From the sequence record NZ_CP054002.1: a stretch of 64,000 nucleotides of DNA; one strand, written 5' to 3'. The position numbers and the translations under genes were made by a program. Numbering within the stretch: the first letter of the stretch is position 1; each line of letters begins with the position of its first letter. This document shows, piece by piece, positions 1 through 64,000 of this stretch. The DNA comes from a plasmid. The notes below the pieces were generated by a model, which was not told where the DNA came from, ran no database searches, and worked only from the letters and a program-made list of their open reading frames with translations.

Positions 1-549
1 GGCTTTTATCTGAAAGATACAGCCCTTCCGGAATCGTACCGGTTTGGGAAACTTTTGTTCGCCGGAAAACAAATGACCGCAGACGAGCAAAAGCATTATC
101 TGTATAACCAGATCTTTGCAGTTCTTAATGGTTCATCCAGCTATGAAGATTTTAAAGACCGGCTAGCGGAGCATAATATAAATCTGATCGAGCACGTCAA
201 CGGTAAAGGGATATACGGCATATCCTTTGCCCTTACAAATGTCGATACTCCGGAAATCTTTAAAAGCTCTGATGTATCAAGGAGATTAACCTATCAGAAC
301 ATACAAGACTTCTTCCAAAAAGAGCAGAATCCGGAACAGGGAAAAGAACAGGAGAGAGCAACACCCATCGATCCGGTTATCGTGTGTTATGCGAGTAATC
401 CGCACGAATGGGAGAAGGATCTTATCTATATGTACCCGGTTGCCATGTCAATGGCTTTAGATAACGGATCAGGGAAGCACCGGAAAGGTGATGAAGATCT
501 TCCGGACAACAAGAAAAAGAAAAAGCGAAATAAAGGATTATCATATTAA
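1..549 (+). CDS. 3' end (164 codons) of MOB relaxase gene; 5' part lies upstream of window (full equivalent at 36940..38356)
   Basis: Translation identical to C-terminus of ORF 37349..38356, which lies downstream of a relaxase HxDxxHxH-like segment (DKDHRHVHIL). Confidence 0.55.
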   Translation, partial: GFYLKDTALPESYRFGKLLFAGKQMTADEQKHYLYNQIFAVLNGSSSYEDFKDRLAEHNINLIEHVNGKGIYGISFALTNVDTPEIFKSSDVSRRLTYQNIQDFFQKEQNPEQGKEQERATPIDPVIVCYASNPHEWEKDLIYMYPVAMSMALDNGSGKHRKGDEDLPDNKKKKKRNKGLSY

Positions 550-594
550 TAACAAAATTGAATAGAAAATGCGCAAAAAAAGAAGCAAATTAGT

Positions 595-807
595 ATGGAA
601 GCAAATCGCTTCAAAAACGTAAGCGAATTGATAAAATCGTTTGAGGAGTATTCTGGGTTCAGTATTGATCCGGAAGAGATAGATACTCGTGATAAGCTGT
701 TGGATAAAATTTCGGAAATACAGGACTATTTATCTAATGAAGTATCAGATATATGTTCTCAGTATTATTATGAAGCAGGACAATTAATGCCTGAAGATGA
801 AGATTAA
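595..807 (+). CDS. small highly acidic hypothetical protein (70 aa; 19 D/E vs 6 K/R)
   Basis: Intact ORF immediately downstream of relaxase; identical copy at 38403..38615. Confidence 0.5.
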   Translation: MEANRFKNVSELIKSFEEYSGFSIDPEEIDTRDKLLDKISEIQDYLSNEVSDICSQYYYEAGQLMPEDED

Positions 808-824
808 CGTATAACGAATCGGAA

Positions 825-1085
825 ATGAACGATATACTATTCAAAAAAATAAAAAGAGCAAACAGTAAATATGCTGAATACTTATCAGCTTGCGATAAAG
901 TAGCTAAAGCAGCCCAAAAGCATATAAACTGGAACGATAGCGTAGGTTGTGCCTATATGCCGGGTGACGGTCTTTGCATAGAGATTGAAGCCCATGTTTG
1001 CCCAGCTACAAGATTTTTTGAGCTACCTGATATTATCGGTAATGATATGATTGATGAATACACATATCGAACCAATTGCATTTAA
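825..1085 (+). CDS. hypothetical protein (86 aa, Cys-containing)
   Basis: Intact ORF, identical copy at 38633..38893. Confidence 0.45.
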   Translation: MNDILFKKIKRANSKYAEYLSACDKVAKAAQKHINWNDSVGCAYMPGDGLCIEIEAHVCPATRFFELPDIIGNDMIDEYTYRTNCI

Positions 1086-1102
1086 TTTAAAACAAGTTAA
1101 TC

Positions 1103-2074
1103 ATGAACTACAGCGAAGTTTTAAATCCATACCAGCCGTTAGAAACCGGCGATTTCATGTACCGGTATTATATTAATGACCGGGAGTATATAATTTATTC
1201 ACCGGAACGAAACAAGATATCCTGTTTGGAGTTGTTCGATTTCAAAGATCTTAGCGCTTTTCAATTATCTATATCCATCCAAGCGAAAGTACAGGTGCAA
1301 TCGGAAAGCGAGGAATTGAAGGAGTTTAGTTTTGATCACGTATGTAGCAAAGAAGATCTGATAGCTTATCTCTTTGATATTACTGAAGGAAAAACGGAGA
1401 TCCGGAAGGTGAGAAAGGTTTCAAATAACGAGGGCTATTTCCTTTTTGAACTGAAGAGTGCGCATAAGATCCGGAACTTTTACCAGTTCAACCCGGAAAG
1501 TAAAGAGTATCAGCTCGTGTTTGACAATGATATTTGCTGTGCAGCGATATATGAAGATGTAACTTCTGATGTCGTAAACGTGTGCTGGAATCCTGCTATC
1601 TTTAGTATATTAGAAGGACAGACAGAGCAGCAGAATACTTCTTATCTTCTGCCTTCTTCTAATCCTATCCTTTGTGCGCATGTCTGCAAGAAAGCGCAGG
1701 AGAGAAACGCTAGGATCAATCTGTACGTAGGCAAAAACGGCATAGAAGCTCTTTTGTTCTTTTCTTACTATATAGCTTCTAAAGGAATTGAGAAAAGCAT
1801 TTCTATTTTTTCCGACAGTAAGCAGGTGACTGTAGAAATGGATCGTTGGAATCCTGTTACGGTGGTTAAACTTATGTCTAAGATGCAGAAAACGATCAAT
1901 GATAAGTTAAGGAAACAGTTTGGGGAAGAAGATGAAGTGACCATTTACCGGCTGGAATCCGTAGCGGGGAAATCTTTTCTTGCTTTTCAAAACCATCCTC
2001 TAGCAATAGATGTGTTCTTTCGGAATATCATCCCGTTATATGGTTTGGAAAATATTGAGTATATAGAAATGTAG
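1103..2074 (+). CDS. hypothetical protein (323 aa)
   Basis: Long intact ORF, identical copy at 38911..39882; no family recognised. Confidence 0.55.
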   Translation: MNYSEVLNPYQPLETGDFMYRYYINDREYIIYSPERNKISCLELFDFKDLSAFQLSISIQAKVQVQSESEELKEFSFDHVCSKEDLIAYLFDITEGKTEIRKVRKVSNNEGYFLFELKSAHKIRNFYQFNPESKEYQLVFDNDICCAAIYEDVTSDVVNVCWNPAIFSILEGQTEQQNTSYLLPSSNPILCAHVCKKAQERNARINLYVGKNGIEALLFFSYYIASKGIEKSISIFSDSKQVTVEMDRWNPVTVVKLMSKMQKTINDKLRKQFGEEDEVTIYRLESVAGKSFLAFQNHPLAIDVFFRNIIPLYGLENIEYIEM

Positions 2075-2394
2075 CTTGTTGTTTATCTGATAAACAAGAA
2101 AAAATTATTCTAAATAGGAAACATTTTTATAGGGAAATTGTTATTTTTGTGCAGTCGTAAACCGACCGTGTTTTTACATATTGAAGAAAAAAAGCGTTTA
2201 GCTGATTTCTGTGCAAGCGAAAAGTCCAAAAATTGCATTATACACAGAGAAACAGATAAATGCTCCCCGTGATATGCGGGGGGTATCTCCTGTTTGTGTG
2301 TATAGGGCTTGGACTCCCTCGCTTGCGGATAGGCGAATGCCCTTCCGCTTTTTTTATGTTTATTGGCTTGGTGTAGGGCACAAGCGAAAACCTT

Positions 2395-2721
2395 ATGGCA
2401 ATGGAAAAGACACAGCGAAAACAGTCCCTAAACTGCTTGTCAAACACTCCTAAGCTGTTTGACCTAAACGAACTACTAAGCTCGCTCAAGATCACACCCG
2501 GACAAATGGAGAACATGAAAGGGTTGATATACATCGAAGGGCTGACGGAAAAGCAAGTACGCCAAAGATTAAGCCATGCAAAGATCATCAGAACAAATAA
2601 ATTCGGGGTTAATTCCTGCCTGTATTATATCCTCTTTGAGGATGTAAAGGGGAGATATTTGTGCCTGTTTAACGGTGACAGGGAATGTTTCAGAGCGTTG
2701 TTTTTCAGTATTCACCTGTAA
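2395..2721 (+). CDS. hypothetical ORF (108 aa) directly upstream of ermF; may be non-coding leader/remnant
   Basis: ORF only; overlaps other small ORFs on both strands. Confidence 0.2.
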   Translation: MAMEKTQRKQSLNCLSNTPKLFDLNELLSSLKITPGQMENMKGLIYIEGLTEKQVRQRLSHAKIIRTNKFGVNSCLYYILFEDVKGRYLCLFNGDRECFRALFFSIHL

Positions 2722-2731
2722 GAAGTTACTA

Positions 2732-3532
2732 ATGACAAAAAAGAAATTGCCCGTTCGTTTTACGGGTCAGCACTTTACTATTGATAAAGTGCTAATAAAA
2801 GATGCAATAAGACAAGCAAATATAAGTAATCAGGATACGGTTTTAGATATTGGGGCAGGCAAGGGGTTTCTTACTGTTCATTTATTAAAAATCGCCAACA
2901 ATGTTGTTGCTATTGAAAACGACACAGCTTTGGTTGAACATTTACGAAAATTATTTTCTGATGCCCGAAATGTTCAAGTTGTCGGTTGTGATTTTAGGAA
3001 TTTTGCAGTTCCGAAATTTCCTTTCAAAGTGGTGTCAAATATTCCTTATGGCATTACTTCCGATATTTTCAAAATCCTGATGTTTGAGAGTCTTGGAAAT
3101 TTTCTGGGAGGTTCCATTGTCCTTCAATTAGAACCTACACAAAAGTTATTTTCGAGGAAGCTTTACAATCCATATACCGTTTTCTATCATACTTTTTTTG
3201 ATTTGAAACTTGTCTATGAGGTAGGTCCTGAAAGTTTCTTGCCACCGCCAACTGTCAAATCAGCCCTGTTAAACATTAAAAGAAAACACTTATTTTTTGA
3301 TTTTAAGTTTAAAGCCAAATACTTAGCATTTATTTCCTGTCTGTTAGAGAAACCTGATTTATCTGTAAAAACAGCTTTAAAGTCGATTTTCAGGAAAAGT
3401 CAGGTCAGGTCAATTTCGGAAAAATTCGGTTTAAACCTTAATGCTCAAATTGTTTGTTTGTCTCCAAGTCAATGGTTAAACTGTTTTTTGGAAATGCTGG
3501 AAGTTGTCCCTGAAAAATTTCATCCTTCGTAG
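2732..3532 (+). CDS. ermF: ErmF 23S rRNA (adenine-N6)-dimethyltransferase, 266 aa (MLS-B resistance)
   Basis: Translation from internal Met MTKKKLPVRFTGQHF...EVVPEKFHPS recognised as ErmF; SAM-binding LDIGAGKG motif; ORF-track start at 2675 is an upstream in-frame extension. Confidence 0.96.
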   Translation: MTKKKLPVRFTGQHFTIDKVLIKDAIRQANISNQDTVLDIGAGKGFLTVHLLKIANNVVAIENDTALVEHLRKLFSDARNVQVVGCDFRNFAVPKFPFKVVSNIPYGITSDIFKILMFESLGNFLGGSIVLQLEPTQKLFSRKLYNPYTVFYHTFFDLKLVYEVGPESFLPPPTVKSALLNIKRKHLFFDFKFKAKYLAFISCLLEKPDLSVKTALKSIFRKSQVRSISEKFGLNLNAQIVCLSPSQWLNCFLEMLEVVPEKFHPS

Positions 3533-3744
3533 TTCAAAGTCGGGTGGTTGTCAAGATGATTTTTTTGGTTTGGTGTCGTCTTTTTTTAAGCTGCCGCATA
3601 ACGGCTGGCAAATTGGCGATGGAGCCGACTTTTAGCACAAATGTTGAATAGAATTACTAATCTTCAACATTGCACAAAAGTTCAATAGAAGTACTTCACC
3701 GGCTCTATTGCCAATTTGTTTGTTATGTGCCGTTTTATTCCATT

Positions 3745-4911
<1,167 letters not shown>

Positions 4912-4914
4912 TCA

Positions 4915-5110
4915 AAAATGGCCCATAACAATGGCTCGGCGAATTGGCGAAGTAGCGAAGCTGTATCGAAGATACAAAAGCGGAGCTATTTAGCCAAGTC
5001 GCTTGTTGTAAGCAGTCCGCGAAGCGGCGGCTTACGGCAAGCGACGTAAGTCGCCGAGCCATTGTTAGCAAGGAGCGCAGCGGATTGCTAACAACGGTTT
5101 GCAGCTATAC
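4915..5110. other. GC-rich highly structured region with nested inverted repeats upstream of tetX
   Basis: AACAATGGCTCGGCGA at ~4927 and its reverse complement at ~5050; TTGTTAGCAA/TTGCTAACAA hairpin at ~5068-5097; repeated GCGAAG units. Confidence 0.4.
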
Positions 5111-5692
5111 GCAGGCAGGGATTTTTACCACTAAGCTACCTACGATGAACTGAACTTTAAATTTACCACTTTCCTGTCTTACGAAGCACGAACCCCCTGC
5201 TTGCGTATAGGTGATGTTATGCGGTCGGCTTTCATTTTCTCTTCTTTCTCGTTAATTTGTCAAGCAAAGTTACTAAATTTGCAGTCAAGCAATTTCAATT
5301 TTTGAATTATGTATTTCAGCAGACCTTGGACTTCTATCTAAGTGATAGGCAGTCCTGAATAAATTCCAATCAATCTTTTAGGGCAAGACAATCAGTCTAT
5401 GCTTTGTGTGTGCTGTCATTTTTTTTGATGGCATTGCTTTGTCGTAGTTGCTCTGTCGGGTAATACTGTCTATTCACTTCTCTGTGATTTGAATTCAAGG
5501 TATTACTAAATTAACCCCCTATAAGATAGAATTGTAAAGTTCTTTTCATCCGCAAAATGGAATGAATAGAACGTAATATTCATATTGTTAAAATCTATTA
5601 ACGGGGGGGGGTAAATTCTAATTTGTATTTCTACATGCTTTGAATAATAAAATATATACATATTTTTGAACCATTAAAATATAAACTTTATC

Positions 5693-5893
5693 ATGGAAAA
5701 AGCAAATATAGGATTTAAAGCCGGGATCATCTTAGAAAAATTAGGCGAAACCGGACTTATAACCATTGCCGAGCTTGCGAGAAGGCTAAATCTTGCGGCT
5801 GATGAAACCGCACTCGCCGCCGGGTGGCTCGCACGTGAGAATAAGATATACATCGAACGGCGAAACGGTTTGCTGTATATCAGGAAAGAGTGA
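5693..5893 (+). CDS. small putative winged-helix DNA-binding protein (66 aa)
   Basis: Intact ORF; shares AxGWLAREDKI motif with adjacent paralog. Confidence 0.45.
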   Translation: MEKANIGFKAGIILEKLGETGLITIAELARRLNLAADETALAAGWLARENKIYIERRNGLLYIRKE

Positions 5894-6015
5894 TACAACG
5901 TATCAAAAGGATAAACGATAAACGCTGGAATGTTTGCAGTGCGTAACACTATTGATGTAAAAGTGCTTTTCATTATCCATTTGAAACCATTTATAAACTT
6001 ATAAAAAATACAGGT

Positions 6016-6252
6016 ATGGATAAGCACATCATCAGAGAGAACGCAGGGAAACTCTGGCGCTTATTAAGCACAGACGTACACCGGAAATGGAATTTGCAGG
6101 AAGTAAAGGAATTGACAGGGTTCAATGATCTGGAAGTCGCCAGTGCGATAGGCTGGCTCGCTCGTGAGGACAAGATTCAATTCGAGCTTGAACACCACGA
6201 CACTAAGGATAAGAACGCATTACTATACCTTATGTTGAACGTCTATTTCTAA
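6016..6252 (+). CDS. small putative winged-helix DNA-binding protein, paralog of 5693..5893 (78 aa)
   Basis: ASAIGWLAREDKI vs ALAAGWLARENKI in neighbour. Confidence 0.45.
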   Translation: MDKHIIRENAGKLWRLLSTDVHRKWNLQEVKELTGFNDLEVASAIGWLAREDKIQFELEHHDTKDKNALLYLMLNVYF

Positions 6253-6275
6253 ACACCTCCCTTTGAATTGTAAAA

Positions 6276-6320
6276 GCCTCCGGCGGGGTTTTCGCCGGGG
6301 GGCTTCTTGCATTTGCATAT
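6276..6320. repeat. 45-bp hairpin-containing repeat element, copy 1 (GCCTCCGGCGGGGTTTTCGCCGGGGGGCTTCTTGCATTTGCATAT)
   Basis: Identical 45-mer at 7620..7664; CCGGCG/CGCCGG stem with GGGTTTT loop, A-tract before and CTTCTT after (terminator-like). Confidence 0.6.
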
Positions 6321-6596
6321 ATAACCTCAAAGGCAAGTCAAATCGGACGGGGTGGCGGTCGGACGGCTGAAAAGTCGAAAACGTAACACAGGCGTGTTAC
6401 TACTTGTCTTTGACAAGGCATTTTTTAGGGGTGCTGGCATACAATCCGAAAGGGGCGGGAACGGCTGTTCCCGTTTGTTCTCCCTGCAACCTACAGGATA
6501 TTAACCTTAAATCATTAAGTGATAAACACTATATTTAATAACCCCTTTTAGCCAACAAATTGTTATCTTTGCGTAGGGTAAACAAAAAATAAGCTT

Positions 6597-7040
6597 ATGA
6601 AAACTGCTATGGAAAAAAAAGAAACCGGCTTAATGAGACAGATCGGTTATCTCTCTTTTGTCGTTGTTTTGTTGTATGGGCTTACGCTATTTGCGGTTTC
6701 TTGTGACAATGATGAAGATCCTCCTCTTCCTCCCGCAGTGGAAAAAGTAGTGCTGGCATTTGGTGTGGATCAGGGTGAAGGTCAGCTTTCGGCTAAACCG
6801 GAGTTGGAAAATACGGCTGCGGAAAAGATAGGAGAATTGATCTCTCCGGCTGAAATAGCGAAAGGCACAACGGTGCATTTTCGTGCTACCCATTCCAAAT
6901 CATGGACAATCATGTATTGGAAAGTCAATGGCGTCATTATTCGTTCTGTGGAGCCGGAGCAGACTTTCGTCATCGATGAGCATAAGGAGGTTCGGGTTGC
7001 TTTCAAGCCTTACAAGTCACCGGAACCGGAGGGGCTGTAA
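6597..7040 (+). CDS. lipoprotein (147 aa; signal peptide with lipobox-like AVSC)
   Basis: N-terminal hydrophobic segment followed by Cys; TATCTTTG -7-like box ~30 bp upstream. Confidence 0.5.
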   Translation: MKTAMEKKETGLMRQIGYLSFVVVLLYGLTLFAVSCDNDEDPPLPPAVEKVVLAFGVDQGEGQLSAKPELENTAAEKIGELISPAEIAKGTTVHFRATHSKSWTIMYWKVNGVIIRSVEPEQTFVIDEHKEVRVAFKPYKSPEPEGL

Positions 7041-7122
7041 AACAAACTGTGTCAGCAAAGCAATAAAATATTAATTTTGCTGACACAGTTTAATTGAATT
7101 CTCTTTTTGCTGTTCATTTGCT

Positions 7123-7428
7123 TTATTTCAGGACTTCGCCCTTCTCGTTGAAGAACACTTCGCTGTCCGTGCCTTCTGCATCGGTAAATGTCACCTTGTA
7201 GGTCTTTGTGCCTTCCTCGCTTTCCTCAACTGCGGCTTCCTTGATTGTCAGGTCTGCGAAATCCTTCTTGATCGTGTCCTGAACCGCCTGCGGCAGATCC
7301 TTTACCTCGATTGGCTTATAATCGTTCACCATTACCACAATCTCAACATCCGATACCATGTTGCCGGCGAATGCCACTGAACTACCCAATCCCATAACAA
7401 GTGCTACTGCAAATAATACCTTTTTCAT
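7123..7428 (-). CDS. small secreted protein (101 aa, signal peptide)
   Basis: MKKVLFAVALVMGLGSSVAFA signal peptide. Confidence 0.5.
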   Translation of the reverse strand: MKKVLFAVALVMGLGSSVAFAGNMVSDVEIVVMVNDYKPIEVKDLPQAVQDTIKKDFADLTIKEAAVEESEEGTKTYKVTFTDAEGTDSEVFFNEKGEVLK

Positions 7429-7619
7429 AATCCAATCTATTTAAATATTTAACATATGGTTTCTGAAAGACAAAGAACAAACATTGTGCCAAACAAACAA
7501 ACAAGTCATATATACCTGATAATCAAAAGCATACAAAAAACACATATATTTATTGAAGAACTGTTATCTGTGTATCATTTCCACATTTTGTGGAAACGAT
7601 ACACAGACTTTCTACAATT

Positions 7620-7664
7620 GCCTCCGGCGGGGTTTTCGCCGGGGGGCTTCTTGCATTTGCATAT
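7620..7664. repeat. 45-bp hairpin-containing repeat element, copy 2
   Basis: Identical to 6276..6320. Confidence 0.6.
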
Positions 7665-8078
7665 CTATCAAAAAGAAAGCAATATCGGAGCGTTACACCA
7701 TAAAAACAGCTAGCCGGTTATTACAAAATGATATTGCCACAGTTGAGCATAAGGACAGGTCCAGCTATAAAATGGAGTAGGAGAGTAGCAAAATGATATT
7801 TATGTTTTAGGCGTTCCCTTCGGTCAGGCTTTCCGCTTCTACATGGTAAACGCTTCAATCCTTAACGCATAATGCCCACCCACCCGAATAAGGTAGGCTA
7901 TTTTCCGATTGATCGGTTCGGTGAGCCATCCGGTAAACCGAATGACTTTCACCGATCCGAACAGTCGGAAAAGGAGTACCCGGAATAAACCTTTCCGGCT
8001 GATAGGTGCAAGCACTTACCAGCTGGAAAGATATATTCCTGCATGGGTACTCCGGTAGCCGGTTGTTTGATCCCGTTA

Positions 8079-9002
8079 TTATACTTTCGGAAAAAATCTG
8101 TGTTTAGATACTTTTTCTGTGTTTAATCCTAGTTCTTTGCTATCGCTTTGGGCTAGTTTGATGTTGCTTAATCCGGGAGCATCAGAGGGCAGACCGAAGA
8201 TCTTCTGGACTGCTATCATCGTTGGAGCCGGTGCGGATCCTTTCAGGTTGTTTATCGCTTCCGGAGAAGGGATATATCCTTCATCCTTTAGGAAAGAGAT
8301 CTGTGCAAAGTCATTTTTTTTTATGGCAAGAAAAAAGTCTTTTTCTTTTAGATATTGATCTACCATTTCTTTTAAATCATCTTTTACTAATGACCAGTAG
8401 TTACCCTTGAAGCAATCTATTCCTTCAGGTGATTCTTTTACAGAATCTATTTTTTGAAACCCATTTAATATACCTTCCTCTGTAACACTCCATTCGTTCC
8501 TTTTTATTCCCCAGTCGATCATATCTTTGAATGAATATTTTTCATTTAGTTCGTGGATATCCCAAAAGTCTTTTTGTCTTGGTTCTTCTTCTGTAATGGC
8601 AGATAGTTTCATGGCTGCTATTTCCCGTATGTCTGCTATTCGTATGTGGTCGATTTCTTGTATGGGGAAAATAAATTTTTCAGTATAGAAAAAATCGACT
8701 TTAATTTTGTCTATAGGGGAGTCCCCCATGTATAGTGTATATCCTAAAGCTGATGTGTCCAGAGAATCTGTATTCTCGGAATATGGAAAACTCCTTTGAA
8801 TAAACTCTTTCATTTCTTTTGTATTCATGGTTCCATAATCTATATCAGTGAATAAATCTATGTCAATAGATCTTCGATGTCCTAGTTGTAGGCTCAAACA
8901 GGTTCCACCTATAAGCGTGAAATCTTTAAAAATAGGACTATTGACCAGCTTTTGCAGAGTTTCTTTTAATAAAGGAGAAACAGTTTCATAATGTAAGTTC
9001 AT
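8079..9002 (-). CDS. AbiEii/AbiGii-family nucleotidyltransferase (307 aa) with extra ~60-aa C-terminal shared module
   Basis: GGTCLSLQLGHRRSIDIDLF nucleotidyltransferase motif; C-terminus KKNDFAQISFLKDEGYIPSP...TMIAVQKIFGL shared with four other proteins. Confidence 0.65.
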   Translation of the reverse strand: MNLHYETVSPLLKETLQKLVNSPIFKDFTLIGGTCLSLQLGHRRSIDIDLFTDIDYGTMNTKEMKEFIQRSFPYSENTDSLDTSALGYTLYMGDSPIDKIKVDFFYTEKFIFPIQEIDHIRIADIREIAAMKLSAITEEEPRQKDFWDIHELNEKYSFKDMIDWGIKRNEWSVTEEGILNGFQKIDSVKESPEGIDCFKGNYWSLVKDDLKEMVDQYLKEKDFFLAIKKNDFAQISFLKDEGYIPSPEAINNLKGSAPAPTMIAVQKIFGLPSDAPGLSNIKLAQSDSKELGLNTEKVSKHRFFPKV

Positions 9003-9547
9003 AGAATGTATTTTTGATAGTTATCGTTTCTTGTGTTACTATTCCATTTGTTTTTTATGTTGGGAATGACTTGTTTTATGGTTTCTATTCCATAGAACCG
9101 AATAATCTCCTTGATCTCGATATCGTTGCCATATTCAAAAGCCCGTTGTATAACCCATTCCTTGTTCCTTATCCAATTTATCTTATCTATTCGTGTGTCC
9201 CAAAATAATCCTTTACTTAGTTTAGATAAGTCAGGATGTTTCTTTCGCTCTTCTTTCATTATGAAGGTATATATGTCATGGTTGGCTTGTATTTTAAAGA
9301 AAAAGCCTTCAATGTTTATGTTTAACGCTTTTTCTATTGAAATGGAGGCTTTTATAGTGAATTTTCGTTCCCCTTTTATATAGTCACAAATACGTTGCGG
9401 ATATTCATTTGACATATGCGCTAACTTTTTTTGAGATATATTCCTTTTTTTAAGGATTACATCCAATATCTTACCTGCCGGAACATCTTCCATTGACAAG
9501 TATTTTTCATATTTTATATTCATAGGACTATAATTTTGTTTTGGCAA
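8999..9547 (-). CDS. XRE-type HTH protein (182 aa), putative antitoxin/regulator partner of 8079..9002
   Basis: N-terminal HTH (ISQKKLAHMS...ICDYIKGERKFT); 4-bp overlap with downstream nucleotidyltransferase gene. Confidence 0.5.
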   Translation of the reverse strand: MPKQNYSPMNIKYEKYLSMEDVPAGKILDVILKKRNISQKKLAHMSNEYPQRICDYIKGERKFTIKASISIEKALNINIEGFFFKIQANHDIYTFIMKEERKKHPDLSKLSKGLFWDTRIDKINWIRNKEWVIQRAFEYGNDIEIKEIIRFYGIETIKQVIPNIKNKWNSNTRNDNYQKYIL

Positions 9548-9601
9548 AAATAATGACTCTTAATACAATAACCAAATTTGGTTATTGTTATTTTGGAAAA
9601 A

Positions 9602-10879
9602 TTATAATGCCTGCTCAATATTTTTCCCGATTGTTTGCCTATCATTTTGGGCTAGCTTTATGTCGCTTAGTCCGGGAGTATCAGAGAGCAGACCGAAGAT
9701 CTTCTGGACTGCTATCATCGTTGGAGCCGGTGCGGATCCTTTCAGTTCGTCTATTATTTTAGGGGAAGGGATATACCCTTCATCCTTCAGCCCGGCGATC
9801 CGGGTAAAATCGTTTTTTTTTATGGCATCTTGGAACTCACATTCCTTGCCTTTTGATATGGATGCTTGTAGATCATCGTTCCAATCACTGTTTACCGATA
9901 ACTCCACGTTAGGCAGTTGAAGAACTTTATCCTTCAGTTCTTCAACTGGCAGACCTTCAATATTGGGTAACTCTTGACCTTTTAAGAATGTATCTAGCTT
10001 CAGCGCATATTTATAGCCGTTGCTATCATTGTCAAATATATAAGTAACCTGATCGGTTATATTATTAATATTTTGCTTTGACAGGAGCAGCTTTATAACG
10101 CCCATTTGTCCCTGTGTGATGTTCCCTTCAGTGCTGATATATAAGATGTTCTTTTCGGTATTCAGAAGCTTCATTTGATAATGGGACGCAGCATCGATCA
10201 TGCTTTCACTGATATATATATGCTCTATTGGTCTTGTCTTGTCATGCTTAGACACTACGATACTATCGTATTTGTTGCCTGATATGCCTTTGAAGCTCTT
10301 GCCGTCTTCAGGTCTTATCCCCCTTTGGGAAATACCCTGAAAGCCGTTTTGGTTAATAAGTCTGGTACAGGTATTATTATAGACTTTTCCATCTTTCCGG
10401 TGTTCCCTAGAGGTGAATACCCCGGAAAATACCGGTGAAGATAGTGTATCTTGAGTAATTCCTCTCTTTTGCAAGAAATCCCCTTGATAGGGTTTCAGTT
10501 GGCTGTTCAGGAACGCCAGCTGATTAGGATCTAGTTTTGCGTTGCTAACTCCAAACCGGCTATCTTGAGATAATACGACTTCTTTATTGTTTACATAGTT
10601 CTGAACGGCTTCCCCGGCTTCTCGCAGGCTAGGCATTCTCCCGGTCTGGTCGTAGATATGCTTCTGCATTAGATCTATGATAGTCTTTCCTCGTGCTTCT
10701 CCGTGAACGTCCCAATAGGTATAGTAATCCTTACTATTCTTCTTGATAATAACGGTATCGGATCCGTTGCTCATCTTAGGGGACGAGTTGGAAGATCCGG
10801 AAACAAACTTCCAGCCTAAATAGAGAAAAAACTCCGGAAGGGAAACATCCCTTTTCAGTTTGTCAAAGTCTACTTTCAT
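9602..10879 (-). CDS. Toprim-domain protein (425 aa; DUF3991-like N-terminus, tentative) with C-terminal shared module
   Basis: Acidic toprim motifs ISESMIDAAS and IFDNDSNGYKYA; C-terminal KKNDFTRIAGLKDEGYIPSP module. Confidence 0.5.
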   Translation of the reverse strand: MKVDFDKLKRDVSLPEFFLYLGWKFVSGSSNSSPKMSNGSDTVIIKKNSKDYYTYWDVHGEARGKTIIDLMQKHIYDQTGRMPSLREAGEAVQNYVNNKEVVLSQDSRFGVSNAKLDPNQLAFLNSQLKPYQGDFLQKRGITQDTLSSPVFSGVFTSREHRKDGKVYNNTCTRLINQNGFQGISQRGIRPEDGKSFKGISGNKYDSIVVSKHDKTRPIEHIYISESMIDAASHYQMKLLNTEKNILYISTEGNITQGQMGVIKLLLSKQNINNITDQVTYIFDNDSNGYKYALKLDTFLKGQELPNIEGLPVEELKDKVLQLPNVELSVNSDWNDDLQASISKGKECEFQDAIKKNDFTRIAGLKDEGYIPSPKIIDELKGSAPAPTMIAVQKIFGLLSDTPGLSDIKLAQNDRQTIGKNIEQAL

Positions 10880-10883
10880 AACG

Positions 10884-12101
10884 TCAGATTTTTAGGTTAT
10901 TACTTTTATCTTTACCTAGCCCTACATTATCGCTTTGGGCTAGTTTGATGTTGCTTAATCCGGGAGCGTCAGAGGACAGACCGAAGATCTTCTGGACTGC
11001 TATCATTGTTGGAGCCGGTGCGGATTTTTTCAGCTCGTCTATTATTTTAGGGGAAGGGATATACCCTTCATCCTTCAGCCCGGCGATCCGGGTAAAATCG
11101 TTTTTTTTTATTGAATCTGAAAAAATAGAATCGGTTATTTGTTGCTGTGTTCTTATGATGATAGGATGATCCTGTATGTTATTCAGGATCTCCTTATCAG
11201 AAAACAAAAGATCCGGCTTATATTTCCCAGCGTAGAAGTTTGACAGGTACAGTTCCTCTGAAGGCTCTAATTTCATTAGCGAAGATACGAAATCAGCCAC
11301 CTTATCGTTGATCTCCTGCATGGGATATTTTCCGCTGTTGGTATGCATCATCGGAAGTAGCTGCTGCCTTATCTCCGTAAAGGTCACATTCTCTATGCTT
11401 TGTTTTGGATCAGCCTTTAACATTTCCTTATTCTCCGGATTGCCAAGAGAAGAGTAAAAAACAATGGATTTCCTTAAAAGATCCCTTTCTTCTTTGCTCG
11501 TCAATATATCAGAGGATGCAAGGGAGAAGAGGTCATATATATCTCTAGGCTTACATCTTTCATAGAACGCCTTTATCTTTCCTGCAAACAATTCGATAGG
11601 ATTGACGTAGTTTACTACAAATGAAGTCTTGTTCTCTCTGATGAAGGGAAACTCAATAGATTTAACTTCCGGTTTGAATATATGGGATCGATTATGATAG
11701 TTTATATCTAGTTTTATCTTATCTCCGCTTCCTGTCACCGTATTATAGTGCAAAGAGAGAGAATCTAGGGTAAAATTACTTCTTTCGGTCTTCCTATACC
11801 CGTTCTGCTGGAAATAGCTATCTAAAGCCTTGTTGATTTGTTCTCTCTCCGCTAACATATCCTCTTTAGATACGTTTTTAGAGAAATCAAGATCCAGATC
11901 GACAGAAAGCCGGGGAAGATCGAAAACAAGCAGGTTTATAGCCGTTCCCCCCTTCAGTAACAATTTACCGCTAAACTCCGGCTGATTGTTAAGGTCATTG
12001 AGGATATTGGATAATCGCATAACTTTCTCTATTCCAGCAACCGTAAAATTATTTTCTTTTGCTAGTCTAGTGATTTCTTCTTGTGTATAATCAAAACTCA
12101 T
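10884..12101 (-). CDS. abiEii: AbiEii-family nucleotidyltransferase toxin (405 aa) with C-terminal shared module
   Basis: LKGGTAINLL...LSVDLDLDF motif; overlaps upstream AbiEi-like gene; same C-terminal module. Confidence 0.7.
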   Translation of the reverse strand: MSFDYTQEEITRLAKENNFTVAGIEKVMRLSNILNDLNNQPEFSGKLLLKGGTAINLLVFDLPRLSVDLDLDFSKNVSKEDMLAEREQINKALDSYFQQNGYRKTERSNFTLDSLSLHYNTVTGSGDKIKLDINYHNRSHIFKPEVKSIEFPFIRENKTSFVVNYVNPIELFAGKIKAFYERCKPRDIYDLFSLASSDILTSKEERDLLRKSIVFYSSLGNPENKEMLKADPKQSIENVTFTEIRQQLLPMMHTNSGKYPMQEINDKVADFVSSLMKLEPSEELYLSNFYAGKYKPDLLFSDKEILNNIQDHPIIIRTQQQITDSIFSDSIKKNDFTRIAGLKDEGYIPSPKIIDELKKSAPAPTMIAVQKIFGLSSDAPGLSNIKLAQSDNVGLGKDKSNNLKI

Positions 12102-12840
12102 AATATACTCCTTTCTCTATTTCTTTCATTACATCTTTAGGCGCACATACATTCCATTCCTTGAAATAGGTATCACAACGGGAAGGATTTGTAAGGTAAC
12201 TTGTTGTATTACCCATCTTCTTTTTACATACATCGAAGAACATATCCGATAGGTTTAGTTGTTCCTGAAGCTGGGACAGGATGAATCCTGTACGTTGATA
12301 CAGGCTTTTCTTTTGGTATAGCTTCAGGCATTCTAACATATCTTCTTCTATTACGGAATCCGGATCAACCTCGATTAAGGCAAATAACAGTTCTTCAATG
12401 CCACCGGCTAAGCCTATATTGTTTAAGCAGTCAATTATGGTTTGGCTGATTGATGTAACCGTGATAGGATAGCCGGTATCTTTTTTTGTAACCAATGGTT
12501 TGTATATAAACTGCAAAGGCTTATATACATAACGCTGGTTCAGGTACTCAAAAGACCGGAAGGGAGTAGAACTGTGCACATAAAGCCAGTTAAATTCCTG
12601 TGTCTGTAACATATAGAACTCTAATGCAGAATGATAAGCTAGGCAACCATTATCAACGGAATTGCAAGCTATCTGATACTTGTTCTGTATGTTAGCCGGC
12701 AAATATACTCCCCGGCGAATATGTGATAACAAACCTCGCTTTTTCCAGTTGTAAAGACGGGATTTCATGGTGTTATATCCTACTGGTTGATCTATGCTTA
12801 TCATGCCTGTTTCTTTATATTTAGATATTATATTACTCAT
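12091..12840 (-). CDS. abiEi: AbiEi-family antitoxin / transcriptional regulator (249 aa)
   Basis: N-terminal SHIRRGVYLP motif typical of AbiEi; 11-nt overlap with AbiEii gene. Confidence 0.6.
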   Translation of the reverse strand: MSNIISKYKETGMISIDQPVGYNTMKSRLYNWKKRGLLSHIRRGVYLPANIQNKYQIACNSVDNGCLAYHSALEFYMLQTQEFNWLYVHSSTPFRSFEYLNQRYVYKPLQFIYKPLVTKKDTGYPITVTSISQTIIDCLNNIGLAGGIEELLFALIEVDPDSVIEEDMLECLKLYQKKSLYQRTGFILSQLQEQLNLSDMFFDVCKKKMGNTTSYLTNPSRCDTYFKEWNVCAPKDVMKEIEKGVYYEF

Positions 12841-12976
12841 TTTACTTAGAATTTATTTCAAAGATATCAAATTTGATAGTATTGAGCAAATTTCTAAGTA
12901 TATTTTTTATATTTAAACTTGATATTATCAGTTAGTAGACAGATAATTAAGAATATACTTTCGGAAAAATATTCTC

Positions 12977-13576
12977 TTATCTTTTTCTGCCCTGTATGTT
13001 AATCCCTTCTATCCTTAGATACTTGTATAGGGTAGCTCTGGAAACTCCTACTATCCGGCAAACATCATCTATCGTGCCTATTTCATTTTGTAGATACTTG
13101 GTGTATTCTATAGCCGCTAGTTTAGCTTTCCTTTTAGCTTGATCTGTTAGACCGGGCTTGCGTCCTCCTATTCGTCCTTTTGCCTTTGCTGAAGTCAAAC
13201 CGGCTATTGTACGCTCGGAAATTATATTTCGCTCCATTTCTGCAATACAGCATAAAAGATGAAACGCAAACTTTCCGATTGGTGTTGATGTATTTAATTG
13301 CTCTGTTAGACTAATTAGAGCAATGTTTTTCTTTTCAAGAGCTTCTTGAAGTTTTATAAGTTCGCAGGTTCTTCTTCCTAATCGGTCTAGTTTCCACACG
13401 ATAAGCTGATCTCCTGTTTTTAATTTTGCAATTAAAGCATCTAAAACAGGCTTATTTTTATTCTTTCCAGATATTTTTTCTTCACAGATGTGATCCACTC
13501 CGTATAAACGTAATGCGTCCAGTTGGAGATTTAAGCATTGATCCGGAGTTGATACACGTGCATAACCATATTTCAT
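12977..13576 (-). CDS. small serine recombinase (DNA invertase/resolvase family, 199 aa)
   Basis: MKYGYARVSTPDQ catalytic Ser motif, C-terminal HTH (VGVSRATLYKYL); ~75 bp from inversion site. Confidence 0.85.
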   Translation of the reverse strand: MKYGYARVSTPDQCLNLQLDALRLYGVDHICEEKISGKNKNKPVLDALIAKLKTGDQLIVWKLDRLGRRTCELIKLQEALEKKNIALISLTEQLNTSTPIGKFAFHLLCCIAEMERNIISERTIAGLTSAKAKGRIGGRKPGLTDQAKRKAKLAAIEYTKYLQNEIGTIDDVCRIVGVSRATLYKYLRIEGINIQGRKR

Positions 13577-13648
13577 AATTTTTACGGCAAAAGTAGCACG
13601 TACATAGCCTTTGAAAAATATAGAGAAGGTGATTTTTGAATTTATTAA

Positions 13649-13671
13649 AACGAACCTTTTTTTAAACTGAA
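13649..13671. repeat. inversion crossover site L: AACGAACCTTTTTTTAAACTGAA
   Basis: Exact reverse complement at 30615..30637; copy-1 and copy-2 sequences diverge exactly after 13671/51471. Confidence 0.75.
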
Positions 13672-13685
13672 GTTTTTTTCCTTTT

Positions 13686-14177
13686 TCAAGATCTATTTGC
13701 TACTTCAAAAATTCCGCTTTCTTTCCTTGCAATTTTGACTCTATCACGCAAAGTATCTATAATAGGAATATTCCGATCAATCCCATACATATATAAAATA
13801 GGATCGGAAGCATCACCTGATATAACTTTCACTGTCTTGTTGCCAAATACTAATTGCAAGAAATTTTGTTTTTCTGAATAATCAATCACTCTATATAATT
13901 CTAAATGTTCCTCTCGTCTTGAGATTATACCATGCCTGAAAATCAGTTCATCCTTAGTAATAATCCACTTTGTAGCAAACAGCGTGTCTATATATGTGTA
14001 ACACAACATAATCCAAACGACTAAAAACAGCACCATTAACGCATAGTGTACAGGCATTTCTAAATCCCAATAAATAGCAGAGAACGGGAGTAAAGATGCG
14101 ACAACAATTATCACAAAATACTTTGAAACCCAATAACCTAGTTTGGGCTTCAATGTTATAGCCGTTTGGTTATCCAT
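13686..14177 (-). CDS. membrane protein with bacterial PH (YdbS-like) domain (163 aa)
   Basis: Two N-terminal TM helices then PH-like segment. Confidence 0.45.
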   Translation of the reverse strand: MDNQTAITLKPKLGYWVSKYFVIIVVASLLPFSAIYWDLEMPVHYALMVLFLVVWIMLCYTYIDTLFATKWIITKDELIFRHGIISRREEHLELYRVIDYSEKQNFLQLVFGNKTVKVISGDASDPILYMYGIDRNIPIIDTLRDRVKIARKESGIFEVANRS

Positions 14178-14180
14178 AAT

Positions 14181-14621
14181 CTAGTTCTTTATATTAGTAT
14201 ATTGTATAGACTTTGTATTATTCTCTGAATCCGGAACGGAAACTGTATTTTGATAGACCTCTTTTCCATCCTGATACACTGTCATTTTCAATATAGCACC
14301 GGACTTACTTTTGCTAAGAATAATCCCTTGAGCAGAAATAACCTTCACTTCTTTAGAGGTTATATAAACTTTCCGTCCGCTAAAATACTCCGTTACAGAA
14401 CTTTGTTTTAGGTCTGTGTTACTTGTTTCATCTATAATTGATACGTTATCCGGATTAATAATAATAGCTTCAGCTGTATAATCATCCCCTGAAGCCTCTA
14501 ATACTACCTTATATACAGCAGATGTATTATTAAAAACAGGATCATCATCCGATCCACCACAAGAAACTAATACTAGAGTAGCACATAACGCAAACAAATG
14601 CAGCTTAATTTTTTTCATCAT
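14181..14621 (-). CDS. lipoprotein (about 147 aa from MMKKIKLHLFALCATLVLVSCGG)
   Basis: Signal peptide plus lipobox Cys; ORF-track start at 14708 probably too far upstream. Confidence 0.45.
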   Translation of the reverse strand: MMKKIKLHLFALCATLVLVSCGGSDDDPVFNNTSAVYKVVLEASGDDYTAEAIIINPDNVSIIDETSNTDLKQSSVTEYFSGRKVYITSKEVKVISAQGIILSKSKSGAILKMTVYQDGKEVYQNTVSVPDSENNTKSIQYTNIKN

Positions 14622-14825
14622 CTTTATATATTTTAAATTCAGATCCATGTGTATGTAAAGTAAACAAACCCTTATATTTTTCTTTCTAGAAATTTTCTCT
14701 GCTATCAAAAATAGCTATTGCCGTTGCCATCAATAAACCCAAATTGATCTGTTTCTACAATAAACAAATCGCTCGTTTCTGATAACTTGCTAAAATCTTT
14801 AAAAAACTGAACCTTCATATTTTTC

Positions 14826-15305
14826 TTATTTAGTCGTAGCTTTCATCCTTCCCCAGCACGTTTTCATATCGGGAGCGAGTAAAAACTCGCCAACTCTCTC
14901 CTGCCTAGCCTTTAAACTAGGTGGAACAATTGCATACTTGCATTTCAATAGTTTGGCTAACACCTCCGTACTATCTCTATCCTTATACTCCATTTTCTTT
15001 TTCTCTATCCATTTTAAATTATCTTTAGCCTTGGTGTAATCAGAGAAAAGCGGTTTTACCAAAGCACGAGGATTCTCCGCTCTTTCTATCATCTGTACCT
15101 GTTGAGCAGCTTTACTATCCAAATACAATAAGCTGTCGGAAACTGTAACATCTTTTTCGTCAAGCAACTCTATCAATTCAAACTTAAGATCAGTCCAAGT
15201 ACCGTTTTCATCGGTTTGAAGCCAATCCGCTATTGCCTTTTCATATTCAGTTGATCCACACGAAGATAAGGCAAATAATAAAACTATCAATATCCTACTT
15301 TTCAT
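14826..15305 (-). CDS. lipoprotein (159 aa)
   Basis: MKSRILIVLLFALSSCGS lipobox. Confidence 0.45.
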   Translation of the reverse strand: MKSRILIVLLFALSSCGSTEYEKAIADWLQTDENGTWTDLKFELIELLDEKDVTVSDSLLYLDSKAAQQVQMIERAENPRALVKPLFSDYTKAKDNLKWIEKKKMEYKDRDSTEVLAKLLKCKYAIVPPSLKARQERVGEFLLAPDMKTCWGRMKATTK

Positions 15306-15342
15306 ATATTATTTTTTTTATATTTTCACAAAAATACCTCTT

Positions 15343-17298
15343 TTATTCCTTCCATGCCTTATGATTATGATCTTTCGGCATGTTTTTTTCCTTATTTTTA
15401 TTGTCCGTTTCTGTCTTATTCTTTACATCTTCCAAGATCGCATTTACTTTTGAAATGATTGAAAGATAATGTTGACTAACTATTTCTTCCATTATATCAT
15501 ACTCTAATTCTTCTTTGCCATCTCCCAAATTTACAGGTTTGGAAAAAGCCGGAATATCCTTATCTATAAACTTACACATATTAAATTGTGTATTAAAATA
15601 AGGTGGTTTTCCGCCAGCGACCTTTCCGATGAAGTGACCAACACTTTGTCCGGCAACTTCACGAGCCTTTACTACTTTCTCCTTTTGCAGAGATTCGGTC
15701 ATGCTTCCAGTACCGGATTCTTGATGTGAGAACGATTCCTGTGCTTCTTTCGTTTCTCCCAAAAGATTTTCTAGATCCTTTGCTGTCTTTTCGTTACCGG
15801 TCATTCCATAGGCTTGGCTACCACAAGAAGATCGCAGGATATTTGCACTTTTCTCTCCATAATCCCGGATTGCTTGATTAAAGTCCTGTACGGCTAAGAT
15901 TGTAGCTACATTGTGTTTACGTGCTGTACCTATAAATACATCTATACCTTGCAAATTTACCGTTGGAAATTCATCCACCATAAAAACGCTCTTTTGTTTG
16001 CCGGGATTATTCATTTGCGACATGACAACGCTAGCGATACAACTAACAGGAGGAGATACAGCTTCTTTAATTGAAGGAGCATTGCCTATACACAATAGTG
16101 TAGGATGATCCGGATTAGTTATATCTAGTGAATATTCTTCTTCCGGAAGTGGTGATAGAACCCAAAAGATGTATTTATTGTTAAGCAAAACAAGCGGAGT
16201 CTGTGCGGAAGATACCGCACCAGCGGTCTGCTGCTGTGCGCCTAAACGCCATGCGGTTAACATGGAAGACATGTTTAGCGCAATTTCCGCATCCTCAGAG
16301 AGCCATTTAAAGACCAGATCACTATCTGATAATGCAAAAGCGATTACATGGGGTAAAGTTCCTATTCCCTTTGCTCGTTCTTTGTAACATTTATAAGCAA
16401 TTGAATATACATAGTTAATCGCATTGTTCGCCCAGAAATCAGTTTTTTCCTTCCATGAACTTTCAAGGTTTTTCATTAAGGTAGTAGCGATATTACGAAT
16501 AAACAAGGATTCGCTTCCTTTAGGGACATATTTTTCCGAAAGTACATTAACACGAACCGTCCGGGACATGTCTACAAAATTTATGAAAGCAAAGGCTGGT
16601 GTAGGTACATTTTTTCTCTTAAAATATTCTATACTACCGTATGCGATCCGGGACAAAATAGGTGAACCCGGTTTACTAGGATCTCCTTCCCAATCATATA
16701 CAAATCCGGCATAGTTACGCTCTGCACATTGATAGATGATGCCTTTAATCCAGCTTTCCGATTTTCCAGATCCCGGACCACCGTCAATATAAAGATTTTG
16801 CTGTGGCTTATGGATTCTAAGATTTCCTTCTACTGTTTCAAAATCAAAATAAAACTCTGATTTTTCATGTGATACACCAAAGATAGATTTATCAGATACC
16901 ACATGCCGTTTAAGGTAAAAACCGGCTGTTTGGATAACTAGTATTGTAAATCCTATAAATACTATCGGAAAAACTAATAAATTGTACCATGATAGAACAT
17001 TACTGAAGCCTAATATTAGGGCTATTGCTAAGATTAATGTAGTGGCAGTATATACATATTTCAAGGATTCATCTCTTCTCTTTTGTACAGGGAATAGGAA
17101 AGCCAACCCAGCTAATAATACTACATATAGGAATCGAAACATAATAGCTTTGCGTAAAAACTTTCCCAACTGCAATAATACAGCTGGGCTTGGTGAACAA
17201 AGATCATTCACCAAAACCCACTGAAAGATTATCACACCCCCGATTATTACGGAAAGCAATATAAAGACAAATGATAATTCCTTCTTTGCTGGTTCCAT
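15343..17298 (-). CDS. type IV coupling protein (VirD4/TraD/TraG-family conjugative ATPase, 651 aa)
   Basis: N-terminal TM helices, Walker A GGPGSGKSE, Walker B MVDEFPT, TILAVQDFNQ motif. Confidence 0.75.
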   Translation of the reverse strand: MEPAKKELSFVFILLSVIIGGVIIFQWVLVNDLCSPSPAVLLQLGKFLRKAIMFRFLYVVLLAGLAFLFPVQKRRDESLKYVYTATTLILAIALILGFSNVLSWYNLLVFPIVFIGFTILVIQTAGFYLKRHVVSDKSIFGVSHEKSEFYFDFETVEGNLRIHKPQQNLYIDGGPGSGKSESWIKGIIYQCAERNYAGFVYDWEGDPSKPGSPILSRIAYGSIEYFKRKNVPTPAFAFINFVDMSRTVRVNVLSEKYVPKGSESLFIRNIATTLMKNLESSWKEKTDFWANNAINYVYSIAYKCYKERAKGIGTLPHVIAFALSDSDLVFKWLSEDAEIALNMSSMLTAWRLGAQQQTAGAVSSAQTPLVLLNNKYIFWVLSPLPEEEYSLDITNPDHPTLLCIGNAPSIKEAVSPPVSCIASVVMSQMNNPGKQKSVFMVDEFPTVNLQGIDVFIGTARKHNVATILAVQDFNQAIRDYGEKSANILRSSCGSQAYGMTGNEKTAKDLENLLGETKEAQESFSHQESGTGSMTESLQKEKVVKAREVAGQSVGHFIGKVAGGKPPYFNTQFNMCKFIDKDIPAFSKPVNLGDGKEELEYDIMEEIVSQHYLSIISKVNAILEDVKNKTETDNKNKEKNMPKDHNHKAWKE

Positions 17299-17594
17299 TA
17301 TTCTTTATTCTTGCTAGAGAGTAATTGAACCTTATCTACACTCATAGTTACTGAAGGGACTGTATCACCAGTATCACGCTTAAAGATACCGACAGTGATT
17401 TCCCCATACACATGAACCATAGTTCCTGTTTTTAAAAACTCCGCAACCTTTGTTTCGTAATTTAAGAAACAACAGATCCACAACGTTTTTTCTTCGTTTC
17501 CCTCTTTATATTTAGTGGAAACATTGAATGAATAACCTTTCTGTGTTTTCTTGGCATCTGATCCAAGATAACCCGTAACATGACCTATAAACAT
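17298..17594 (-). CDS. ssb: short single-stranded DNA-binding protein (OB-fold, 98 aa)
   Basis: SSB-like pattern GYSFNVS...TLWICCF...GTMVHVYGEI. Confidence 0.5.
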   Translation of the reverse strand: MFIGHVTGYLGSDAKKTQKGYSFNVSTKYKEGNEEKTLWICCFLNYETKVAEFLKTGTMVHVYGEITVGIFKRDTGDTVPSVTMSVDKVQLLSSKNKE

Positions 17595-17597
17595 ACG

Positions 17598-18908
17598 CTA
17601 AAAATTTAAAGATAATTGTTTGACTTCATTTTTATTTTTTGATTCGGAAAATTGTAGGGAAGGAGTAGGATCATCCAACTTTATATTAAATATATTCTGT
17701 GCGGCAATATATATTTTCGGATCTGCATCCTTTAACGCATCAAGTTCCTTTGCAGACAGTTTATATCCCTGCTCCTTTAGGTTAACCAATTCCTTAAACG
17801 AACCGGCTAGCGCAGCAGCTAGAGCTATATTAAAAGCTGGTGATAATTTTTCATCATTCCGGGTTTCAGAAAAATCCTTGCTATCATCTACTTTTTTATT
17901 CTCTATATGCTTGCATTCTTCCTGTTGCTTTTCCTGTTCTTCCTTCTTCAATAACTCATACTTGCAGACTTCATTCAAAATCATAGTGCTAGCCTTACCT
18001 ACATCAACTAATACGGAATAGAGGAATTTAGGTTCTTTTTTGATCGCTCCGAGCCAGTTTTTTAAATACTGTGCGTTTTCTTCCCGGACTCCGGAAACGA
18101 TACCTAGAGAACGGCAAGAAACAGCAGCGGTAAATTCTGCGATTAATTCTTCTTTTGCATATTTGGGATCACCAAACATGTTTTTCATTTCACGTCCTAA
18201 ACGGGTATCTATACCGGTTGAATGTGCCATCTCATGTAACAATGTGCTATAAAATCCTTCTCCTGTATAGAATTGACCTTTAAGGGGTAAATATATCTTG
18301 TCCTCTGAAGGACGAAAAAAAGCCTTGTCAGAGAAAGAAGAAATAATAGGACATAACCATGTACCGTGTTTTATCATGTGATCCAACTCTGGCGATGAAA
18401 ACATTCCCTGCTCATCTTTCAATTTAGGACAACTAAATTTATCCTTCAATGCCTTCCATTGTTCCGGATATACTTCCGCAAAGTTTGTTTGATCAACATT
18501 GAACACGTGATAAGGTTTAGTATAAGGAATAACGGTATATTCTTTCTGCTCTTCCTTAGTCAAAGCCTTATAATCATCCATCGAAATTTTATTCCCCTTA
18601 TCGTCTTTAATCATAAAATTCCAAAATAGGACAGGAAAAGCCGATGCTCCTTTGTTTATGTGAAGCCCTTGTTTCTTTGCTTGCGGAAAAGTCATATATA
18701 CAGGTGTCTGGAAACTACGTTCCTCTTGAAGAAGAAAAAGCATGAAGGAATTGATTCCATTATAAACACGCCCATCAATATTTTGTGGTAATCCATATCC
18801 TGTTGTTGTAAACCAAGGTTTATGCCAATCCGCATCGACTTCCGTAAGTTTCTTAACCATAAGATCCGCAAATTTTTGCAGAGCCTTATCATTTGCCTGA
18901 CCATCCAT
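17598..18908 (-). CDS. ardC: ArdC-like antirestriction protein (ArdC-N ssDNA-binding domain + HExxH zincin domain, 436 aa) with C-terminal shared module
   Basis: WHKPW...NGINSFML ArdC-N signature, LLHEMAHSTG metalloprotease motif, C-terminal FKELVNLKEQGYKLS module. Confidence 0.7.
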   Translation of the reverse strand: MDGQANDKALQKFADLMVKKLTEVDADWHKPWFTTTGYGLPQNIDGRVYNGINSFMLFLLQEERSFQTPVYMTFPQAKKQGLHINKGASAFPVLFWNFMIKDDKGNKISMDDYKALTKEEQKEYTVIPYTKPYHVFNVDQTNFAEVYPEQWKALKDKFSCPKLKDEQGMFSSPELDHMIKHGTWLCPIISSFSDKAFFRPSEDKIYLPLKGQFYTGEGFYSTLLHEMAHSTGIDTRLGREMKNMFGDPKYAKEELIAEFTAAVSCRSLGIVSGVREENAQYLKNWLGAIKKEPKFLYSVLVDVGKASTMILNEVCKYELLKKEEQEKQQEECKHIENKKVDDSKDFSETRNDEKLSPAFNIALAAALAGSFKELVNLKEQGYKLSAKELDALKDADPKIYIAAQNIFNIKLDDPTPSLQFSESKNKNEVKQLSLNF

Positions 18909-18911
18909 GAC

Positions 18912-19100
18912 TTATTGATAAAGGTGTTCATTTTCATATTTTAGCAACCATTCAGCAGCGTTTTCCGCATTCGGGCTAACTCCTTCAGCTTGCATATCCG
19001 CAACGTAGAGAGCCGCTAAATCTTCTTGAGCTAATAAAAATTCAAGATCGTCAATCTCTCCAGTCTGATTCTTTTCTACCAATTTGTTGTAATCTTCCAT
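18912..19100 (-). CDS. small hypothetical protein (62 aa)
   Basis: Intact ORF tightly coupled to ardC; identical copy at 62994..63182. Confidence 0.4.
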   Translation of the reverse strand: MEDYNKLVEKNQTGEIDDLEFLLAQEDLAALYVADMQAEGVSPNAENAAEWLLKYENEHLYQ

Positions 19101-19150
19101 GATATTTATTTTTAAGTGATAACATTTTTACTTTCGGAAAAATCTATTAA

Positions 19151-20962
19151 TTATAAATCGGCAAACATTTTATTTACCGTATTGGCGAGAGGACGCTTTA
19201 GATCTTTTTCTGCACTTTGTTGACCTTGTGCTAGCTTAACATCTCCGAGCGTATTAGCAGAGCCTTTCAGATTAAATATCTTCTGAACGGCTATCATCGT
19301 ATTGCCAGATGCAGTTTCATTCAAAGACTGAATCAACTCTTTGGAAGGTTGATAGCCTTGTTCCTTCAGTTGTGACATCTTTACAAAATCGCCTTTCTCT
19401 ACTGCTTCTTTAAATTCTTTATCTAGTTCCGGAGAAACCTTAGCACTAGCAGGATCAGCATTAAGCTCTACCTTTGCTTCTTTGGATTCTTCCTTTGCTT
19501 GTGTTACTTCTTCCGCTTTTTGCACTTCAGGTTTCATCCCAAATAGTTTTTCTATAACGATAGCTTGCGTCTGATCAATCTTTGTATCTTGTCCCAAACC
19601 TCTAATAACTTCCTCTGAAGGCTTGTAACCTTCCTCTTTCAAACTAGCTATTTTTTCATAGTCATTCTTGACAACGGCTTCTCTTAACTCCTTGTCAAGA
19701 TCTCGATCAGGAACAGGATCCTTACCCGTTACTTTCTCCTGATATTGTTCCCGGATCTTCTCGACTTTAAAGCCTTCTTCTTTCAATTCCTTTTCAGTTG
19801 TACCTTTGGCGATTATTCCTTCTTTTTCTAACATATCCCCAGCCTTTAACCTAATGCGTGCTTCAAGATCATAATTATAGTTTTTATCCGGATTTTCATC
19901 TTTCAGATAAGATAGGTATTCCTTATGTTCTGTGGCAAAATGGCTGTTTATTAATTGCTCATACCTTTTATCCTTCAACTCGTCTATATCGATTTTTCCG
20001 GTACGCTGCATATCCTTTAGCTTATCATTAAGATACTCTTTATCCTTTGCCATTTCTCTTGCCTGTAAAATCTGCTGTGCCTTTGTTTCCGATATTTTCT
20101 GGATGTTTGAGAAAGCATATCCTTTCTTATCCGGAAGCATAGCTATATCTGTAATTATGTAACCTTCAGGAGTGTGGATCATTTTGTTATCTAAAGAATG
20201 ACCATTCGCTAAAAGATACTTATCTGCTGCGGTCAATTCGTAATCTCCAATTTTAGCAGGAACAGACAATTCTTTTTCCGAACGTACCACCACAGCGTTG
20301 AGATCCTTATCGACCTGAAGAAGTATATCTCCTTTTTTTGTTGACAAGACTATCACATTGCCATCAAGTAGATCTTGCTTCTGTTGCTTCGATAATTTCT
20401 TTCCGTAAATGCGATCCGGTATGGTTAACGCTTCCTTCCTATATATAATAGAAGTACCGTGTTCATGCAACCGAACTTTAGCTGGTTTACCATTGATATC
20501 CATTAATCCGGATAATACACCCTTCTCTAACTTTGTGCCTTTCCCGTCTAACGAGTAACCATTTTGCAAAGCATACTCATATAGTTCTTTTCCGGTATAA
20601 CAGATTTTATTTTTATGATCGATCACAGTAAAACGATCTTTGGCATCATTTTTTAGATCACCCCAGTTAACAATATCAACCCCTTCATTTTTTAATACGC
20701 TTTTATAGTCGGGAGATAAAGCCTGATCCCGATTAAAGAACTGGCAAACACGATCCATAGAAGCCTTTTCCGCAGATAAATCCGGTTCTCGCTTTGTGTG
20801 TGAACGTATCTTATCCATATCGATACGAAATACTTCGTCATTCCGGGTAAAAAGCAAAGAACCCTTGTTATAGGCTTCTTTGTAACCTAAACTTTCCGCA
20901 ATCGCCCTAAATTGCCCGACATTATTATATTGATATTCTGTTAGAACCTCTTGTAGCTTCAT
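19151..20962 (-). CDS. DUF4099/DUF3945-like conjugative-element protein (603 aa, tentative family call) carrying two copies of the shared C-terminal module
   Basis: Two tandem modules (VVKNDYEKIASLKEEGYKPS..., VEKGDFVKMSQLKEQGYQPS...TMIAVQKIFNL) at C-terminus. Confidence 0.45.
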   Translation of the reverse strand: MKLQEVLTEYQYNNVGQFRAIAESLGYKEAYNKGSLLFTRNDEVFRIDMDKIRSHTKREPDLSAEKASMDRVCQFFNRDQALSPDYKSVLKNEGVDIVNWGDLKNDAKDRFTVIDHKNKICYTGKELYEYALQNGYSLDGKGTKLEKGVLSGLMDINGKPAKVRLHEHGTSIIYRKEALTIPDRIYGKKLSKQQKQDLLDGNVIVLSTKKGDILLQVDKDLNAVVVRSEKELSVPAKIGDYELTAADKYLLANGHSLDNKMIHTPEGYIITDIAMLPDKKGYAFSNIQKISETKAQQILQAREMAKDKEYLNDKLKDMQRTGKIDIDELKDKRYEQLINSHFATEHKEYLSYLKDENPDKNYNYDLEARIRLKAGDMLEKEGIIAKGTTEKELKEEGFKVEKIREQYQEKVTGKDPVPDRDLDKELREAVVKNDYEKIASLKEEGYKPSEEVIRGLGQDTKIDQTQAIVIEKLFGMKPEVQKAEEVTQAKEESKEAKVELNADPASAKVSPELDKEFKEAVEKGDFVKMSQLKEQGYQPSKELIQSLNETASGNTMIAVQKIFNLKGSANTLGDVKLAQGQQSAEKDLKRPLANTVNKMFADL

Positions 20963-20967
20963 GACAA

Positions 20968-22050
20968 TTATTTTAATAATTCAGCGGACAATATATATTC
21001 ATTCAATATAGATAATTTCATATGCCTTCCCCCACCTCTTTCAAACATTTCGATCTCAAAAACCTTATCATCCGGGATAGTGAACTTATTGAATGCTAGG
21101 ACAAAGCGATTTTGGCTTTTGCCCAATATCTTTTTATCAAAGTCTTTTTGTTCTACCGGATCATACGGAACTTCCTGCTGGATAGAGTTCTTAACCTTCT
21201 TCTGATCACGAAGGAAGCATTTAATAAAATCAACGTCATAATCTATATTTGAGAAGTTTTTTATATCAAATACAAAAAACATGAAATCATCTTTTACATA
21301 TAGGTTTGCAAGGGACATCTCAAACTTATTTTTTATAACTCCCAAGCTGAAGATATTACGCTTTTTATAGTGCAGTTTATTGATAAGATTATCCATCTCT
21401 ATGCTATTTACATCAATGTGTGCAATATATTTGCGACCATCGTCAAAGTTGTAAGAGTAAGTAAGAGCATGGTCTTTAAACAAGGTAATTTCATAGGTAT
21501 TCAGATCTTTATCGATAACAAACAGATTAGAAGGTTCAAAGGCATCAAAAGTTGTACCAACTTTAACCATATTATTATAATACTCAACCCCGAAAACTTC
21601 TTCATTTCCTTGTTTCAGATATAACACATCTGCTGGAAAAAACATTTCTGTAGTATTGTTATTATTGACTATTACGTTATAACAACGTGATCTATCCACA
21701 TCACCGGCATATACGATATTTCCGCAGTGATCCGTCATTCCCGGTAACAGATAGGATATTTTATAAGAATAGACATTCCCGTTTGTACAAACTATGATAA
21801 GGTTTGTCGTTCCTGAAAAATCTTCTTCCTGTGCCGTTATGCGGACAACATTAGGAACATTATCCACCCGTTCCACTTTTACATAATCTTCACGACCATA
21901 CGAAATGTCACTTACTTGTGCAGGAAGTACTATATGTTTCGTTTTATCAAACGAAACATAAATTGTTTGGGAGTCCAGTTCTTTTTTTTCCTGTGCAGAA
22001 ATGGAGAATGGAACACAAAACATGATTAATATAAAAAGCAATGTTTTCAT
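20968..22050 (-). CDS. traN: TraN-like conjugative transposon T4SS protein (signal peptide; about 360 aa from MKTLLF)
   Basis: Position after traM, signal peptide MKTLLFILIMFCVPFSISAQ; C-terminal frame differs from copy 2 (G5 vs G4 run). Confidence 0.55.
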   Translation of the reverse strand: MKTLLFILIMFCVPFSISAQEKKELDSQTIYVSFDKTKHIVLPAQVSDISYGREDYVKVERVDNVPNVVRITAQEEDFSGTTNLIIVCTNGNVYSYKISYLLPGMTDHCGNIVYAGDVDRSRCYNVIVNNNNTTEMFFPADVLYLKQGNEEVFGVEYYNNMVKVGTTFDAFEPSNLFVIDKDLNTYEITLFKDHALTYSYNFDDGRKYIAHIDVNSIEMDNLINKLHYKKRNIFSLGVIKNKFEMSLANLYVKDDFMFFVFDIKNFSNIDYDVDFIKCFLRDQKKVKNSIQQEVPYDPVEQKDFDKKILGKSQNRFVLAFNKFTIPDDKVFEIEMFERGGGRHMKLSILNEYILSAELLK

Positions 22051-22226
22051 TTTACAAAACCAATAAAAATATTTATAATCCAAAGCAGAACGAAACAAGA
22101 TATTAAACTATACATCAGTACTTTCATTTCTGCTATCTTTTTCCCTTTAGAGCGTTCTATAAAGAACCTATAAGCCAAAAATACAGTAGCTACAGCTACC
22201 ATAAAATTAAGTATATCAATTATCAT
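22047..22226 (-). CDS. small membrane protein (59 aa) between traM and traN
   Basis: ATGA/TAATG overlaps with neighbours; intact in both copies (59875..60054). Confidence 0.3.
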   Translation of the reverse strand: MIIDILNFMVAVATVFLAYRFFIERSKGKKIAEMKVLMYSLISCFVLLWIINIFIGFVK

Positions 22227-23535
22227 TATAATGCTTCAATTAGTTGGGTTAAAGGATTCTTTTTCTTTGGTTCATTCTGCTGCATCTGCATTTCTCTATA
22301 CAGACGTTCTATTTCAGCTTCTTCTTCCTCTCTCTTTTTTCTGTCTTCATTAGTTTCTTCCTTGATATACATATTATAGTTAGCTTTTAAATGAACCTTT
22401 ACTTGAGAAAGGCTTTGATTTAAAATTTGTCTAGTAACCTGTGTAGTGGCTGTGATCGCACTAGTTACCTCACTTGTTACTGTGCCAATAGAAGAAATCG
22501 GAAGCTGCACGCTTGAAGCAAGCCCTGTTCCATTTTTCGAGCAGCTTCAGCTTTCATGTTATTGGGTAAATTCAATCCCTCAATCGCATCAGAATCATAA
22601 ATAGTAAAAGCGACAGGACTTATATATTTCCCATATCGTATGTTCTCTACCGTAATTTTCAAACGAGTAGAGCCGACACTAGCATTTCCGTAGAAGATCG
22701 TATTTGCAGGGATCTCAACGCCACCAACCCATAAAGGCTCTAACAAGCGCATCCGGACAGCACTTCCACTAACAATGGTCTGATCTCCATAAATAGCAGC
22801 TTTGATAAGATTGACTTTTTGGTCAATAGTAAACTGTGACCGGCGACGCCGTTTTCCATTTTCCACTATAAAAGTCGGCTTTGAAGCTTTCTCAACTTTA
22901 GGAACAGAATCATTTACTTTCGGAAAAATATTCTCTTGAGATTTCTCTATATCTTTTCCTGATGCTTGATCCTGATATTTCTTTCTCATTTCATCCCGGA
23001 ATCTTGCATTTTCTTCTAGCTCTTTGCGTATTCTTTCCTCTTTCTTTGCTTCCTTGACTATCTGATTAAAGGTTTCTTGATCCTCAATATCATTTAGTTG
23101 TTGGCGCATTTTATCAGAAAATGCACTGTTAGATTTTTTTCCTCGCTCCTTGTATTCGCTAGTAACTTCGTCCAATGGATCTTTCTTCATTTTTTCAATA
23201 CGAGCTTTCATTTTCTCGTTGTATTCGTCTTCGGATGTCTGCATTTCAAAATAGAAATCGCTTCCTTTTACTTGTGATTTTTCCAATTCACGTTTCTTAC
23301 GAGCAGCTTCTTCTTGTTCACGTTTATAAGCATCTACCTTATTAGCGATCTTCTTTTCTCCTTCTGTGTCCGGTTCAAGAAAAGCCTGATTCACTTCTTC
23401 TGTATTGGATGCTGATTCAGCCGGTTTTTCTTTTTTACCAAAGAAAACTATTACAAACAGTACGCCCAAAAGCAGAGGTACTAACATTAACAATTTGTTT
23501 TTGTCCTTCAACGCTTCTCTTAAAAAGTTTCCCAT
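22226..23535 (-). CDS. traM: TraM-like T4SS protein; apparent frameshift near 22500 in this copy (intact 436-aa version at 58565..59875)
   Basis: N-terminal TM, long coiled-coil K/E-rich middle; ORFs 22477..23535 + 22226..22510 join to copy-2 protein. Confidence 0.55.
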
Positions 23536-23542
23536 AGCTCCA

Positions 23543-24172
23543 TTATTTTAATTTTTCTTCATCTGTTATTTCTCGTGGTTCCGAATATCGAACGTCCCAG
23601 CTTTCGATTTTAACACCGTGAGAGTTTTCACGTGATCGAGATACATCATATAGAGTAAAGTTCACAGAAATATCACGTGCTACGCTCCCCCTAGCACGAT
23701 AGCCGGTTTGCGTAAACAGTATATCCCCGGATATCGGAACTGTTTGCATATTGATATGTATATCCTTGATTATAACGCCATAGCGTATATTTTTCTGAAT
23801 CAAAGAATTAAGCATATTAATATCGTTATATTCGTTGTAAAGCTCTTTTCCTCGATTACCAATCAAATTAAGAGCTAATGTTACGTTATTCTCATAAGTG
23901 CTTTCATCGAAGGAGTACCACAGCGAAACAAATGTTTTGATATGATTTTCATATTCATACTTTCGCATCGCTGCGGATTCAATGGCTGCAACATCGTAAA
24001 CCTGTCCTGAAGTATCAAGTACTAAAGCCTTCGTATAAGCCGCATCTATCTTGTTTGACAAATAGAAGAAACAGACAGTAAATGCAATACCCATAATCAG
24101 ACAACAAGAAGATGCAACAATCACAGTTGTTTTAAAAGCCTGATCCACTGTTTTAAATTTTGTAAGATTCAT
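23543..24172 (-). CDS. traK: TraK-like T4SS protein (209 aa)
   Basis: Size, N-terminal TM, gene order J-K-M. Confidence 0.6.
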   Translation of the reverse strand: MNLTKFKTVDQAFKTTVIVASSCCLIMGIAFTVCFFYLSNKIDAAYTKALVLDTSGQVYDVAAIESAAMRKYEYENHIKTFVSLWYSFDESTYENNVTLALNLIGNRGKELYNEYNDINMLNSLIQKNIRYGVIIKDIHINMQTVPISGDILFTQTGYRARGSVARDISVNFTLYDVSRSRENSHGVKIESWDVRYSEPREITDEEKLK

Positions 24173-24178
24173 ATTTAT

Positions 24179-25231
24179 TTATTCTTCGTTATCTATAACA
24201 CTTTTACCTAATGAAGCAGCAGCCCCTACATTTGTAGCCCCCCCTGCTATCGCTGATCCTGCAATCGCCATCGTTGCAGCAGCAGTTACAATAGATACCG
24301 TTTTAGAAATGATTCTACCGGCATCACCATGACCGACTATCTTACTTGCCAACCAGAAACAACAACAATAAGAACCGATCAAAGCAAGATCCATGCCTAA
24401 ATATTGTAGCTGTTTTGTCGCTTCATCTACTGCGTTGAATGCGTCAGAATCATAAATTGACTTAAATGTAAACCACATTATCTGATTTAAAATATTAATC
24501 ACAGTAAATACCATACCAACGGAACACAGTGTACCAAACCAATTAGACAGCTGCTTTTGGAATACCGGTAGAATGGAAAAAGCAAAAACGAAGGGACCTA
24601 ATATGACAAGGATCTTTACAATGACAACGCCCAAACCCAATATGATAATTTGTACAATCCCGACCAGCAGTGCGGCTAGAGCATGTAAGAGCATTGCTGC
24701 GAAATTGGCAGGATTTAATATTTGGGAGATTTGTTTCAATGTAGATGCACTTTCATCTATTTTATTACCTTGATCTATATTTTGTAGTTCTTTATTCATA
24801 GCACCTTCCGGATCTTCCCCCGCAGCGACTTCCGCTTCAAGTGCCGTTTTTTCATTATCGGCTATCATGGTGTGCTGTTCTTCCGCTGATCTGTCTAGAA
24901 AAGCCGCAAACTCCTGTGCCCGGACTGAACTTAAAGATGTTGCTTCATTTATTACTTCAAGGGTTCCAACGACAGTTTTTGCGATAGGTGTATATAGCGA
25001 AAGACAGAATATTAAAGCAAAACAGCGAGCTATTTCCATCAAATCCGGAAACTTATTTTCATCCGATGTTAAAAGCTGACTAACACCATGATATAGGTAA
25101 TTATAAGCTATATTACAGATGAAACAAATAACTGCTACACCAAGCGCAATTACCGTCATTTGCGCAGTTAATTCTGTTGTAAGGGAATCATTAATCTGCA
25201 ATCCCCATAAAAAAGTATCTTGTCCGTTCAT
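24179..25231 (-). CDS. traJ: TraJ-like polytopic T4SS membrane protein (VirB6-like, 350 aa)
   Basis: Multiple TM helices, position after traI. Confidence 0.6.
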   Translation of the reverse strand: MNGQDTFLWGLQINDSLTTELTAQMTVIALGVAVICFICNIAYNYLYHGVSQLLTSDENKFPDLMEIARCFALIFCLSLYTPIAKTVVGTLEVINEATSLSSVRAQEFAAFLDRSAEEQHTMIADNEKTALEAEVAAGEDPEGAMNKELQNIDQGNKIDESASTLKQISQILNPANFAAMLLHALAALLVGIVQIIILGLGVVIVKILVILGPFVFAFSILPVFQKQLSNWFGTLCSVGMVFTVINILNQIMWFTFKSIYDSDAFNAVDEATKQLQYLGMDLALIGSYCCCFWLASKIVGHGDAGRIISKTVSIVTAAATMAIAGSAIAGGATNVGAAASLGKSVIDNEE

Positions 25232-25239
25232 AAGGCTAA

Positions 25240-25824
25240 TTAATTAGTATATCGACTAAAAGCAGATAAATTTCCGCTATAATATGTTTTCCCTACATGT
25301 TTTCGACTTGCATCTTTTATGATCTCACTTCTTACTATTTCATTAAAAGATTTCATTTCAGCAGAAGCCGTTTCTAAGGCTTCTCTTACCTGTCCGACAA
25401 AGGACATTCTTCCCTCACTATTCATGCTGAAATAGTCGGAAACAGTAGCAACCTTAAATAATAGATCTGTGCTCAAATTAAGGTTTACCGTAACTTGTTG
25501 GAAGTTTAAAAACTTTAAACAATGATAGCTACCGCCTATATTCATATAAAAACGGTAATCACTACTTAGACAAGCTACATCATCCAACAGTTCAGCAAGT
25601 TCTACTAAAGATTGTAGTTGGCGTAGTTGGTCTATCTTTTGTAAATTTTCTCGTATATGTGCAGCATCAATCATTTCATTAAGCTGCTTAACCCATTGCG
25701 CTGCATTCGCTCCCCATTCGCCAAGGTTCATTCCATGTGAGCCGGATCATTAACAACCCATTGCGCACTAGCCTTTTGAACAGAAAAAGAGCTACTTAAC
25801 AGCAACACAGAAAAAATAAGAGTA
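25240..25824 (-). CDS. traI: TraI-like secreted T4SS protein; N-terminus frameshifted in this copy (intact 199 aa at 56262..56861)
   Basis: Copy 2 has signal peptide MKIKILLFFSVLLLSSS...; copy-1 ORF 25240..25731 lacks it. Confidence 0.45.
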
Positions 25825-25852
25825 TCTTTATTTTCATAATATTATAAATTTA

Positions 25853-26071
25853 TTATCGCAGAATAAACACTATCGCAAATATCAAAGCCACAAACCAAGC
25901 GACTAGATATGTTCTTGCATTATCTTTCTTTGTAGCTAAAGCCCAGACTACAAAAATCAGAGAAACGCCTAACATTGCAGCGGTGATATACCCTGCCACA
26001 CTAAAAGACGTATTGTTAAATTCTCCCGACCATCCTTTTATCTGGTTCAATCCTTCTACAGCATCATTCAT
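25853..26071 (-). CDS. small membrane protein (72 aa) downstream of traG
   Basis: Hydrophobic C-terminal half; identical copy 56028..56246. Confidence 0.4.
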   Translation of the reverse strand: MNDAVEGLNQIKGWSGEFNNTSFSVAGYITAAMLGVSLIFVVWALATKKDNARTYLVAWFVALIFAIVFILR

Positions 26072-26089
26072 ATTTTTTTCTCCTTTCTT

Positions 26090-28669
26090 CTAAATACCGG
26101 TTAATAGCAGCATAAGTAGATCCTGTTTCCTCAAAAAGCTGTTTGAGCCTAACCACAGTCGATTGTCTTGAATCAAAGCGACAGCGGCAAATTCAGATAC
26201 TTCATTGCGAAAAACATAGGTTTCGTTTCCCAATTTAATGAAGAACTCTCTCCACTTGATCTCATCATCCCTATTTTGCAGACTATCTATCATTACTAGT
26301 TCTTCTTCTGAAATAGAAAGAATATCTCGCAGATTGGGCAACTCCTTTCTATAACTTGAATGATCCAGTATTACTTTAGTATCACAGTTTATAAGTATTG
26401 AATCCTTGATCGCCGGTGGACAGTTCTTCAGGAACAGTACATTTTGGGCAGCTATCGTTATAGCCCCGTCTTTTTTACGGAATGTACGATACAAATAGGC
26501 GATAAAATCACCAAACTTATCATCACTTAAAAAGTCTAGGGCTTCATCGATAATCAATTCCTTATTAACTCCTTCACGCTTCTTGATCTTATCGATAACC
26601 ATTTGAAGCGTGATAATCGCTACCAAAGGAAAATACTCCTTCTTTGCTGCGTCTTCCATATCAAACGCAATTAAATCATCGTTAACTATATCAATATTTT
26701 CAGTTGCGTTCAACAAAAGGATAGTTCTCCATCCGTGTAAGGTTCTAGTAGTAAAAGCACTTCCTCTATCTCAAATCTACGTTTTTCAAAGTCAGTCATT
26801 TTGTAAATAAATACATCTCGCAAGAAATTCCGGTATTCTATCAGATTAGGAAAAATCCTTTCATTTGTTCCATCAACAGAAGAATTATTTACATACTCAT
26901 AAAATGCGATCACTGATTTTCTAAGAATAGCTTTCTCGGTGGGATCGATAGGCTTATTTTGTTTCCAGATATAGGATAAAAGAGCACAGATCGTTTTAAT
27001 AAGATCCTCGGCTGCTTCTGCATCTGAAGTATCAATATAAATATATCTACCATTCCGATCACGTTCACACAAGAACGGGTTAAAAGCAAACTGTTTCTGA
27101 TTTGTAGAATCAAAATATTTACCTCGGTGCAGGCTAATCATAGACCTGTAAGATCCACCGATGTCAATAATTGTAATATCATTACCCAAAGAATAAGACT
27201 GATAAATATAGTTGTTTAGCCAAAAGACTTTCCGGAGCCGGACGGACCGATTACTATTTTATTTCTATTGTTTAAAGCCTTGTTATTCCATAAATTTATC
27301 AATGCAGGATTTCCGAATCGGTCATTATACAAATGCCCTTGCAGATCAGAAATATAAATACTATCTTTTTGCAAATAACAAATCGCCTGTTTGGTCGTAT
27401 TGATAAATCCCCTATAATTGCTCCGAGCATTCCCCGGTATATTAGAAAAAATAAATTGCACAACTCCGCATTCTCGACATAACAAGAACTTTGGTTCATA
27501 AAACTAAATCCCTGCTGTGCCAATGAAATTTTCCGAATTAGAGAAGAACGATCCGGATCATTGATAATCACATTAAAAGCTGTATAAGCTGTTTGATAAT
27601 CAAAATCCGTAATTTCTTTACAGAAAAGTTCTTGCTGTTTTGCTTGTCTTTAGCCGGAGGATAAAAGTTAGTCAAATAGTTTAGCCCGTTTTTTTCAGCA
27701 TTAATAGCCGTTAGCGTAGTATCTGTATCTGTTATTTCTATCACAACATTTACAATGTGATCGAAAGGCAAACCTAGTCCAACCGGGTACAACATAGAAC
27801 ATTTAGACTGTATATTCTCCGGAAGCTCAATCGTACTTCCATACGCTTTTGATTTACCCGTATTGGGTACATTCAGCTCATAAAGATTTTCCCCTTCCAC
27901 GGTAAGAGAAAGCATCGCTAAATATTCTTGTCCAACCTTCAGATCACCGCTAGGAGTTACCATAATTGGGCTAACTGTTTCTTGAGTAGCGTCTTTTGTT
28001 GGTTTAGCATACGAGAGATTAAGATAATCAAAGACAGCATTATTTAAGTCTTTACTATCCATCTTCTTTATCTCAAATTGAGTTATAGAAGATAACCCAT
28101 TTCAAATTCAAGATTTTCGGTTCAATCTCTGATAACCTTTCTTCATAGTTCTTGTAGGGCTGTTTAAAAGGATAATTGAGTTTTTTAAGCAGCGATGTAT
28201 TAGAAGCCTTTTTTCGCACTCCCTTTTCAAATCTGTATTGGCAAAAGTGATATACAAATTTGTATAGCAGTTTATTATTTGCTTGTTATTAAAGTGTTTA
28301 ATACTTTCCGCTTTCAATGGATTAACAGAAAAGTCATTGTTCTTATACTGGCTTACATAGTAAAGCACTGCTGATGCACCACCGTTGCAGGAGGTAACAT
28401 CTTAAAAAGCCCCTCTAACCTCTCATGTATATATTTTGCATCTTCCTGCGAAAGAGTAAATACTTCCGGAAGAAACAATCTGTATCCAATGGTTAAATCT
28501 CCGCTACCGTTTACTATAACGCTATCCGTTATGGTCTGGATCGGTAGTACAGCCGAAAGATCTATTGATTTATCAGATATAGGAACTTCAGAAGGACGCA
28601 TAAAAGTATGGCGAGTAATGTAATGACACCACACAGTAATAATGCCGATATAATAATAAATCCTATCAT
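26090..28669 (-). pseudogene. traG: TraG-like VirB4-family T4SS ATPase split by at least 6 frame breaks in this copy (intact 871 aa at 53420..56035); probably sequencing artefact
   Basis: ORFs 28353..28634, 28108..28368, 27568..28062, 27299..27571, 27216..27485, 26710..27189, 26090..26716 tile the copy-2 protein. Confidence 0.7.
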
Positions 28670-28766
28670 TTTATTTTGTAATTAGTTACCACATAGTAGA
28701 TATAAACTCTCTGCAAGAAAAAGCGACAGCCTTAATCTGTATCACGTATTCCGCAGGATTTCAAGA

Positions 28767-29075
28767 TCATTTCTGCTTCATTATAAAATTGAATACCTTA
28801 TGTTTATCTATTATCTGTTTAGGGGTTGCAGATCTAACCGATAAGCCAGTTAGATAATCCGGATTGCCAGCTTTATGTTCCCGTTTTAGGTTCTTGAATA
28901 AGATACCTGAAGCAAAGAATATAGCTCCCATGACACTAACTATGATTACCGGATGCACATGCTTAAATATGCAAACAATTATAATCAAAGCATTTGCCAA
29001 CATAAATAGACCAAATTGTCCCGACGTTAAGCCAAAGAACTTAATTGGTCTATTTATCTTTCTTATAGTCCTCAT
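28767..29075 (-). CDS. traF: TraF-like small membrane protein (102 aa)
   Basis: Two TM segments, directly upstream of traG. Confidence 0.45.
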   Translation of the reverse strand: MRTIRKINRPIKFFGLTSGQFGLFMLANALIIIVCIFKHVHPVIIVSVMGAIFFASGILFKNLKREHKAGNPDYLTGLSVRSATPKQIIDKHKVFNFIMKQK

Positions 29076-29078
29076 TAA

Positions 29079-29360
29079 TCAGATAATAAGGAAAGCTACC
29101 ATAATAACCGCAACCGCAATGATCCAGCCGAGCAGATACTCCTTGGCGTGGGGATTATTCGTTGCAAGGGAATAGATCACAAATACTAAAGCTATGCCAA
29201 GCACGGCAGCTAATACATACTTTGCGATATTAAGAATCGTATCAGAACCTTCTTGCGCTTTCGATTCAACATCGGACAAACTGCTAATTTTTAATGCGCT
29301 TTGGGCTTCTACAACTTGAGGAACAACAACAAAAGTCAGCAGGAAAAGCCCTAAAATCAT
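29079..29360 (-). CDS. traE: TraE-like small membrane protein (93 aa; signal peptide + TM)
   Basis: MILGLFLLTFVVVPQVVEAQSAL; position before traF. Confidence 0.45.
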   Translation of the reverse strand: MILGLFLLTFVVVPQVVEAQSALKISSLSDVESKAQEGSDTILNIAKYVLAAVLGIALVFVIYSLATNNPHAKEYLLGWIIAVAVIMVAFLII

Positions 29361-29470
29361 AATAATACGCTTGTGTACACTAACAAAATCTACACTCTTT
29401 TCAAAACTTGTACCATAATCTTAAAATTTTAATTGTTATTTTATACATGTTATTTATATATCAATCTTGC

Positions 29471-29863
29471 TTAAAGCGGAAAAATCAACACTTTCATATT
29501 GACAAAAACATCATCTGATTTTTCCGAAAGTACTTGATGCTGGAATGGTGGTATCTTACCAGCATAATAGTACGCCCGGTTTGAAATATACATATCCGCT
29601 ATCTCTCTACTTAATTCTTCATCATCTGAAAGATCCTTTTGAAAAACTATTGTTATGCGTGGAGATAAAACTAGATCAGAATCAGATTTTTCTTCTTCAA
29701 CTGATAGTGAAGCTGTACACTCCGTTTTCTTTTTACTTCCGGAAAAATAGACCAATCCTAAAATTAGAATTGAAACAATAACTATCGTAACTATCGCCAG
29801 ATCAAATAATGAATAATTAGTGGCTAGATATTCAGTCATTTGTATATTTATATAAGCGACCAT
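29471..29863 (-). CDS. membrane protein (130 aa; C-terminus differs from copy 2 by an indel)
   Basis: N-terminal TM; copy 2 at 52224..52634. Confidence 0.35.
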   Translation of the reverse strand: MVAYINIQMTEYLATNYSLFDLAIVTIVIVSILILGLVYFSGSKKKTECTASLSVEEEKSDSDLVLSPRITIVFQKDLSDDEELSREIADMYISNRAYYYAGKIPPFQHQVLSEKSDDVFVNMKVLIFPL

Positions 29864-30053
29864 ATTAGTATAAATATTACTAATGCAACGATATACGTAA
29901 TTATAGCTTCTTTCATTTTCTCATGATTAGTTATTATTTTTTTATAACCGCAAGACCTGCACAGACAAATCCGACACCGGCTAGCATTTCGCCACATTGT
30001 TTGAATAAGTCAATCAATGCGCTTACATCAGCTGATAATAATATCATAATCAA
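29848..30053 (-). CDS. small membrane protein (68 aa), frameshifted in this copy (A7 vs A8 run); intact at 52033..52239
   Basis: Comparison of copies. Confidence 0.3.
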
Positions 30054-30613
30054 TAAATAAGGACTTTAACACCAAGATTCCAGACTGTATTCCATTTGCT
30101 TGCATAGCTAAACGGACTCCAATACTGCTTAACACGTCCAAGTATCGCAACTCGTGGAGATACAAAGTATTCTAATTCAGGCTCGATCTTTAAACCAAGT
30201 AAGAAATCATACTTATTATCCTGCCTCTTGTACGCTTCTACACCTGTAAAAAGACCTAGACCTAGGCTAAAATAAAGTGAAGAAAGATTTGTCGCAACTG
30301 TTTTGAAATAAGCAGCATCAATATAGTAATCTTTTGCTGTAGAGCTAAAAGAAACTATCGTTGGAACTTCCGCAGTATTGCTTTCATAACTGTAGTTATA
30401 AGACTTTTCAAAATAGTTCAAACCTATTTTCCAGTAAGTTGTTCGACTCCTATACTTTGATACTGAAAGGTTTAAGTTAGTATTATTCCTACCAAAAATA
30501 TTCAATCCATAGTTTACTTCTAGGGCTGAAATACCTACATAATGCCGTTGTGCATAAACACTATGTGTACATGCACATAACACTAGTAATAAAGTTAATT
30601 TTAATAATCTCAT
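30050..30613 (-). CDS. outer-membrane beta-barrel-like protein (187 aa), first gene of tra block
   Basis: Signal peptide, alternating hydrophobic pattern, C-terminal aromatic (LIY). Confidence 0.5.
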   Translation of the reverse strand: MRLLKLTLLLVLCACTHSVYAQRHYVGISALEVNYGLNIFGRNNTNLNLSVSKYRSRTTYWKIGLNYFEKSYNYSYESNTAEVPTIVSFSSTAKDYYIDAAYFKTVATNLSSLYFSLGLGLFTGVEAYKRQDNKYDFLLGLKIEPELEYFVSPRVAILGRVKQYWSPFSYASKWNTVWNLGVKVLIY

Positions 30614-30614
30614 A

Positions 30615-30637
30615 TTCAGTTTAAAAAAAGGTTCGTT
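30615..30637. repeat. inversion crossover site R (reverse complement of site L)
   Basis: TTCAGTTTAAAAAAAGGTTCGTT, 1 bp from tra block start codon. Confidence 0.75.
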
Positions 30638-30711
30638 ATATTGAATGCAAAATTCAAATAAATATTTAAAACAGCAAAAATTTTGTGGTTAAATATTGTA
30701 ATTTTTATGTT

Positions 30712-30910
30712 TTCTCCCATAATTCAGGCTGAACACATTTCCAACCAGCGGCAGCTAAATAGTCCCGGATTCGTTCTTCAGGAACTTTGCCCCCTTTTGA
30801 AAGGTCGCTTTATCATATTTCGCCTGAATAGGTGAACGTAGGGAATTTACATACCACTTTCTTTGTTTAATAAGCTCGCGGAAAGAATCTTCCAAAGTCA
30901 GTTTATCCAT
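30712..30910 (-). CDS. small hypothetical protein (~66 aa if one frameshift in a G5 run is corrected)
   Basis: MDKLTLEDSFRELIKQRKWY...; alternative frame continues ...PEERIRDYLAAAGWKCVQPELWEKT. Confidence 0.3.
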
Positions 30911-30934
30911 TTCTTTAATATTAAAAAATGTATA

Positions 30935-31060
30935 TATAGTTTAATGTATCAAAAAATCGAATGTTATATAACTTATATATGTTATATATATTGTATATGT
31001 TATATATCTTTGTTGGGCGATTAATTCATGCAAAGATATAGATTATTAATTTAAAACATA
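30935..31060. promoter_or_regulatory. AT-rich divergent intergenic region with TATATGTTATATA-type direct repeats
   Basis: Three or more ATATGTTATATA repeats between divergent genes. Confidence 0.4.
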
Positions 31061-31061
31061 A

Positions 31062-31334
31062 ATGATTATGGGAACAACAATCTCAAACACCCAAATTGAT
31101 AAGAGAAAGAAACTGTTGGATCTGCCGGAAGACGTTATAACTGTGCTATCCGTACAAGCAGCTAAGGAAGGGAAATCAGCTAAAGCCTTTATGGAAGGCT
31201 TATTGATCTCCGCTGCTAATGATTTAGAAGATATAACAACTTATACGTTTCTTTCCAAGAATCAACCTGAAGGGCATGTCATGGTTAGTGAAGCCGAACA
31301 AAAAGCCTTTGAACAGAAATATGGTTTATCATGA
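31062..31334 (+). CDS. antitoxin of RelE/ParE-type toxin-antitoxin pair (90 aa)
   Basis: ATGA overlap with downstream toxin gene. Confidence 0.5.
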   Translation: MIMGTTISNTQIDKRKKLLDLPEDVITVLSVQAAKEGKSAKAFMEGLLISAANDLEDITTYTFLSKNQPEGHVMVSEAEQKAFEQKYGLS

Positions 31335-31627
31335 ATGTAGAATATTCAAAGCCATTTTTAAAGGCAGTAGATAAATTATCAGGGAAAGTTCTGTCTTCTG
31401 TCCTTGATATGATCCGGGAAGTGAAGAATGCTAATGGTATTGATGAAATTACTAATTGCAAGAAACTCATTGCCTATAAATCAGTATATCGGATTCGTAT
31501 AGGAGATTATAGAGCATTCTTTATTTTCCACGTTAAGATTGTAGATGATACAGTTAAATTTGAATATCTAGTATCAAGAGGGAAGCATACGATAAAAAGT
31601 ACAGTCAGAGTTACGGAAAAAGGATAA
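31331..31627 (+). CDS. RelE/ParE-family toxin (98 aa)
   Basis: YRIRIGDYRAFFIFHV...VSRGKHTI motif. Confidence 0.65.
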   Translation: MNVEYSKPFLKAVDKLSGKVLSSVLDMIREVKNANGIDEITNCKKLIAYKSVYRIRIGDYRAFFIFHVKIVDDTVKFEYLVSRGKHTIKSTVRVTEKG

Positions 31628-32832
31628 ATGATAATTTATTATGGAAAAGAATTAAGCCGGGTTCCACGCCTATTAAGTGAAAGTTACAATTCTGGGCTAA
31701 TTGAGCGCTTATATGATTCTGGCGGTAGTGTAATGCTAGATATTATAATTTACCTTTGTGGGAATCATATTAGAGATCTATTTGGTGAATCATGGTTCTC
31801 AATAGAGGATTTTTGTAATAAAATGGGTTATAATCGGACAAATCTTCAAAGAAAACTATCTAAGGAACAGCTGAAGGATCTTTTGGAAAACGCTCACCTC
31901 ATTATATCTGTAAGGATATAAACGGGGAGGAAATAAGCCACCCCATAGAAACCGTTTTTGAAGCCGCCCTTTATAAACTTGGCTTAGAAAATATGTCTTA
32001 TCCTGTTTCTACAAGCGAAGGCACTTCATATATATTTATTCAGATCCTTACCAAATTTGAAATCCGGACAAATTTTAAAACCAAGAAAGGAACGAAAAGA
32101 TTATATAGTGCTACTCTGAATAATCTGATAAAGGATTCTGTTTATACTCTCTATAATCTAATTGAAAGTCAGGATTATAGAGAGTTACCTTCCAAATATC
32201 GATATTTCTATTTGGAACTATCGAAAATGATATATCTTATTAAGTATAAAATCAAAACAGGAGATGCACCTAGTTACAGATTAACCGTTGATCAGTTGGC
32301 TAAGTTGTTCAACCTCAATTTTGAAGAGAATAAGGAAAGGAAAAGAAATGTAACAAAAGTTTTGAAGGGGATAAATGAACACTTGAGATTTACCAACTTT
32401 CAATTTAAGTACGTTAAAGGTGCTAATGATAAATGGGCATATACGGTAGATTTTGAATTTTCTCAAGAAACGCTTGATTATTTTGATGAACGCTATACCG
32501 CTATGTTTACTCAAAGATTCTATAGTGATCTGTTATGGAGATACGCTGGTTTAGCTTTTCCTAATTGTGCGGTAGGCAGAGATCGGGTTAACAAAGTTGA
32601 AGATATAAAATCTGATCGAAACTTGTATGAAGATTATTTGGCATGGGCTAATTCTCCACAAAACAAAGCACTGAAAGAGGAAGTATATAGGGAAAATTTC
32701 TTTCGGGTATTTGGAAAAACCCCTGAAGAGTTTGGATTAACTAGTAATGCCCCGACTGTGACACGTGAGCCAAAGGAATTTATAGTTAAAAATCCACCTA
32801 CTGTGACACCTGAACCGGAAAAGATTATCTAG
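31628..32832 (+). CDS. putative replication initiator (Rep-like), with apparent frameshift near 31900 joining ORFs 31628..31921 and 31993..32832
   Basis: Frame of second ORF is open back to 31921; iteron array directly downstream. Confidence 0.4.
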
Positions 32833-33140
32833 CTGTGTAAAACACTACACTTTTCAATTCTGTTAACATTTCCAGCTGTGTAAAACACTACACTTTTAGG
32901 TTTCCAGCTGTGTAGAATGCTACACTTTTGGGTTTCCAGCTGTGTAAAATACTACACTTTTAGGTTTCCAGCTGTGTAGAATGCTACACTTTTGAAAATT
33001 TAGCTGTGTAAACACTACACTTTTGAATTTAGCTGTGTAAAATACTACACCATATTAAAGATATCGCAAAAAAATAAAGTGTTGATTTTTAGATAATTAA
33101 TGAAAAGTGATTTTTTCCAGCTGTGTAAAAGGCTACACCA
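32830..33140. repeat. iteron array: about 8 direct repeats of CAGCTGTGTAAAA(C/T)ACTACACTTTT at 24-30 bp spacing
   Basis: Read directly; candidate vegetative origin. Confidence 0.65.
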
Positions 33141-33479
33141 TATTTCTTAATATAACCTAAAAACCTAAACCCCCTATAATCCCCAAAGGGGACAGAAGAA
33201 ATGACCGGAAAAATGATATTTTTCCTTCAGCTTATATCATCATACTTTCGGAAAAATACTATCGGGCATGACAAATTGTCATATTTTGAGGAAAGTAATA
33301 ATTCTCCAATCTCCTTTAATCAGAGGTGAGAAAGAGAAACAACAGCTGTTTTACTTTTGGTATACGTTAAGTAAAATGTTTTTTTGGCATGTATCAAGAA
33401 AAAACACATTTTACTTTATTGTTTTACTAAATTATTTTACTACCTTTACAAAAAGTAAAATGATAAAAGCATAATAGAT

Positions 33480-33683
33480 ATGACTGATGATGATATTAAA
33501 GATTTGAAGAAAGATTTACTTCAGTTGTTTATGAAGTACAATGTTTCCATAGGCTTCACTTGTGCAGACTGTAGTGATACATATGGATTATATGATGATC
33601 ATATAGTTATACAGGATAATAATAGTAGGGAAAATGTACTAGAAACTGATGGATGGTGGTTAAATATAAGCCATTTGCGATAA
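33480..33683 (+). CDS. hypothetical small protein (67 aa)
   Basis: ORF only. Confidence 0.2.
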   Translation: MTDDDIKDLKKDLLQLFMKYNVSIGFTCADCSDTYGLYDDHIVIQDNNSRENVLETDGWWLNISHLR

Positions 33684-34003
33684 TTTCAAATAATAAGAAA
33701 GGAGTAATAATATGGCAATTGATACAGAAAGGATATTTCTTTTAGCAACTAAAAAAAGCCAGCGAGTGGAAATCTGACCTATTGTATAGGTGTGCATCGA
33801 TTAGGAACTCCAAACATGGAGTACATTCTAGGAGAAACAGACAATGACCGTGAATATAGGCAAGGTGATGAAGTTTCATATATTTATCATGCGGAATATG
33901 CCTATACGTTGCAGGAGGCTCTAGATTGGCTAAATAATGTAAATTAGTATAAAATGAAATCCTCAATAAATGTTTAATGAAGAATTAAAATCCTCGTATT
34001 ATA

Positions 34004-34590
34004 ATGAAGATAGGATATGCACGTGTATCGACTCCGGATCAGAATCCAGCTTTGCAATTGGAAGCATTAGAAAAGGCTGGTTGTGAGAAAATTTATCAAG
34101 AAAAAAAATCAGCGTTTAAAGAACGTCCTGAATTAATCCGGGCATTAGAAGATCTTAGAACTGGGGATATCTTATATGTCTGGTCGTTGGATCGTTTAGG
34201 CAGATCCATGAAGGAAATCCGGACGAATGTAGATCTAATAATGAATAAGGGAGCGCATCTTGTCGATGTAACGCATAATATCGATACGTCCACTCCTTCC
34301 GGGAAACTTTTGATCCCGATATTTTCAATGTTGGCAGAAATCGATCAGGTTTTACGTACAGAAAGAACGGTTGCAGGTTGGGAAGTCGCAAAACGTGAGG
34401 GAAGAACAGGAGGAAGAAAGCCCGGCTTAAATGATTTAGCGAAAAAGAAAGCCGAGCAGGCAAAGAAAATGTATCTGTCAAAAGATCCCTTCTATTCAGC
34501 AAAGAGATCGCTTCAATTCTCAATATCTCCACGAGAACTTTGTATAAATATTTGCGTTCTGTTGGGGTTGAACCAAAACAAAACCAGTAA
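34004..34590 (+). CDS. second small serine recombinase (resolvase/invertase family); C-terminal HTH reached only after a frame correction near 34480
   Basis: MKIGYARVSTPDQ; alternative frame gives KEIASILNISTRTLYKYLRSVGVEPKQNQ*. Confidence 0.65.
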
Positions 34591-34628
34591 CCGGTTATCT
34601 CTTAATGGAAAGTAAGGTAGGAAATCCC

Positions 34629-34853
34629 CTACCCTATTTCCATTTTAACTTGTTGCAAAGCCCCTTTGAGTTCTTTCATTGTGTCCCTTTTGTGCTTCTT
34701 GCATTCTTCCGGCTGAATGATTTGGAACTGTTCATCTTGGTAGTTGACCGCACCGCAAATCTTTCCGTCATGGTCGCAAATGGTATCATAACCGCCAAGT
34801 GTTTCACTTAGCCATAGCATACCGCAAGAGCATTGCACTTTTATTATTCCCAT
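34629..34853 (-). CDS. small Cys-rich hypothetical protein (74 aa)
   Basis: ORF only. Confidence 0.3.
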   Translation of the reverse strand: MGIIKVQCSCGMLWLSETLGGYDTICDHDGKICGAVNYQDEQFQIIQPEECKKHKRDTMKELKGALQQVKMEIG

Positions 34854-34907
34854 ATATATATTTTTAGTTGATTATTTACATGTCTTCTATTGTCAATGAT
34901 TTACTAA

Positions 34908-35440
34908 TTAATATGATAAGGAAAGGTAAAACAACCTTTCCTTATGGCTATTTTTTCCTAAAGTACCGTTTATGAATTTGCGTTTATAGCTTGCTATTTC
35001 TTTCTTATTTTCTTCCAAAAATGCTTCAAGCAGATTTCCTAGCATTTGCATCATTGGAACTTTTGACATTGTAGATAGTATTTTAAGTTCTTGATGGAAC
35101 TCTCTAGGTATCTTTATCGTTTCCGTGTCTATTATCTCTCTTTTAGCGAAAAGCAAAGAAAGACCTTTAGGAAAAGATGATTCGGGAAATTCTGAAGGTT
35201 CTTCTGTCATATTCTCATTTTCCTGAATGATTTCTTCTTCTTGTACTGGAGCAACAACTTTAGCTGGTTCTGTGGTGCTGGCTGCTGGTTGTACTTCCGG
35301 AATTTTCTCTTCTGAAGTCTGTTGTGATGAAACAGATTTTATACTTTGAACTTTCTTAGCTTCTTCTTTACCAGCCTGTACCAATGCGAACATTGATGTT
35401 TTGGGTTTTCCTGTATTTTCTTTTCTTCAGCCATAATTTC
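34908..35440 (-). CDS. TraB-like / DUF3408-like protein (tentative), possible N-terminal frameshift
   Basis: Position downstream of ParA-like traA; low-complexity acidic N-terminus. Confidence 0.3.
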
Positions 35441-36134
35441 ATTTTTTAACGTAATTGATTAATAATTGTATCATTTCTTCTCCGAAATCATCACAGGTGT
35501 GATTATAGTTGTTTATTATCGTAGAAAGGTTTCTTTGGTAATTAACTTTGCTTTCCTTGATATGATTGTTCAGTAGCTCGAAAGGTAAATTGTCTTTGTT
35601 TGCTATAAGCTCTTTATATTCAAGCAAATTAGGTGTTACCTTGTTAGGCAATCCTTTTACTATTGTTTTGTAACCTAGACTTTCTCGTTTAGATAAGATA
35701 TTTTCCTTGTAGTAATTGTAGAACTTTACAGTGTGCAATACTTCGATTTTTGAAGGAGCAAAAGGTATAATGACCACATCCATCATCATTAGGGTTTCTA
35801 CTACTCCTGCCTGTTTCAAGTTTCCCGGAAAGTCAACCACTATTATATCGAAACTTTCTTTGAGAAATTCTATGCTGTTAATGAAGTCTGATGAAGATAT
35901 ACTCATTACTTCATACTCGTCTTTTATATCCTCTTCCTGTTGTGCTTCATCGAAAGCTCTTAACTCCCCCATTGTATTTTGCGCATCGTCTATATCGACA
36001 ACGCCAATGGTTAAACCTGTCTGCTCGTGGCTCTCATGTACATATCCTGCGAACAAGGCTGTTAATGTTGATTTACCTGTTCCACCTTTTGGGTTCTCGA
36101 ATGCTACGAATATACCCGGTAATATTTTTCCCAT
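35439..36134 (-). CDS. ParA-family ATPase (TraA-like partition/transfer protein, 231 aa)
   Basis: Walker A KGGTGKST. Confidence 0.8.
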   Translation of the reverse strand: MGKILPGIFVAFENPKGGTGKSTLTALFAGYVHESHEQTGLTIGVVDIDDAQNTMGELRAFDEAQQEEDIKDEYEVMSISSSDFINSIEFLKESFDIIVVDFPGNLKQAGVVETLMMMDVVIIPFAPSKIEVLHTVKFYNYYKENILSKRESLGYKTIVKGLPNKVTPNLLEYKELIANKDNLPFELLNNHIKESKVNYQRNLSTIINNYNHTCDDFGEEMIQLLINYVKK

Positions 36135-36149
36135 AACGTTACGAGTTTA

Positions 36150-36375
36150 AATTTTTCGCAATATATGAATTAATAATCTAACTAACAAATTAATCAGCTT
36201 GTTTAACAAATAATTAACCAATAATCTTATTACATAACCATTTAATAAACTAATTAGTTAATTAAATGGTTAATTATACAATTAATAGATTAGTTATCTA
36301 GTTAATAAGTTATTTGATTTATTTATTAATTAGTTAATTAGTTTATGGATTAATTAGTTTTCTGATAAACTAGCT
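36150..36375. repeat. AT-rich array of TTAATTAG / TAACTAATT-type short direct and inverted repeats upstream of ParA gene
   Basis: Read directly; candidate centromere-like or oriT-flanking site. Confidence 0.45.
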
Positions 36376-36532
36376 AACTAGTTGTTTTTTTGTTGCCGTG
36401 CTTTCAGTTCTTCCTTTTGTTAAGTTATCTGGTTACTTGGTTAATTAGGGAATCAGTTCTTTGGGTTGATTTTTCCGAAAGTATAGATCTTAAAGTTTTG
36501 GTGCTTTATAATTTTTATCTATCTTTGTATAT

Positions 36533-36567
36533 GCAAGGTGTGGTTTGTAGCTACAAAACCCACCTTG
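36533..36567. promoter_or_regulatory. near-perfect inverted repeat (GCAAGGTGTGGTTTGTAGC/GCTACAAAACCCACCTTGC), candidate oriT hairpin upstream of mobC-like gene
   Basis: Adjacent TATCTTTG -7-like box at ~36520; ~70 bp upstream of relaxosome genes. Confidence 0.4.
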
Positions 36568-36635
36568 CGACAGCCGAGCTGACGAGTGATGTTCGTTTCA
36601 CTCACATACATTAGAATAGAGAATAGGAATATAGA

Positions 36636-36943
36636 ATGAAAGAGAATAGAACTAAAGTTATTCGGGCACGTCTTTCTGAAGAAGAAAAGGAACAGGTTTT
36701 CAGACGAGCTAAAGCTGAAGGTGTAACACTTTCTATGTATTTAAGAAAATCTGTTTTAGGGGAAAGGATAACTTCAAAAGCGGATATTCAAACCGTCTTT
36801 GAACTGAAAAAAATAGGTACTAATTGAATCAACTTGCAAAGCATGTTAACTCTTTACCTGTTGATGAAAATATTCGTCTTTCATTGGAAAGTATAGAGAT
36901 GTACATTAAAGAGTTGAAGCAAATAACAGATAAACTAATATGA
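36636..36943 (+). CDS. MobC-family relaxosome accessory protein (RHH); one-base frameshift at ~36826
   Basis: RARLSEEEKEQV...; alternative frame continues LNQLAKHVNSLP... (MobC motif). Confidence 0.55.
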
Positions 36944-38356
36944 TAGCGGAGATACAAGACCCGTTTGTAGGAGAAGCATTAAACCGTAAAATCGATTATC
37001 AGTTAAAGAAGATTGAAAGCGGTGTAGCTAGGGAATTATATAATTCTTCTGGTGATTCTCTTATTAATATGTATCGTAATATGTCCCTTGTTGCTGGTCT
37101 GAATGATCGTGTGAAATCACCATATATAGAATTTATTCTTAGCAGCCCGATAGGGGAGGATCTTCCGGACGAAAAGTTTTCTGAAGTAGCGAAAGAATAT
37201 TTGGAAAGAATGGATACGGTGATTCTTGCTACACCATCATAAAGAACGATGATAAGGACCACCGACATGTACATATACTTGCCACTACGATAGACTTAAA
37301 CGGCTTGTGGATCTCTGATAGTTACAGCAAGGACGTTCTGGAAAGATCATGCGAGAGCTAGAGCTTAAACATGGGCTTGAAGTTATGGAGAAAGGAAAGT
37401 CTTCCCGGAACAAGACGTTGGGAGAATCCCAGTACCGGCAATATTTCTTTGACACAGCTTTGCACAAGGCTTTGCGCAGCCATAATGCAAAAGAACGGGT
37501 GAAGGATCTTCTAGGGCAGTCGGAAACCTTTAAAACGATTAATCCTGATATGACTAAGGCTTATACTAATGCGGAATGGAAAATCATATTGGGGGAAGAT
37601 ACATACGAAAATATGTTAGATATGTTATCAAAAGGAAAGTTCTTTAATCCATTACTCAAGGACGAGTTACTTTCCGTCATGGATCGTTTGCGTCAGGAAT
37701 GCGGCAACATGAAAGAGTTCCGGGATCGATTGGAAAAAGAAGGGTATTATATGCGTCTGGTATCGGACAAGGGGAAATCTCATTATGTATATGGCATTCC
37801 TGATAGGGGCTTTTATCTGAAAGATACAGCCCTTCCGGAATCGTACCGGTTTGGGAAACTTTTGTTCGCCGGAAAACAAATGACCGCAGACGAGCAAAAG
37901 CATTATCTGTATAACCAGATCTTTGCAGTTCTTAATGGTTCATCCAGCTATGAAGATTTTAAAGACCGGCTAGCGGAGCATAATATAAATCTGATCGAGC
38001 ACGTCAACGGTAAAGGGATATACGGCATATCCTTTGCCCTTACAAATGTCGATACTCCGGAAATCTTTAAAAGCTCTGATGTATCAAGGAGATTAACCTA
38101 TCAGAACATACAAGACTTCTTCCAAAAAGAGCAGAATCCGGAACAGGGAAAAGAACAGGAGAGAGCAACACCCATCGATCCGGTTATCGTGTGTTATGCG
38201 AGTAATCCGCACGAATGGGAGAAGGATCTTATCTATATGTACCCGGTTGCCATGTCAATGGCTTTAGATAACGGATCAGGGAAGCACCGGAAAGGTGATG
38301 AAGATCTTCCGGACAACAAGAAAAAGAAAAAGCGAAATAAAGGATTATCATATTAA
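36940..38356 (+). CDS. MOB relaxase (about 470 aa) with two apparent frameshifts (~37215 and ~37345)
   Basis: N-terminal relaxase-like segment, YTIIKNDDKDHRHVHILATTIDLNG motif III in a third frame, then ORF 37349..38356. Confidence 0.65.
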
Positions 38357-38402
38357 TAACAAAATTGAATAGAAAATGCGCAAAAAAAAGAAGCAAATTA
38401 GT

Positions 38403-38615
38403 ATGGAAGCAAATCGCTTCAAAAACGTAAGCGAATTGATAAAATCGTTTGAGGAGTATTCTGGGTTCAGTATTGATCCGGAAGAGATAGATACTCGTGA
38501 TAAGCTGTTGGATAAAATTTCGGAAATACAGGACTATTTATCTAATGAAGTATCAGATATATGTTCTCAGTATTATTATGAAGCAGGACAATTAATGCCT
38601 GAAGATGAAGATTAA
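38403..38615 (+). CDS. small acidic hypothetical protein (copy of 595..807)
   Basis: Identical translation. Confidence 0.5.
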   Translation: MEANRFKNVSELIKSFEEYSGFSIDPEEIDTRDKLLDKISEIQDYLSNEVSDICSQYYYEAGQLMPEDED

Positions 38616-38632
38616 CGTATAACGAATCGGAA

Positions 38633-38893
38633 ATGAACGATATACTATTCAAAAAAATAAAAAGAGCAAACAGTAAATATGCTGAATACTTATCAGCTTG
38701 CGATAAAGTAGCTAAAGCAGCCCAAAAGCATATAAACTGGAACGATAGCGTAGGTTGTGCCTATATGCCGGGTGACGGTCTTTGCATAGAGATTGAAGCC
38801 CATGTTTGCCCAGCTACAAGATTTTTTGAGCTACCTGATATTATCGGTAATGATATGATTGATGAATACACATATCGAACCAATTGCATTTAA
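38633..38893 (+). CDS. hypothetical protein (copy of 825..1085)
   Basis: Identical translation. Confidence 0.45.
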   Translation: MNDILFKKIKRANSKYAEYLSACDKVAKAAQKHINWNDSVGCAYMPGDGLCIEIEAHVCPATRFFELPDIIGNDMIDEYTYRTNCI

Positions 38894-38910
38894 TTTAAAA
38901 CAAGTTAATC

Positions 38911-39882
38911 ATGAACTACAGCGAAGTTTTAAATCCATACCAGCCGTTAGAAACCGGCGATTTCATGTACCGGTATTATATTAATGACCGGGAGTATATA
39001 ATTTATTCACCGGAACGAAACAAGATATCCTGTTTGGAGTTGTTCGATTTCAAAGATCTTAGCGCTTTTCAATTATCTATATCCATCCAAGCGAAAGTAC
39101 AGGTGCAATCGGAAAGCGAGGAATTGAAGGAGTTTAGTTTTGATCACGTATGTAGCAAAGAAGATCTGATAGCTTATCTCTTTGATATTACTGAAGGAAA
39201 AACGGAGATCCGGAAGGTGAGAAAGGTTTCAAATAACGAGGGCTATTTCCTTTTTGAACTGAAGAGTGCGCATAAGATCCGGAACTTTTACCAGTTCAAC
39301 CCGGAAAGTAAAGAGTATCAGCTCGTGTTTGACAATGATATTTGCTGTGCAGCGATATATGAAGATGTAACTTCTGATGTCGTAAACGTGTGCTGGAATC
39401 CTGCTATCTTTAGTATATTAGAAGGACAGACAGAGCAGCAGAATACTTCTTATCTTCTGCCTTCTTCTAATCCTATCCTTTGTGCGCATGTCTGCAAGAA
39501 AGCGCAGGAGAGAAACGCTAGGATCAATCTGTACGTAGGCAAAAACGGCATAGAAGCTCTTTTGTTCTTTTCTTACTATATAGCTTCTAAAGGAATTGAG
39601 AAAAGCATTTCTATTTTTTCCGACAGTAAGCAGGTGACTGTAGAAATGGATCGTTGGAATCCTGTTACGGTGGTTAAACTTATGTCTAAGATGCAGAAAA
39701 CGATCAATGATAAGTTAAGGAAACAGTTTGGGGAAGAAGATGAAGTGACCATTTACCGGCTGGAATCCGTAGCGGGGAAATCTTTTCTTGCTTTTCAAAA
39801 CCATCCTCTAGCAATAGATGTGTTCTTTCGGAATATCATCCCGTTATATGGTTTGGAAAATATTGAGTATATAGAAATGTAG
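38911..39882 (+). CDS. hypothetical protein 323 aa (copy of 1103..2074)
   Basis: Identical translation. Confidence 0.55.
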   Translation: MNYSEVLNPYQPLETGDFMYRYYINDREYIIYSPERNKISCLELFDFKDLSAFQLSISIQAKVQVQSESEELKEFSFDHVCSKEDLIAYLFDITEGKTEIRKVRKVSNNEGYFLFELKSAHKIRNFYQFNPESKEYQLVFDNDICCAAIYEDVTSDVVNVCWNPAIFSILEGQTEQQNTSYLLPSSNPILCAHVCKKAQERNARINLYVGKNGIEALLFFSYYIASKGIEKSISIFSDSKQVTVEMDRWNPVTVVKLMSKMQKTINDKLRKQFGEEDEVTIYRLESVAGKSFLAFQNHPLAIDVFFRNIIPLYGLENIEYIEM

Positions 39883-40538
39883 CTTGTTGTTTATCTGATA
39901 AACAAGAAAAAATTATTCTAAATAGGAAACATTTTTATAGGGAAATTGTTATTTTTGTGCAGTCGTAAACCGACCGTGTTTTTACATATTGAAGAAAAAA
40001 AGCGTTTAGCTGATTTCTGTGCAAGCGAAAAGTCCAAAAATTGCATTATACACAGAGAAACAGATAAATGCTCCCCGTGATATGCGGGGGTATCTCCTGT
40101 TTGTGTGTATAGGGCTTGGACTCCCTCGCTTGCGGATAGGCGAATGCCCTTCCGCTTTTTTTATGTTTATTGGCTTGGTGTAGGGCACAAGCGAAAACCT
40201 TATGGCAATGGAAAAGACACAGCGAAAACAGTCCCTAAACTGCTTGTCAAACACTCCTAAGCTGTTTGACCTAAACGAACTACTAAGCTCGCTCAAGATC
40301 ACACCCGGACAAATGGAGAACATGAAAGGGTTGATATACATCGAAGGGCTGACGGAAAAGCAAGTACGCCAAAGATTAAGCCATGCAAAGATCATCAGAA
40401 CAAATAAATTCGGGGTTAATTCCTGCCTGTATTATATCCTCTTTGAGGATGTAAAGGGGAGATATTTGTGCCTGTTTAACGGTGACAGGGAATGTTTCAG
40501 AGCGTTGTTTTTCAGTATTCACCTGTAAGAAGTTACTA

Positions 40539-41338
40539 ATGACAAAAAAGAAATTGCCCGTTCGTTTTACGGGTCAGCACTTTACTATTGATAAAGTGCT
40601 AATAAAAGATGCAATAAGACAAGCAAATATAAGTAATCAGGATACGGTTTTAGATATTGGGGCAGGCAAGGGGTTTCTTACTGTTCATTTATTAAAAATC
40701 GCCAACAATGTTGTTGCTATTGAAAACGACACAGCTTTGGTTGAACATTTACGAAAATTATTTTCTGATGCCCGAAATGTTCAAGTTGTCGGTTGTGATT
40801 TTAGGAATTTTGCAGTTCCGAAATTTCCTTTCAAAGTGGTGTCAAATATTCCTTATGGCATTACTTCCGATATTTTCAAAATCCTGATGTTGAGAGTCTT
40901 GGAAATTTTCTGGGAGGTTCCATTGTCCTTCAATTAGAACCTACACAAAAGTTATTTTCGAGGAAGCTTTACAATCCATATACCGTTTTCTATCATACTT
41001 TTTTTGATTTGAAACTTGTCTATGAGGTAGGTCCTGAAAGTTTCTTGCCACCGCCAACTGTCAAATCAGCCCTGTTAAACATTAAAAGAAAACACTTATT
41101 TTTTGATTTTAAGTTTAAAGCCAAATACTTAGCATTTATTTCCTGTCTGTTAGAGAAACCTGATTTATCTGTAAAAACAGCTTTAAAGTCGATTTTCAGG
41201 AAAAGTCAGGTCAGGTCAATTTCGGAAAAATTCGGTTTAAACCTTAATGCTCAAATTGTTTGTTTGTCTCCAAGTCAATGGTTAAACTGTTTTTTGGAAA
41301 TGCTGGAAGTTGTCCCTGAAAAATTTCATCCTTCGTAG
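40539..41338 (+). pseudogene. ermF: ermF copy with single-base deletion (TTT to TT at ~40890) causing frameshift; probably sequencing artefact
   Basis: ORFs 40482..40937 + 41009..41338 tile ErmF. Confidence 0.8.
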
Positions 41339-41549
41339 TTCAAAGTCGGGTGGTTGTCAAGATGATTTTTTGGTTTGGTGTCGTCTTTTTTTAAGCTGCC
41401 GCATAACGGCTGGCAAATTGGCGATGGAGCCGACTTTTAGCACAAATGTTGAATAGAATTACTAATCTTCAACATTGCACAAAAGTTCAATAGAAGTACT
41501 TCACCGGCTCTATTGCCAATTTGTTTGTTATGTGCCGTTTTATTCCATT

Positions 41550-42715
<1,166 letters not shown>

Positions 42716-43493
42716 TCAAAAATGGCCCATAACAATGGCTCGGCGAATTGGCGAAGTAGCGAAGCTGTATCGAAGATACAAAAGCGGAGCTATTTAGCCA
42801 AGTCGCTTGTTGTAAGCAGTCCGCGAAGCGGCGGCTTACGGCAAGCGACGTAAGTCGCCGAGCCATTGTTAGCAAGGAGCGCAGCGGATTGCTAACAACG
42901 GTTTGCAGCTATACGCAGGCAGGGATTTTTACCACTAAGCTACCTACGATGAACTGAACTTTAAATTTACCACTTTCCTGTCTTACGAAGCACGAACCCC
43001 CTGCTTGCGTATAGGTGATGTTATGCGGTCGGCTTTCATTTTCTCTTCTTTCTCGTTAATTTGTCAAGCAAAGTTACTAAATTTGCAGTCAAGCAATTTC
43101 AATTTTGAATTATGTATTTCAGCAGACCTTGGACTTCTATCTAAGTGATAGGCAGTCCTGAATAAATTCCAATCAATCTTTTAGGGCAAGACAATCAGTC
43201 TATGCTTTGTGTGTGCTGTCATTTTTTTTGATGGCATTGCTTTGTCGTAGTTGCTCTGTCGGGTAATACTGTCTATTCACTTCTCTGTGATTTGAATTCA
43301 AGGTATTACTAAATTAACCCCCTATAAGATAGAATTGTAAAGTTCTTTTCATCCGCAAAATGGAATGAATAGAACGTAATATTCATATTGTTAAAATCTA
43401 TTAACGGGGGGGGTAAATTCTAATTTGTATTTCTACATGCTTTGAATAATAAATATATACATATTTTTGAACCATTAAAATATAAACTTTATC

Positions 43494-43694
43494 ATGGAAA
43501 AAGCAAATATAGGATTTAAAGCCGGGATCATCTTAGAAAAATTAGGCGAAACCGGACTTATAACCATTGCCGAGCTTGCGAGAAGGCTAAATCTTGCGGC
43601 TGATGAAACCGCACTCGCCGCCGGGTGGCTCGCACGTGAGAATAAGATATACATCGAACGGCGAAACGGTTTGCTGTATATCAGGAAAGAGTGA
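43494..43694 (+). CDS. small winged-helix-like protein (copy of 5693..5893)
   Basis: Identical translation. Confidence 0.45.
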   Translation: MEKANIGFKAGIILEKLGETGLITIAELARRLNLAADETALAAGWLARENKIYIERRNGLLYIRKE

Positions 43695-43816
43695 TACAAC
43701 GTATCAAAAGGATAAACGATAAACGCTGGAATGTTTGCAGTGCGTAACACTATTGATGTAAAAGTGCTTTTCATTATCCATTTGAAACCATTTATAAACT
43801 TATAAAAAATACAGGT

Positions 43817-44053
43817 ATGGATAAGCACATCATCAGAGAGAACGCAGGGAAACTCTGGCGCTTATTAAGCACAGACGTACACCGGAAATGGAATTTGCAG
43901 GAAGTAAAGGAATTGACAGGGTTCAATGATCTGGAAGTCGCCAGTGCGATAGGCTGGCTCGCTCGTGAGGACAAGATTCAATTCGAGCTTGAACACCACG
44001 ACACTAAGGATAAGAACGCATTACTATACCTTATGTTGAACGTCTATTTCTAA
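43817..44053 (+). CDS. small winged-helix-like protein (copy of 6016..6252)
   Basis: Identical translation. Confidence 0.45.
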   Translation: MDKHIIRENAGKLWRLLSTDVHRKWNLQEVKELTGFNDLEVASAIGWLAREDKIQFELEHHDTKDKNALLYLMLNVYF

Positions 44054-44397
44054 ACACCTCCCTTTGAATTGTAAAAGCCTCCGGCGGGGTTTTCGCCGGG
44101 GGGCTTCTTGCATTTGCATATATAACCTCAAAGGCAAGTCAAATCGGACGGGGTGGCGGTCGGACGGCTGAAAAGTCGAAAACGTAACACAGGCGTGTTA
44201 CTACTTGTCTTTGACAAGGCATTTTTTAGGGGTGCTGGCATACAATCCGAAAGGGGCGGGAACGGCTGTTCCCGTTTGTTCTCCCTGCAACCTACAGGAT
44301 ATTAACCTTAAATCATTAAGTGATAAACACTATATTTAATAACCCCTTTTAGCCAACAAATTGTTATCTTTGCGTAGGGTAAACAAAAAATAAGCTT

Positions 44398-44841
44398 ATG
44401 AAAACTGCTATGGAAAAAAAAGAAACCGGCTTAATGAGACAGATCGGTTATCTCTCTTTTGTCGTTGTTTTGTTGTATGGGCTTACGCTATTTGCGGTTT
44501 CTTGTGACAATGATGAAGATCCTCCTCTTCCTCCCGCAGTGGAAAAAGTAGTGCTGGCATTTGGTGTGGATCAGGGTGAAGGTCAGCTTTCGGCTAAACC
44601 GGAGTTGGAAAATACGGCTGCGGAAAAGATAGGAGAATTGATCTCTCCGGCTGAAATAGCGAAAGGCACAACGGTGCATTTTCGTGCTACCCATTCCAAA
44701 TCATGGACAATCATGTATTGGAAAGTCAATGGCGTCATTATTCGTTCTGTGGAGCCGGAGCAGACTTTCGTCATCGATGAGCATAAGGAGGTTCGGGTTG
44801 CTTTCAAGCCTTACAAGTCACCGGAACCGGAGGGGCTGTAA
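44398..44841 (+). CDS. lipoprotein (copy of 6597..7040)
   Basis: Identical translation. Confidence 0.5.
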   Translation: MKTAMEKKETGLMRQIGYLSFVVVLLYGLTLFAVSCDNDEDPPLPPAVEKVVLAFGVDQGEGQLSAKPELENTAAEKIGELISPAEIAKGTTVHFRATHSKSWTIMYWKVNGVIIRSVEPEQTFVIDEHKEVRVAFKPYKSPEPEGL

Positions 44842-44923
44842 AACAAACTGTGTCAGCAAAGCAATAAAATATTAATTTTGCTGACACAGTTTAATTGAAT
44901 TCTCTTTTTGCTGTTCATTTGCT

Positions 44924-45229
44924 TTATTTCAGGACTTCGCCCTTCTCGTTGAAGAACACTTCGCTGTCCGTGCCTTCTGCATCGGTAAATGTCACCTTGT
45001 AGGTCTTTGTGCCTTCCTCGCTTTCCTCAACTGCGGCTTCCTTGATTGTCAGGTCTGCGAAATCCTTCTTGATCGTGTCCTGAACCGCCTGCGGCAGATC
45101 CTTTACCTCGATTGGCTTATAATCGTTCACCATTACCACAATCTCAACATCCGATACCATGTTGCCGGCGAATGCCACTGAACTACCCAATCCCATAACA
45201 AGTGCTACTGCAAATAATACCTTTTTCAT
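44924..45229 (-). CDS. small secreted protein (copy of 7123..7428)
   Basis: Identical translation. Confidence 0.5.
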   Translation of the reverse strand: MKKVLFAVALVMGLGSSVAFAGNMVSDVEIVVMVNDYKPIEVKDLPQAVQDTIKKDFADLTIKEAAVEESEEGTKTYKVTFTDAEGTDSEVFFNEKGEVLK

Positions 45230-45903
45230 AATCCAATCTATTTAAATATTTAACATATGGTTTCTGAAAGACAAAGAACAAACATTGTGCCAAACAAACA
45301 AACAAGTCATATATACCTGATAATCAAAAGCATACAAAAAACACATATATTTATTGAAGAACTGTTATCTGTGTATCATTTCCACATTTTGTGGAAACGA
45401 TACACAGACTTTCTACAATTGCCTCCGGCGGGGTTTTCGCCGGGGGCTTCTTGCATTTGCATATCTATCAAAAAGAAAGCAATATCGGAGCGTTACACCA
45501 TAAAAACAGCTAGCCGGTTATTACAAAATGATATTGCCACAGTTGAGCATAAGGACAGGTCCAGCTATAAAATGGAGTAGGAGAGTAGCAAAATGATATT
45601 TATGTTTTAGGCGTTCCCTTCGGTCAGGCTTTCCGCTTCTACATGGTAAACGCTTCAATCCTTAACGCATAATGCCCACCCACCCGAATAAGGTAGGCTA
45701 TTTTCCGATTGATCGGTTCGGTGAGCCATCCGGTAAACCGAATGACTTTCACCGATCCGAACAGTCGGAAAAGGAGTACCCGGAATAAACCTTTCCGGCT
45801 GATAGGTGCAAGCACTTACCAGCTGGAAAGATATATTCCTGCATGGGTACTCCGGTAGCCGGTTGTTTGATCCCGTTATTATACTTTCGGAAAAAATCTG
45901 TGT

Positions 45904-46802
45904 TTAGATACTTTTTTCTGTGTTTAATCCTAGTTCTTTGCTATCGCTTTGGGCTAGTTTGATGTTGCTTAATCCGGGAGCATCAGAGGGCAGACCGAAG
46001 ATCTTCTGGACTGCTATCATCGTTGGAGCCGGTGCGGATCCTTTCAGGTTGTTTATCGCTTCCGGAGAAGGGATATATCCTTCATCCTTTAGGAAAGAGA
46101 TCTGTGCAAAGTCATTTTTTTTTATGGCAAGAAAAAAGTCTTTTTCTTTTAGATATTGATCTACCATTTCTTTTAAATCATCTTTTACTAATGACCAGTA
46201 GTTACCCTTGAAGCAATCTATTCCTTCAGGTGATTCTTTTACAGAATCTATTTTTGAAACCCATTTAATATACCTTCCTCTGTAACACTCCATTCGTTCC
46301 TTTTTATTCCCCAGTCGATCATATCTTTGAATGAATATTTTTCATTTAGTTCGTGGATATCCCAAAAGTCTTTTTGTCTTGGTTCTTCTTCTGTAATGGC
46401 AGATAGTTTCATGGCTGCTATTTCCCGTATGTCTGCTATTCGTATGTGGTCGATTTCTTGTATGGGGAAAATAAATTTTTCAGTATAGAAAAAATCGACT
46501 TTAATTTTGTCTATAGGGGAGTCCCCCATGTATAGTGTATATCCTAAAGCTGATGTGTCCAGAGAATCTGTATTCTCGGAATATGGAAAACTCCTTTGAA
46601 TAAACTCTTTCATTTCTTTTGTATTCATGGTTCCATAATCTATATCAGTGAATAAATCTATGTCAATAGATCTTCGATGTCCTAGTTGTAGGCTCAAACA
46701 GGTTCCACCTATAAGCGTGAAATCTTTAAAAATAGGACTATTGACCAGCTTTTGCAGAGTTTCTTTTAATAAAGGAGAAACAGTTTCATAATGTAAGTTC
46801 AT
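45904..46802 (-). pseudogene. AbiEii-like nucleotidyltransferase copy split by T6 to T5 contraction at ~46250
   Basis: ORFs 46248..46802 + 45904..46293. Confidence 0.6.
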
Positions 46803-47347
46803 AGAATGTATTTTTGATAGTTATCGTTTCTTGTGTTACTATTCCATTTGTTTTTTATGTTGGGAATGACTTGTTTTATGGTTTCTATTCCATAGAACCG
46901 AATAATCTCCTTGATCTCGATATCGTTGCCATATTCAAAAGCCCGTTGTATAACCCATTCCTTGTTCCTTATCCAATTTATCTTATCTATTCGTGTGTCC
47001 CAAAATAATCCTTTACTTAGTTTAGATAAGTCAGGATGTTTCTTTCGCTCTTCTTTCATTATGAAGGTATATATGTCATGGTTGGCTTGTATTTTAAAGA
47101 AAAAGCCTTCAATGTTTATGTTTAACGCTTTTTCTATTGAAATGGAGGCTTTTATAGTGAATTTTCGTTCCCCTTTTATATAGTCACAAATACGTTGCGG
47201 ATATTCATTTGACATATGCGCTAACTTTTTTTGAGATATATTCCTTTTTTTAAGGATTACATCCAATATCTTACCTGCCGGAACATCTTCCATTGACAAG
47301 TATTTTTCATATTTTATATTCATAGGACTATAATTTTGTTTTGGCAA
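46799..47347 (-). CDS. XRE-HTH partner protein (copy of 8999..9547)
   Basis: Identical translation. Confidence 0.5.
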   Translation of the reverse strand: MPKQNYSPMNIKYEKYLSMEDVPAGKILDVILKKRNISQKKLAHMSNEYPQRICDYIKGERKFTIKASISIEKALNINIEGFFFKIQANHDIYTFIMKEERKKHPDLSKLSKGLFWDTRIDKINWIRNKEWVIQRAFEYGNDIEIKEIIRFYGIETIKQVIPNIKNKWNSNTRNDNYQKYIL

Positions 47348-47401
47348 AAATAATGACTCTTAATACAATAACCAAATTTGGTTATTGTTATTTTGGAAAA
47401 A

Positions 47402-48679
47402 TTATAATGCCTGCTCAATATTTTTCCCGATTGTTTGCCTATCATTTTGGGCTAGCTTTATGTCGCTTAGTCCGGGAGTATCAGAGAGCAGACCGAAGAT
47501 CTTCTGGACTGCTATCATCGTTGGAGCCGGTGCGGATCCTTTCAGTTCGTCTATTATTTTAGGGGAAGGGATATACCCTTCATCCTTCAGCCCGGCGATC
47601 CGGGTAAAATCGTTTTTTTTTATGGCATCTTGGAACTCACATTCCTTGCCTTTTGATATGGATGCTTGTAGATCATCGTTCCAATCACTGTTTACCGATA
47701 ACTCCACGTTAGGCAGTTGAAGAACTTTATCCTTCAGTTCTTCAACTGGCAGACCTTCAATATTGGGTAACTCTTGACCTTTTAAGAATGTATCTAGCTT
47801 CAGCGCATATTTATAGCCGTTGCTATCATTGTCAAATATATAAGTAACCTGATCGGTTATATTATTAATATTTTGCTTTGACAGGAGCAGCTTTATAACG
47901 CCCATTTGTCCCTGTGTGATGTTCCCTTCAGTGCTGATATATAAGATGTTCTTTTCGGTATTCAGAAGCTTCATTTGATAATGGGACGCAGCATCGATCA
48001 TGCTTTCACTGATATATATATGCTCTATTGGTCTTGTCTTGTCATGCTTAGACACTACGATACTATCGTATTTGTTGCCTGATATGCCTTTGAAGCTCTT
48101 GCCGTCTTCAGGTCTTATCCCCCTTTGGGAAATACCCTGAAAGCCGTTTTGGTTAATAAGTCTGGTACAGGTATTATTATAGACTTTTCCATCTTTCCGG
48201 TGTTCCCTAGAGGTGAATACCCCGGAAAATACCGGTGAAGATAGTGTATCTTGAGTAATTCCTCTCTTTTGCAAGAAATCCCCTTGATAGGGTTTCAGTT
48301 GGCTGTTCAGGAACGCCAGCTGATTAGGATCTAGTTTTGCGTTGCTAACTCCAAACCGGCTATCTTGAGATAATACGACTTCTTTATTGTTTACATAGTT
48401 CTGAACGGCTTCCCCGGCTTCTCGCAGGCTAGGCATTCTCCCGGTCTGGTCGTAGATATGCTTCTGCATTAGATCTATGATAGTCTTTCCTCGTGCTTCT
48501 CCGTGAACGTCCCAATAGGTATAGTAATCCTTACTATTCTTCTTGATAATAACGGTATCGGATCCGTTGCTCATCTTAGGGGACGAGTTGGAAGATCCGG
48601 AAACAAACTTCCAGCCTAAATAGAGAAAAAACTCCGGAAGGGAAACATCCCTTTTCAGTTTGTCAAAGTCTACTTTCAT
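47402..48679 (-). CDS. toprim-domain protein (copy)
   Basis: Identical translation. Confidence 0.5.
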   Translation of the reverse strand: MKVDFDKLKRDVSLPEFFLYLGWKFVSGSSNSSPKMSNGSDTVIIKKNSKDYYTYWDVHGEARGKTIIDLMQKHIYDQTGRMPSLREAGEAVQNYVNNKEVVLSQDSRFGVSNAKLDPNQLAFLNSQLKPYQGDFLQKRGITQDTLSSPVFSGVFTSREHRKDGKVYNNTCTRLINQNGFQGISQRGIRPEDGKSFKGISGNKYDSIVVSKHDKTRPIEHIYISESMIDAASHYQMKLLNTEKNILYISTEGNITQGQMGVIKLLLSKQNINNITDQVTYIFDNDSNGYKYALKLDTFLKGQELPNIEGLPVEELKDKVLQLPNVELSVNSDWNDDLQASISKGKECEFQDAIKKNDFTRIAGLKDEGYIPSPKIIDELKGSAPAPTMIAVQKIFGLLSDTPGLSDIKLAQNDRQTIGKNIEQAL

Positions 48680-48683
48680 AACG

Positions 48684-49901
48684 TCAGATTTTTAGGTTAT
48701 TACTTTTATCTTTACCTAGCCCTACATTATCGCTTTGGGCTAGTTTGATGTTGCTTAATCCGGGAGCGTCAGAGGACAGACCGAAGATCTTCTGGACTGC
48801 TATCATTGTTGGAGCCGGTGCGGATTTTTTCAGCTCGTCTATTATTTTAGGGGAAGGGATATACCCTTCATCCTTCAGCCCGGCGATCCGGGTAAAATCG
48901 TTTTTTTTTATTGAATCTGAAAAAATAGAATCGGTTATTTGTTGCTGTGTTCTTATGATGATAGGATGATCCTGTATGTTATTCAGGATCTCCTTATCAG
49001 AAAACAAAAGATCCGGCTTATATTTCCCAGCGTAGAAGTTTGACAGGTACAGTTCCTCTGAAGGCTCTAATTTCATTAGCGAAGATACGAAATCAGCCAC
49101 CTTATCGTTGATCTCCTGCATGGGATATTTTCCGCTGTTGGTATGCATCATCGGAAGTAGCTGCTGCCTTATCTCCGTAAAGGTCACATTCTCTATGCTT
49201 TGTTTTGGATCAGCCTTTAACATTTCCTTATTCTCCGGATTGCCAAGAGAAGAGTAAAAAACAATGGATTTCCTTAAAAGATCCCTTTCTTCTTTGCTCG
49301 TCAATATATCAGAGGATGCAAGGGAGAAGAGGTCATATATATCTCTAGGCTTACATCTTTCATAGAACGCCTTTATCTTTCCTGCAAACAATTCGATAGG
49401 ATTGACGTAGTTTACTACAAATGAAGTCTTGTTCTCTCTGATGAAGGGAAACTCAATAGATTTAACTTCCGGTTTGAATATATGGGATCGATTATGATAG
49501 TTTATATCTAGTTTTATCTTATCTCCGCTTCCTGTCACCGTATTATAGTGCAAAGAGAGAGAATCTAGGGTAAAATTACTTCTTTCGGTCTTCCTATACC
49601 CGTTCTGCTGGAAATAGCTATCTAAAGCCTTGTTGATTTGTTCTCTCTCCGCTAACATATCCTCTTTAGATACGTTTTTAGAGAAATCAAGATCCAGATC
49701 GACAGAAAGCCGGGGAAGATCGAAAACAAGCAGGTTTATAGCCGTTCCCCCCTTCAGTAACAATTTACCGCTAAACTCCGGCTGATTGTTAAGGTCATTG
49801 AGGATATTGGATAATCGCATAACTTTCTCTATTCCAGCAACCGTAAAATTATTTTCTTTTGCTAGTCTAGTGATTTCTTCTTGTGTATAATCAAAACTCA
49901 T
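48684..49901 (-). CDS. abiEii: AbiEii-family nucleotidyltransferase (copy)
   Basis: Identical translation. Confidence 0.7.
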   Translation of the reverse strand: MSFDYTQEEITRLAKENNFTVAGIEKVMRLSNILNDLNNQPEFSGKLLLKGGTAINLLVFDLPRLSVDLDLDFSKNVSKEDMLAEREQINKALDSYFQQNGYRKTERSNFTLDSLSLHYNTVTGSGDKIKLDINYHNRSHIFKPEVKSIEFPFIRENKTSFVVNYVNPIELFAGKIKAFYERCKPRDIYDLFSLASSDILTSKEERDLLRKSIVFYSSLGNPENKEMLKADPKQSIENVTFTEIRQQLLPMMHTNSGKYPMQEINDKVADFVSSLMKLEPSEELYLSNFYAGKYKPDLLFSDKEILNNIQDHPIIIRTQQQITDSIFSDSIKKNDFTRIAGLKDEGYIPSPKIIDELKKSAPAPTMIAVQKIFGLSSDAPGLSNIKLAQSDNVGLGKDKSNNLKI

Positions 49902-50640
49902 AATATACTCCTTTCTCTATTTCTTTCATTACATCTTTAGGCGCACATACATTCCATTCCTTGAAATAGGTATCACAACGGGAAGGATTTGTAAGGTAAC
50001 TTGTTGTATTACCCATCTTCTTTTTACATACATCGAAGAACATATCCGATAGGTTTAGTTGTTCCTGAAGCTGGGACAGGATGAATCCTGTACGTTGATA
50101 CAGGCTTTTCTTTTGGTATAGCTTCAGGCATTCTAACATATCTTCTTCTATTACGGAATCCGGATCAACCTCGATTAAGGCAAATAACAGTTCTTCAATG
50201 CCACCGGCTAAGCCTATATTGTTTAAGCAGTCAATTATGGTTTGGCTGATTGATGTAACCGTGATAGGATAGCCGGTATCTTTTTTTGTAACCAATGGTT
50301 TGTATATAAACTGCAAAGGCTTATATACATAACGCTGGTTCAGGTACTCAAAAGACCGGAAGGGAGTAGAACTGTGCACATAAAGCCAGTTAAATTCCTG
50401 TGTCTGTAACATATAGAACTCTAATGCAGAATGATAAGCTAGGCAACCATTATCAACGGAATTGCAAGCTATCTGATACTTGTTCTGTATGTTAGCCGGC
50501 AAATATACTCCCCGGCGAATATGTGATAACAAACCTCGCTTTTTCCAGTTGTAAAGACGGGATTTCATGGTGTTATATCCTACTGGTTGATCTATGCTTA
50601 TCATGCCTGTTTCTTTATATTTAGATATTATATTACTCAT
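49891..50640 (-). CDS. abiEi: AbiEi-family antitoxin (copy)
   Basis: Identical translation. Confidence 0.6.
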   Translation of the reverse strand: MSNIISKYKETGMISIDQPVGYNTMKSRLYNWKKRGLLSHIRRGVYLPANIQNKYQIACNSVDNGCLAYHSALEFYMLQTQEFNWLYVHSSTPFRSFEYLNQRYVYKPLQFIYKPLVTKKDTGYPITVTSISQTIIDCLNNIGLAGGIEELLFALIEVDPDSVIEEDMLECLKLYQKKSLYQRTGFILSQLQEQLNLSDMFFDVCKKKMGNTTSYLTNPSRCDTYFKEWNVCAPKDVMKEIEKGVYYEF

Positions 50641-50776
50641 TTTACTTAGAATTTATTTCAAAGATATCAAATTTGATAGTATTGAGCAAATTTCTAAGTA
50701 TATTTTTTATATTTAAACTTGATATTATCAGTTAGTAGACAGATAATTAAGAATATACTTTCGGAAAAATATTCTC

Positions 50777-51376
50777 TTATCTTTTTCTGCCCTGTATGTT
50801 AATCCCTTCTATCCTTAGATACTTGTATAGGGTAGCTCTGGAAACTCCTACTATCCGGCAAACATCATCTATCGTGCCTATTTCATTTTGTAGATACTTG
50901 GTGTATTCTATAGCCGCTAGTTTAGCTTTCCTTTTAGCTTGATCTGTTAGACCGGGCTTGCGTCCTCCTATTCGTCCTTTTGCCTTTGCTGAAGTCAAAC
51001 CGGCTATTGTACGCTCGGAAATTATATTTCGCTCCATTTCTGCAATACAGCATAAAAGATGAAACGCAAACTTTCCGATTGGTGTTGATGTATTTAATTG
51101 CTCTGTTAGACTAATTAGAGCAATGTTTTTCTTTTCAAGAGCTTCTTGAAGTTTTATAAGTTCGCAGGTTCTTCTTCCTAATCGGTCTAGTTTCCACACG
51201 ATAAGCTGATCTCCTGTTTTTAATTTTGCAATTAAAGCATCTAAAACAGGCTTATTTTTATTCTTTCCAGATATTTTTTCTTCACAGATGTGATCCACTC
51301 CGTATAAACGTAATGCGTCCAGTTGGAGATTTAAGCATTGATCCGGAGTTGATACACGTGCATAACCATATTTCAT
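50777..51376 (-). CDS. small serine recombinase/invertase (copy)
   Basis: Identical translation. Confidence 0.85.
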   Translation of the reverse strand: MKYGYARVSTPDQCLNLQLDALRLYGVDHICEEKISGKNKNKPVLDALIAKLKTGDQLIVWKLDRLGRRTCELIKLQEALEKKNIALISLTEQLNTSTPIGKFAFHLLCCIAEMERNIISERTIAGLTSAKAKGRIGGRKPGLTDQAKRKAKLAAIEYTKYLQNEIGTIDDVCRIVGVSRATLYKYLRIEGINIQGRKR

Positions 51377-51448
51377 AATTTTTACGGCAAAAGTAGCACG
51401 TACATAGCCTTTGAAAAATATAGAGAAGGTGATTTTTGAATTTATTAA

Positions 51449-51471
51449 AACGAACCTTTTTTTAAACTGAA
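51449..51471. repeat. recombinant inversion junction: site-L left flank + 23-bp core + reverse complement of copy-1 site-R distal flank
   Basis: ...TTATTAAAACGAACCTTTTTTTAAACTGAA|TATGAGATTATTAA equals L flank + rc(30590..30614). Confidence 0.75.
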
Positions 51472-51472
51472 T

Positions 51473-52036
51473 ATGAGATTATTAAAATTAACTTTATTAC
51501 TAGTGTTATGTGCATGTACACATAGTGTTTATGCACAACGGCATTATGTAGGTATTTCAGCCCTAGAAGTAAACTATGGATTGAATATTTTTGGTAGGAA
51601 TAATACTAACTTAAACCTTTCAGTATCAAAGTATAGGAGTCGAACAACTTACTGGAAAATAGGTTTGAACTATTTTGAAAAGTCTTATAACTACAGTTAT
51701 GAAAGCAATACTGCGGAAGTTCCAACGATAGTTTCTTTTAGCTCTACAGCAAAAGATTACTATATTGATGCTGCTTATTTCAAAACAGTTGCGACAAATC
51801 TTTCTTCACTTTATTTTAGCCTAGGTCTAGGTCTTTTTACAGGTGTAGAAGCGTACAAGAGGCAGGATAATAAGTATGATTTCTTACTTGGTTTAAAGAT
51901 CGAGCCTGAATTAGAATACTTTGTATCTCCACGAGTTGCGATACTTGGACGTGTTAAGCAGTATTGGAGTCCGTTTAGCTATGCAAGCAAATGGAATACA
52001 GTCTGGAATCTTGGTGTTAAAGTCCTTATTTATTGA
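51473..52036 (+). CDS. outer-membrane beta-barrel-like protein (inverted copy of 30050..30613)
   Basis: Identical translation; start codon 2 bp after crossover core. Confidence 0.5.
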   Translation: MRLLKLTLLLVLCACTHSVYAQRHYVGISALEVNYGLNIFGRNNTNLNLSVSKYRSRTTYWKIGLNYFEKSYNYSYESNTAEVPTIVSFSSTAKDYYIDAAYFKTVATNLSSLYFSLGLGLFTGVEAYKRQDNKYDFLLGLKIEPELEYFVSPRVAILGRVKQYWSPFSYASKWNTVWNLGVKVLIY

Positions 52037-52239
52037 TTATGATATTATTATCAGCTGATGTAAGCGCATTGATTGACTTATTCAAACAATGTGGCGAAAT
52101 GCTAGCCGGTGTCGGATTTGTCTGTGCAGGTCTTGCGGTTATAAAAAAAATAATAACTAATCATGAGAAAATGAAAGAAGCTATAATTACGTATATCGTT
52201 GCATTAGTAATATTTATACTAATATGGTCGCTTATATAA
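52033..52239 (+). CDS. small membrane protein (68 aa), intact here
   Basis: ATGA overlap with upstream gene. Confidence 0.35.
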   Translation: MIMILLSADVSALIDLFKQCGEMLAGVGFVCAGLAVIKKIITNHEKMKEAIITYIVALVIFILIWSLI

Positions 52240-52634
52240 ATATACAAATGACTGAATATCTAGCCACTAATTATTCATTATTTGATCTGGCGATAGTTAC
52301 GATAGTTATTGTTTCAATTCTAATTTTAGGATTGGTCTATTTTTCCGGAAGTAAAAAGAAAACGGAGTGTACAGCTTCACTATCAGTTGAAGAAGAAAAA
52401 TCTGATTCTGATCTAGTTTTATCTCCACGCATAACAATAGTTTTTCAAAAGGATCTTTCAGATGATGAAGAATTAAGTAGAGAGATAGCGGATATGTATA
52501 TTTCAAACCGGGCGTACTATTATGCTGGTAAGATACCACCATTCCAGCATCAAGTACTTTCGGAAAAATCAGATGATGTTTTTGTCAAATATGAAAGTGT
52601 TGATTTTTCCGCTTTAAGCAAGATTGATATATAA
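52224..52634 (+). CDS. membrane protein (136 aa)
   Basis: Inverted copy of 29471..29863 with different C-terminal frame. Confidence 0.35.
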   Translation: MVAYINIQMTEYLATNYSLFDLAIVTIVIVSILILGLVYFSGSKKKTECTASLSVEEEKSDSDLVLSPRITIVFQKDLSDDEELSREIADMYISNRAYYYAGKIPPFQHQVLSEKSDDVFVKYESVDFSALSKIDI

Positions 52635-52728
52635 ATAACATGTATAAAATAACAATTAAAATTTTAAGATTATGGTACAAGTTTTGAAAAAGAGTGTAGA
52701 TTTTGTTAGTGTACACAAGCGTATTATT

Positions 52729-53010
52729 ATGATTTTAGGGCTTTTCCTGCTGACTTTTGTTGTTGTTCCTCAAGTTGTAGAAGCCCAAAGCGCATTAAAA
52801 ATTAGCAGTTTGTCCGATGTTGAATCGAAAGCGCAAGAAGGTTCTGATACGATTCTTAATATCGCAAAGTATGTATTAGCTGCCGTGCTTGGCATAGCTT
52901 TAGTATTTGTGATCTATTCCCTTGCAACGAATAATCCCCACGCCAAGGAGTATCTGCTCGGCTGGATCATTGCGGTTGCGGTTATTATGGTAGCTTTCCT
53001 TATTATCTGA
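52729..53010 (+). CDS. traE: TraE-like small membrane protein
   Basis: Inverted copy of 29079..29360. Confidence 0.45.
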   Translation: MILGLFLLTFVVVPQVVEAQSALKISSLSDVESKAQEGSDTILNIAKYVLAAVLGIALVFVIYSLATNNPHAKEYLLGWIIAVAVIMVAFLII

Positions 53011-53013
53011 TTA

Positions 53014-53322
53014 ATGAGGACTATAAGAAAGATAAATAGACCAATTAAGTTCTTTGGCTTAACGTCGGGACAATTTGGTCTATTTATGTTGGCAAATGCT
53101 TTGATTATAATTGTTTGCATATTTAAGCATGTGCATCCGGTAATCATAGTTAGTGTCATGGGAGCTATATTCTTTGCTTCAGGTATCTTATTCAAGAACC
53201 TAAAACGGGAACATAAAGCTGGCAATCCGGATTATCTAACTGGCTTATCGGTTAGATCTGCAACCCCTAAACAGATAATAGATAAACATAAGGTATTCAA
53301 TTTTATAATGAAGCAGAAATGA
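53014..53322 (+). CDS. traF: TraF-like small membrane protein
   Basis: Inverted copy. Confidence 0.45.
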   Translation: MRTIRKINRPIKFFGLTSGQFGLFMLANALIIIVCIFKHVHPVIIVSVMGAIFFASGILFKNLKREHKAGNPDYLTGLSVRSATPKQIIDKHKVFNFIMKQK

Positions 53323-53419
53323 TCTTGAAATCCTGCGGAATACGTGATACAGATTAAGGCTGTCGCTTTTTCTTGCAGAGAGTTTATATCTACTATGTGG
53401 TAACTAATTACAAAATAAA

Positions 53420-56035
53420 ATGATAGGATTTATTATTATATCGGCATTATTACTGTGTGGTGTCATTACATTACTCGCCATACTTTTTATGCGTCCTTCT
53501 GAAGTTCCTATATCTGATAAATCAATAGATCTTTCGGCTGTACTACCGATCCAGACCATAACGGATAGCGTTATAGTAAACGGTAGCGGAGATTTAACCA
53601 TTGGATACAGATTGTTTCTTCCGGAAGTATTTACTCTTTCGCAGGAAGATGCAAAATATATACATGAGAGGTTAGAGGGGCTTTTTAAGATGTTACCTCC
53701 TGCAACGGTGGTGCATCAGCAGTGCTTTTACTATGTAAGCCAGTATAAGAACAATGACTTTTCTGTTAATCCATTGAAAGCGGAAAGTATTAAACACTTT
53801 AATAACAAGCAAATAATAAACTGCTATACAAATTTGTATATCACTTTTGCCAATACAGATTTGAAAAAGGGAGTGCGAAAAAAGGCTTCTAATACATCGC
53901 TGCTTAAAAAACTCAATTATCCTTTTAAACAGCCCTACAAGAACTATGAAGAAAGGTTATCAGAGATTGAACCGAAAATCTTGAATTTTGAAAATGGGTT
54001 ATCTTCTATAACTCAATTTGAGATAAAGAAGATGGATAGTAAAGACTTAAATAATGCTGTCTTTGATTATCTTAATCTCTCGTATGCTAAACCAACAAAA
54101 GACGCTACTCAAGAAACAGTTAGCCCAATTATGGTAACTCCTAGCGGTGATCTGAAGGTTGGACAAGAATATTTAGCGATGCTTTCTCTTACCGTGGAAG
54201 GGGAAAATCTTTATGAGCTGAATGTACCCAATACGGGTAAATCAAAAGCGTATGGAAGTACGATTGAGCTTCCGGAGAATATACAGTCTAAATGTTCTAT
54301 GTTGTACCCGGTTGGACTAGGTTTGCCTTTCGATCACATTGTAAATGTTGTGATAGAAATAACAGATACAGATACTACGCTAACGGCTATTAATGCTGAA
54401 AAAAACGGGCTAAACTATTTGACTAACTTTTATCCTCCGGCTAAAGACAAGCAAAAACAGCAAGAACTTTTCTGTAAAGAAATTACGGATTTTGATTATC
54501 AAACAGCTTATACAGCTTTTAATGTGATTATCAATGATCCGGATCGTTCTTCTCTAATTCGGAAAATTTCATTGGCACAGCAGGGATTTAGTTTTATGAA
54601 CCAAAGTTCTTGTTATGTCGAGAATGCGGAGTTGTGCAATTTATTTTTTTCTAATATACCGGGGAATGCTCGGAGCAATTATAGGGGATTTATCAATACG
54701 ACCAAACAGGCGATTTGTTATTTGCAAAAAGATAGTATTTATATTTCTGATCTGCAAGGGCATTTGTATAATGACCGATTCGGAAATCCTGCATTGATAA
54801 ATTTATGGAATAACAAGGCTTTAAACAATAGAAATAAAATAGTAATCGGTCCGTCCGGCTCCGGAAAGTCTTTTTGGCTAAACAACTATATTTATCAGTC
54901 TTATTCTTTGGGTAATGATATTACAATTATTGACATCGGTGGATCTTACAGGTCTATGATTAGCCTGCACCGAGGTAAATATTTTGATTCTACAAATCAG
55001 AAACAGTTTGCTTTTAACCCGTTCTTGTGTGAACGTGATCGGAATGGTAGATATATTTATATTGATACTTCAGATGCAGAAGCAGCCGAGGATCTTATTA
55101 AAACGATCTGTGCTCTTTTATCCTATATCTGGAAACAAAATAAGCCTATCGATCCCACCGAGAAAGCTATTCTTAGAAAATCAGTGATCGCATTTTATGA
55201 GTATGTAAATAATTCTTCTGTTGATGGAACAAATGAAAGGATTTTTCCTAATCTGATAGAATACCGGAATTTCTTGCGAGATGTATTTATTTACAAAATG
55301 ACTGACTTTGAAAAACGTAGATTTGAGATAGAGGAAGTGCTTTTACTACTAGAACCTTACACGGATGGAGAACTATCCTTTTTGTTGAACGCAACTGAAA
55401 ATATTGATATAGTTAACGATGATTTAATTGCGTTTGATATGGAAGACGCAGCAAAGAAGGAGTATTTTCCTTTGGTAGCGATTATCACGCTTCAAATGGT
55501 TATCGATAAGATCAAGAAGCGTGAAGGAGTTAATAAGGAATTGATTATCGATGAAGCCCTAGACTTTTTAAGTGATGATAAGTTTGGTGATTTTATCGCC
55601 TATTTGTATCGTACATTCCGTAAAAAAGACGGGGCTATAACGATAGCTGCCCAAAATGTACTGTTCCTGAAGAACTGTCCACCGGCGATCAAGGATTCAA
55701 TACTTATAAACTGTGATACTAAAGTAATACTGGATCATTCAAGTTATAGAAAGGAGTTGCCCAATCTGCGAGATATTCTTTCTATTTCAGAAGAAGAACT
55801 AGTAATGATAGATAGTCTGCAAAATAGGGATGATGAGATCAAGTGGAGAGAGTTCTTCATTAAATTGGGAAACGAAACCTATGTTTTTCGCAATGAAGTA
55901 TCTGAATTTGCCGCTGTCGCTTTTGATTCAAGACAATCGACTGTGGTTAGGCTCAAACAGCTTTTTGAGGAAACAGGATCTACTTATGCTGCTATTAACC
56001 GGTATTTAGAAGAAAGGAGAAAAAAATATGAATGA
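53420..56035 (+). CDS. traG: TraG-like VirB4-family conjugative T4SS ATPase, intact 871 aa
   Basis: Walker A GPSGSGKSF, Walker B IIDEALDFL, size typical of VirB4/TraG. Confidence 0.8.
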   Translation: MIGFIIISALLLCGVITLLAILFMRPSEVPISDKSIDLSAVLPIQTITDSVIVNGSGDLTIGYRLFLPEVFTLSQEDAKYIHERLEGLFKMLPPATVVHQQCFYYVSQYKNNDFSVNPLKAESIKHFNNKQIINCYTNLYITFANTDLKKGVRKKASNTSLLKKLNYPFKQPYKNYEERLSEIEPKILNFENGLSSITQFEIKKMDSKDLNNAVFDYLNLSYAKPTKDATQETVSPIMVTPSGDLKVGQEYLAMLSLTVEGENLYELNVPNTGKSKAYGSTIELPENIQSKCSMLYPVGLGLPFDHIVNVVIEITDTDTTLTAINAEKNGLNYLTNFYPPAKDKQKQQELFCKEITDFDYQTAYTAFNVIINDPDRSSLIRKISLAQQGFSFMNQSSCYVENAELCNLFFSNIPGNARSNYRGFINTTKQAICYLQKDSIYISDLQGHLYNDRFGNPALINLWNNKALNNRNKIVIGPSGSGKSFWLNNYIYQSYSLGNDITIIDIGGSYRSMISLHRGKYFDSTNQKQFAFNPFLCERDRNGRYIYIDTSDAEAAEDLIKTICALLSYIWKQNKPIDPTEKAILRKSVIAFYEYVNNSSVDGTNERIFPNLIEYRNFLRDVFIYKMTDFEKRRFEIEEVLLLLEPYTDGELSFLLNATENIDIVNDDLIAFDMEDAAKKEYFPLVAIITLQMVIDKIKKREGVNKELIIDEALDFLSDDKFGDFIAYLYRTFRKKDGAITIAAQNVLFLKNCPPAIKDSILINCDTKVILDHSSYRKELPNLRDILSISEEELVMIDSLQNRDDEIKWREFFIKLGNETYVFRNEVSEFAAVAFDSRQSTVVRLKQLFEETGSTYAAINRYLEERRKKYE

Positions 56036-56246
56036 TGCTGTAGAAGGATTGAACCAGATAAAAGGATGGTCGGGAGAATTTAACAATACGTCTTTTAGTG
56101 TGGCAGGGTATATCACCGCTGCAATGTTAGGCGTTTCTCTGATTTTTGTAGTCTGGGCTTTAGCTACAAAGAAAGATAATGCAAGAACATATCTAGTCGC
56201 TTGGTTTGTGGCTTTGATATTTGCGATAGTGTTTATTCTGCGATAA
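56028..56246 (+). CDS. small membrane protein (72 aa)
   Basis: Inverted copy of 25853..26071. Confidence 0.4.
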   Translation: MNDAVEGLNQIKGWSGEFNNTSFSVAGYITAAMLGVSLIFVVWALATKKDNARTYLVAWFVALIFAIVFILR

Positions 56247-56261
56247 TAAATTTATAATATT

Positions 56262-56861
56262 ATGAAAATAAAGATACTCTTATTTTTTTCTGTGTTGCTG
56301 TTAAGTAGCTCTTTTTCTGTTCAAAAGGCTAGTGCGCAATGGGTTGTTAATGATCCGGCTCACATGGGAATGAACCTTGGCGAATGGGGAGCGAATGCAG
56401 CGCAATGGGTTAAGCAGCTTAATGAAATGATTGATGCTGCACATATACGAGAAAATTTACAAAAGATAGACCAACTACGCCAACTACAATCTTTAGTAGA
56501 ACTTGCTGAACTGTTGGATGATGTAGCTTGTCTAAGTAGTGATTACCGTTTTTATATGAATATAGGCGGTAGCTATCATTGTTTAAAGTTTTTAAACTTC
56601 CAACAAGTTACGGTAAACCTTAATTTGAGCACAGATCTATTATTTAAGGTTGCTACTGTTTCCGACTATTTCAGCATGAATAGTGAGGGAAGAATGTCCT
56701 TTGTCGGACAGGTAAGAGAAGCCTTAGAAACGGCTTCTGCTGAAATGAAATCTTTTAATGAAATAGTAAGAAGTGAGATCATAAAAGATGCAAGTCGAAA
56801 ACATGTAGGGAAAACATATTATAGCGGAAATTTATCTGCTTTTAGTCGATATACTAATTAA
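56262..56861 (+). CDS. traI: TraI-like secreted protein, intact 199 aa with signal peptide
   Basis: MKIKILLFFSVLLLSSSFSVQKASAQ. Confidence 0.5.
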   Translation: MKIKILLFFSVLLLSSSFSVQKASAQWVVNDPAHMGMNLGEWGANAAQWVKQLNEMIDAAHIRENLQKIDQLRQLQSLVELAELLDDVACLSSDYRFYMNIGGSYHCLKFLNFQQVTVNLNLSTDLLFKVATVSDYFSMNSEGRMSFVGQVREALETASAEMKSFNEIVRSEIIKDASRKHVGKTYYSGNLSAFSRYTN

Positions 56862-56869
56862 TTAGCCTT

Positions 56870-57921
56870 ATGAACGGACAAGATACTTTTTATGGGGATT
56901 GCAGATTAATGATTCCCTTACAACAGAATTAACTGCGCAAATGACGGTAATTGCGCTTGGTGTAGCAGTTATTTGTTTCATCTGTAATATAGCTTATAAT
57001 TACCTATATCATGGTGTTAGTCAGCTTTTAACATCGGATGAAAATAAGTTTCCGGATTTGATGGAAATAGCTCGCTGTTTTGCTTTAATATTCTGTCTTT
57101 CGCTATATACACCTATCGCAAAAACTGTCGTTGGAACCCTTGAAGTAATAAATGAAGCAACATCTTTAAGTTCAGTCCGGGCACAGGAGTTTGCGGCTTT
57201 TCTAGACAGATCAGCGGAAGAACAGCACACCATGATAGCCGATAATGAAAAAACGGCACTTGAAGCGGAAGTCGCTGCGGGGGAAGATCCGGAAGGTGCT
57301 ATGAATAAAGAACTACAAAATATAGATCAAGGTAATAAAATAGATGAAAGTGCATCTACATTGAAACAAATCTCCCAAATATTAAATCCTGCCAATTTCG
57401 CAGCAATGCTCTTACATGCTCTAGCCGCACTGCTGGTCGGGATTGTACAAATTATCATATTGGGTTTGGGCGTTGTCATTGTAAAGATCCTTGTCATATT
57501 AGGTCCCTTCGTTTTTGCTTTTTCCATTCTACCGGTATTCCAAAAGCAGCTGTCTAATTGGTTTGGTACACTGTGTTCCGTTGGTATGGTATTTACTGTG
57601 ATTAATATTTTAAATCAGATAATGTGGTTTACATTTAAGTCAATTTATGATTCTGACGCATTCAACGCAGTAGATGAAGCGACAAAACAGCTACAATATT
57701 TAGGCATGGATCTTGCTTTGATCGGTTCTTATTGTTGTTGTTTCTGGTTGGCAAGTAAGATAGTCGGTCATGGTGATGCCGGTAGAATCATTTCTAAAAC
57801 GGTATCTATTGTAACTGCTGCTGCAACGATGGCGATTGCAGGATCAGCGATAGCAGGGGGGGCTACAAATGTAGGGGCTGCTGCTTCATTAGGTAAAAGT
57901 GTTATAGATAACGAAGAATAA
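56870..57921 (+). CDS. traJ: TraJ-like membrane protein; T6 to T5 contraction near 56890 disturbs the first ~10 codons (ORF track starts at 56899)
   Basis: Comparison with 24179..25231. Confidence 0.55.
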
Positions 57922-57927
57922 ATAAAT

Positions 57928-58557
57928 ATGAATCTTACAAAATTTAAAACAGTGGATCAGGCTTTTAAAACAACTGTGATTGTTGCATCTTCTTGTTGTC
58001 TGATTATGGGTATTGCATTTACTGTCTGTTTCTTCTATTTGTCAAACAAGATAGATGCGGCTTATACGAAGGCTTTAGTACTTGATACTTCAGGACAGGT
58101 TTACGATGTTGCAGCCATTGAATCCGCAGCGATGCGAAAGTATGAATATGAAAATCATATCAAAACATTTGTTTCGCTGTGGTACTCCTTCGATGAAAGC
58201 ACTTATGAGAATAACGTAACATTAGCTCTTAATTTGATTGGTAATCGAGGAAAAGAGCTTTACAACGAATATAACGATATTAATATGCTTAATTCTTTGA
58301 TTCAGAAAAATATACGCTATGGCGTTATAATCAAGGATATACATATCAATATGCAAACAGTTCCGATATCCGGGGATATACTGTTTACGCAAACCGGCTA
58401 TCGTGCTAGGGGGAGCGTAGCACGTGATATTTCTGTGAACTTTACTCTATATGATGTATCTCGATCACGTGAAAACTCTCACGGTGTTAAAATCGAAAGC
58501 TGGGACGTTCGATATTCGGAACCACGAGAAATAACAGATGAAGAAAAATTAAAATAA
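57928..58557 (+). CDS. traK: TraK-like protein (209 aa)
   Basis: Inverted copy. Confidence 0.6.
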   Translation: MNLTKFKTVDQAFKTTVIVASSCCLIMGIAFTVCFFYLSNKIDAAYTKALVLDTSGQVYDVAAIESAAMRKYEYENHIKTFVSLWYSFDESTYENNVTLALNLIGNRGKELYNEYNDINMLNSLIQKNIRYGVIIKDIHINMQTVPISGDILFTQTGYRARGSVARDISVNFTLYDVSRSRENSHGVKIESWDVRYSEPREITDEEKLK

Positions 58558-58564
58558 TGGAGCT

Positions 58565-59875
58565 ATGGGAAACTTTTTAAGAGAAGCGTTGAAGGACAAA
58601 AACAAATTGTTAATGTTAGTACCTCTGCTTTTGGGCGTACTGTTTGTAATAGTTTTCTTTGGTAAAAAAGAAAAACCGGCTGAATCAGCATCCAATACAG
58701 AAGAAGTGAATCAGGCTTTTCTTGAACCGGACACAGAAGGAGAAAAGAAGATCGCTAATAAGGTAGATGCTTATAAACGTGAACAAGAAGAAGCTGCTCG
58801 TAAGAAACGTGAATTGGAAAAATCACAAGTAAAAGGAAGCGATTTCTATTTTGAAATGCAGACATCCGAAGACGAATACAACGAGAAAATGAAAGCTCGT
58901 ATTGAAAAAATGAAGAAAGATCCATTGGACGAAGTTACTAGCGAATACAAGGAGCGAGGAAAAAAATCTAACAGTGCATTTTCTGATAAAATGCGCCAAC
59001 AACTAAATGATATTGAGGATCAAGAAACCTTTAATCAGATAGTCAAGGAAGCAAAGAAAGAGGAAAGAATACGCAAAGAGCTAGAAGAAAATGCAAGATT
59101 CCGGGATGAAATGAGAAAGAAATATCAGGATCAAGCATCAGGAAAAGATATAGAGAAATCTCAAGAGAATATTTTTCCGAAAGTAAATGATTCTGTTCCT
59201 AAAGTTGAGAAAGCTTCAAAGCCGACTTTTATAGTGGAAAATGGAAAACGGCGTCGCCGGTCACAGTTTACTATTGACCAAAAAGTCAATCTTATCAAAG
59301 CTGCTATTTATGGAGATCAGACCATTGTTAGTGGAAGTGCTGTCCGGATGCGCTTGTTAGAGCCTTTATGGGTTGGTGGCGTTGAGATCCCTGCAAATAC
59401 GATCTTCTACGGAAATGCTAGTGTCGGCTCTACTCGTTTGAAAATTACGGTAGAGAACATACGATATGGGAAATATATAAGTCCTGTCGCTTTTACTATT
59501 TATGATTCTGATGCGATTGAGGGATTGAATTTACCCAATAACATGAAAGCTGAAGCTGCTCGAAAAATGGAACAGGGCTTGCTTCAAGGCGTGCAGCTTC
59601 CGATTTCTTCTATTGGCACAGTAACAAGTGAGGTAACTAGTGCGATCACAGCCACTACACAGGTTACTAGACAAATTTTAAATCAAAGCCTTTCTCAAGT
59701 AAAGGTTCATTTAAAAGCTAACTATAATATGTATATCAAGGAAGAAACTAATGAAGACAGAAAAAAGAGAGAGGAAGAAGAAGCTGAAATAGAACGTCTG
59801 TATAGAGAAATGCAGATGCAGCAGAATGAACCAAAGAAAAAGAATCCTTTAACCCAACTAATTGAAGCATTATAA
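58565..59875 (+). CDS. traM: TraM-like protein, intact 436 aa
   Basis: Single ORF spanning both copy-1 fragments. Confidence 0.6.
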   Translation: MGNFLREALKDKNKLLMLVPLLLGVLFVIVFFGKKEKPAESASNTEEVNQAFLEPDTEGEKKIANKVDAYKREQEEAARKKRELEKSQVKGSDFYFEMQTSEDEYNEKMKARIEKMKKDPLDEVTSEYKERGKKSNSAFSDKMRQQLNDIEDQETFNQIVKEAKKEERIRKELEENARFRDEMRKKYQDQASGKDIEKSQENIFPKVNDSVPKVEKASKPTFIVENGKRRRRSQFTIDQKVNLIKAAIYGDQTIVSGSAVRMRLLEPLWVGGVEIPANTIFYGNASVGSTRLKITVENIRYGKYISPVAFTIYDSDAIEGLNLPNNMKAEAARKMEQGLLQGVQLPISSIGTVTSEVTSAITATTQVTRQILNQSLSQVKVHLKANYNMYIKEETNEDRKKREEEEAEIERLYREMQMQQNEPKKKNPLTQLIEAL

Positions 59876-60054
59876 TGATAATTGATATACTTAATTTTAT
59901 GGTAGCTGTAGCTACTGTATTTTTGGCTTATAGGTTCTTTATAGAACGCTCTAAAGGGAAAAAGATAGCAGAAATGAAAGTACTGATGTATAGTTTAATA
60001 TCTTGTTTCGTTCTGCTTTGGATTATAAATATTTTTATTGGTTTTGTAAAATGA
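59875..60054 (+). CDS. small membrane protein (59 aa)
   Basis: TAATG and ATGA overlaps with traM and traN. Confidence 0.3.
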   Translation: MIIDILNFMVAVATVFLAYRFFIERSKGKKIAEMKVLMYSLISCFVLLWIINIFIGFVK

Positions 60055-61082
60055 AAACATTGCTTTTTATATTAATCATGTTTTGTGTTCCATTCTCCAT
60101 TTCTGCACAGGAAAAAAAAGAACTGGACTCCCAAACAATTTATGTTTCGTTTGATAAAACGAAACATATAGTACTTCCTGCACAAGTAAGTGACATTTCG
60201 TATGGTCGTGAAGATTATGTAAAAGTGGAACGGGTGGATAATGTTCCTAATGTTGTCCGCATAACGGCACAGGAAGAAGATTTTTCAGGAACGACAAACC
60301 TTATCATAGTTTGTACAAACGGGAATGTCTATTCTTATAAAATATCCTATCTGTTACCGGGAATGACGGATCACTGCGGAAATATCGTATATGCCGGTGA
60401 TGTGGATAGATCACGTTGTTATAACGTAATAGTCAATAATAACAATACTACAGAAATGTTTTTTCCAGCAGATGTGTTATATCTGAAACAAGGAAATGAA
60501 GAAGTTTTCGGGGTTGAGTATTATAATAATATGGTTAAAGTTGGTACAACTTTTGATGCCTTTGAACCTTCTAATCTGTTTGTTATCGATAAAGATCTGA
60601 ATACCTATGAAATTACCTTGTTTAAAGACCATGCTCTTACTTACTCTTACAACTTTGACGATGGTCGCAAATATATTGCACACATTGATGTAAATAGCAT
60701 AGAGATGGATAATCTTATCAATAAACTGCACTATAAAAAGCGTAATATCTTCAGCTTGGGAGTTATAAAAAATAAGTTTGAGATGTCCCTTGCAAACCTA
60801 TATGTAAAAGATGATTTCATGTTTTTTGTATTTGATATAAAAAACTTCTCAAATATAGATTATGACGTTGATTTTATTAAATGCTTCCTTCGTGATCAGA
60901 AGAAGGTTAAGAACTCTATCCAGCAGGAAGTTCCGTATGATCCGGTAGAACAAAAAGACTTTGATAAAAAGATATTGGGCAAAAGCCAAAATCGCTTTGT
61001 CCTAGCATTCAATAAGTTCACTATCCCGGATGATAAGGTTTTTGAGATCGAAATGTTTGAAAGAGGTGGGGAAGGCATATGA
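60051..61082 (+). CDS. traN: TraN-like protein (343 aa; C-terminal frame differs from copy 1)
   Basis: Inverted copy of 20968..22050. Confidence 0.55.
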   Translation: MKTLLFILIMFCVPFSISAQEKKELDSQTIYVSFDKTKHIVLPAQVSDISYGREDYVKVERVDNVPNVVRITAQEEDFSGTTNLIIVCTNGNVYSYKISYLLPGMTDHCGNIVYAGDVDRSRCYNVIVNNNNTTEMFFPADVLYLKQGNEEVFGVEYYNNMVKVGTTFDAFEPSNLFVIDKDLNTYEITLFKDHALTYSYNFDDGRKYIAHIDVNSIEMDNLINKLHYKKRNIFSLGVIKNKFEMSLANLYVKDDFMFFVFDIKNFSNIDYDVDFIKCFLRDQKKVKNSIQQEVPYDPVEQKDFDKKILGKSQNRFVLAFNKFTIPDDKVFEIEMFERGGEGI

Positions 61083-61137
61083 AATTATCTATATTGAATG
61101 AATATATATTGTCCGCTGAATTATTAAAATAATTGTC

Positions 61138-62899
61138 ATGAAGCTACAAGAGGTTCTAACAGAATATCAATATAATAATGTCGGGCAATTTAGGGCGATT
61201 GCGGAAAGTTTAGGTTACAAAGAAGCCTATAACAAGGGTTCTTTGCTTTTTACCCGGAATGACGAAGTATTCGTATCGATATGGATAAGATACGTTCACA
61301 CACAAAGCGAGAACCGGATTTATCTGCGGAAAAGGCTTCTATGGATCGTGTTTGCCAGTTCTTTAATCGGGATCAGGCTTTATCTCCCGACTATAAAAGC
61401 GTATTAAAAAATGAAGGGGTTGATATTGTTAACTGGGGTGATCTAAAAAATGATGCCAAAGATCGTTTTACTGTGATCGATCATAAAAATAAAATCTGTT
61501 ATACCGGAAAAGAACTATATGAGTATGCTTTGCAAAATGGTTACTCGTTAGACGGGAAAGGCACAAAGTTAGAGAAGGGTGTATTATCCGGATTAATGGA
61601 TATCAATGGTAAACCAGCTAAAGTTCGGTTGCATGAACACGGTACTTCTATTATATATAGGAAGGAAGCGTTAACCATACCGGATCGCATTTACGGAAAG
61701 AAATTATCGAAGCAACAGAAGCAAGATCTACTTGATGGCAATGTGATAGTCTTGTCAACAAAAAAAGGAGATATACTTCTTCAGGTCGATAAGGATCTCA
61801 ACGCTGTGGTGGTACGTTCGGAAAAAGAATTGTCTGTTCCTGCTAAAATTGGAGATTACGAATTGACCGCAGCAGATAAGTATCTTTTAGCGAATGGTCA
61901 TTCTTTAGATAACAAAATGATCCACACTCCTGAAGGTTACATAATTACAGATATAGCTATGCTTCCGGATAAGAAAGGATATGCTTTCTCAAACATCCAG
62001 AAAATATCGGAAACAAAGGCACAGCAGATTTTACAGGCAAGAGAAATGGCAAAGGATAAGAGTATCTTAATGATAAGCTAAAGGATATGCAGCGTACCGG
62101 AAAAATCGATATAGACGAGTTGAAGGATAAAAGGTATGAGCAATTAATAAACAGCCATTTTGCCACAGAACATAAGGAATACCTATCTTATCTGAAAGAT
62201 GAAAATCCGGATAAAAACTATAATTATGATCTTGAAGCACGCATTAGGTTAAAGGCTGGGGATATGTTAGAAAAAGAAGGAATAATCGCCAAAGGTACAA
62301 CTGAAAAGGAATTGAAAGAAGAAGGCTTTAAAGTCGAGAAGATCCGGGAACAATATCAGGAGAAAGTAACGGGTAAGGATCCTGTTCCTGATCGAGATCT
62401 TGACAAGGAGTTAAGAGAAGCCGTTGTCAAGAATGACTATGAAAAAATAGCTAGTTTGAAAGAGGAAGGTTACAAGCCTTCAGAGGAAGTTATTAGAGGT
62501 TTGGGACAAGATACAAAGATTGATCAGACGCAAGCTATCGTTATAGAAAAACTATTTGGGATGAAACCTGAAGTGCAAAAAGCGGAAGAAGTAACACAAG
62601 CAAAGGAAGAATCCAAAGAAGCAAAGGTAGAGCTTAATGCTGATCCTGCTAGTGCTAAGGTTTCTCCGGAACTAGATAAAGAATTTAAAGAAGCAGTAGA
62701 GAAAGGCGATTTTGTAAAGATGTCACAACTGAAGGAACAAGGCTATCAACCTTCCAAAGAGTTGATTCAGTCTTTGAATGAAACTGCATCTGGCAATACG
62801 ATGATAGCCGTTCAGAAGATATTTAATCTGAAAGGCTCTGCTAATACGCTCGGAGATGTTAAGCTAGCACAAGGTCAACAAAGTGCAGAAAAGATCTAA
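61138..62899 (+). pseudogene. DUF4099/3945-like protein copy split by at least 3 single-base homopolymer deletions
   Basis: ORFs 61138..61407, 61281..62081, 62087..62899 tile 19151..20962 protein. Confidence 0.6.
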
Positions 62900-62993
62900 A
62901 GCGTCTCTCGCCAATACGGTAAATAAAATGTTTGCCGATTTATAATTAATAGATTTTCCGAAAGTAAAAATGTATCACTTAAAAATAAATATC

Positions 62994-63182
62994 ATGGAAG
63001 ATTACAACAAATTGGTAGAAAAGAATCAGACTGGAGAGATTGACGATCTTGAATTTTTATTAGCTCAAGAAGATTTAGCGGCTCTCTACGTTGCGGATAT
63101 GCAAGCTGAAGGAGTTAGCCCGAATGCGGAAAACGCTGCTGAATGGTTGCTAAAATATGAAAATGAACACCTTTATCAATAA
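62994..63182 (+). CDS. small hypothetical protein (62 aa)
   Basis: Inverted copy of 18912..19100. Confidence 0.4.
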   Translation: MEDYNKLVEKNQTGEIDDLEFLLAQEDLAALYVADMQAEGVSPNAENAAEWLLKYENEHLYQ

Positions 63183-63185
63183 GTC

Positions 63186-64000
63186 ATGGATGGTCAGGCA
63201 AATGATAAGGCTCTGCAAAAATTTGCGGATCTTATGGTTAAGAAACTTACGGAAGTCGATGCGGATTGGCATAAACCTTGGTTTACAACAACAGGATATG
63301 GATTACACAAAATATTGATGGGCGTGTTTATAATGGAATCAATTCCTTCATGCTTTTTCTTCTTCAAGAGGAACGTAGTTTCCAGACACCTGTATATATG
63401 ACTTTTCCGCAAGCAAAGAAACAAGGGCTTCACATAAACAAAGGAGCATCGGCTTTCCTGTCCTATTTTGGAATTTTATGATTAAAGACGATAAGGGGAA
63501 TAAAATTTCGATGGATGATTATAAGGCTTTGACTAAGGAAGAGCAGAAAGAATATACCGTTATTCCTTATACTAAACCTTATCACGTGTTCAATGTTGAT
63601 CAAACAAACTTTGCGAAGTATATCCGGAACAATGGAAGGCATTGAAGGATAAATTTAGTTGTCCTAAATTGAAAGATGAGCAGGGAATGTTTTCATCGCA
63701 GAGTTGGATCACATGATAAAACACGGTACATGGTTATGTCCTATTATTCTTCTTTCTCTGACAAGGCTTTTTTTCGTCCTTCAGAGGACAAGATATATTT
63801 ACCCCTTAAAGGTCAATTCTATACAGGAGAAGGATTTTATAGCACATTGTTACATGAGATGGCACATTCAACCGGTATAGATACCCGTTTAGGACGTGAA
63901 ATGAAAAACATGTTTGGTGATCCCAAATATGCAAAAGAAGAATTAATCGCAGAATTTACCGCTGCTGTTTCTTGCCGTTCTCTAGGTATCGTTTCCGGAG
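63186..64000 (+). pseudogene. ardC: ardC-like gene copy, multiply frameshifted and truncated by window end
   Basis: ORFs 63186..63401, 63278..63481 and downstream fragments match ArdC from 17598..18908. Confidence 0.6.

What the first reader, a model, noticed from the sequence alone, without database searches (positions are those of the whole stretch)
13649..30637. 16.9-kb invertible conjugation module flanked by a 23-bp inverted repeat next to a serine invertase, captured in both orientations
AACGAACCTTTTTTTAAACTGAA (13649..13671) and its exact reverse complement (30615..30637) bracket T4CP, SSB, ardC, the DUF protein and the whole traE-traN operon. In the second unit the same flank (through 51471) is fused to the far end of that block in reverse orientation (51472 onward equals rc of 30614 downward). 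The breakpoints are exactly the 23-bp core, 75 bp from a 199-aa Hin/Gin-family serine recombinase gene (12977..13576). A 23-bp repeat is too short for homologous recombination, so this points to site-specific inversion of nearly half the element. That is far larger than classical promoter flips, although Bacteroides Mpi-type serine invertases act on roughly 20-bp IRs containing AACG-like cores.
Basis: partly seen in the sequence, partly recalled or inferred. Interest (0 to 1): 0.92.

Follow-up and report, generated by a model that had tools for sequence, protein, structure and literature searches.

The report
Invertase-flipped conjugation operon on Bacteroides plasmid
A very common Bacteroides gut plasmid carries a small recombinase that flips its whole promoterless 17-kb DNA-transfer operon between two orientations, which most likely switches plasmid conjugation on and off.

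Summary
The window holds about 1.7 copies of a ~37.8-kb circular Bacteroides plasmid. Copy 2 is copy 1 with the segment between the two inverted 23-bp repeats flipped.

All four junction types occur in independent public assemblies, so this is not an assembly artefact.

The repeat is the identical part of a 30-bp Hin/Gin-like crossover site, AAAACG|AA|C(C/G)TTTT. Three natural aberrant junctions break exactly at the central AA (13653-13654).

The flipped segment is a promoterless operon. One site ends 1 nt before the traO start codon; the other starts 14 nt after the last stop codon.

The same layout recurs in three further plasmid lineages: a B. ovatus 117-kb plasmid, pBACSA01 and the pBF9343 family. 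Each has a Gin-like serine invertase divergent from the first tra gene and a second inverted site next to the rep/mob backbone. One closed pBF9343-family plasmid is flipped.

About 95% of assemblies show the invertase-next-to-traO state.

Best model (inferred): that common state is OFF. Flipping joins the tra operon to a conserved promoter or operon on the replication/mobilisation side, giving ON.

I found no published description. I class it as a new variant of a known kind.

The parts
12977..13576 (-). Serine DNA invertase gene (199 aa), unit-1 copy
   Evidence: PF00239 E 7e-39 plus HTH_7. Closest solved structure is Gin invertase 4m6f (E 6e-39), against gamma-delta resolvase at 3.6e-24. Catalytic Ser9 lies in the motif GYARVST. 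The Mpi model scores 86 bits, below its cut-off of 272.
13588..13595 (-). TACTTTTG: a Bacteroides-type -7 box (TAnnTTTG) for the invertase's own promoter, in the fixed spacer
   Evidence: Conserved as TACTTTTG or TACATTTG at the same place in five diverged lineages. Promoter function is inferred.
13639..13668 (+). Crossover site L (14 + 2 + 14 bp): AATTTATTAAAACG|AA|CCTTTTTTTAAACT. The inferred crossover dinucleotide is AA at 13653-13654.
   Evidence: The arms match 10/14, a level reached at only 0.13% of plasmid positions. The aberrant junctions L051, L052/L064 and L048 all break at this AA.
13649..13671 (+).
13686..30613 (-). Invertible, promoterless transfer operon. Gene order: traO ... VirB4/TraG-like ATPase, TraJ(VirB6)-like, TraM, TraN, DUF3945, ArdC, SSB, T4CP, lipoprotein, PH-domain protein.
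   Evidence: Pfam hits. The traO ATG lies 1 nt from the core and the last stop codon lies 14 nt from the other core. Several genes are frameshifted in this contig.
24170..24198 (-). Pseudo-site TTATAGATAACG|AA|GAATAAATAAAT upstream of the traK-like gene
   Evidence: Contig L051 joins the left half of site L to this sequence at the AA, deleting traO through traJ.
30618..30647 (-). Crossover site R: CATTCAATATAACG|AA|CCTTTTTTTAAACT, inverted relative to site L
30648..30678 (-). TTTG-N19-GAATTTTG, a Bacteroides-type promoter-like element abutting site R and pointing into the invertible segment
   Evidence: The element and its spacing are conserved as GA(A/C/T)TTTTG in diverged flanks. Function is inferred.
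30705..30910 (-). orf68, a small conserved ORF reading toward site R (frameshifted here; 68 aa in other copies)
   Evidence: In L067 and L085 it lies directly upstream of traO and reads in the same direction. It has no Pfam match.
31628..33050 (+). Rep gene (397 aa elsewhere; split here) and 32-bp iterons at 32869-33050. This putative origin lies 2.3 kb from site R.
   Evidence: Tandem repeats. Faint Rep3_N hit on the intact homologue.
50777..51376 (-). Invertase gene, unit-2 copy (identical protein)
51439..51468 (+). Site L in unit 2, now joined to the traO end (recombinant junction)
51473..64000 (+). The tra operon in the flipped orientation (traO at 51473-52036, then onward to the window end)

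Best explanation
A Gin/Hin-like serine invertase is encoded 72 bp from one site. It recombines two inverted 30-bp dyad sites (..AAAACG|AA|C(C/G)TTTT..) by a 2-bp staggered exchange at the central AA. This flips the tra arc of the circular plasmid relative to the arc that carries rep, par, mob and the invertase gene.

The sites sit 1 nt before the traO start codon and 14 nt after the last stop codon. The flipped unit is therefore a promoterless 17-kb conjugation operon, and its transcription must come from whichever fixed flank it faces.

- Common orientation (window unit 2, about 95% of public assemblies): traO faces the invertase spacer. That spacer conserves only the invertase's own divergent promoter. 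The operon is inferred to be OFF or basal.
- Rare orientation (window unit 1): traO sits directly behind orf68 and a conserved TTTG-N19-GAnTTTTG element on the Rep side. In pBF9343 and pBACSA01 it would sit behind the mobC-relaxase-parA operon. The operon is inferred to be ON. In this plasmid the invertase gene then lies downstream of the operon in the same direction with no terminator detected, which could speed the return flip.

What is shown: the sites, both orientations, the crossover point, and conservation across lineages.
What is inferred: that this invertase is the catalyst, that expression switches, and which state is ON.
For: Inversion and its independence from this assembly:
- (the repeat and the flipped second unit).
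- L005; L053, L058; L067; L085.

Enzyme:
-.

Dyad site and crossover point:
- (dyad symmetry).
- L051, the reciprocal pair L052/L064, and L048 all join at the AA.

Conservation of the inverted site pair and the same layout:
- B. ovatus NZ_CP041396.1, invertase 56% identical.
- pBACSA01, 47% identical.
- pBF9343, 45% identical.
- The closed plasmid CP103278.1 is flipped.
- The site lies immediately upstream of the first tra gene in the 70% and 67% identity lineages as well.

Promoterless cassette:
-.

Flank asymmetry:
- The R-side element and the inward-reading gene are conserved.
- The L-side -7-like box has a variable last base, G, T, A or C.
- Only the invertase's own -7 box is conserved on the L side.
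- No terminators were detected near the sites.

Orientation bias:
- 21 of 25 invertase contexts, 23 of 26 PH-gene contexts and 22 of 23 metagenome loci show the common state.
- 48 of 48 contigs in two further lineages do so.
Against: - There are no expression data, so the ON/OFF assignment rests on promoter-like motifs and gene direction only.
- The first base of the R-side -7 box is G, not the consensus T.
- In some variants, including this window, the L spacer reads TTTG-N17-GATTTTTG. That could be a weak promoter, so the common state may not be fully off.
- Gaps inside the operon (for example 18909-19150 and 29864-30049) could hold internal promoters.
- Catalysis by this invertase was not tested. 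A second serine recombinase (34004-34615) is present.
- The one closed flipped plasmid (CP103278.1) has a disrupted tra region.
- Whether the mixed-orientation concatemer in the window is one real molecule cannot be told.
Confidence: 0.6

Rival explanations
1. The inversion is real and catalysed by the invertase, but the polarity is the reverse. The common invertase-next-to-traO orientation is ON, driven by a promoter in the 72-bp spacer. The rare orientation would be OFF, or both flanks would drive the operon under different regulation.
For: The window's L spacer has TTTG-N17-GATTTTTG pointing at traO. A widespread conjugative plasmid might be expected to sit mostly in a transfer-competent state. 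The only closed flipped plasmid has a broken tra region.
Against: The final G of that box varies (G, T, A or C) among near-identical plasmids. No such box exists in the L spacers of the B. ovatus, 67-70% identity, pBACSA01 or pBF9343 lineages. The 17-nt spacing is outside the usual 19-21 nt, which I recall from memory. The R flank conserves both a promoter-like box and an inward-reading gene or operon.
Confidence: 0.17
2. The inversion is real but is not a transcription switch. It could serve replication or copy number, as in the yeast 2-micron plasmid, where Flp flips a replication fork. It could change which end and which strand of the tra arc (ssb, ardC) enters the recipient first from oriT. 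Or it could be a tolerated by-product of a recombinase whose main job is multimer or cointegrate resolution or cargo capture.
For: - The sites split the circle into two arcs. The iteron origin lies 2.3 kb from site R and roughly opposite site L.
- The window itself is a mixed-orientation concatemer.
- The recombinase does make fusions and deletions at pseudo-sites.
- Variable cargo abuts the inner side of site R in the pBF9343 family.
Against: - In every lineage one site sits within 1-22 nt of the first tra start codon, and in this plasmid the other sits just after the last stop. That placement is unexplained by replication or resolution roles.
- Resolution needs direct repeats, not inverted ones.
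- In pBACSA01 the origin-to-site geometry is much less asymmetric.
- Concatemer contigs are a common long-read assembly outcome (my own knowledge).
Confidence: 0.15
3. Assembly artefact: the second arrangement is a chimeric join at a short inverted repeat, and no inversion occurs in cells.
For: The contig is error-prone and concatemeric. A related NCBI assembly contains an obviously odd palindromic junction (L042).
Against: - Both minority junctions occur in unrelated short-read and NCBI assemblies and in 85-90% identical sister lineages.
- A closed plasmid of another lineage is flipped precisely at its own sites.
- The site pair is conserved across 45-100% invertase identity.
Confidence: 0.02

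Closest known systems
Gin/Hin/Cin/Pin DNA invertases (phage Mu G segment, Salmonella H segment)
   Same: A small serine recombinase of about 190-200 aa with a C-terminal HTH, encoded next to one site. There are two inverted dyad sites with A-tract half-sites around a 2-bp crossover..AAAACG|AA|CGTTTT.. here, against hixL ..GAAAACC|AA|GGTTTTT.. (the hix sequence is from memory). As in the Mu G segment, the promoter is fixed outside and coding DNA is what flips. Gin is the closest solved structure.
   Different: The segment is 17 kb (up to about 105 kb in the B. ovatus plasmid), against 1-4 kb. It is a whole one-directional conjugation operon, not alternative tail-fibre or flagellin genes. No Fis/enhancer element was identified. 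The host is Bacteroidales.
Mpi (FinA) master invertase of Bacteroides fragilis
   Same: A serine invertase in Bacteroides. Mpi is the best NCBIfam hit. Its sites reportedly contain an ACG-WW-CGT-like core (ARACGTWCGT, from my memory; I could not verify it).
   Different: The score is 86 bits against a cut-off of 272, so this is not an orthologue. Mpi flips many small promoter-bearing chromosomal segments in trans. Here one plasmid-borne enzyme sits next to its own site pair, and the promoter is outside the segment.
R64/IncI shufflon (Rci)
   Same: A plasmid-borne programmed inversion that modulates conjugation.
   Different: Rci is a tyrosine recombinase that acts on many sfx sites and shuffles only the pilV C-terminal exons, changing recipient specificity. 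It does not flip the transfer operon.
Yeast 2-micron plasmid Flp/FRT flip
   Same: Two inverted sites divide a circular plasmid into two arcs. Both isomers coexist. The origin lies close to one repeat.
   Different: Flp is a tyrosine recombinase, the repeats are 599 bp, and the function is copy-number amplification. Nothing here tests amplification.
beta recombinase/six (pSM19035) and Bin/Sin systems of Gram-positive plasmids
   Same: Plasmid serine recombinases that can invert large plasmid segments.
   Different: Their main role is multimer resolution at sites with accessory subsites, in long inverted duplications. They have no link to the boundaries of a tra operon. This comparison rests on my own knowledge.
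fim switch with FimE orientational control (E. coli)
   Same: If the read-through idea is right, recombinase supply depends on the orientation of the switch, which would bias the switch toward one state.
   Different: The fim recombinases are tyrosine enzymes, the element is 314 bp and carries the promoter. The feedback proposed here is only inferred.

Membership tests
Small serine recombinase, DNA-invertase subgroup (Hin/Gin/Cin/Pin-like) | N-terminal resolvase/invertase catalytic domain with a Ser nucleophile near residue 9-10 | tested here: met
   PF00239 E 7e-39 over residues 3-135. Ser9 in GYARVST aligns with Gin Ser9.
Small serine recombinase, DNA-invertase subgroup (Hin/Gin/Cin/Pin-like) | C-terminal HTH DNA-binding domain and an overall length of about 180-200 aa | tested here: met
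   HTH_7 E 5.8e-6 over residues 156-188; total length 199 aa.
Small serine recombinase, DNA-invertase subgroup (Hin/Gin/Cin/Pin-like) | Closer to invertases than to resolvases | tested here: met
   Gin 4m6f/3uj3 at E 6e-39 and 4e-38, against gamma-delta and Tn3 resolvases at 4e-24 to 6e-22.
Small serine recombinase, DNA-invertase subgroup (Hin/Gin/Cin/Pin-like) | Two inverted crossover sites, each an imperfect dyad of 12-14-bp half-sites around a 2-bp core | tested here: met
   Sites at 13639-13668 and 30618-30647. The arms match 8-13 of 14 across lineages; a match of 10/14 or better occurs at 0.13% of positions.
Small serine recombinase, DNA-invertase subgroup (Hin/Gin/Cin/Pin-like) | Exchange at the central dinucleotide | tested here: met
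   The natural junctions L051, L052/L064 (a reciprocal pair) and L048 all join at AA 13653-13654. This is indirect evidence from products, not from biochemistry.
Small serine recombinase, DNA-invertase subgroup (Hin/Gin/Cin/Pin-like) | Both orientations of the segment exist in nature | tested here: met
   Window units 1 and 2. Minority-state contigs L005, L053, L058, L067, L085, against dozens of majority-state contigs. CP103278.1 is flipped relative to 27 or more pBF9343-type plasmids.
Small serine recombinase, DNA-invertase subgroup (Hin/Gin/Cin/Pin-like) | Dependence on a recombinational enhancer and Fis | not testable with these tools
   No enhancer model is available. To my knowledge Bacteroides has no known Fis.
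Small serine recombinase, DNA-invertase subgroup (Hin/Gin/Cin/Pin-like) | This protein catalyses the inversion | not testable with these tools
   Inferred from adjacency conserved in four lineages.
Mpi family (NCBIfam NF009949) | Score above the curated equivalog cut-off | tested here: not met
   86.1 bits against a cut-off of 272.
Mpi family (NCBIfam NF009949) | Acts in trans on many promoter-bearing chromosomal segments with ARACGTWCGT repeats | tested here: inconclusive
   The B. ovatus, 70% and 67% identity lineage sites contain AAACGAACGT, whose complement fits that consensus as I recall it. The consensus could not be verified. Trans action was not tested.
Classical invertible-promoter switch (inverton) | The promoter lies inside the invertible segment | tested here: not met
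   Only 1 nt separates the core from the traO ATG, so there is no room for a promoter. The candidate promoters lie in the fixed flanks.
Shufflon (Rci type) | A tyrosine recombinase and several sfx sites that shuffle pilV exons | tested here: not met
   The enzyme is a serine recombinase, there are two cognate sites, and whole operons are flipped.
Serine-resolvase multimer-resolution (res) system | Directly repeated sites (one per monomer) with accessory subsites | tested here: not met
   The two sites are inverted within one monomer in all four lineages.
2-micron-type amplification flip | Inverted sites split the circle, both isomers exist, and the origin lies near one site | tested here: met
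   The arcs are 16.9 and 20.9 kb. The iterons lie 2.3 kb from site R.
2-micron-type amplification flip | Flp-type tyrosine recombinase and copy-number amplification | tested here: not met
   The enzyme is a serine recombinase. Amplification itself is not testable here.

The most novel reading that the evidence does not exclude
A family of Bacteroidales conjugative plasmids uses a dedicated serine invertase as a master phase switch for conjugation. The family includes one of the most frequently assembled plasmids of the human gut and pBF9343 of the B. fragilis type strain. Most cells keep a promoterless 17-kb T4SS/transfer operon uncoupled. A small subpopulation flips it behind the rep/mob-side promoter and becomes donors. 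In this plasmid the invertase is then co-transcribed, which would reset the switch. The same enzyme occasionally fuses the plasmid to other conjugative elements at pseudo-sites.
Probability: 0.5. Interest if true: 0.85.

Novelty: new variant of a known kind. Interest (0 to 1): 0.74.

Why it matters
Conjugation is costly and is usually held down by repressors, quorum signals or inducers. Physically flipping the whole transfer operon against a fixed promoter would be a distinct, heritable way to create a small donor subpopulation.

The plasmid is widespread. Its invertase sequence is indexed in about 23,500 blocks of a public assembly collection. Variants carry erm, tet(X)-like and cfxA genes. 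The orientation ratio could therefore govern how fast resistance and other cargo spread among gut Bacteroidales.

The ratio can be read directly from metagenomic reads, which would make donor-state frequency measurable in vivo.

There are also practical consequences. The flip explains contig breaks, N-gaps and mixed-orientation concatemers at this locus. The compact site/enzyme pair inverts 17 kb to over 100 kb in Bacteroides and could be useful as a genetic tool.

Tried and rejected
- **Mpi consensus.** I tried to verify the Mpi repeat consensus in the literature. Coyne 2003 and Kuwahara 2004 are not held, and string searches returned only noise. The Mpi site resemblance therefore stays a recollection.
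- **Genome scans.** The exact 23-mer found nothing in one-genome-per-species contigs. A degenerate scan gave one relevant MAG (L061), one site in an unrelated context (L062) and one likely chance hit in a Saccharibacteria MAG (L060).
- **pMMCAT.** This 98-kb plasmid has a 47% identical TraO but no invertase next to it. Its upstream genes read straight into traO, so it is not a member.
- **pBF9343-family breaks at site R.** About 14 plasmids break at site R. They turned out to carry different cargo next to the site, not flips.
- **Standard promoter and terminator scans.** E. coli sigma-70 promoter hits were at chance level, and no terminators were found. This gives no information on Bacteroides promoters.
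- **Small inward-reading ORFs.** orf68 and its counterparts have no Pfam domain.
- **PH-to-PH palindromic junction.** L042 (GCA_024788765.1) has a head-to-head junction that lies 15-30 nt from the crossover AA and lacks a full site. I treat it as an assembly or foldback artefact, not a recombinase product.
- **Contig ends near the site.** I considered them as a sign of mixed orientation within a sample. I did not rely on them, because homopolymers and low coverage explain them equally well.
- **Literature.** I found no paper describing inversion of a tra operon in Bacteroides plasmids. The held library lacks most subscription papers. From memory only, Patrick et al. 2003 may have named the pBF9343 invertase FinB.

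Full report
**1. The observation**

The 23-mer AACGAACCTTTTTTTAAACTGAA is present exactly at 13649-13671 (+), 30615-30637 (-) and 51449-51471 (+). No match was expected by chance.

A self-comparison shows that the window is a concatemer of a ~37.8-kb circle:
- 1..13671 equals 37808..51471, with 0 mismatches and 11 indels.
- 51430..64000 equals the reverse complement of 30656..18089, with 5 mismatches and 29 indels.

The two copies differ almost only by indels, and several genes are split by frameshifts: the VirB4/TraG-like ATPase, TraM, Rep, the relaxase and orf68. This points to an error-prone long-read assembly.

The repeat extends imperfectly another 19 bp on the outside.

**2. What the element is**

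Pfam and NCBIfam scans and near-identical B. fragilis plasmids (CP103200.1 and CP103219.1) identify a Bacteroides conjugative plasmid. It has two arcs.

- *Backbone arc.* A Rep_3-like initiator with 32-bp iterons at 32869-33050 (faint Rep3_N hit), a second serine recombinase, ParA, MobC/relaxase, erm and tet(X)-like cargo, two AbiEii genes, a Toprim protein, and the 199-aa serine recombinase at 12977-13576.
- *Invertible arc (13686-30613).* All genes are on one strand: traO, small membrane proteins, VirB4/TraG-like ATPase, VirB6-like TraJ, a traK-like gene, TraM, TraN, DUF3945, ArdC, SSB, T4CP, a lipoprotein and a PH-domain protein.

The traO ATG is 1 nt from one core. The last stop codon is 14 nt from the other core. 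The flipped unit is thus an operon without its own promoter.

**3. Is the inversion real?**

*Metagenome scan.* A scan for the core returned 23 loci. After orienting them, all but one are the unit-2 junctions. L005 is a short-read contig of a ~90% identical relative, and it is collinear with unit 1 across the invertase/PH-end junction. L016, from the same sub-lineage, is in the unit-2 state.

*Exact-protein look-ups.* The invertase is listed in about 23,500 blocks of the assembly index.
- Among the 25 longest invertase contexts, 21 are invertase|traO. Two are invertase|PH-end: L058 (NCBI GCA_024792835.1), 100% identical to the window over 6.6 kb, and L053. Two are aberrant.
- The PH-gene contexts are 23 of 26 unit-2.
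- The reciprocal unit-1 junction, orf68 then site then traO, is present in L067. This is a MEGAHIT contig, 99.7% collinear with window 33107..27559. It is also present in L085, from an 85% identical orf68 lineage.

All four junction types therefore exist independently of this contig. I reject the assembly-artefact explanation.

**4. The site and the crossover point**

Around the core, the sequence is an imperfect dyad:
- Site L: AATTTATTAAAACG|AA|CCTTTTTTTAAACT
- Site R: CATTCAATATAACG|AA|CCTTTTTTTAAACT

The arms match 10/14 and 8/14. In relatives they reach 11-13/14. Only 0.13% of plasmid positions reach 10/14. The A-tract half-sites and the central AA recall hix, whose sequence I give from memory.

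Natural by-products locate the exchange:
- L051 joins ...TTATTAAAACG AA to GAATAAATAAATATG. This is a pseudo-site (ATAGATAACG|AA|GAAT...) at window 24170-24198, and the event deletes traO through traJ.
- L052 (...AAAACG AA CGTTACC...) and L064 (...GATATG AA CCTTTTTTT-traO) are the two reciprocal products of recombination with a pseudo-site inside the traM gene of a GC-richer CTn-like element.
- L048 joins foreign DNA as ...GTAAGG AA CCTTTTTTT.

All are consistent with exchange at AA 13653-13654.

The 23-bp identity is therefore made of 4 bp of the left arm, the 2-bp core, the 14-bp right arm and 3 further bases.

CP103200.1 has lost 17 bp of the right arm of site L, so it should be locked. L055 has a scaffold N-gap inside the site.

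**5. The enzyme**

The closest solved structures are Gin invertase (E 6e-39), well ahead of the gamma-delta and Tn3 resolvases. The best NCBIfam model is the Mpi family, but at 86 bits against a cut-off of 272. The protein is an invertase-type small serine recombinase and is not an Mpi orthologue. That it is the catalyst is inferred from adjacency conserved in every lineage examined.

**6. Conservation**

The same layout recurs with invertases only 45-70% identical. In each case the invertase is divergent from the first tra gene, with a site just upstream of that gene's ATG.

| Lineage | Invertase identity | Sites |
|---|---|---|
| 70% lineage | 70% | AAACGAACGTTTTTTTAAACTG; 24 of 24 contigs in the common state |
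| 67% lineages | 67% | site upstream of first tra gene |
| B. ovatus NZ_CP041396.1 | 56% | GTTCATTAAAACGAACGTTTTTTTAAACT at 42675 and inverted at ~31090; arcs of 11.6 kb (backbone) and 105 kb |
| P. salanitronis pBACSA01 | 47% | GTAC(A/G)TAAAAACG\|GT\|CGTTTTATAAAAC at ~40267 and inverted at 27712 |
| pBF9343 (B. fragilis NCTC 9343) | 45% | AGTACAGAAAAAGG\|GT\|CG... at ~36560 and inverted at 11708 |

Among 31 complete pBF9343-family plasmids, at least 27 are in the reference orientation. CP103278.1 is flipped precisely at its sites: hyp|AGTACAGAAAAAGGGTCG|ATTAATGAAAC...ATG of the first tra gene. Its tra region is also disrupted by a cfxA transposon and an internal inversion.

pMMCAT, whose TraO is 47% identical, lacks the system.

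**7. How it most likely works**

No promoter can fit between the site and traO, so tra transcription must come from the fixed flank that the operon faces.

*R-side flank.* It always carries an inward-reading unit:
- orf68 in this plasmid, with a homologue in the B. ovatus plasmid.
- The mobC-relaxase-parA-hyp operon, ending at the site, in pBACSA01 and pBF9343.

In the window's family and in B. ovatus, a TTTG-N19-GA(A/C/T)TTTTG element abuts the site. It is conserved even where the neighbouring sequence has diverged.

*L-side spacer.* It conserves only a TAnnTTTG box on the opposite strand, just upstream of the invertase ATG. The -7-like box facing traO in this window has the wrong spacing (17 nt), and its key G is replaced by T, A or C in sister plasmids.

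I therefore infer that the common orientation is OFF or basal and the rare one is ON.

In the rare orientation of this plasmid, the invertase gene lies downstream of the operon in the same direction, with no terminator detected. This suggests orientation-dependent invertase supply and a fast return flip, which would fit the roughly 95:5 bias. This feedback would not apply to pBACSA01, where the flipped neighbours are divergent.

My estimates:
- About 0.9 that the inversion is real and recombinase-mediated.
- About 0.65 that it switches tra expression.
- About 0.5-0.55 that the rare state is the ON state.

**8. Rival explanations**

- *Reverse polarity*, or two differently regulated promoters. 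This cannot be excluded without RNA data.
- *Non-transcriptional roles.* One option is 2-micron-like fork flipping: the origin is 2.3 kb from site R and roughly opposite site L. Another is a change in which end and strand of the ssb/ardC region leaves oriT first. A third is a by-product of a resolution or cargo-capture enzyme. These remain possible. They do not explain why the sites hug the operon's start and stop codons, and resolution needs direct repeats.

**9. Comparison with known systems and novelty**

Mechanistically this is a Hin/Gin-type inversion. As in the Mu G segment, the promoter is fixed and coding DNA flips. The differences are:
- the scale, 17 kb to about 105 kb;
- the target, a whole conjugation operon, equivalent to one arc of a plasmid;
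- the host.

It is neither an Mpi orthologue nor a classical invertible promoter. The R64 shufflon also links inversion to conjugation, but it uses a tyrosine recombinase to shuffle pilV tips.

I found no description of this system in the searchable literature. Key older Bacteroides papers are not held. From memory only, the pBF9343 invertase may have been named FinB. I classify the finding as a new variant of a known kind.

Noticed in passing
L052 and L064 (also L048); relates to window 13653-13654: The plasmid is found fused to a GC-richer CTn-like conjugative element. The reciprocal junctions lie inside that element's traM gene (GATATG|AA|CGTTAC), apparently made by the invertase at a pseudo-site. 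L048 is a further fusion to unrelated DNA carrying Fic and SPASM genes.
   Followed up: partly
L051; window 24170-24198: A natural deletion derivative lacks traO through traJ. It arose by recombination between site L and a pseudo-site upstream of the traK-like gene.
   Followed up: yes
L001 (CP103200.1) 17497-17513; window 13657-13673 equivalent: This closed B. fragilis plasmid has a 17-bp deletion that removes the right arm of site L (AACGAACC|TGAGATT). The deletion should lock the orientation, and it lengthens the annotated TraO ORF.
   Followed up: partly
window 13638 (and 51438): A single position in the invertase-traO spacer is G, T, A or C, and the T-run length also differs, among otherwise near-identical plasmids. 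It is the last base of a -7-like TTTG facing traO, so it might tune basal tra expression.
   Followed up: partly
window 26090-28634, 22226-23535, 31628-32832, 36940-38356, 30705-30910: Several genes that are intact in other copies are split by frameshifts here: the VirB4/TraG-like ATPase (871 aa elsewhere), TraM (436 aa), Rep (397 aa), the relaxase and orf68 (68 aa). The two units of the window differ almost only by indels. This looks like long-read homopolymer error rather than pseudogenes.
   Followed up: partly
window 2710-5497: A 2.8-kb insertion relative to CP103200.1 carries an Erm-type rRNA methylase gene (2675-3532) and a Tet(X)-like FAD monooxygenase gene (3745-4911).
   Followed up: partly
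window 8141-8324, 9640-9830, 10928-11118: Three ~190-bp segments, 84-92% identical to each other, lie at the 3' ends of three different genes (AbiEii-307, the Toprim protein and AbiEii-405). This suggests a shared C-terminal module or a repeated intergenic cassette.
   Followed up: no
window 6276-6320 and 7620-7664: An exact 45-bp direct repeat brackets a 1.3-kb segment that holds two small ORFs.
   Followed up: no
window 34004-34615: A second serine recombinase (203 aa, PF00239) lies between the iterons and ParA. It may be the multimer resolvase. A 22-bp near-repeat lies inside the gene (34479-34519).
   Followed up: no
window 30961-31010: An 18-bp AT-rich tandem repeat (2.8 copies) sits between a perfect TATCTTTG -7 box (about 31031-31038, minus strand) and the orf68 start. 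It may be an operator for the promoter that reads toward site R.
   Followed up: no
L042 (GCA_024788765.1 JANUJI010000003.1) 3440-3560: Two copies of the T4CP-to-PH-gene end are joined head-to-head as a palindrome 15 bp after the PH stop codon, without a complete site. This is probably a foldback or assembly artefact.
   Followed up: partly
L088 (NZ_CP081919.1) 6000-11011 and about 13 other pBF9343-family plasmids: Variable cargo (TetR, aminotransferase, a MACPF protein and others) is inserted directly on the inner side of site R. The site therefore marks a cargo hot spot.
   Followed up: partly
L090 (CP103278.1) 14414-31007: The flipped pBF9343-family plasmid also carries a cfxA mobilisable transposon inserted after the first tra gene. 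In addition, the DUF4134-to-traJ block is inverted internally.
   Followed up: partly

Follow-up and report, generated by a model that had tools for sequence, protein, structure and literature searches.

Does a DNA inversion decide which upstream region is joined to the start of a plasmid's conjugation (tra) operon, and could it thereby switch conjugative transfer? The window analysed here is the whole 64,000-nucleotide stretch from the plasmid record NZ_CP054002.1. A preliminary description of it proposed such an inversion, acting either as an ON/OFF switch or by exchanging two promoters. The structural premise of that proposal holds, and the comparative data favour an ON/OFF switch. We assign a probability of roughly 60% to a Hin-like ON/OFF switch of conjugation, in which the first copy of the plasmid unit in the window (copy 1) would be the ON state and copy 2 an OFF or low state. 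The direction of the switch and its type, as well as its effect on expression and the feedback loop described below, are what we infer from the arrangement of the locus.

The window holds a 37,807-bp circular element approximately 1.7 times over, in head-to-tail order. In a self-BLAST of the window, positions 1-13671 are a direct repeat of 37808-51471 (99.92% identity), while positions 18089-30656 are an inverted repeat of 64000-51430 (99.73% identity). The two alignments share 42 bp, 51430-51471. Copies 1 and 2 of the unit differ by the inversion of a 16,977-bp tra arc, and two sites split the circle into this arc of approximately 17 kb and a backbone arc of 20.8 kb. The main elements are:

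13655-30631, minus strand: invertible tra arc, measuring 16,977 bp from one site centre to the other, with all copy-1 genes on the minus strand.
51455 to the end of the window, plus strand: inverted second occurrence of the tra arc, from the self-comparison.
30050-30613, minus strand: first tra gene, encoding a TraO-like outer-membrane protein of 187 aa (copy 2 at 51473-52036, plus strand).
12977-13576, minus strand: gene for a small serine recombinase of the DNA-invertase (Gin/Hin) type, 199 aa, assigned by domains and structure match (second copy at 50777-51376).

Gene order in the tra arc runs from the TraO-like protein through small T4SS components, a TraG-like ATPase (DUF3875) and TraJ/K/M/N-like proteins to DUF3945, an ArdC-like zincin, SSB, the T4 coupling protein, a PLCC lipoprotein and bPH_2. 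The plasmid is a Bacteroides fragilis-type conjugative plasmid that is very common in the gut. Near-identical complete plasmids are available from B. fragilis BFG-502 (CP103219.1) and BFG-642 (CP103200.1).

The inverted pair differs by 29 gap openings versus 5 mismatches, so the differences are mostly indels. Such an excess of indels between the copies is what homopolymer noise in long reads typically produces, and frameshifts affect many tra ORFs in the NZ_CP054002.1 window. A contig of mixed orientation could be the output of an assembler given reads that back both junction pairs, or it could be a true heterodimer. Both isomers are present in the sample either way, so the conclusion that the arc has inverted is unaffected.

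The three junctions in the window have a perfect 23-bp core in common, AACGAACCTTTTTTTAAACTGAA, located at 13649-13671 (plus strand), 30615-30637 (minus strand) and 51449-51471 (plus strand). With up to three mismatches allowed, the core is matched three times in the window versus zero times in 100 shuffles. The cores bounding the arc form a perfect 23-bp inverted repeat. Each plasmid unit contains two recombination sites, which are inverted, hix/gix-like and approximately 26 bp long, with an imperfect dyad of 12-bp half-sites around an identical, non-palindromic AA. The dyad is clearer in the sites of relatives, which read AAAACG-AA-CGTTTT and AAAACG-GT-CGTTTT. The sites, and a sequence within the arc that resembles them, are:

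13641-13666, plus strand: site L of copy 1, TTTATTAAAACG-AA-CCTTTTTTTAAA, with the central AA at 13653-13654, between the recombinase flank and the distal (3') arc end.
30620-30645, minus strand: site R of copy 1, TTCAATATAACG-AA-CCTTTTTTTAAA on the minus strand, with its centre at 30632-30633, between the small-gene flank and the TraO start.
51441-51466, plus strand: recombinant site of copy 2, combining the left half-site of L with the TraO arc end, with its centre at 51453-51454.
24173-24195, minus strand: internal pseudo-site, GATAACG-AA-GAATAAATAAAT, directly 5' of a 209-aa tra gene.

The position of the crossover can be narrowed down with four public contigs in which a half-site is fused to a foreign or internal partner. 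In L007 the junction reads ...AAAACGAA|GAATAAAT, the internal pseudo-site serving as the alternative crossover partner. The other three read ...ACGAAC|GTTACC (L008), ...GATATGAA|CCTTTTTTT (L017) and ...GTAAGGAA|CCTTTTTTT (L136). The breakpoints of all four coincide with the central AA or lie within 1-2 bp of it, so we infer that strand exchange takes place there.

Copy 1 has the 3' end of the arc next to the recombinase flank (A flank), with the bPH_2 stop codon 14 nt from the core, and the TraO-like start codon next to the small-gene flank (D flank). In copy 2 it is the A flank that is joined to this start codon, in agreement with the preliminary description, which had named the recombinase-proximal region 51377-51471. 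The sites sit in a 5' leader and 14 nt past a stop codon, and no coding sequence is altered by the inversion. A shufflon-type coding switch was rejected, as the recombinase is a serine enzyme, each unit has two sites and the sites lie outside coding sequence.

The ATG of the TraO-like gene begins 1 nt past the 23-bp core. It had been placed 1-2 bp from the crossover core, which is accurate for the end of the repeat; the crossover AA itself is 18 nt upstream. Because these 18 nt consist wholly of half-site, they leave no space for a promoter belonging to the tra operon itself, whose transcription must start across the site, in whichever flank is attached. A promoter inside the block upstream of the outer-membrane protein gene is excluded, as only the 18 nt are available to it.

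The recombinase contains the Resolvase (PF00239, E = 7e-39) and HTH_7 (PF02796, E = 5.8e-6) domains and the motif GYARVSTPDQ. Of the solved structures, Mu Gin (4m6f; 137 bits, E = 6e-39) matches it best, compared to 81-88 bits for gamma-delta/Tn3 resolvases (gamma-delta 88) and 57 bits for Sin. By sequence similarity it is a member of the invertase rather than the resolvase group. Assignment to the Mpi family of master invertases was rejected, with a score of 86.1 bits against the NCBIfam NF009949 equivalog cut-off of 272. The gene has its own -7 box, TACTTTTG (TAnnTTTG), at 13588-13595 on the minus strand, which is conserved among lineages. Classical Gin/Hin invertases require Fis and an enhancer. 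To our knowledge no Fis is known in Bacteroides, and neither Fis nor an enhancer was identified for this plasmid, the latter being a feature that is not recognisable from sequence alone.

Junctions were surveyed by looking up the genes for the invertase, TraO and, at the distal end, bPH_2, and by scanning metagenomes for the core. All four canonical junctions were recovered from independent public assemblies. The copy-2 junctions (A flank to tra, D flank to the distal arc end) account for approximately 82 observations, not all of them independent. The copy-1 junctions were observed five times, in three contigs: L009, L015/L138 (GCA_024792835.1) and L020/L139. The junction of the A flank with the distal end is seen in L009, L015 and L139, and that of the D flank with tra in L020. 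Copy 2 is the majority state, the copy-1 state making up approximately 5% among consensus assemblies, and all deposited complete plasmids are in the copy-2 state. In the scaffold L012, an N-gap is located exactly within the site.

A long-read mis-assembly could also produce an inverted second copy with no biological inversion behind it. The window is a concatemer with homopolymer indel noise, and L133, apparently from the same assembly series as it has a similar accession prefix, contains a foldback artefact. However, that foldback does not involve the site, and its junction was dismissed as an unrelated artefact of assembly. The breakpoints in the window match the 23-bp inverted repeat exactly and lie next to an invertase gene, and each junction type occurs in independent short-read metagenome contigs and in other genomes. 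Mis-assembly is hardly credible as an explanation, and the inversion is confirmed as real and site-specific, outside the NZ_CP054002.1 contig as well. The central claim of the preliminary description, that inversion changes the region upstream of the tra start, is borne out by the self-BLAST, the 23-bp inverted repeat, the adjacent Gin-like invertase, the independent assemblies and the several lineages described below.

The two flanks that can be attached to the tra start contain the following elements:

30705-30910, minus strand: conserved 68-aa gene that reads toward site R, frameshifted here by a 1-nt deletion in the G-run 30789-30793.
30648-30678, minus strand: candidate promoter P_D, TTTG-N19-GAATTTTG, directed through site R, with its end 10 nt before AACGAAC.
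30935-31060, no strand assigned: AT-rich region containing repeats with a 9-bp period and a facing pair of perfect -7 boxes, TATCTTTG, at 31005-31012 (plus strand) and 31031-31038 (minus strand).
51410-51438, plus strand: weak promoter-like element of the A flank, TTTG-N17-GATTTTTG, aimed at TraO in copy 2 and not conserved.

The copy-1 arrangement described previously, with the tra block co-directional with a small gene and the AT-rich region 30935-31060, is correct; the small gene is conserved, truly spans 30705-30910 and has an intact reading frame in CP103219.1. Its homologues are always found beside the D-side site, with a tandem duplicate in the B. ovatus plasmid described below. The predicted structure of the protein, with three helices and a beta-hairpin, is confident (pLDDT 86). 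A fold search of the PDB gave no significant match (best E 2.8), and neither Pfam nor NCBIfam contained a match to the protein.

Scans for sigma-70 promoters, which are not applicable to Bacteroides, gave no more matches than in shuffled sequence and were discarded. The Bacteroides-type TTTG/TAnnTTTG pattern was used instead, and its calls represent motif matches only. Site R and the small gene are 56 nt apart, and P_D lies in this interval. The pattern TTTG-N18-20-NANNTTTG is rare in the 37.8-kb unit, with six occurrences on the two strands, P_D among them, and most of the six copies are located just 5' of gene starts, including those of mobC and the AbiE operon. Across six diverged D flanks there is no variation in the -33 TTTG, the 19-nt spacer length, the -7 GAnTTTTG or the 10-nt distance to AACGAAC, and the 68-aa gene always lies 5' of the motif. 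The region 30935-31060 is likely a promoter/operator region for the small gene and for the opposite operon at 31062. No intrinsic terminators were found in either flank.

The A flank conserves the -7 box of the invertase but no tra-directed motif. In this plasmid it contains the -7-like box GATTTTTG, 10 nt from AACGAAC and thus at the same offset as P_D, and copy 2 might also be expressed from it. The main rival to an ON/OFF switch builds on this box: tra would be expressed in both orientations, from different promoters and under different regulation. Transcription would start in the invertase flank in copy 2, where it is possibly occluded by bound invertase, and from P_D and the operator-rich promoter of the small gene in copy 1. 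Such a two-promoter switch is consistent with the presence of TTTG-N17/19-GAnTTTTG in both flanks at an identical distance from AACGAAC. The prevalence of copy 2, in almost all assemblies as well as the complete plasmids, is what would be expected of a functional state, and although we propose that this state is OFF, its dominance could equally mean that it is the normal working arrangement. However, the spacing of the A-flank box is non-canonical and its critical last G varies among public contigs (G, T or C). Moreover, the box is missing from related lineages due to an 8-bp indel, whereas P_D is invariant. We regard expression from both flanks as unlikely, though deserving of serious consideration.

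The order of invertase gene, spacer of approximately 90 bp, site and first tra gene 18-35 nt downstream recurs in other Bacteroidales plasmids, of at least five further lineages. One of them is the 117-kb B. ovatus plasmid NZ_CP041396.1, which encodes an invertase of 57% identity and has an exact inverted site pair at 31094 and 42674; a PLSDB search for further plasmids of this type gave the query record alone. The same layout is present in a Hadza Bacteroides MAG (L050; invertase 67% identical) and in 24 of 24 contigs of each of the lineages P0055 and P0039. The more distant pBACSA01 type, with an invertase of 47% identity and a site pair at 27712 and 40273, holds both states. The invertase is divergent from the tra start in L077, L079, L082 and pBACSA01. 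In the other state, represented by Phocaeicola plebeius DSM 17135 (L080), the invertase is faced by the coupling-protein end of the arc instead, with divergence of the shared flank setting in exactly past AAAAAGG-GT-CG.

Among more distant Bacteroidota relatives of the invertase in GTDB representative genomes, tra homologues are present at only 8 of 80 loci, five of them gut loci with 67% or 45% invertase identity, so the association between invertase and tra looks lineage-specific rather than general. B. thetaiotaomicron p5482, for which TSS maps are published, was rejected as a relative since it does not have this architecture. In the L160/L161 lineage, the 68-aa gene is followed directly by the TraO homologue with no site between them, which suggests that the native operon order is small gene, then tra. 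This fusion, together with the invariance of P_D and the lack of conservation of the A-flank element, favours the ON/OFF reading.

It is also conceivable that the inversion does not mainly regulate tra. It could serve the exchange of modules, the resolution of cointegrates between co-resident plasmids, or an amplification like that of the 2-micron/FLP system (the Futcher model), in which inversion during replication turns theta into double rolling-circle replication. The two arcs resemble those of the 2-micron plasmid, and the iteron origin (32828-33054) is asymmetric, at 2.2 kb from site R compared to 18.4 kb from site L. Exchange is consistent with the mosaic backbone, with the 99.3-99.8% identity of the tra arc in CP103219.1 and CP103200.1, and with a contig (L019) that has the same arc on a different backbone. 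Junctions with foreign partners exist as well. However, none of this requires the placement seen in every lineage, where the site lies 18-35 nt before the first tra start and beside the invertase, and transcription is also suggested by what is conserved at the other site, a promoter and the small gene. We know of no amplification of the 2-micron type by serine invertases, and consider a function of this kind quite improbable.

The Gin/Hin-type invertase, whose gene lies beside site L, recombines the two inverted hix-like sites and flips the tra arc relative to the backbone arc. An ON/OFF switch could operate on this basis as follows. In copy 1, transcription from P_D would pass through the 68-aa gene's flank and the site, so that P_D and the small gene are read into TraO and the T4SS genes and tra is ON. 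As no terminator was detected, transcription of tra could continue past site L into the invertase gene, which would lead to more switching back and make the ON state short-lived. In copy 2, where TraO abuts the invertase flank with its lack of a conserved tra-directed promoter, tra would be OFF or basal, and P_D would fire antisense into the 3' end of the arc. A more demanding version is programmed phase-variable conjugation in one of the commonest human gut plasmids: in most cells a dedicated Gin-like invertase would keep the whole T4SS/tra operon physically apart from its promoter and leader gene, the minority ON state would limit itself by read-through into the invertase, and the system would be shared by at least five related lineages. 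We put this version at somewhat less than even odds.

The inversion might instead have other outputs. It could determine by which end and which strand the tra arc, where the SSB and ArdC-like anti-restriction genes are located, first enters the recipient, or it could couple the invertase and an AbiE defence operon to read-through from tra. The SSB, ArdC-like and coupling-protein genes are located at the distal end of the arc, and in copy 1 the invertase, AbiEi/AbiEii and toprim genes run in the same direction as the arc, from which no terminator separates them. However, both proposals leave the site abutting the first tra ATG and the conservation of P_D unexplained. Taken together they are very unlikely, and a role in the entry order of leading-region genes is speculative.

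Conjugative plasmids carry antibiotic resistance through the gut Bacteroidales, and the plasmid described here bears an ermF/tetX region. In human gut data the system is abundant, with the exact invertase protein indexed in approximately 23,500 blocks of public assemblies. Transfer control in gut Bacteroidales is known mainly for CTnDOT-type elements. If the ON/OFF reading is true, a DNA-inversion switch would constitute a new layer of control over horizontal gene transfer and could account for low and variable transfer frequencies. In the phase-variable version, transfer competence would be a stochastic, heritable and reversible trait of a subpopulation, set by DNA topology rather than by repressors. 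The inversion could also confuse the assembly and typing of plasmids, resulting in concatemers, broken contigs and 'non-mobilizable' calls.

We found no description of a tra-operon inversion in the literature searched, which lies mostly outside subscription journals, and the phrase 'phase-variable conjugation' was absent from the 15 top-ranked papers listed. A preprint on the pMMCAT plasmid, surveys covering invertons and programmed inversions, and a review on Bacteroides do not describe an inversion of this operon.

In its logic, the proposed switch is closest to the Salmonella Hin/H segment. Both have a small serine invertase of the same subfamily, whose gene starts beside one of the sites, and inverted sites of approximately 26 bp; the hix sequences of the H segment likewise have an AAAAC-rich half-site and a central AA. 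In Salmonella, an outward-facing promoter at the opposite end of the arc that holds the invertase gene is either linked to its target operon or cut off from it, and P_D would play this part on the plasmid. The arcs of the circular plasmid are however 17 and 20.8 kb long compared to 1 kb, the target is a conjugation/T4SS operon instead of flagellin, and the Bacteroides host uses a different type of promoter.

The invertases Gin, Cin, Pin and Min (of Mu, P1, e14 and p15B) are the closest by sequence. Their genes lie just outside the inverted segment, and secondary sites are occasionally used, as is the case here. While those systems swap 3' coding parts of tail-fibre genes, the coding sequence of the plasmid is unchanged. 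Mpi of B. fragilis is a serine invertase from the same host group that brings about phase variation by uncoupling promoters, with an ACG-NN-CG core within the inverted repeats. According to PMC5903667, which cites Patrick et al. 2003, the inverted repeats of the Mpi promoters have a hix-like core. In contrast to Mpi, which flips promoter fragments of approximately 200 bp, the plasmid has a local, dedicated invertase and flips a 17-kb block of genes.

Two systems with tyrosine recombinases share features of the arrangement. The shufflon of IncI plasmids (R64) is a site-specific inversion on a conjugative plasmid that affects conjugation. It depends, however, on Rci and multiple sfx sites, and it changes the C-terminus of the PilV adhesin and hence recipient specificity, leaving expression of the transfer operon unchanged. 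The yeast 2-micron FLP/FRT system also has two inverted sites, two arcs and two isomers, but its repeats are 599 bp long, its role is copy-number amplification and it has no link to a start codon or promoter. Mechanistically, the plasmid inversion belongs to the Gin/Hin family; it stands apart from these systems in its scale, with arcs of 17 and 20.8 kb, and in its target, a complete conjugation operon.

Bacteroides-type promoter motifs or promoter-like boxes lie in both flanks of the invertible arc. Between the small gene and the neighbouring operon, two such boxes are found:

31003-31012 and 31031-31040, facing each other: two perfect -7 boxes (TATCTTTG), with 18 nt between them

Due to this arrangement, the small-gene promoter would overlap head-on with that of the opposite operon at 31062. 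In the invertase flank, the -7-like box GATTTTTG (51431-51438), which points at TraO in copy 2, ends in G, T or C across the gut metagenome contigs examined (L027-L048), with ATTTTTTT as one further variant. This base variation may represent natural variation in the leakiness of the copy-2 state.

The tra arc also contains a sequence resembling the recombination sites, located directly 5' of the ATG of a tra gene encoding a 209-aa product.

24173-24195, minus strand: internal pseudo-site GATAACG-AA-GAATAAATAAAT

One metagenome contig (L007) shows the product of recombination between this pseudo-site and site L, with the invertase flank now ahead of the traK/M/N-like genes. The pseudo-site may act as a secondary switch position, or the contig may record an aberrant event. 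Public contigs L008, L017, L029 and L136 contain a half-site fused to unrelated DNA, the partners being the TraN region, a GC-rich foreign traM, a C-run sequence and a Fic-gene context. These fusions suggest that the invertase occasionally uses pseudo-sites or recombines different elements with each other.

Apart from the invertase, another, distinct small serine recombinase is encoded near the ParA gene (35439-36134), and a repeat array lies just beyond two ORFs (31628-31921 and 31993-32832).

34004-34615, plus strand: 203-aa recombinase with Resolvase as its sole domain
32828-33054: six 27-nt iterons with 32-bp spacing

The 203-aa protein is probably the multimer resolvase of the plasmid. 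The two ORFs jointly look like a single frameshifted Rep gene, for which a 397-aa homologue with a faint Rep3_N match is present in public sequence L134. The iteron region is the probable replication origin, situated 2.2 kb from site R.

Immediately downstream of the invertase, a row of minus-strand genes constitutes a defence and toxin-antitoxin cluster, which occurs again at 45913-50640.

8112-12840, minus strand: genes including AbiEii (10884-12101) with a 249-aa partner, a toprim-like gene, and another pair made up of HTH_3/DUF6922 and AbiEii
8112, 9611 and 10899, within this row: three paralogous stretches of ~300 nt each, with 65-68% identity
6276-6323 and 7620-7667 (and 44077, 45420): 48-nt GC-rich repeat GCCTCCGGCGGGGTTTTCGCCGGGGGGCTTCTTGCATTTGCATAT, on both sides of a ~1.3-kb segment

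The 48-nt repeat resembles either a terminator hairpin or sequences bordering an inserted cassette. The region at ~2700-5500 has matches to resistance genes (ermF and tet(X2)-type) and an accompanying IS5 element, DNA that is also located on Sphingobacterium, Riemerella and Bacteroides plasmids; the invertible plasmid therefore bears resistance cargo.

The window (1-64000) comprises ~1.7 concatenated copies of the 37,807-bp plasmid. Homopolymer indel noise separates the copies, with 11 gaps in the direct repeat and 29 in the inverted one. Frameshifts break up many of the tra ORFs at 25.8-29.9 kb; the near-identical complete plasmid CP103219.1 does not have them. A palindromic foldback is observed in a related genome record (L133; GCA_024788765.1, JANUJI010000003.1, 2992-3008), where the end of the tra arc from the coupling protein T4CP to the bPH_2 gene is doubled head-to-head. 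No recombination site is present at the foldback junction, and the structure is a long-read assembly artefact.

Related lineages display variants of the layout. In L160/L161, no recombination site lies between the small gene and TraO; the spacer (1647-1743) instead contains TATTTGCTGTTAT-N8-ATAACAGCAAATA, a perfect inverted repeat of 13 bp that may serve as an operator or form an RNA hairpin. In pBACSA01 (L004), an ATG immediately follows the site at the distal end of the arc as well (27700-27712), heading towards a TetR-FabH gene row, so that in this lineage the promoter in the flank may switch between two operons that face inward.
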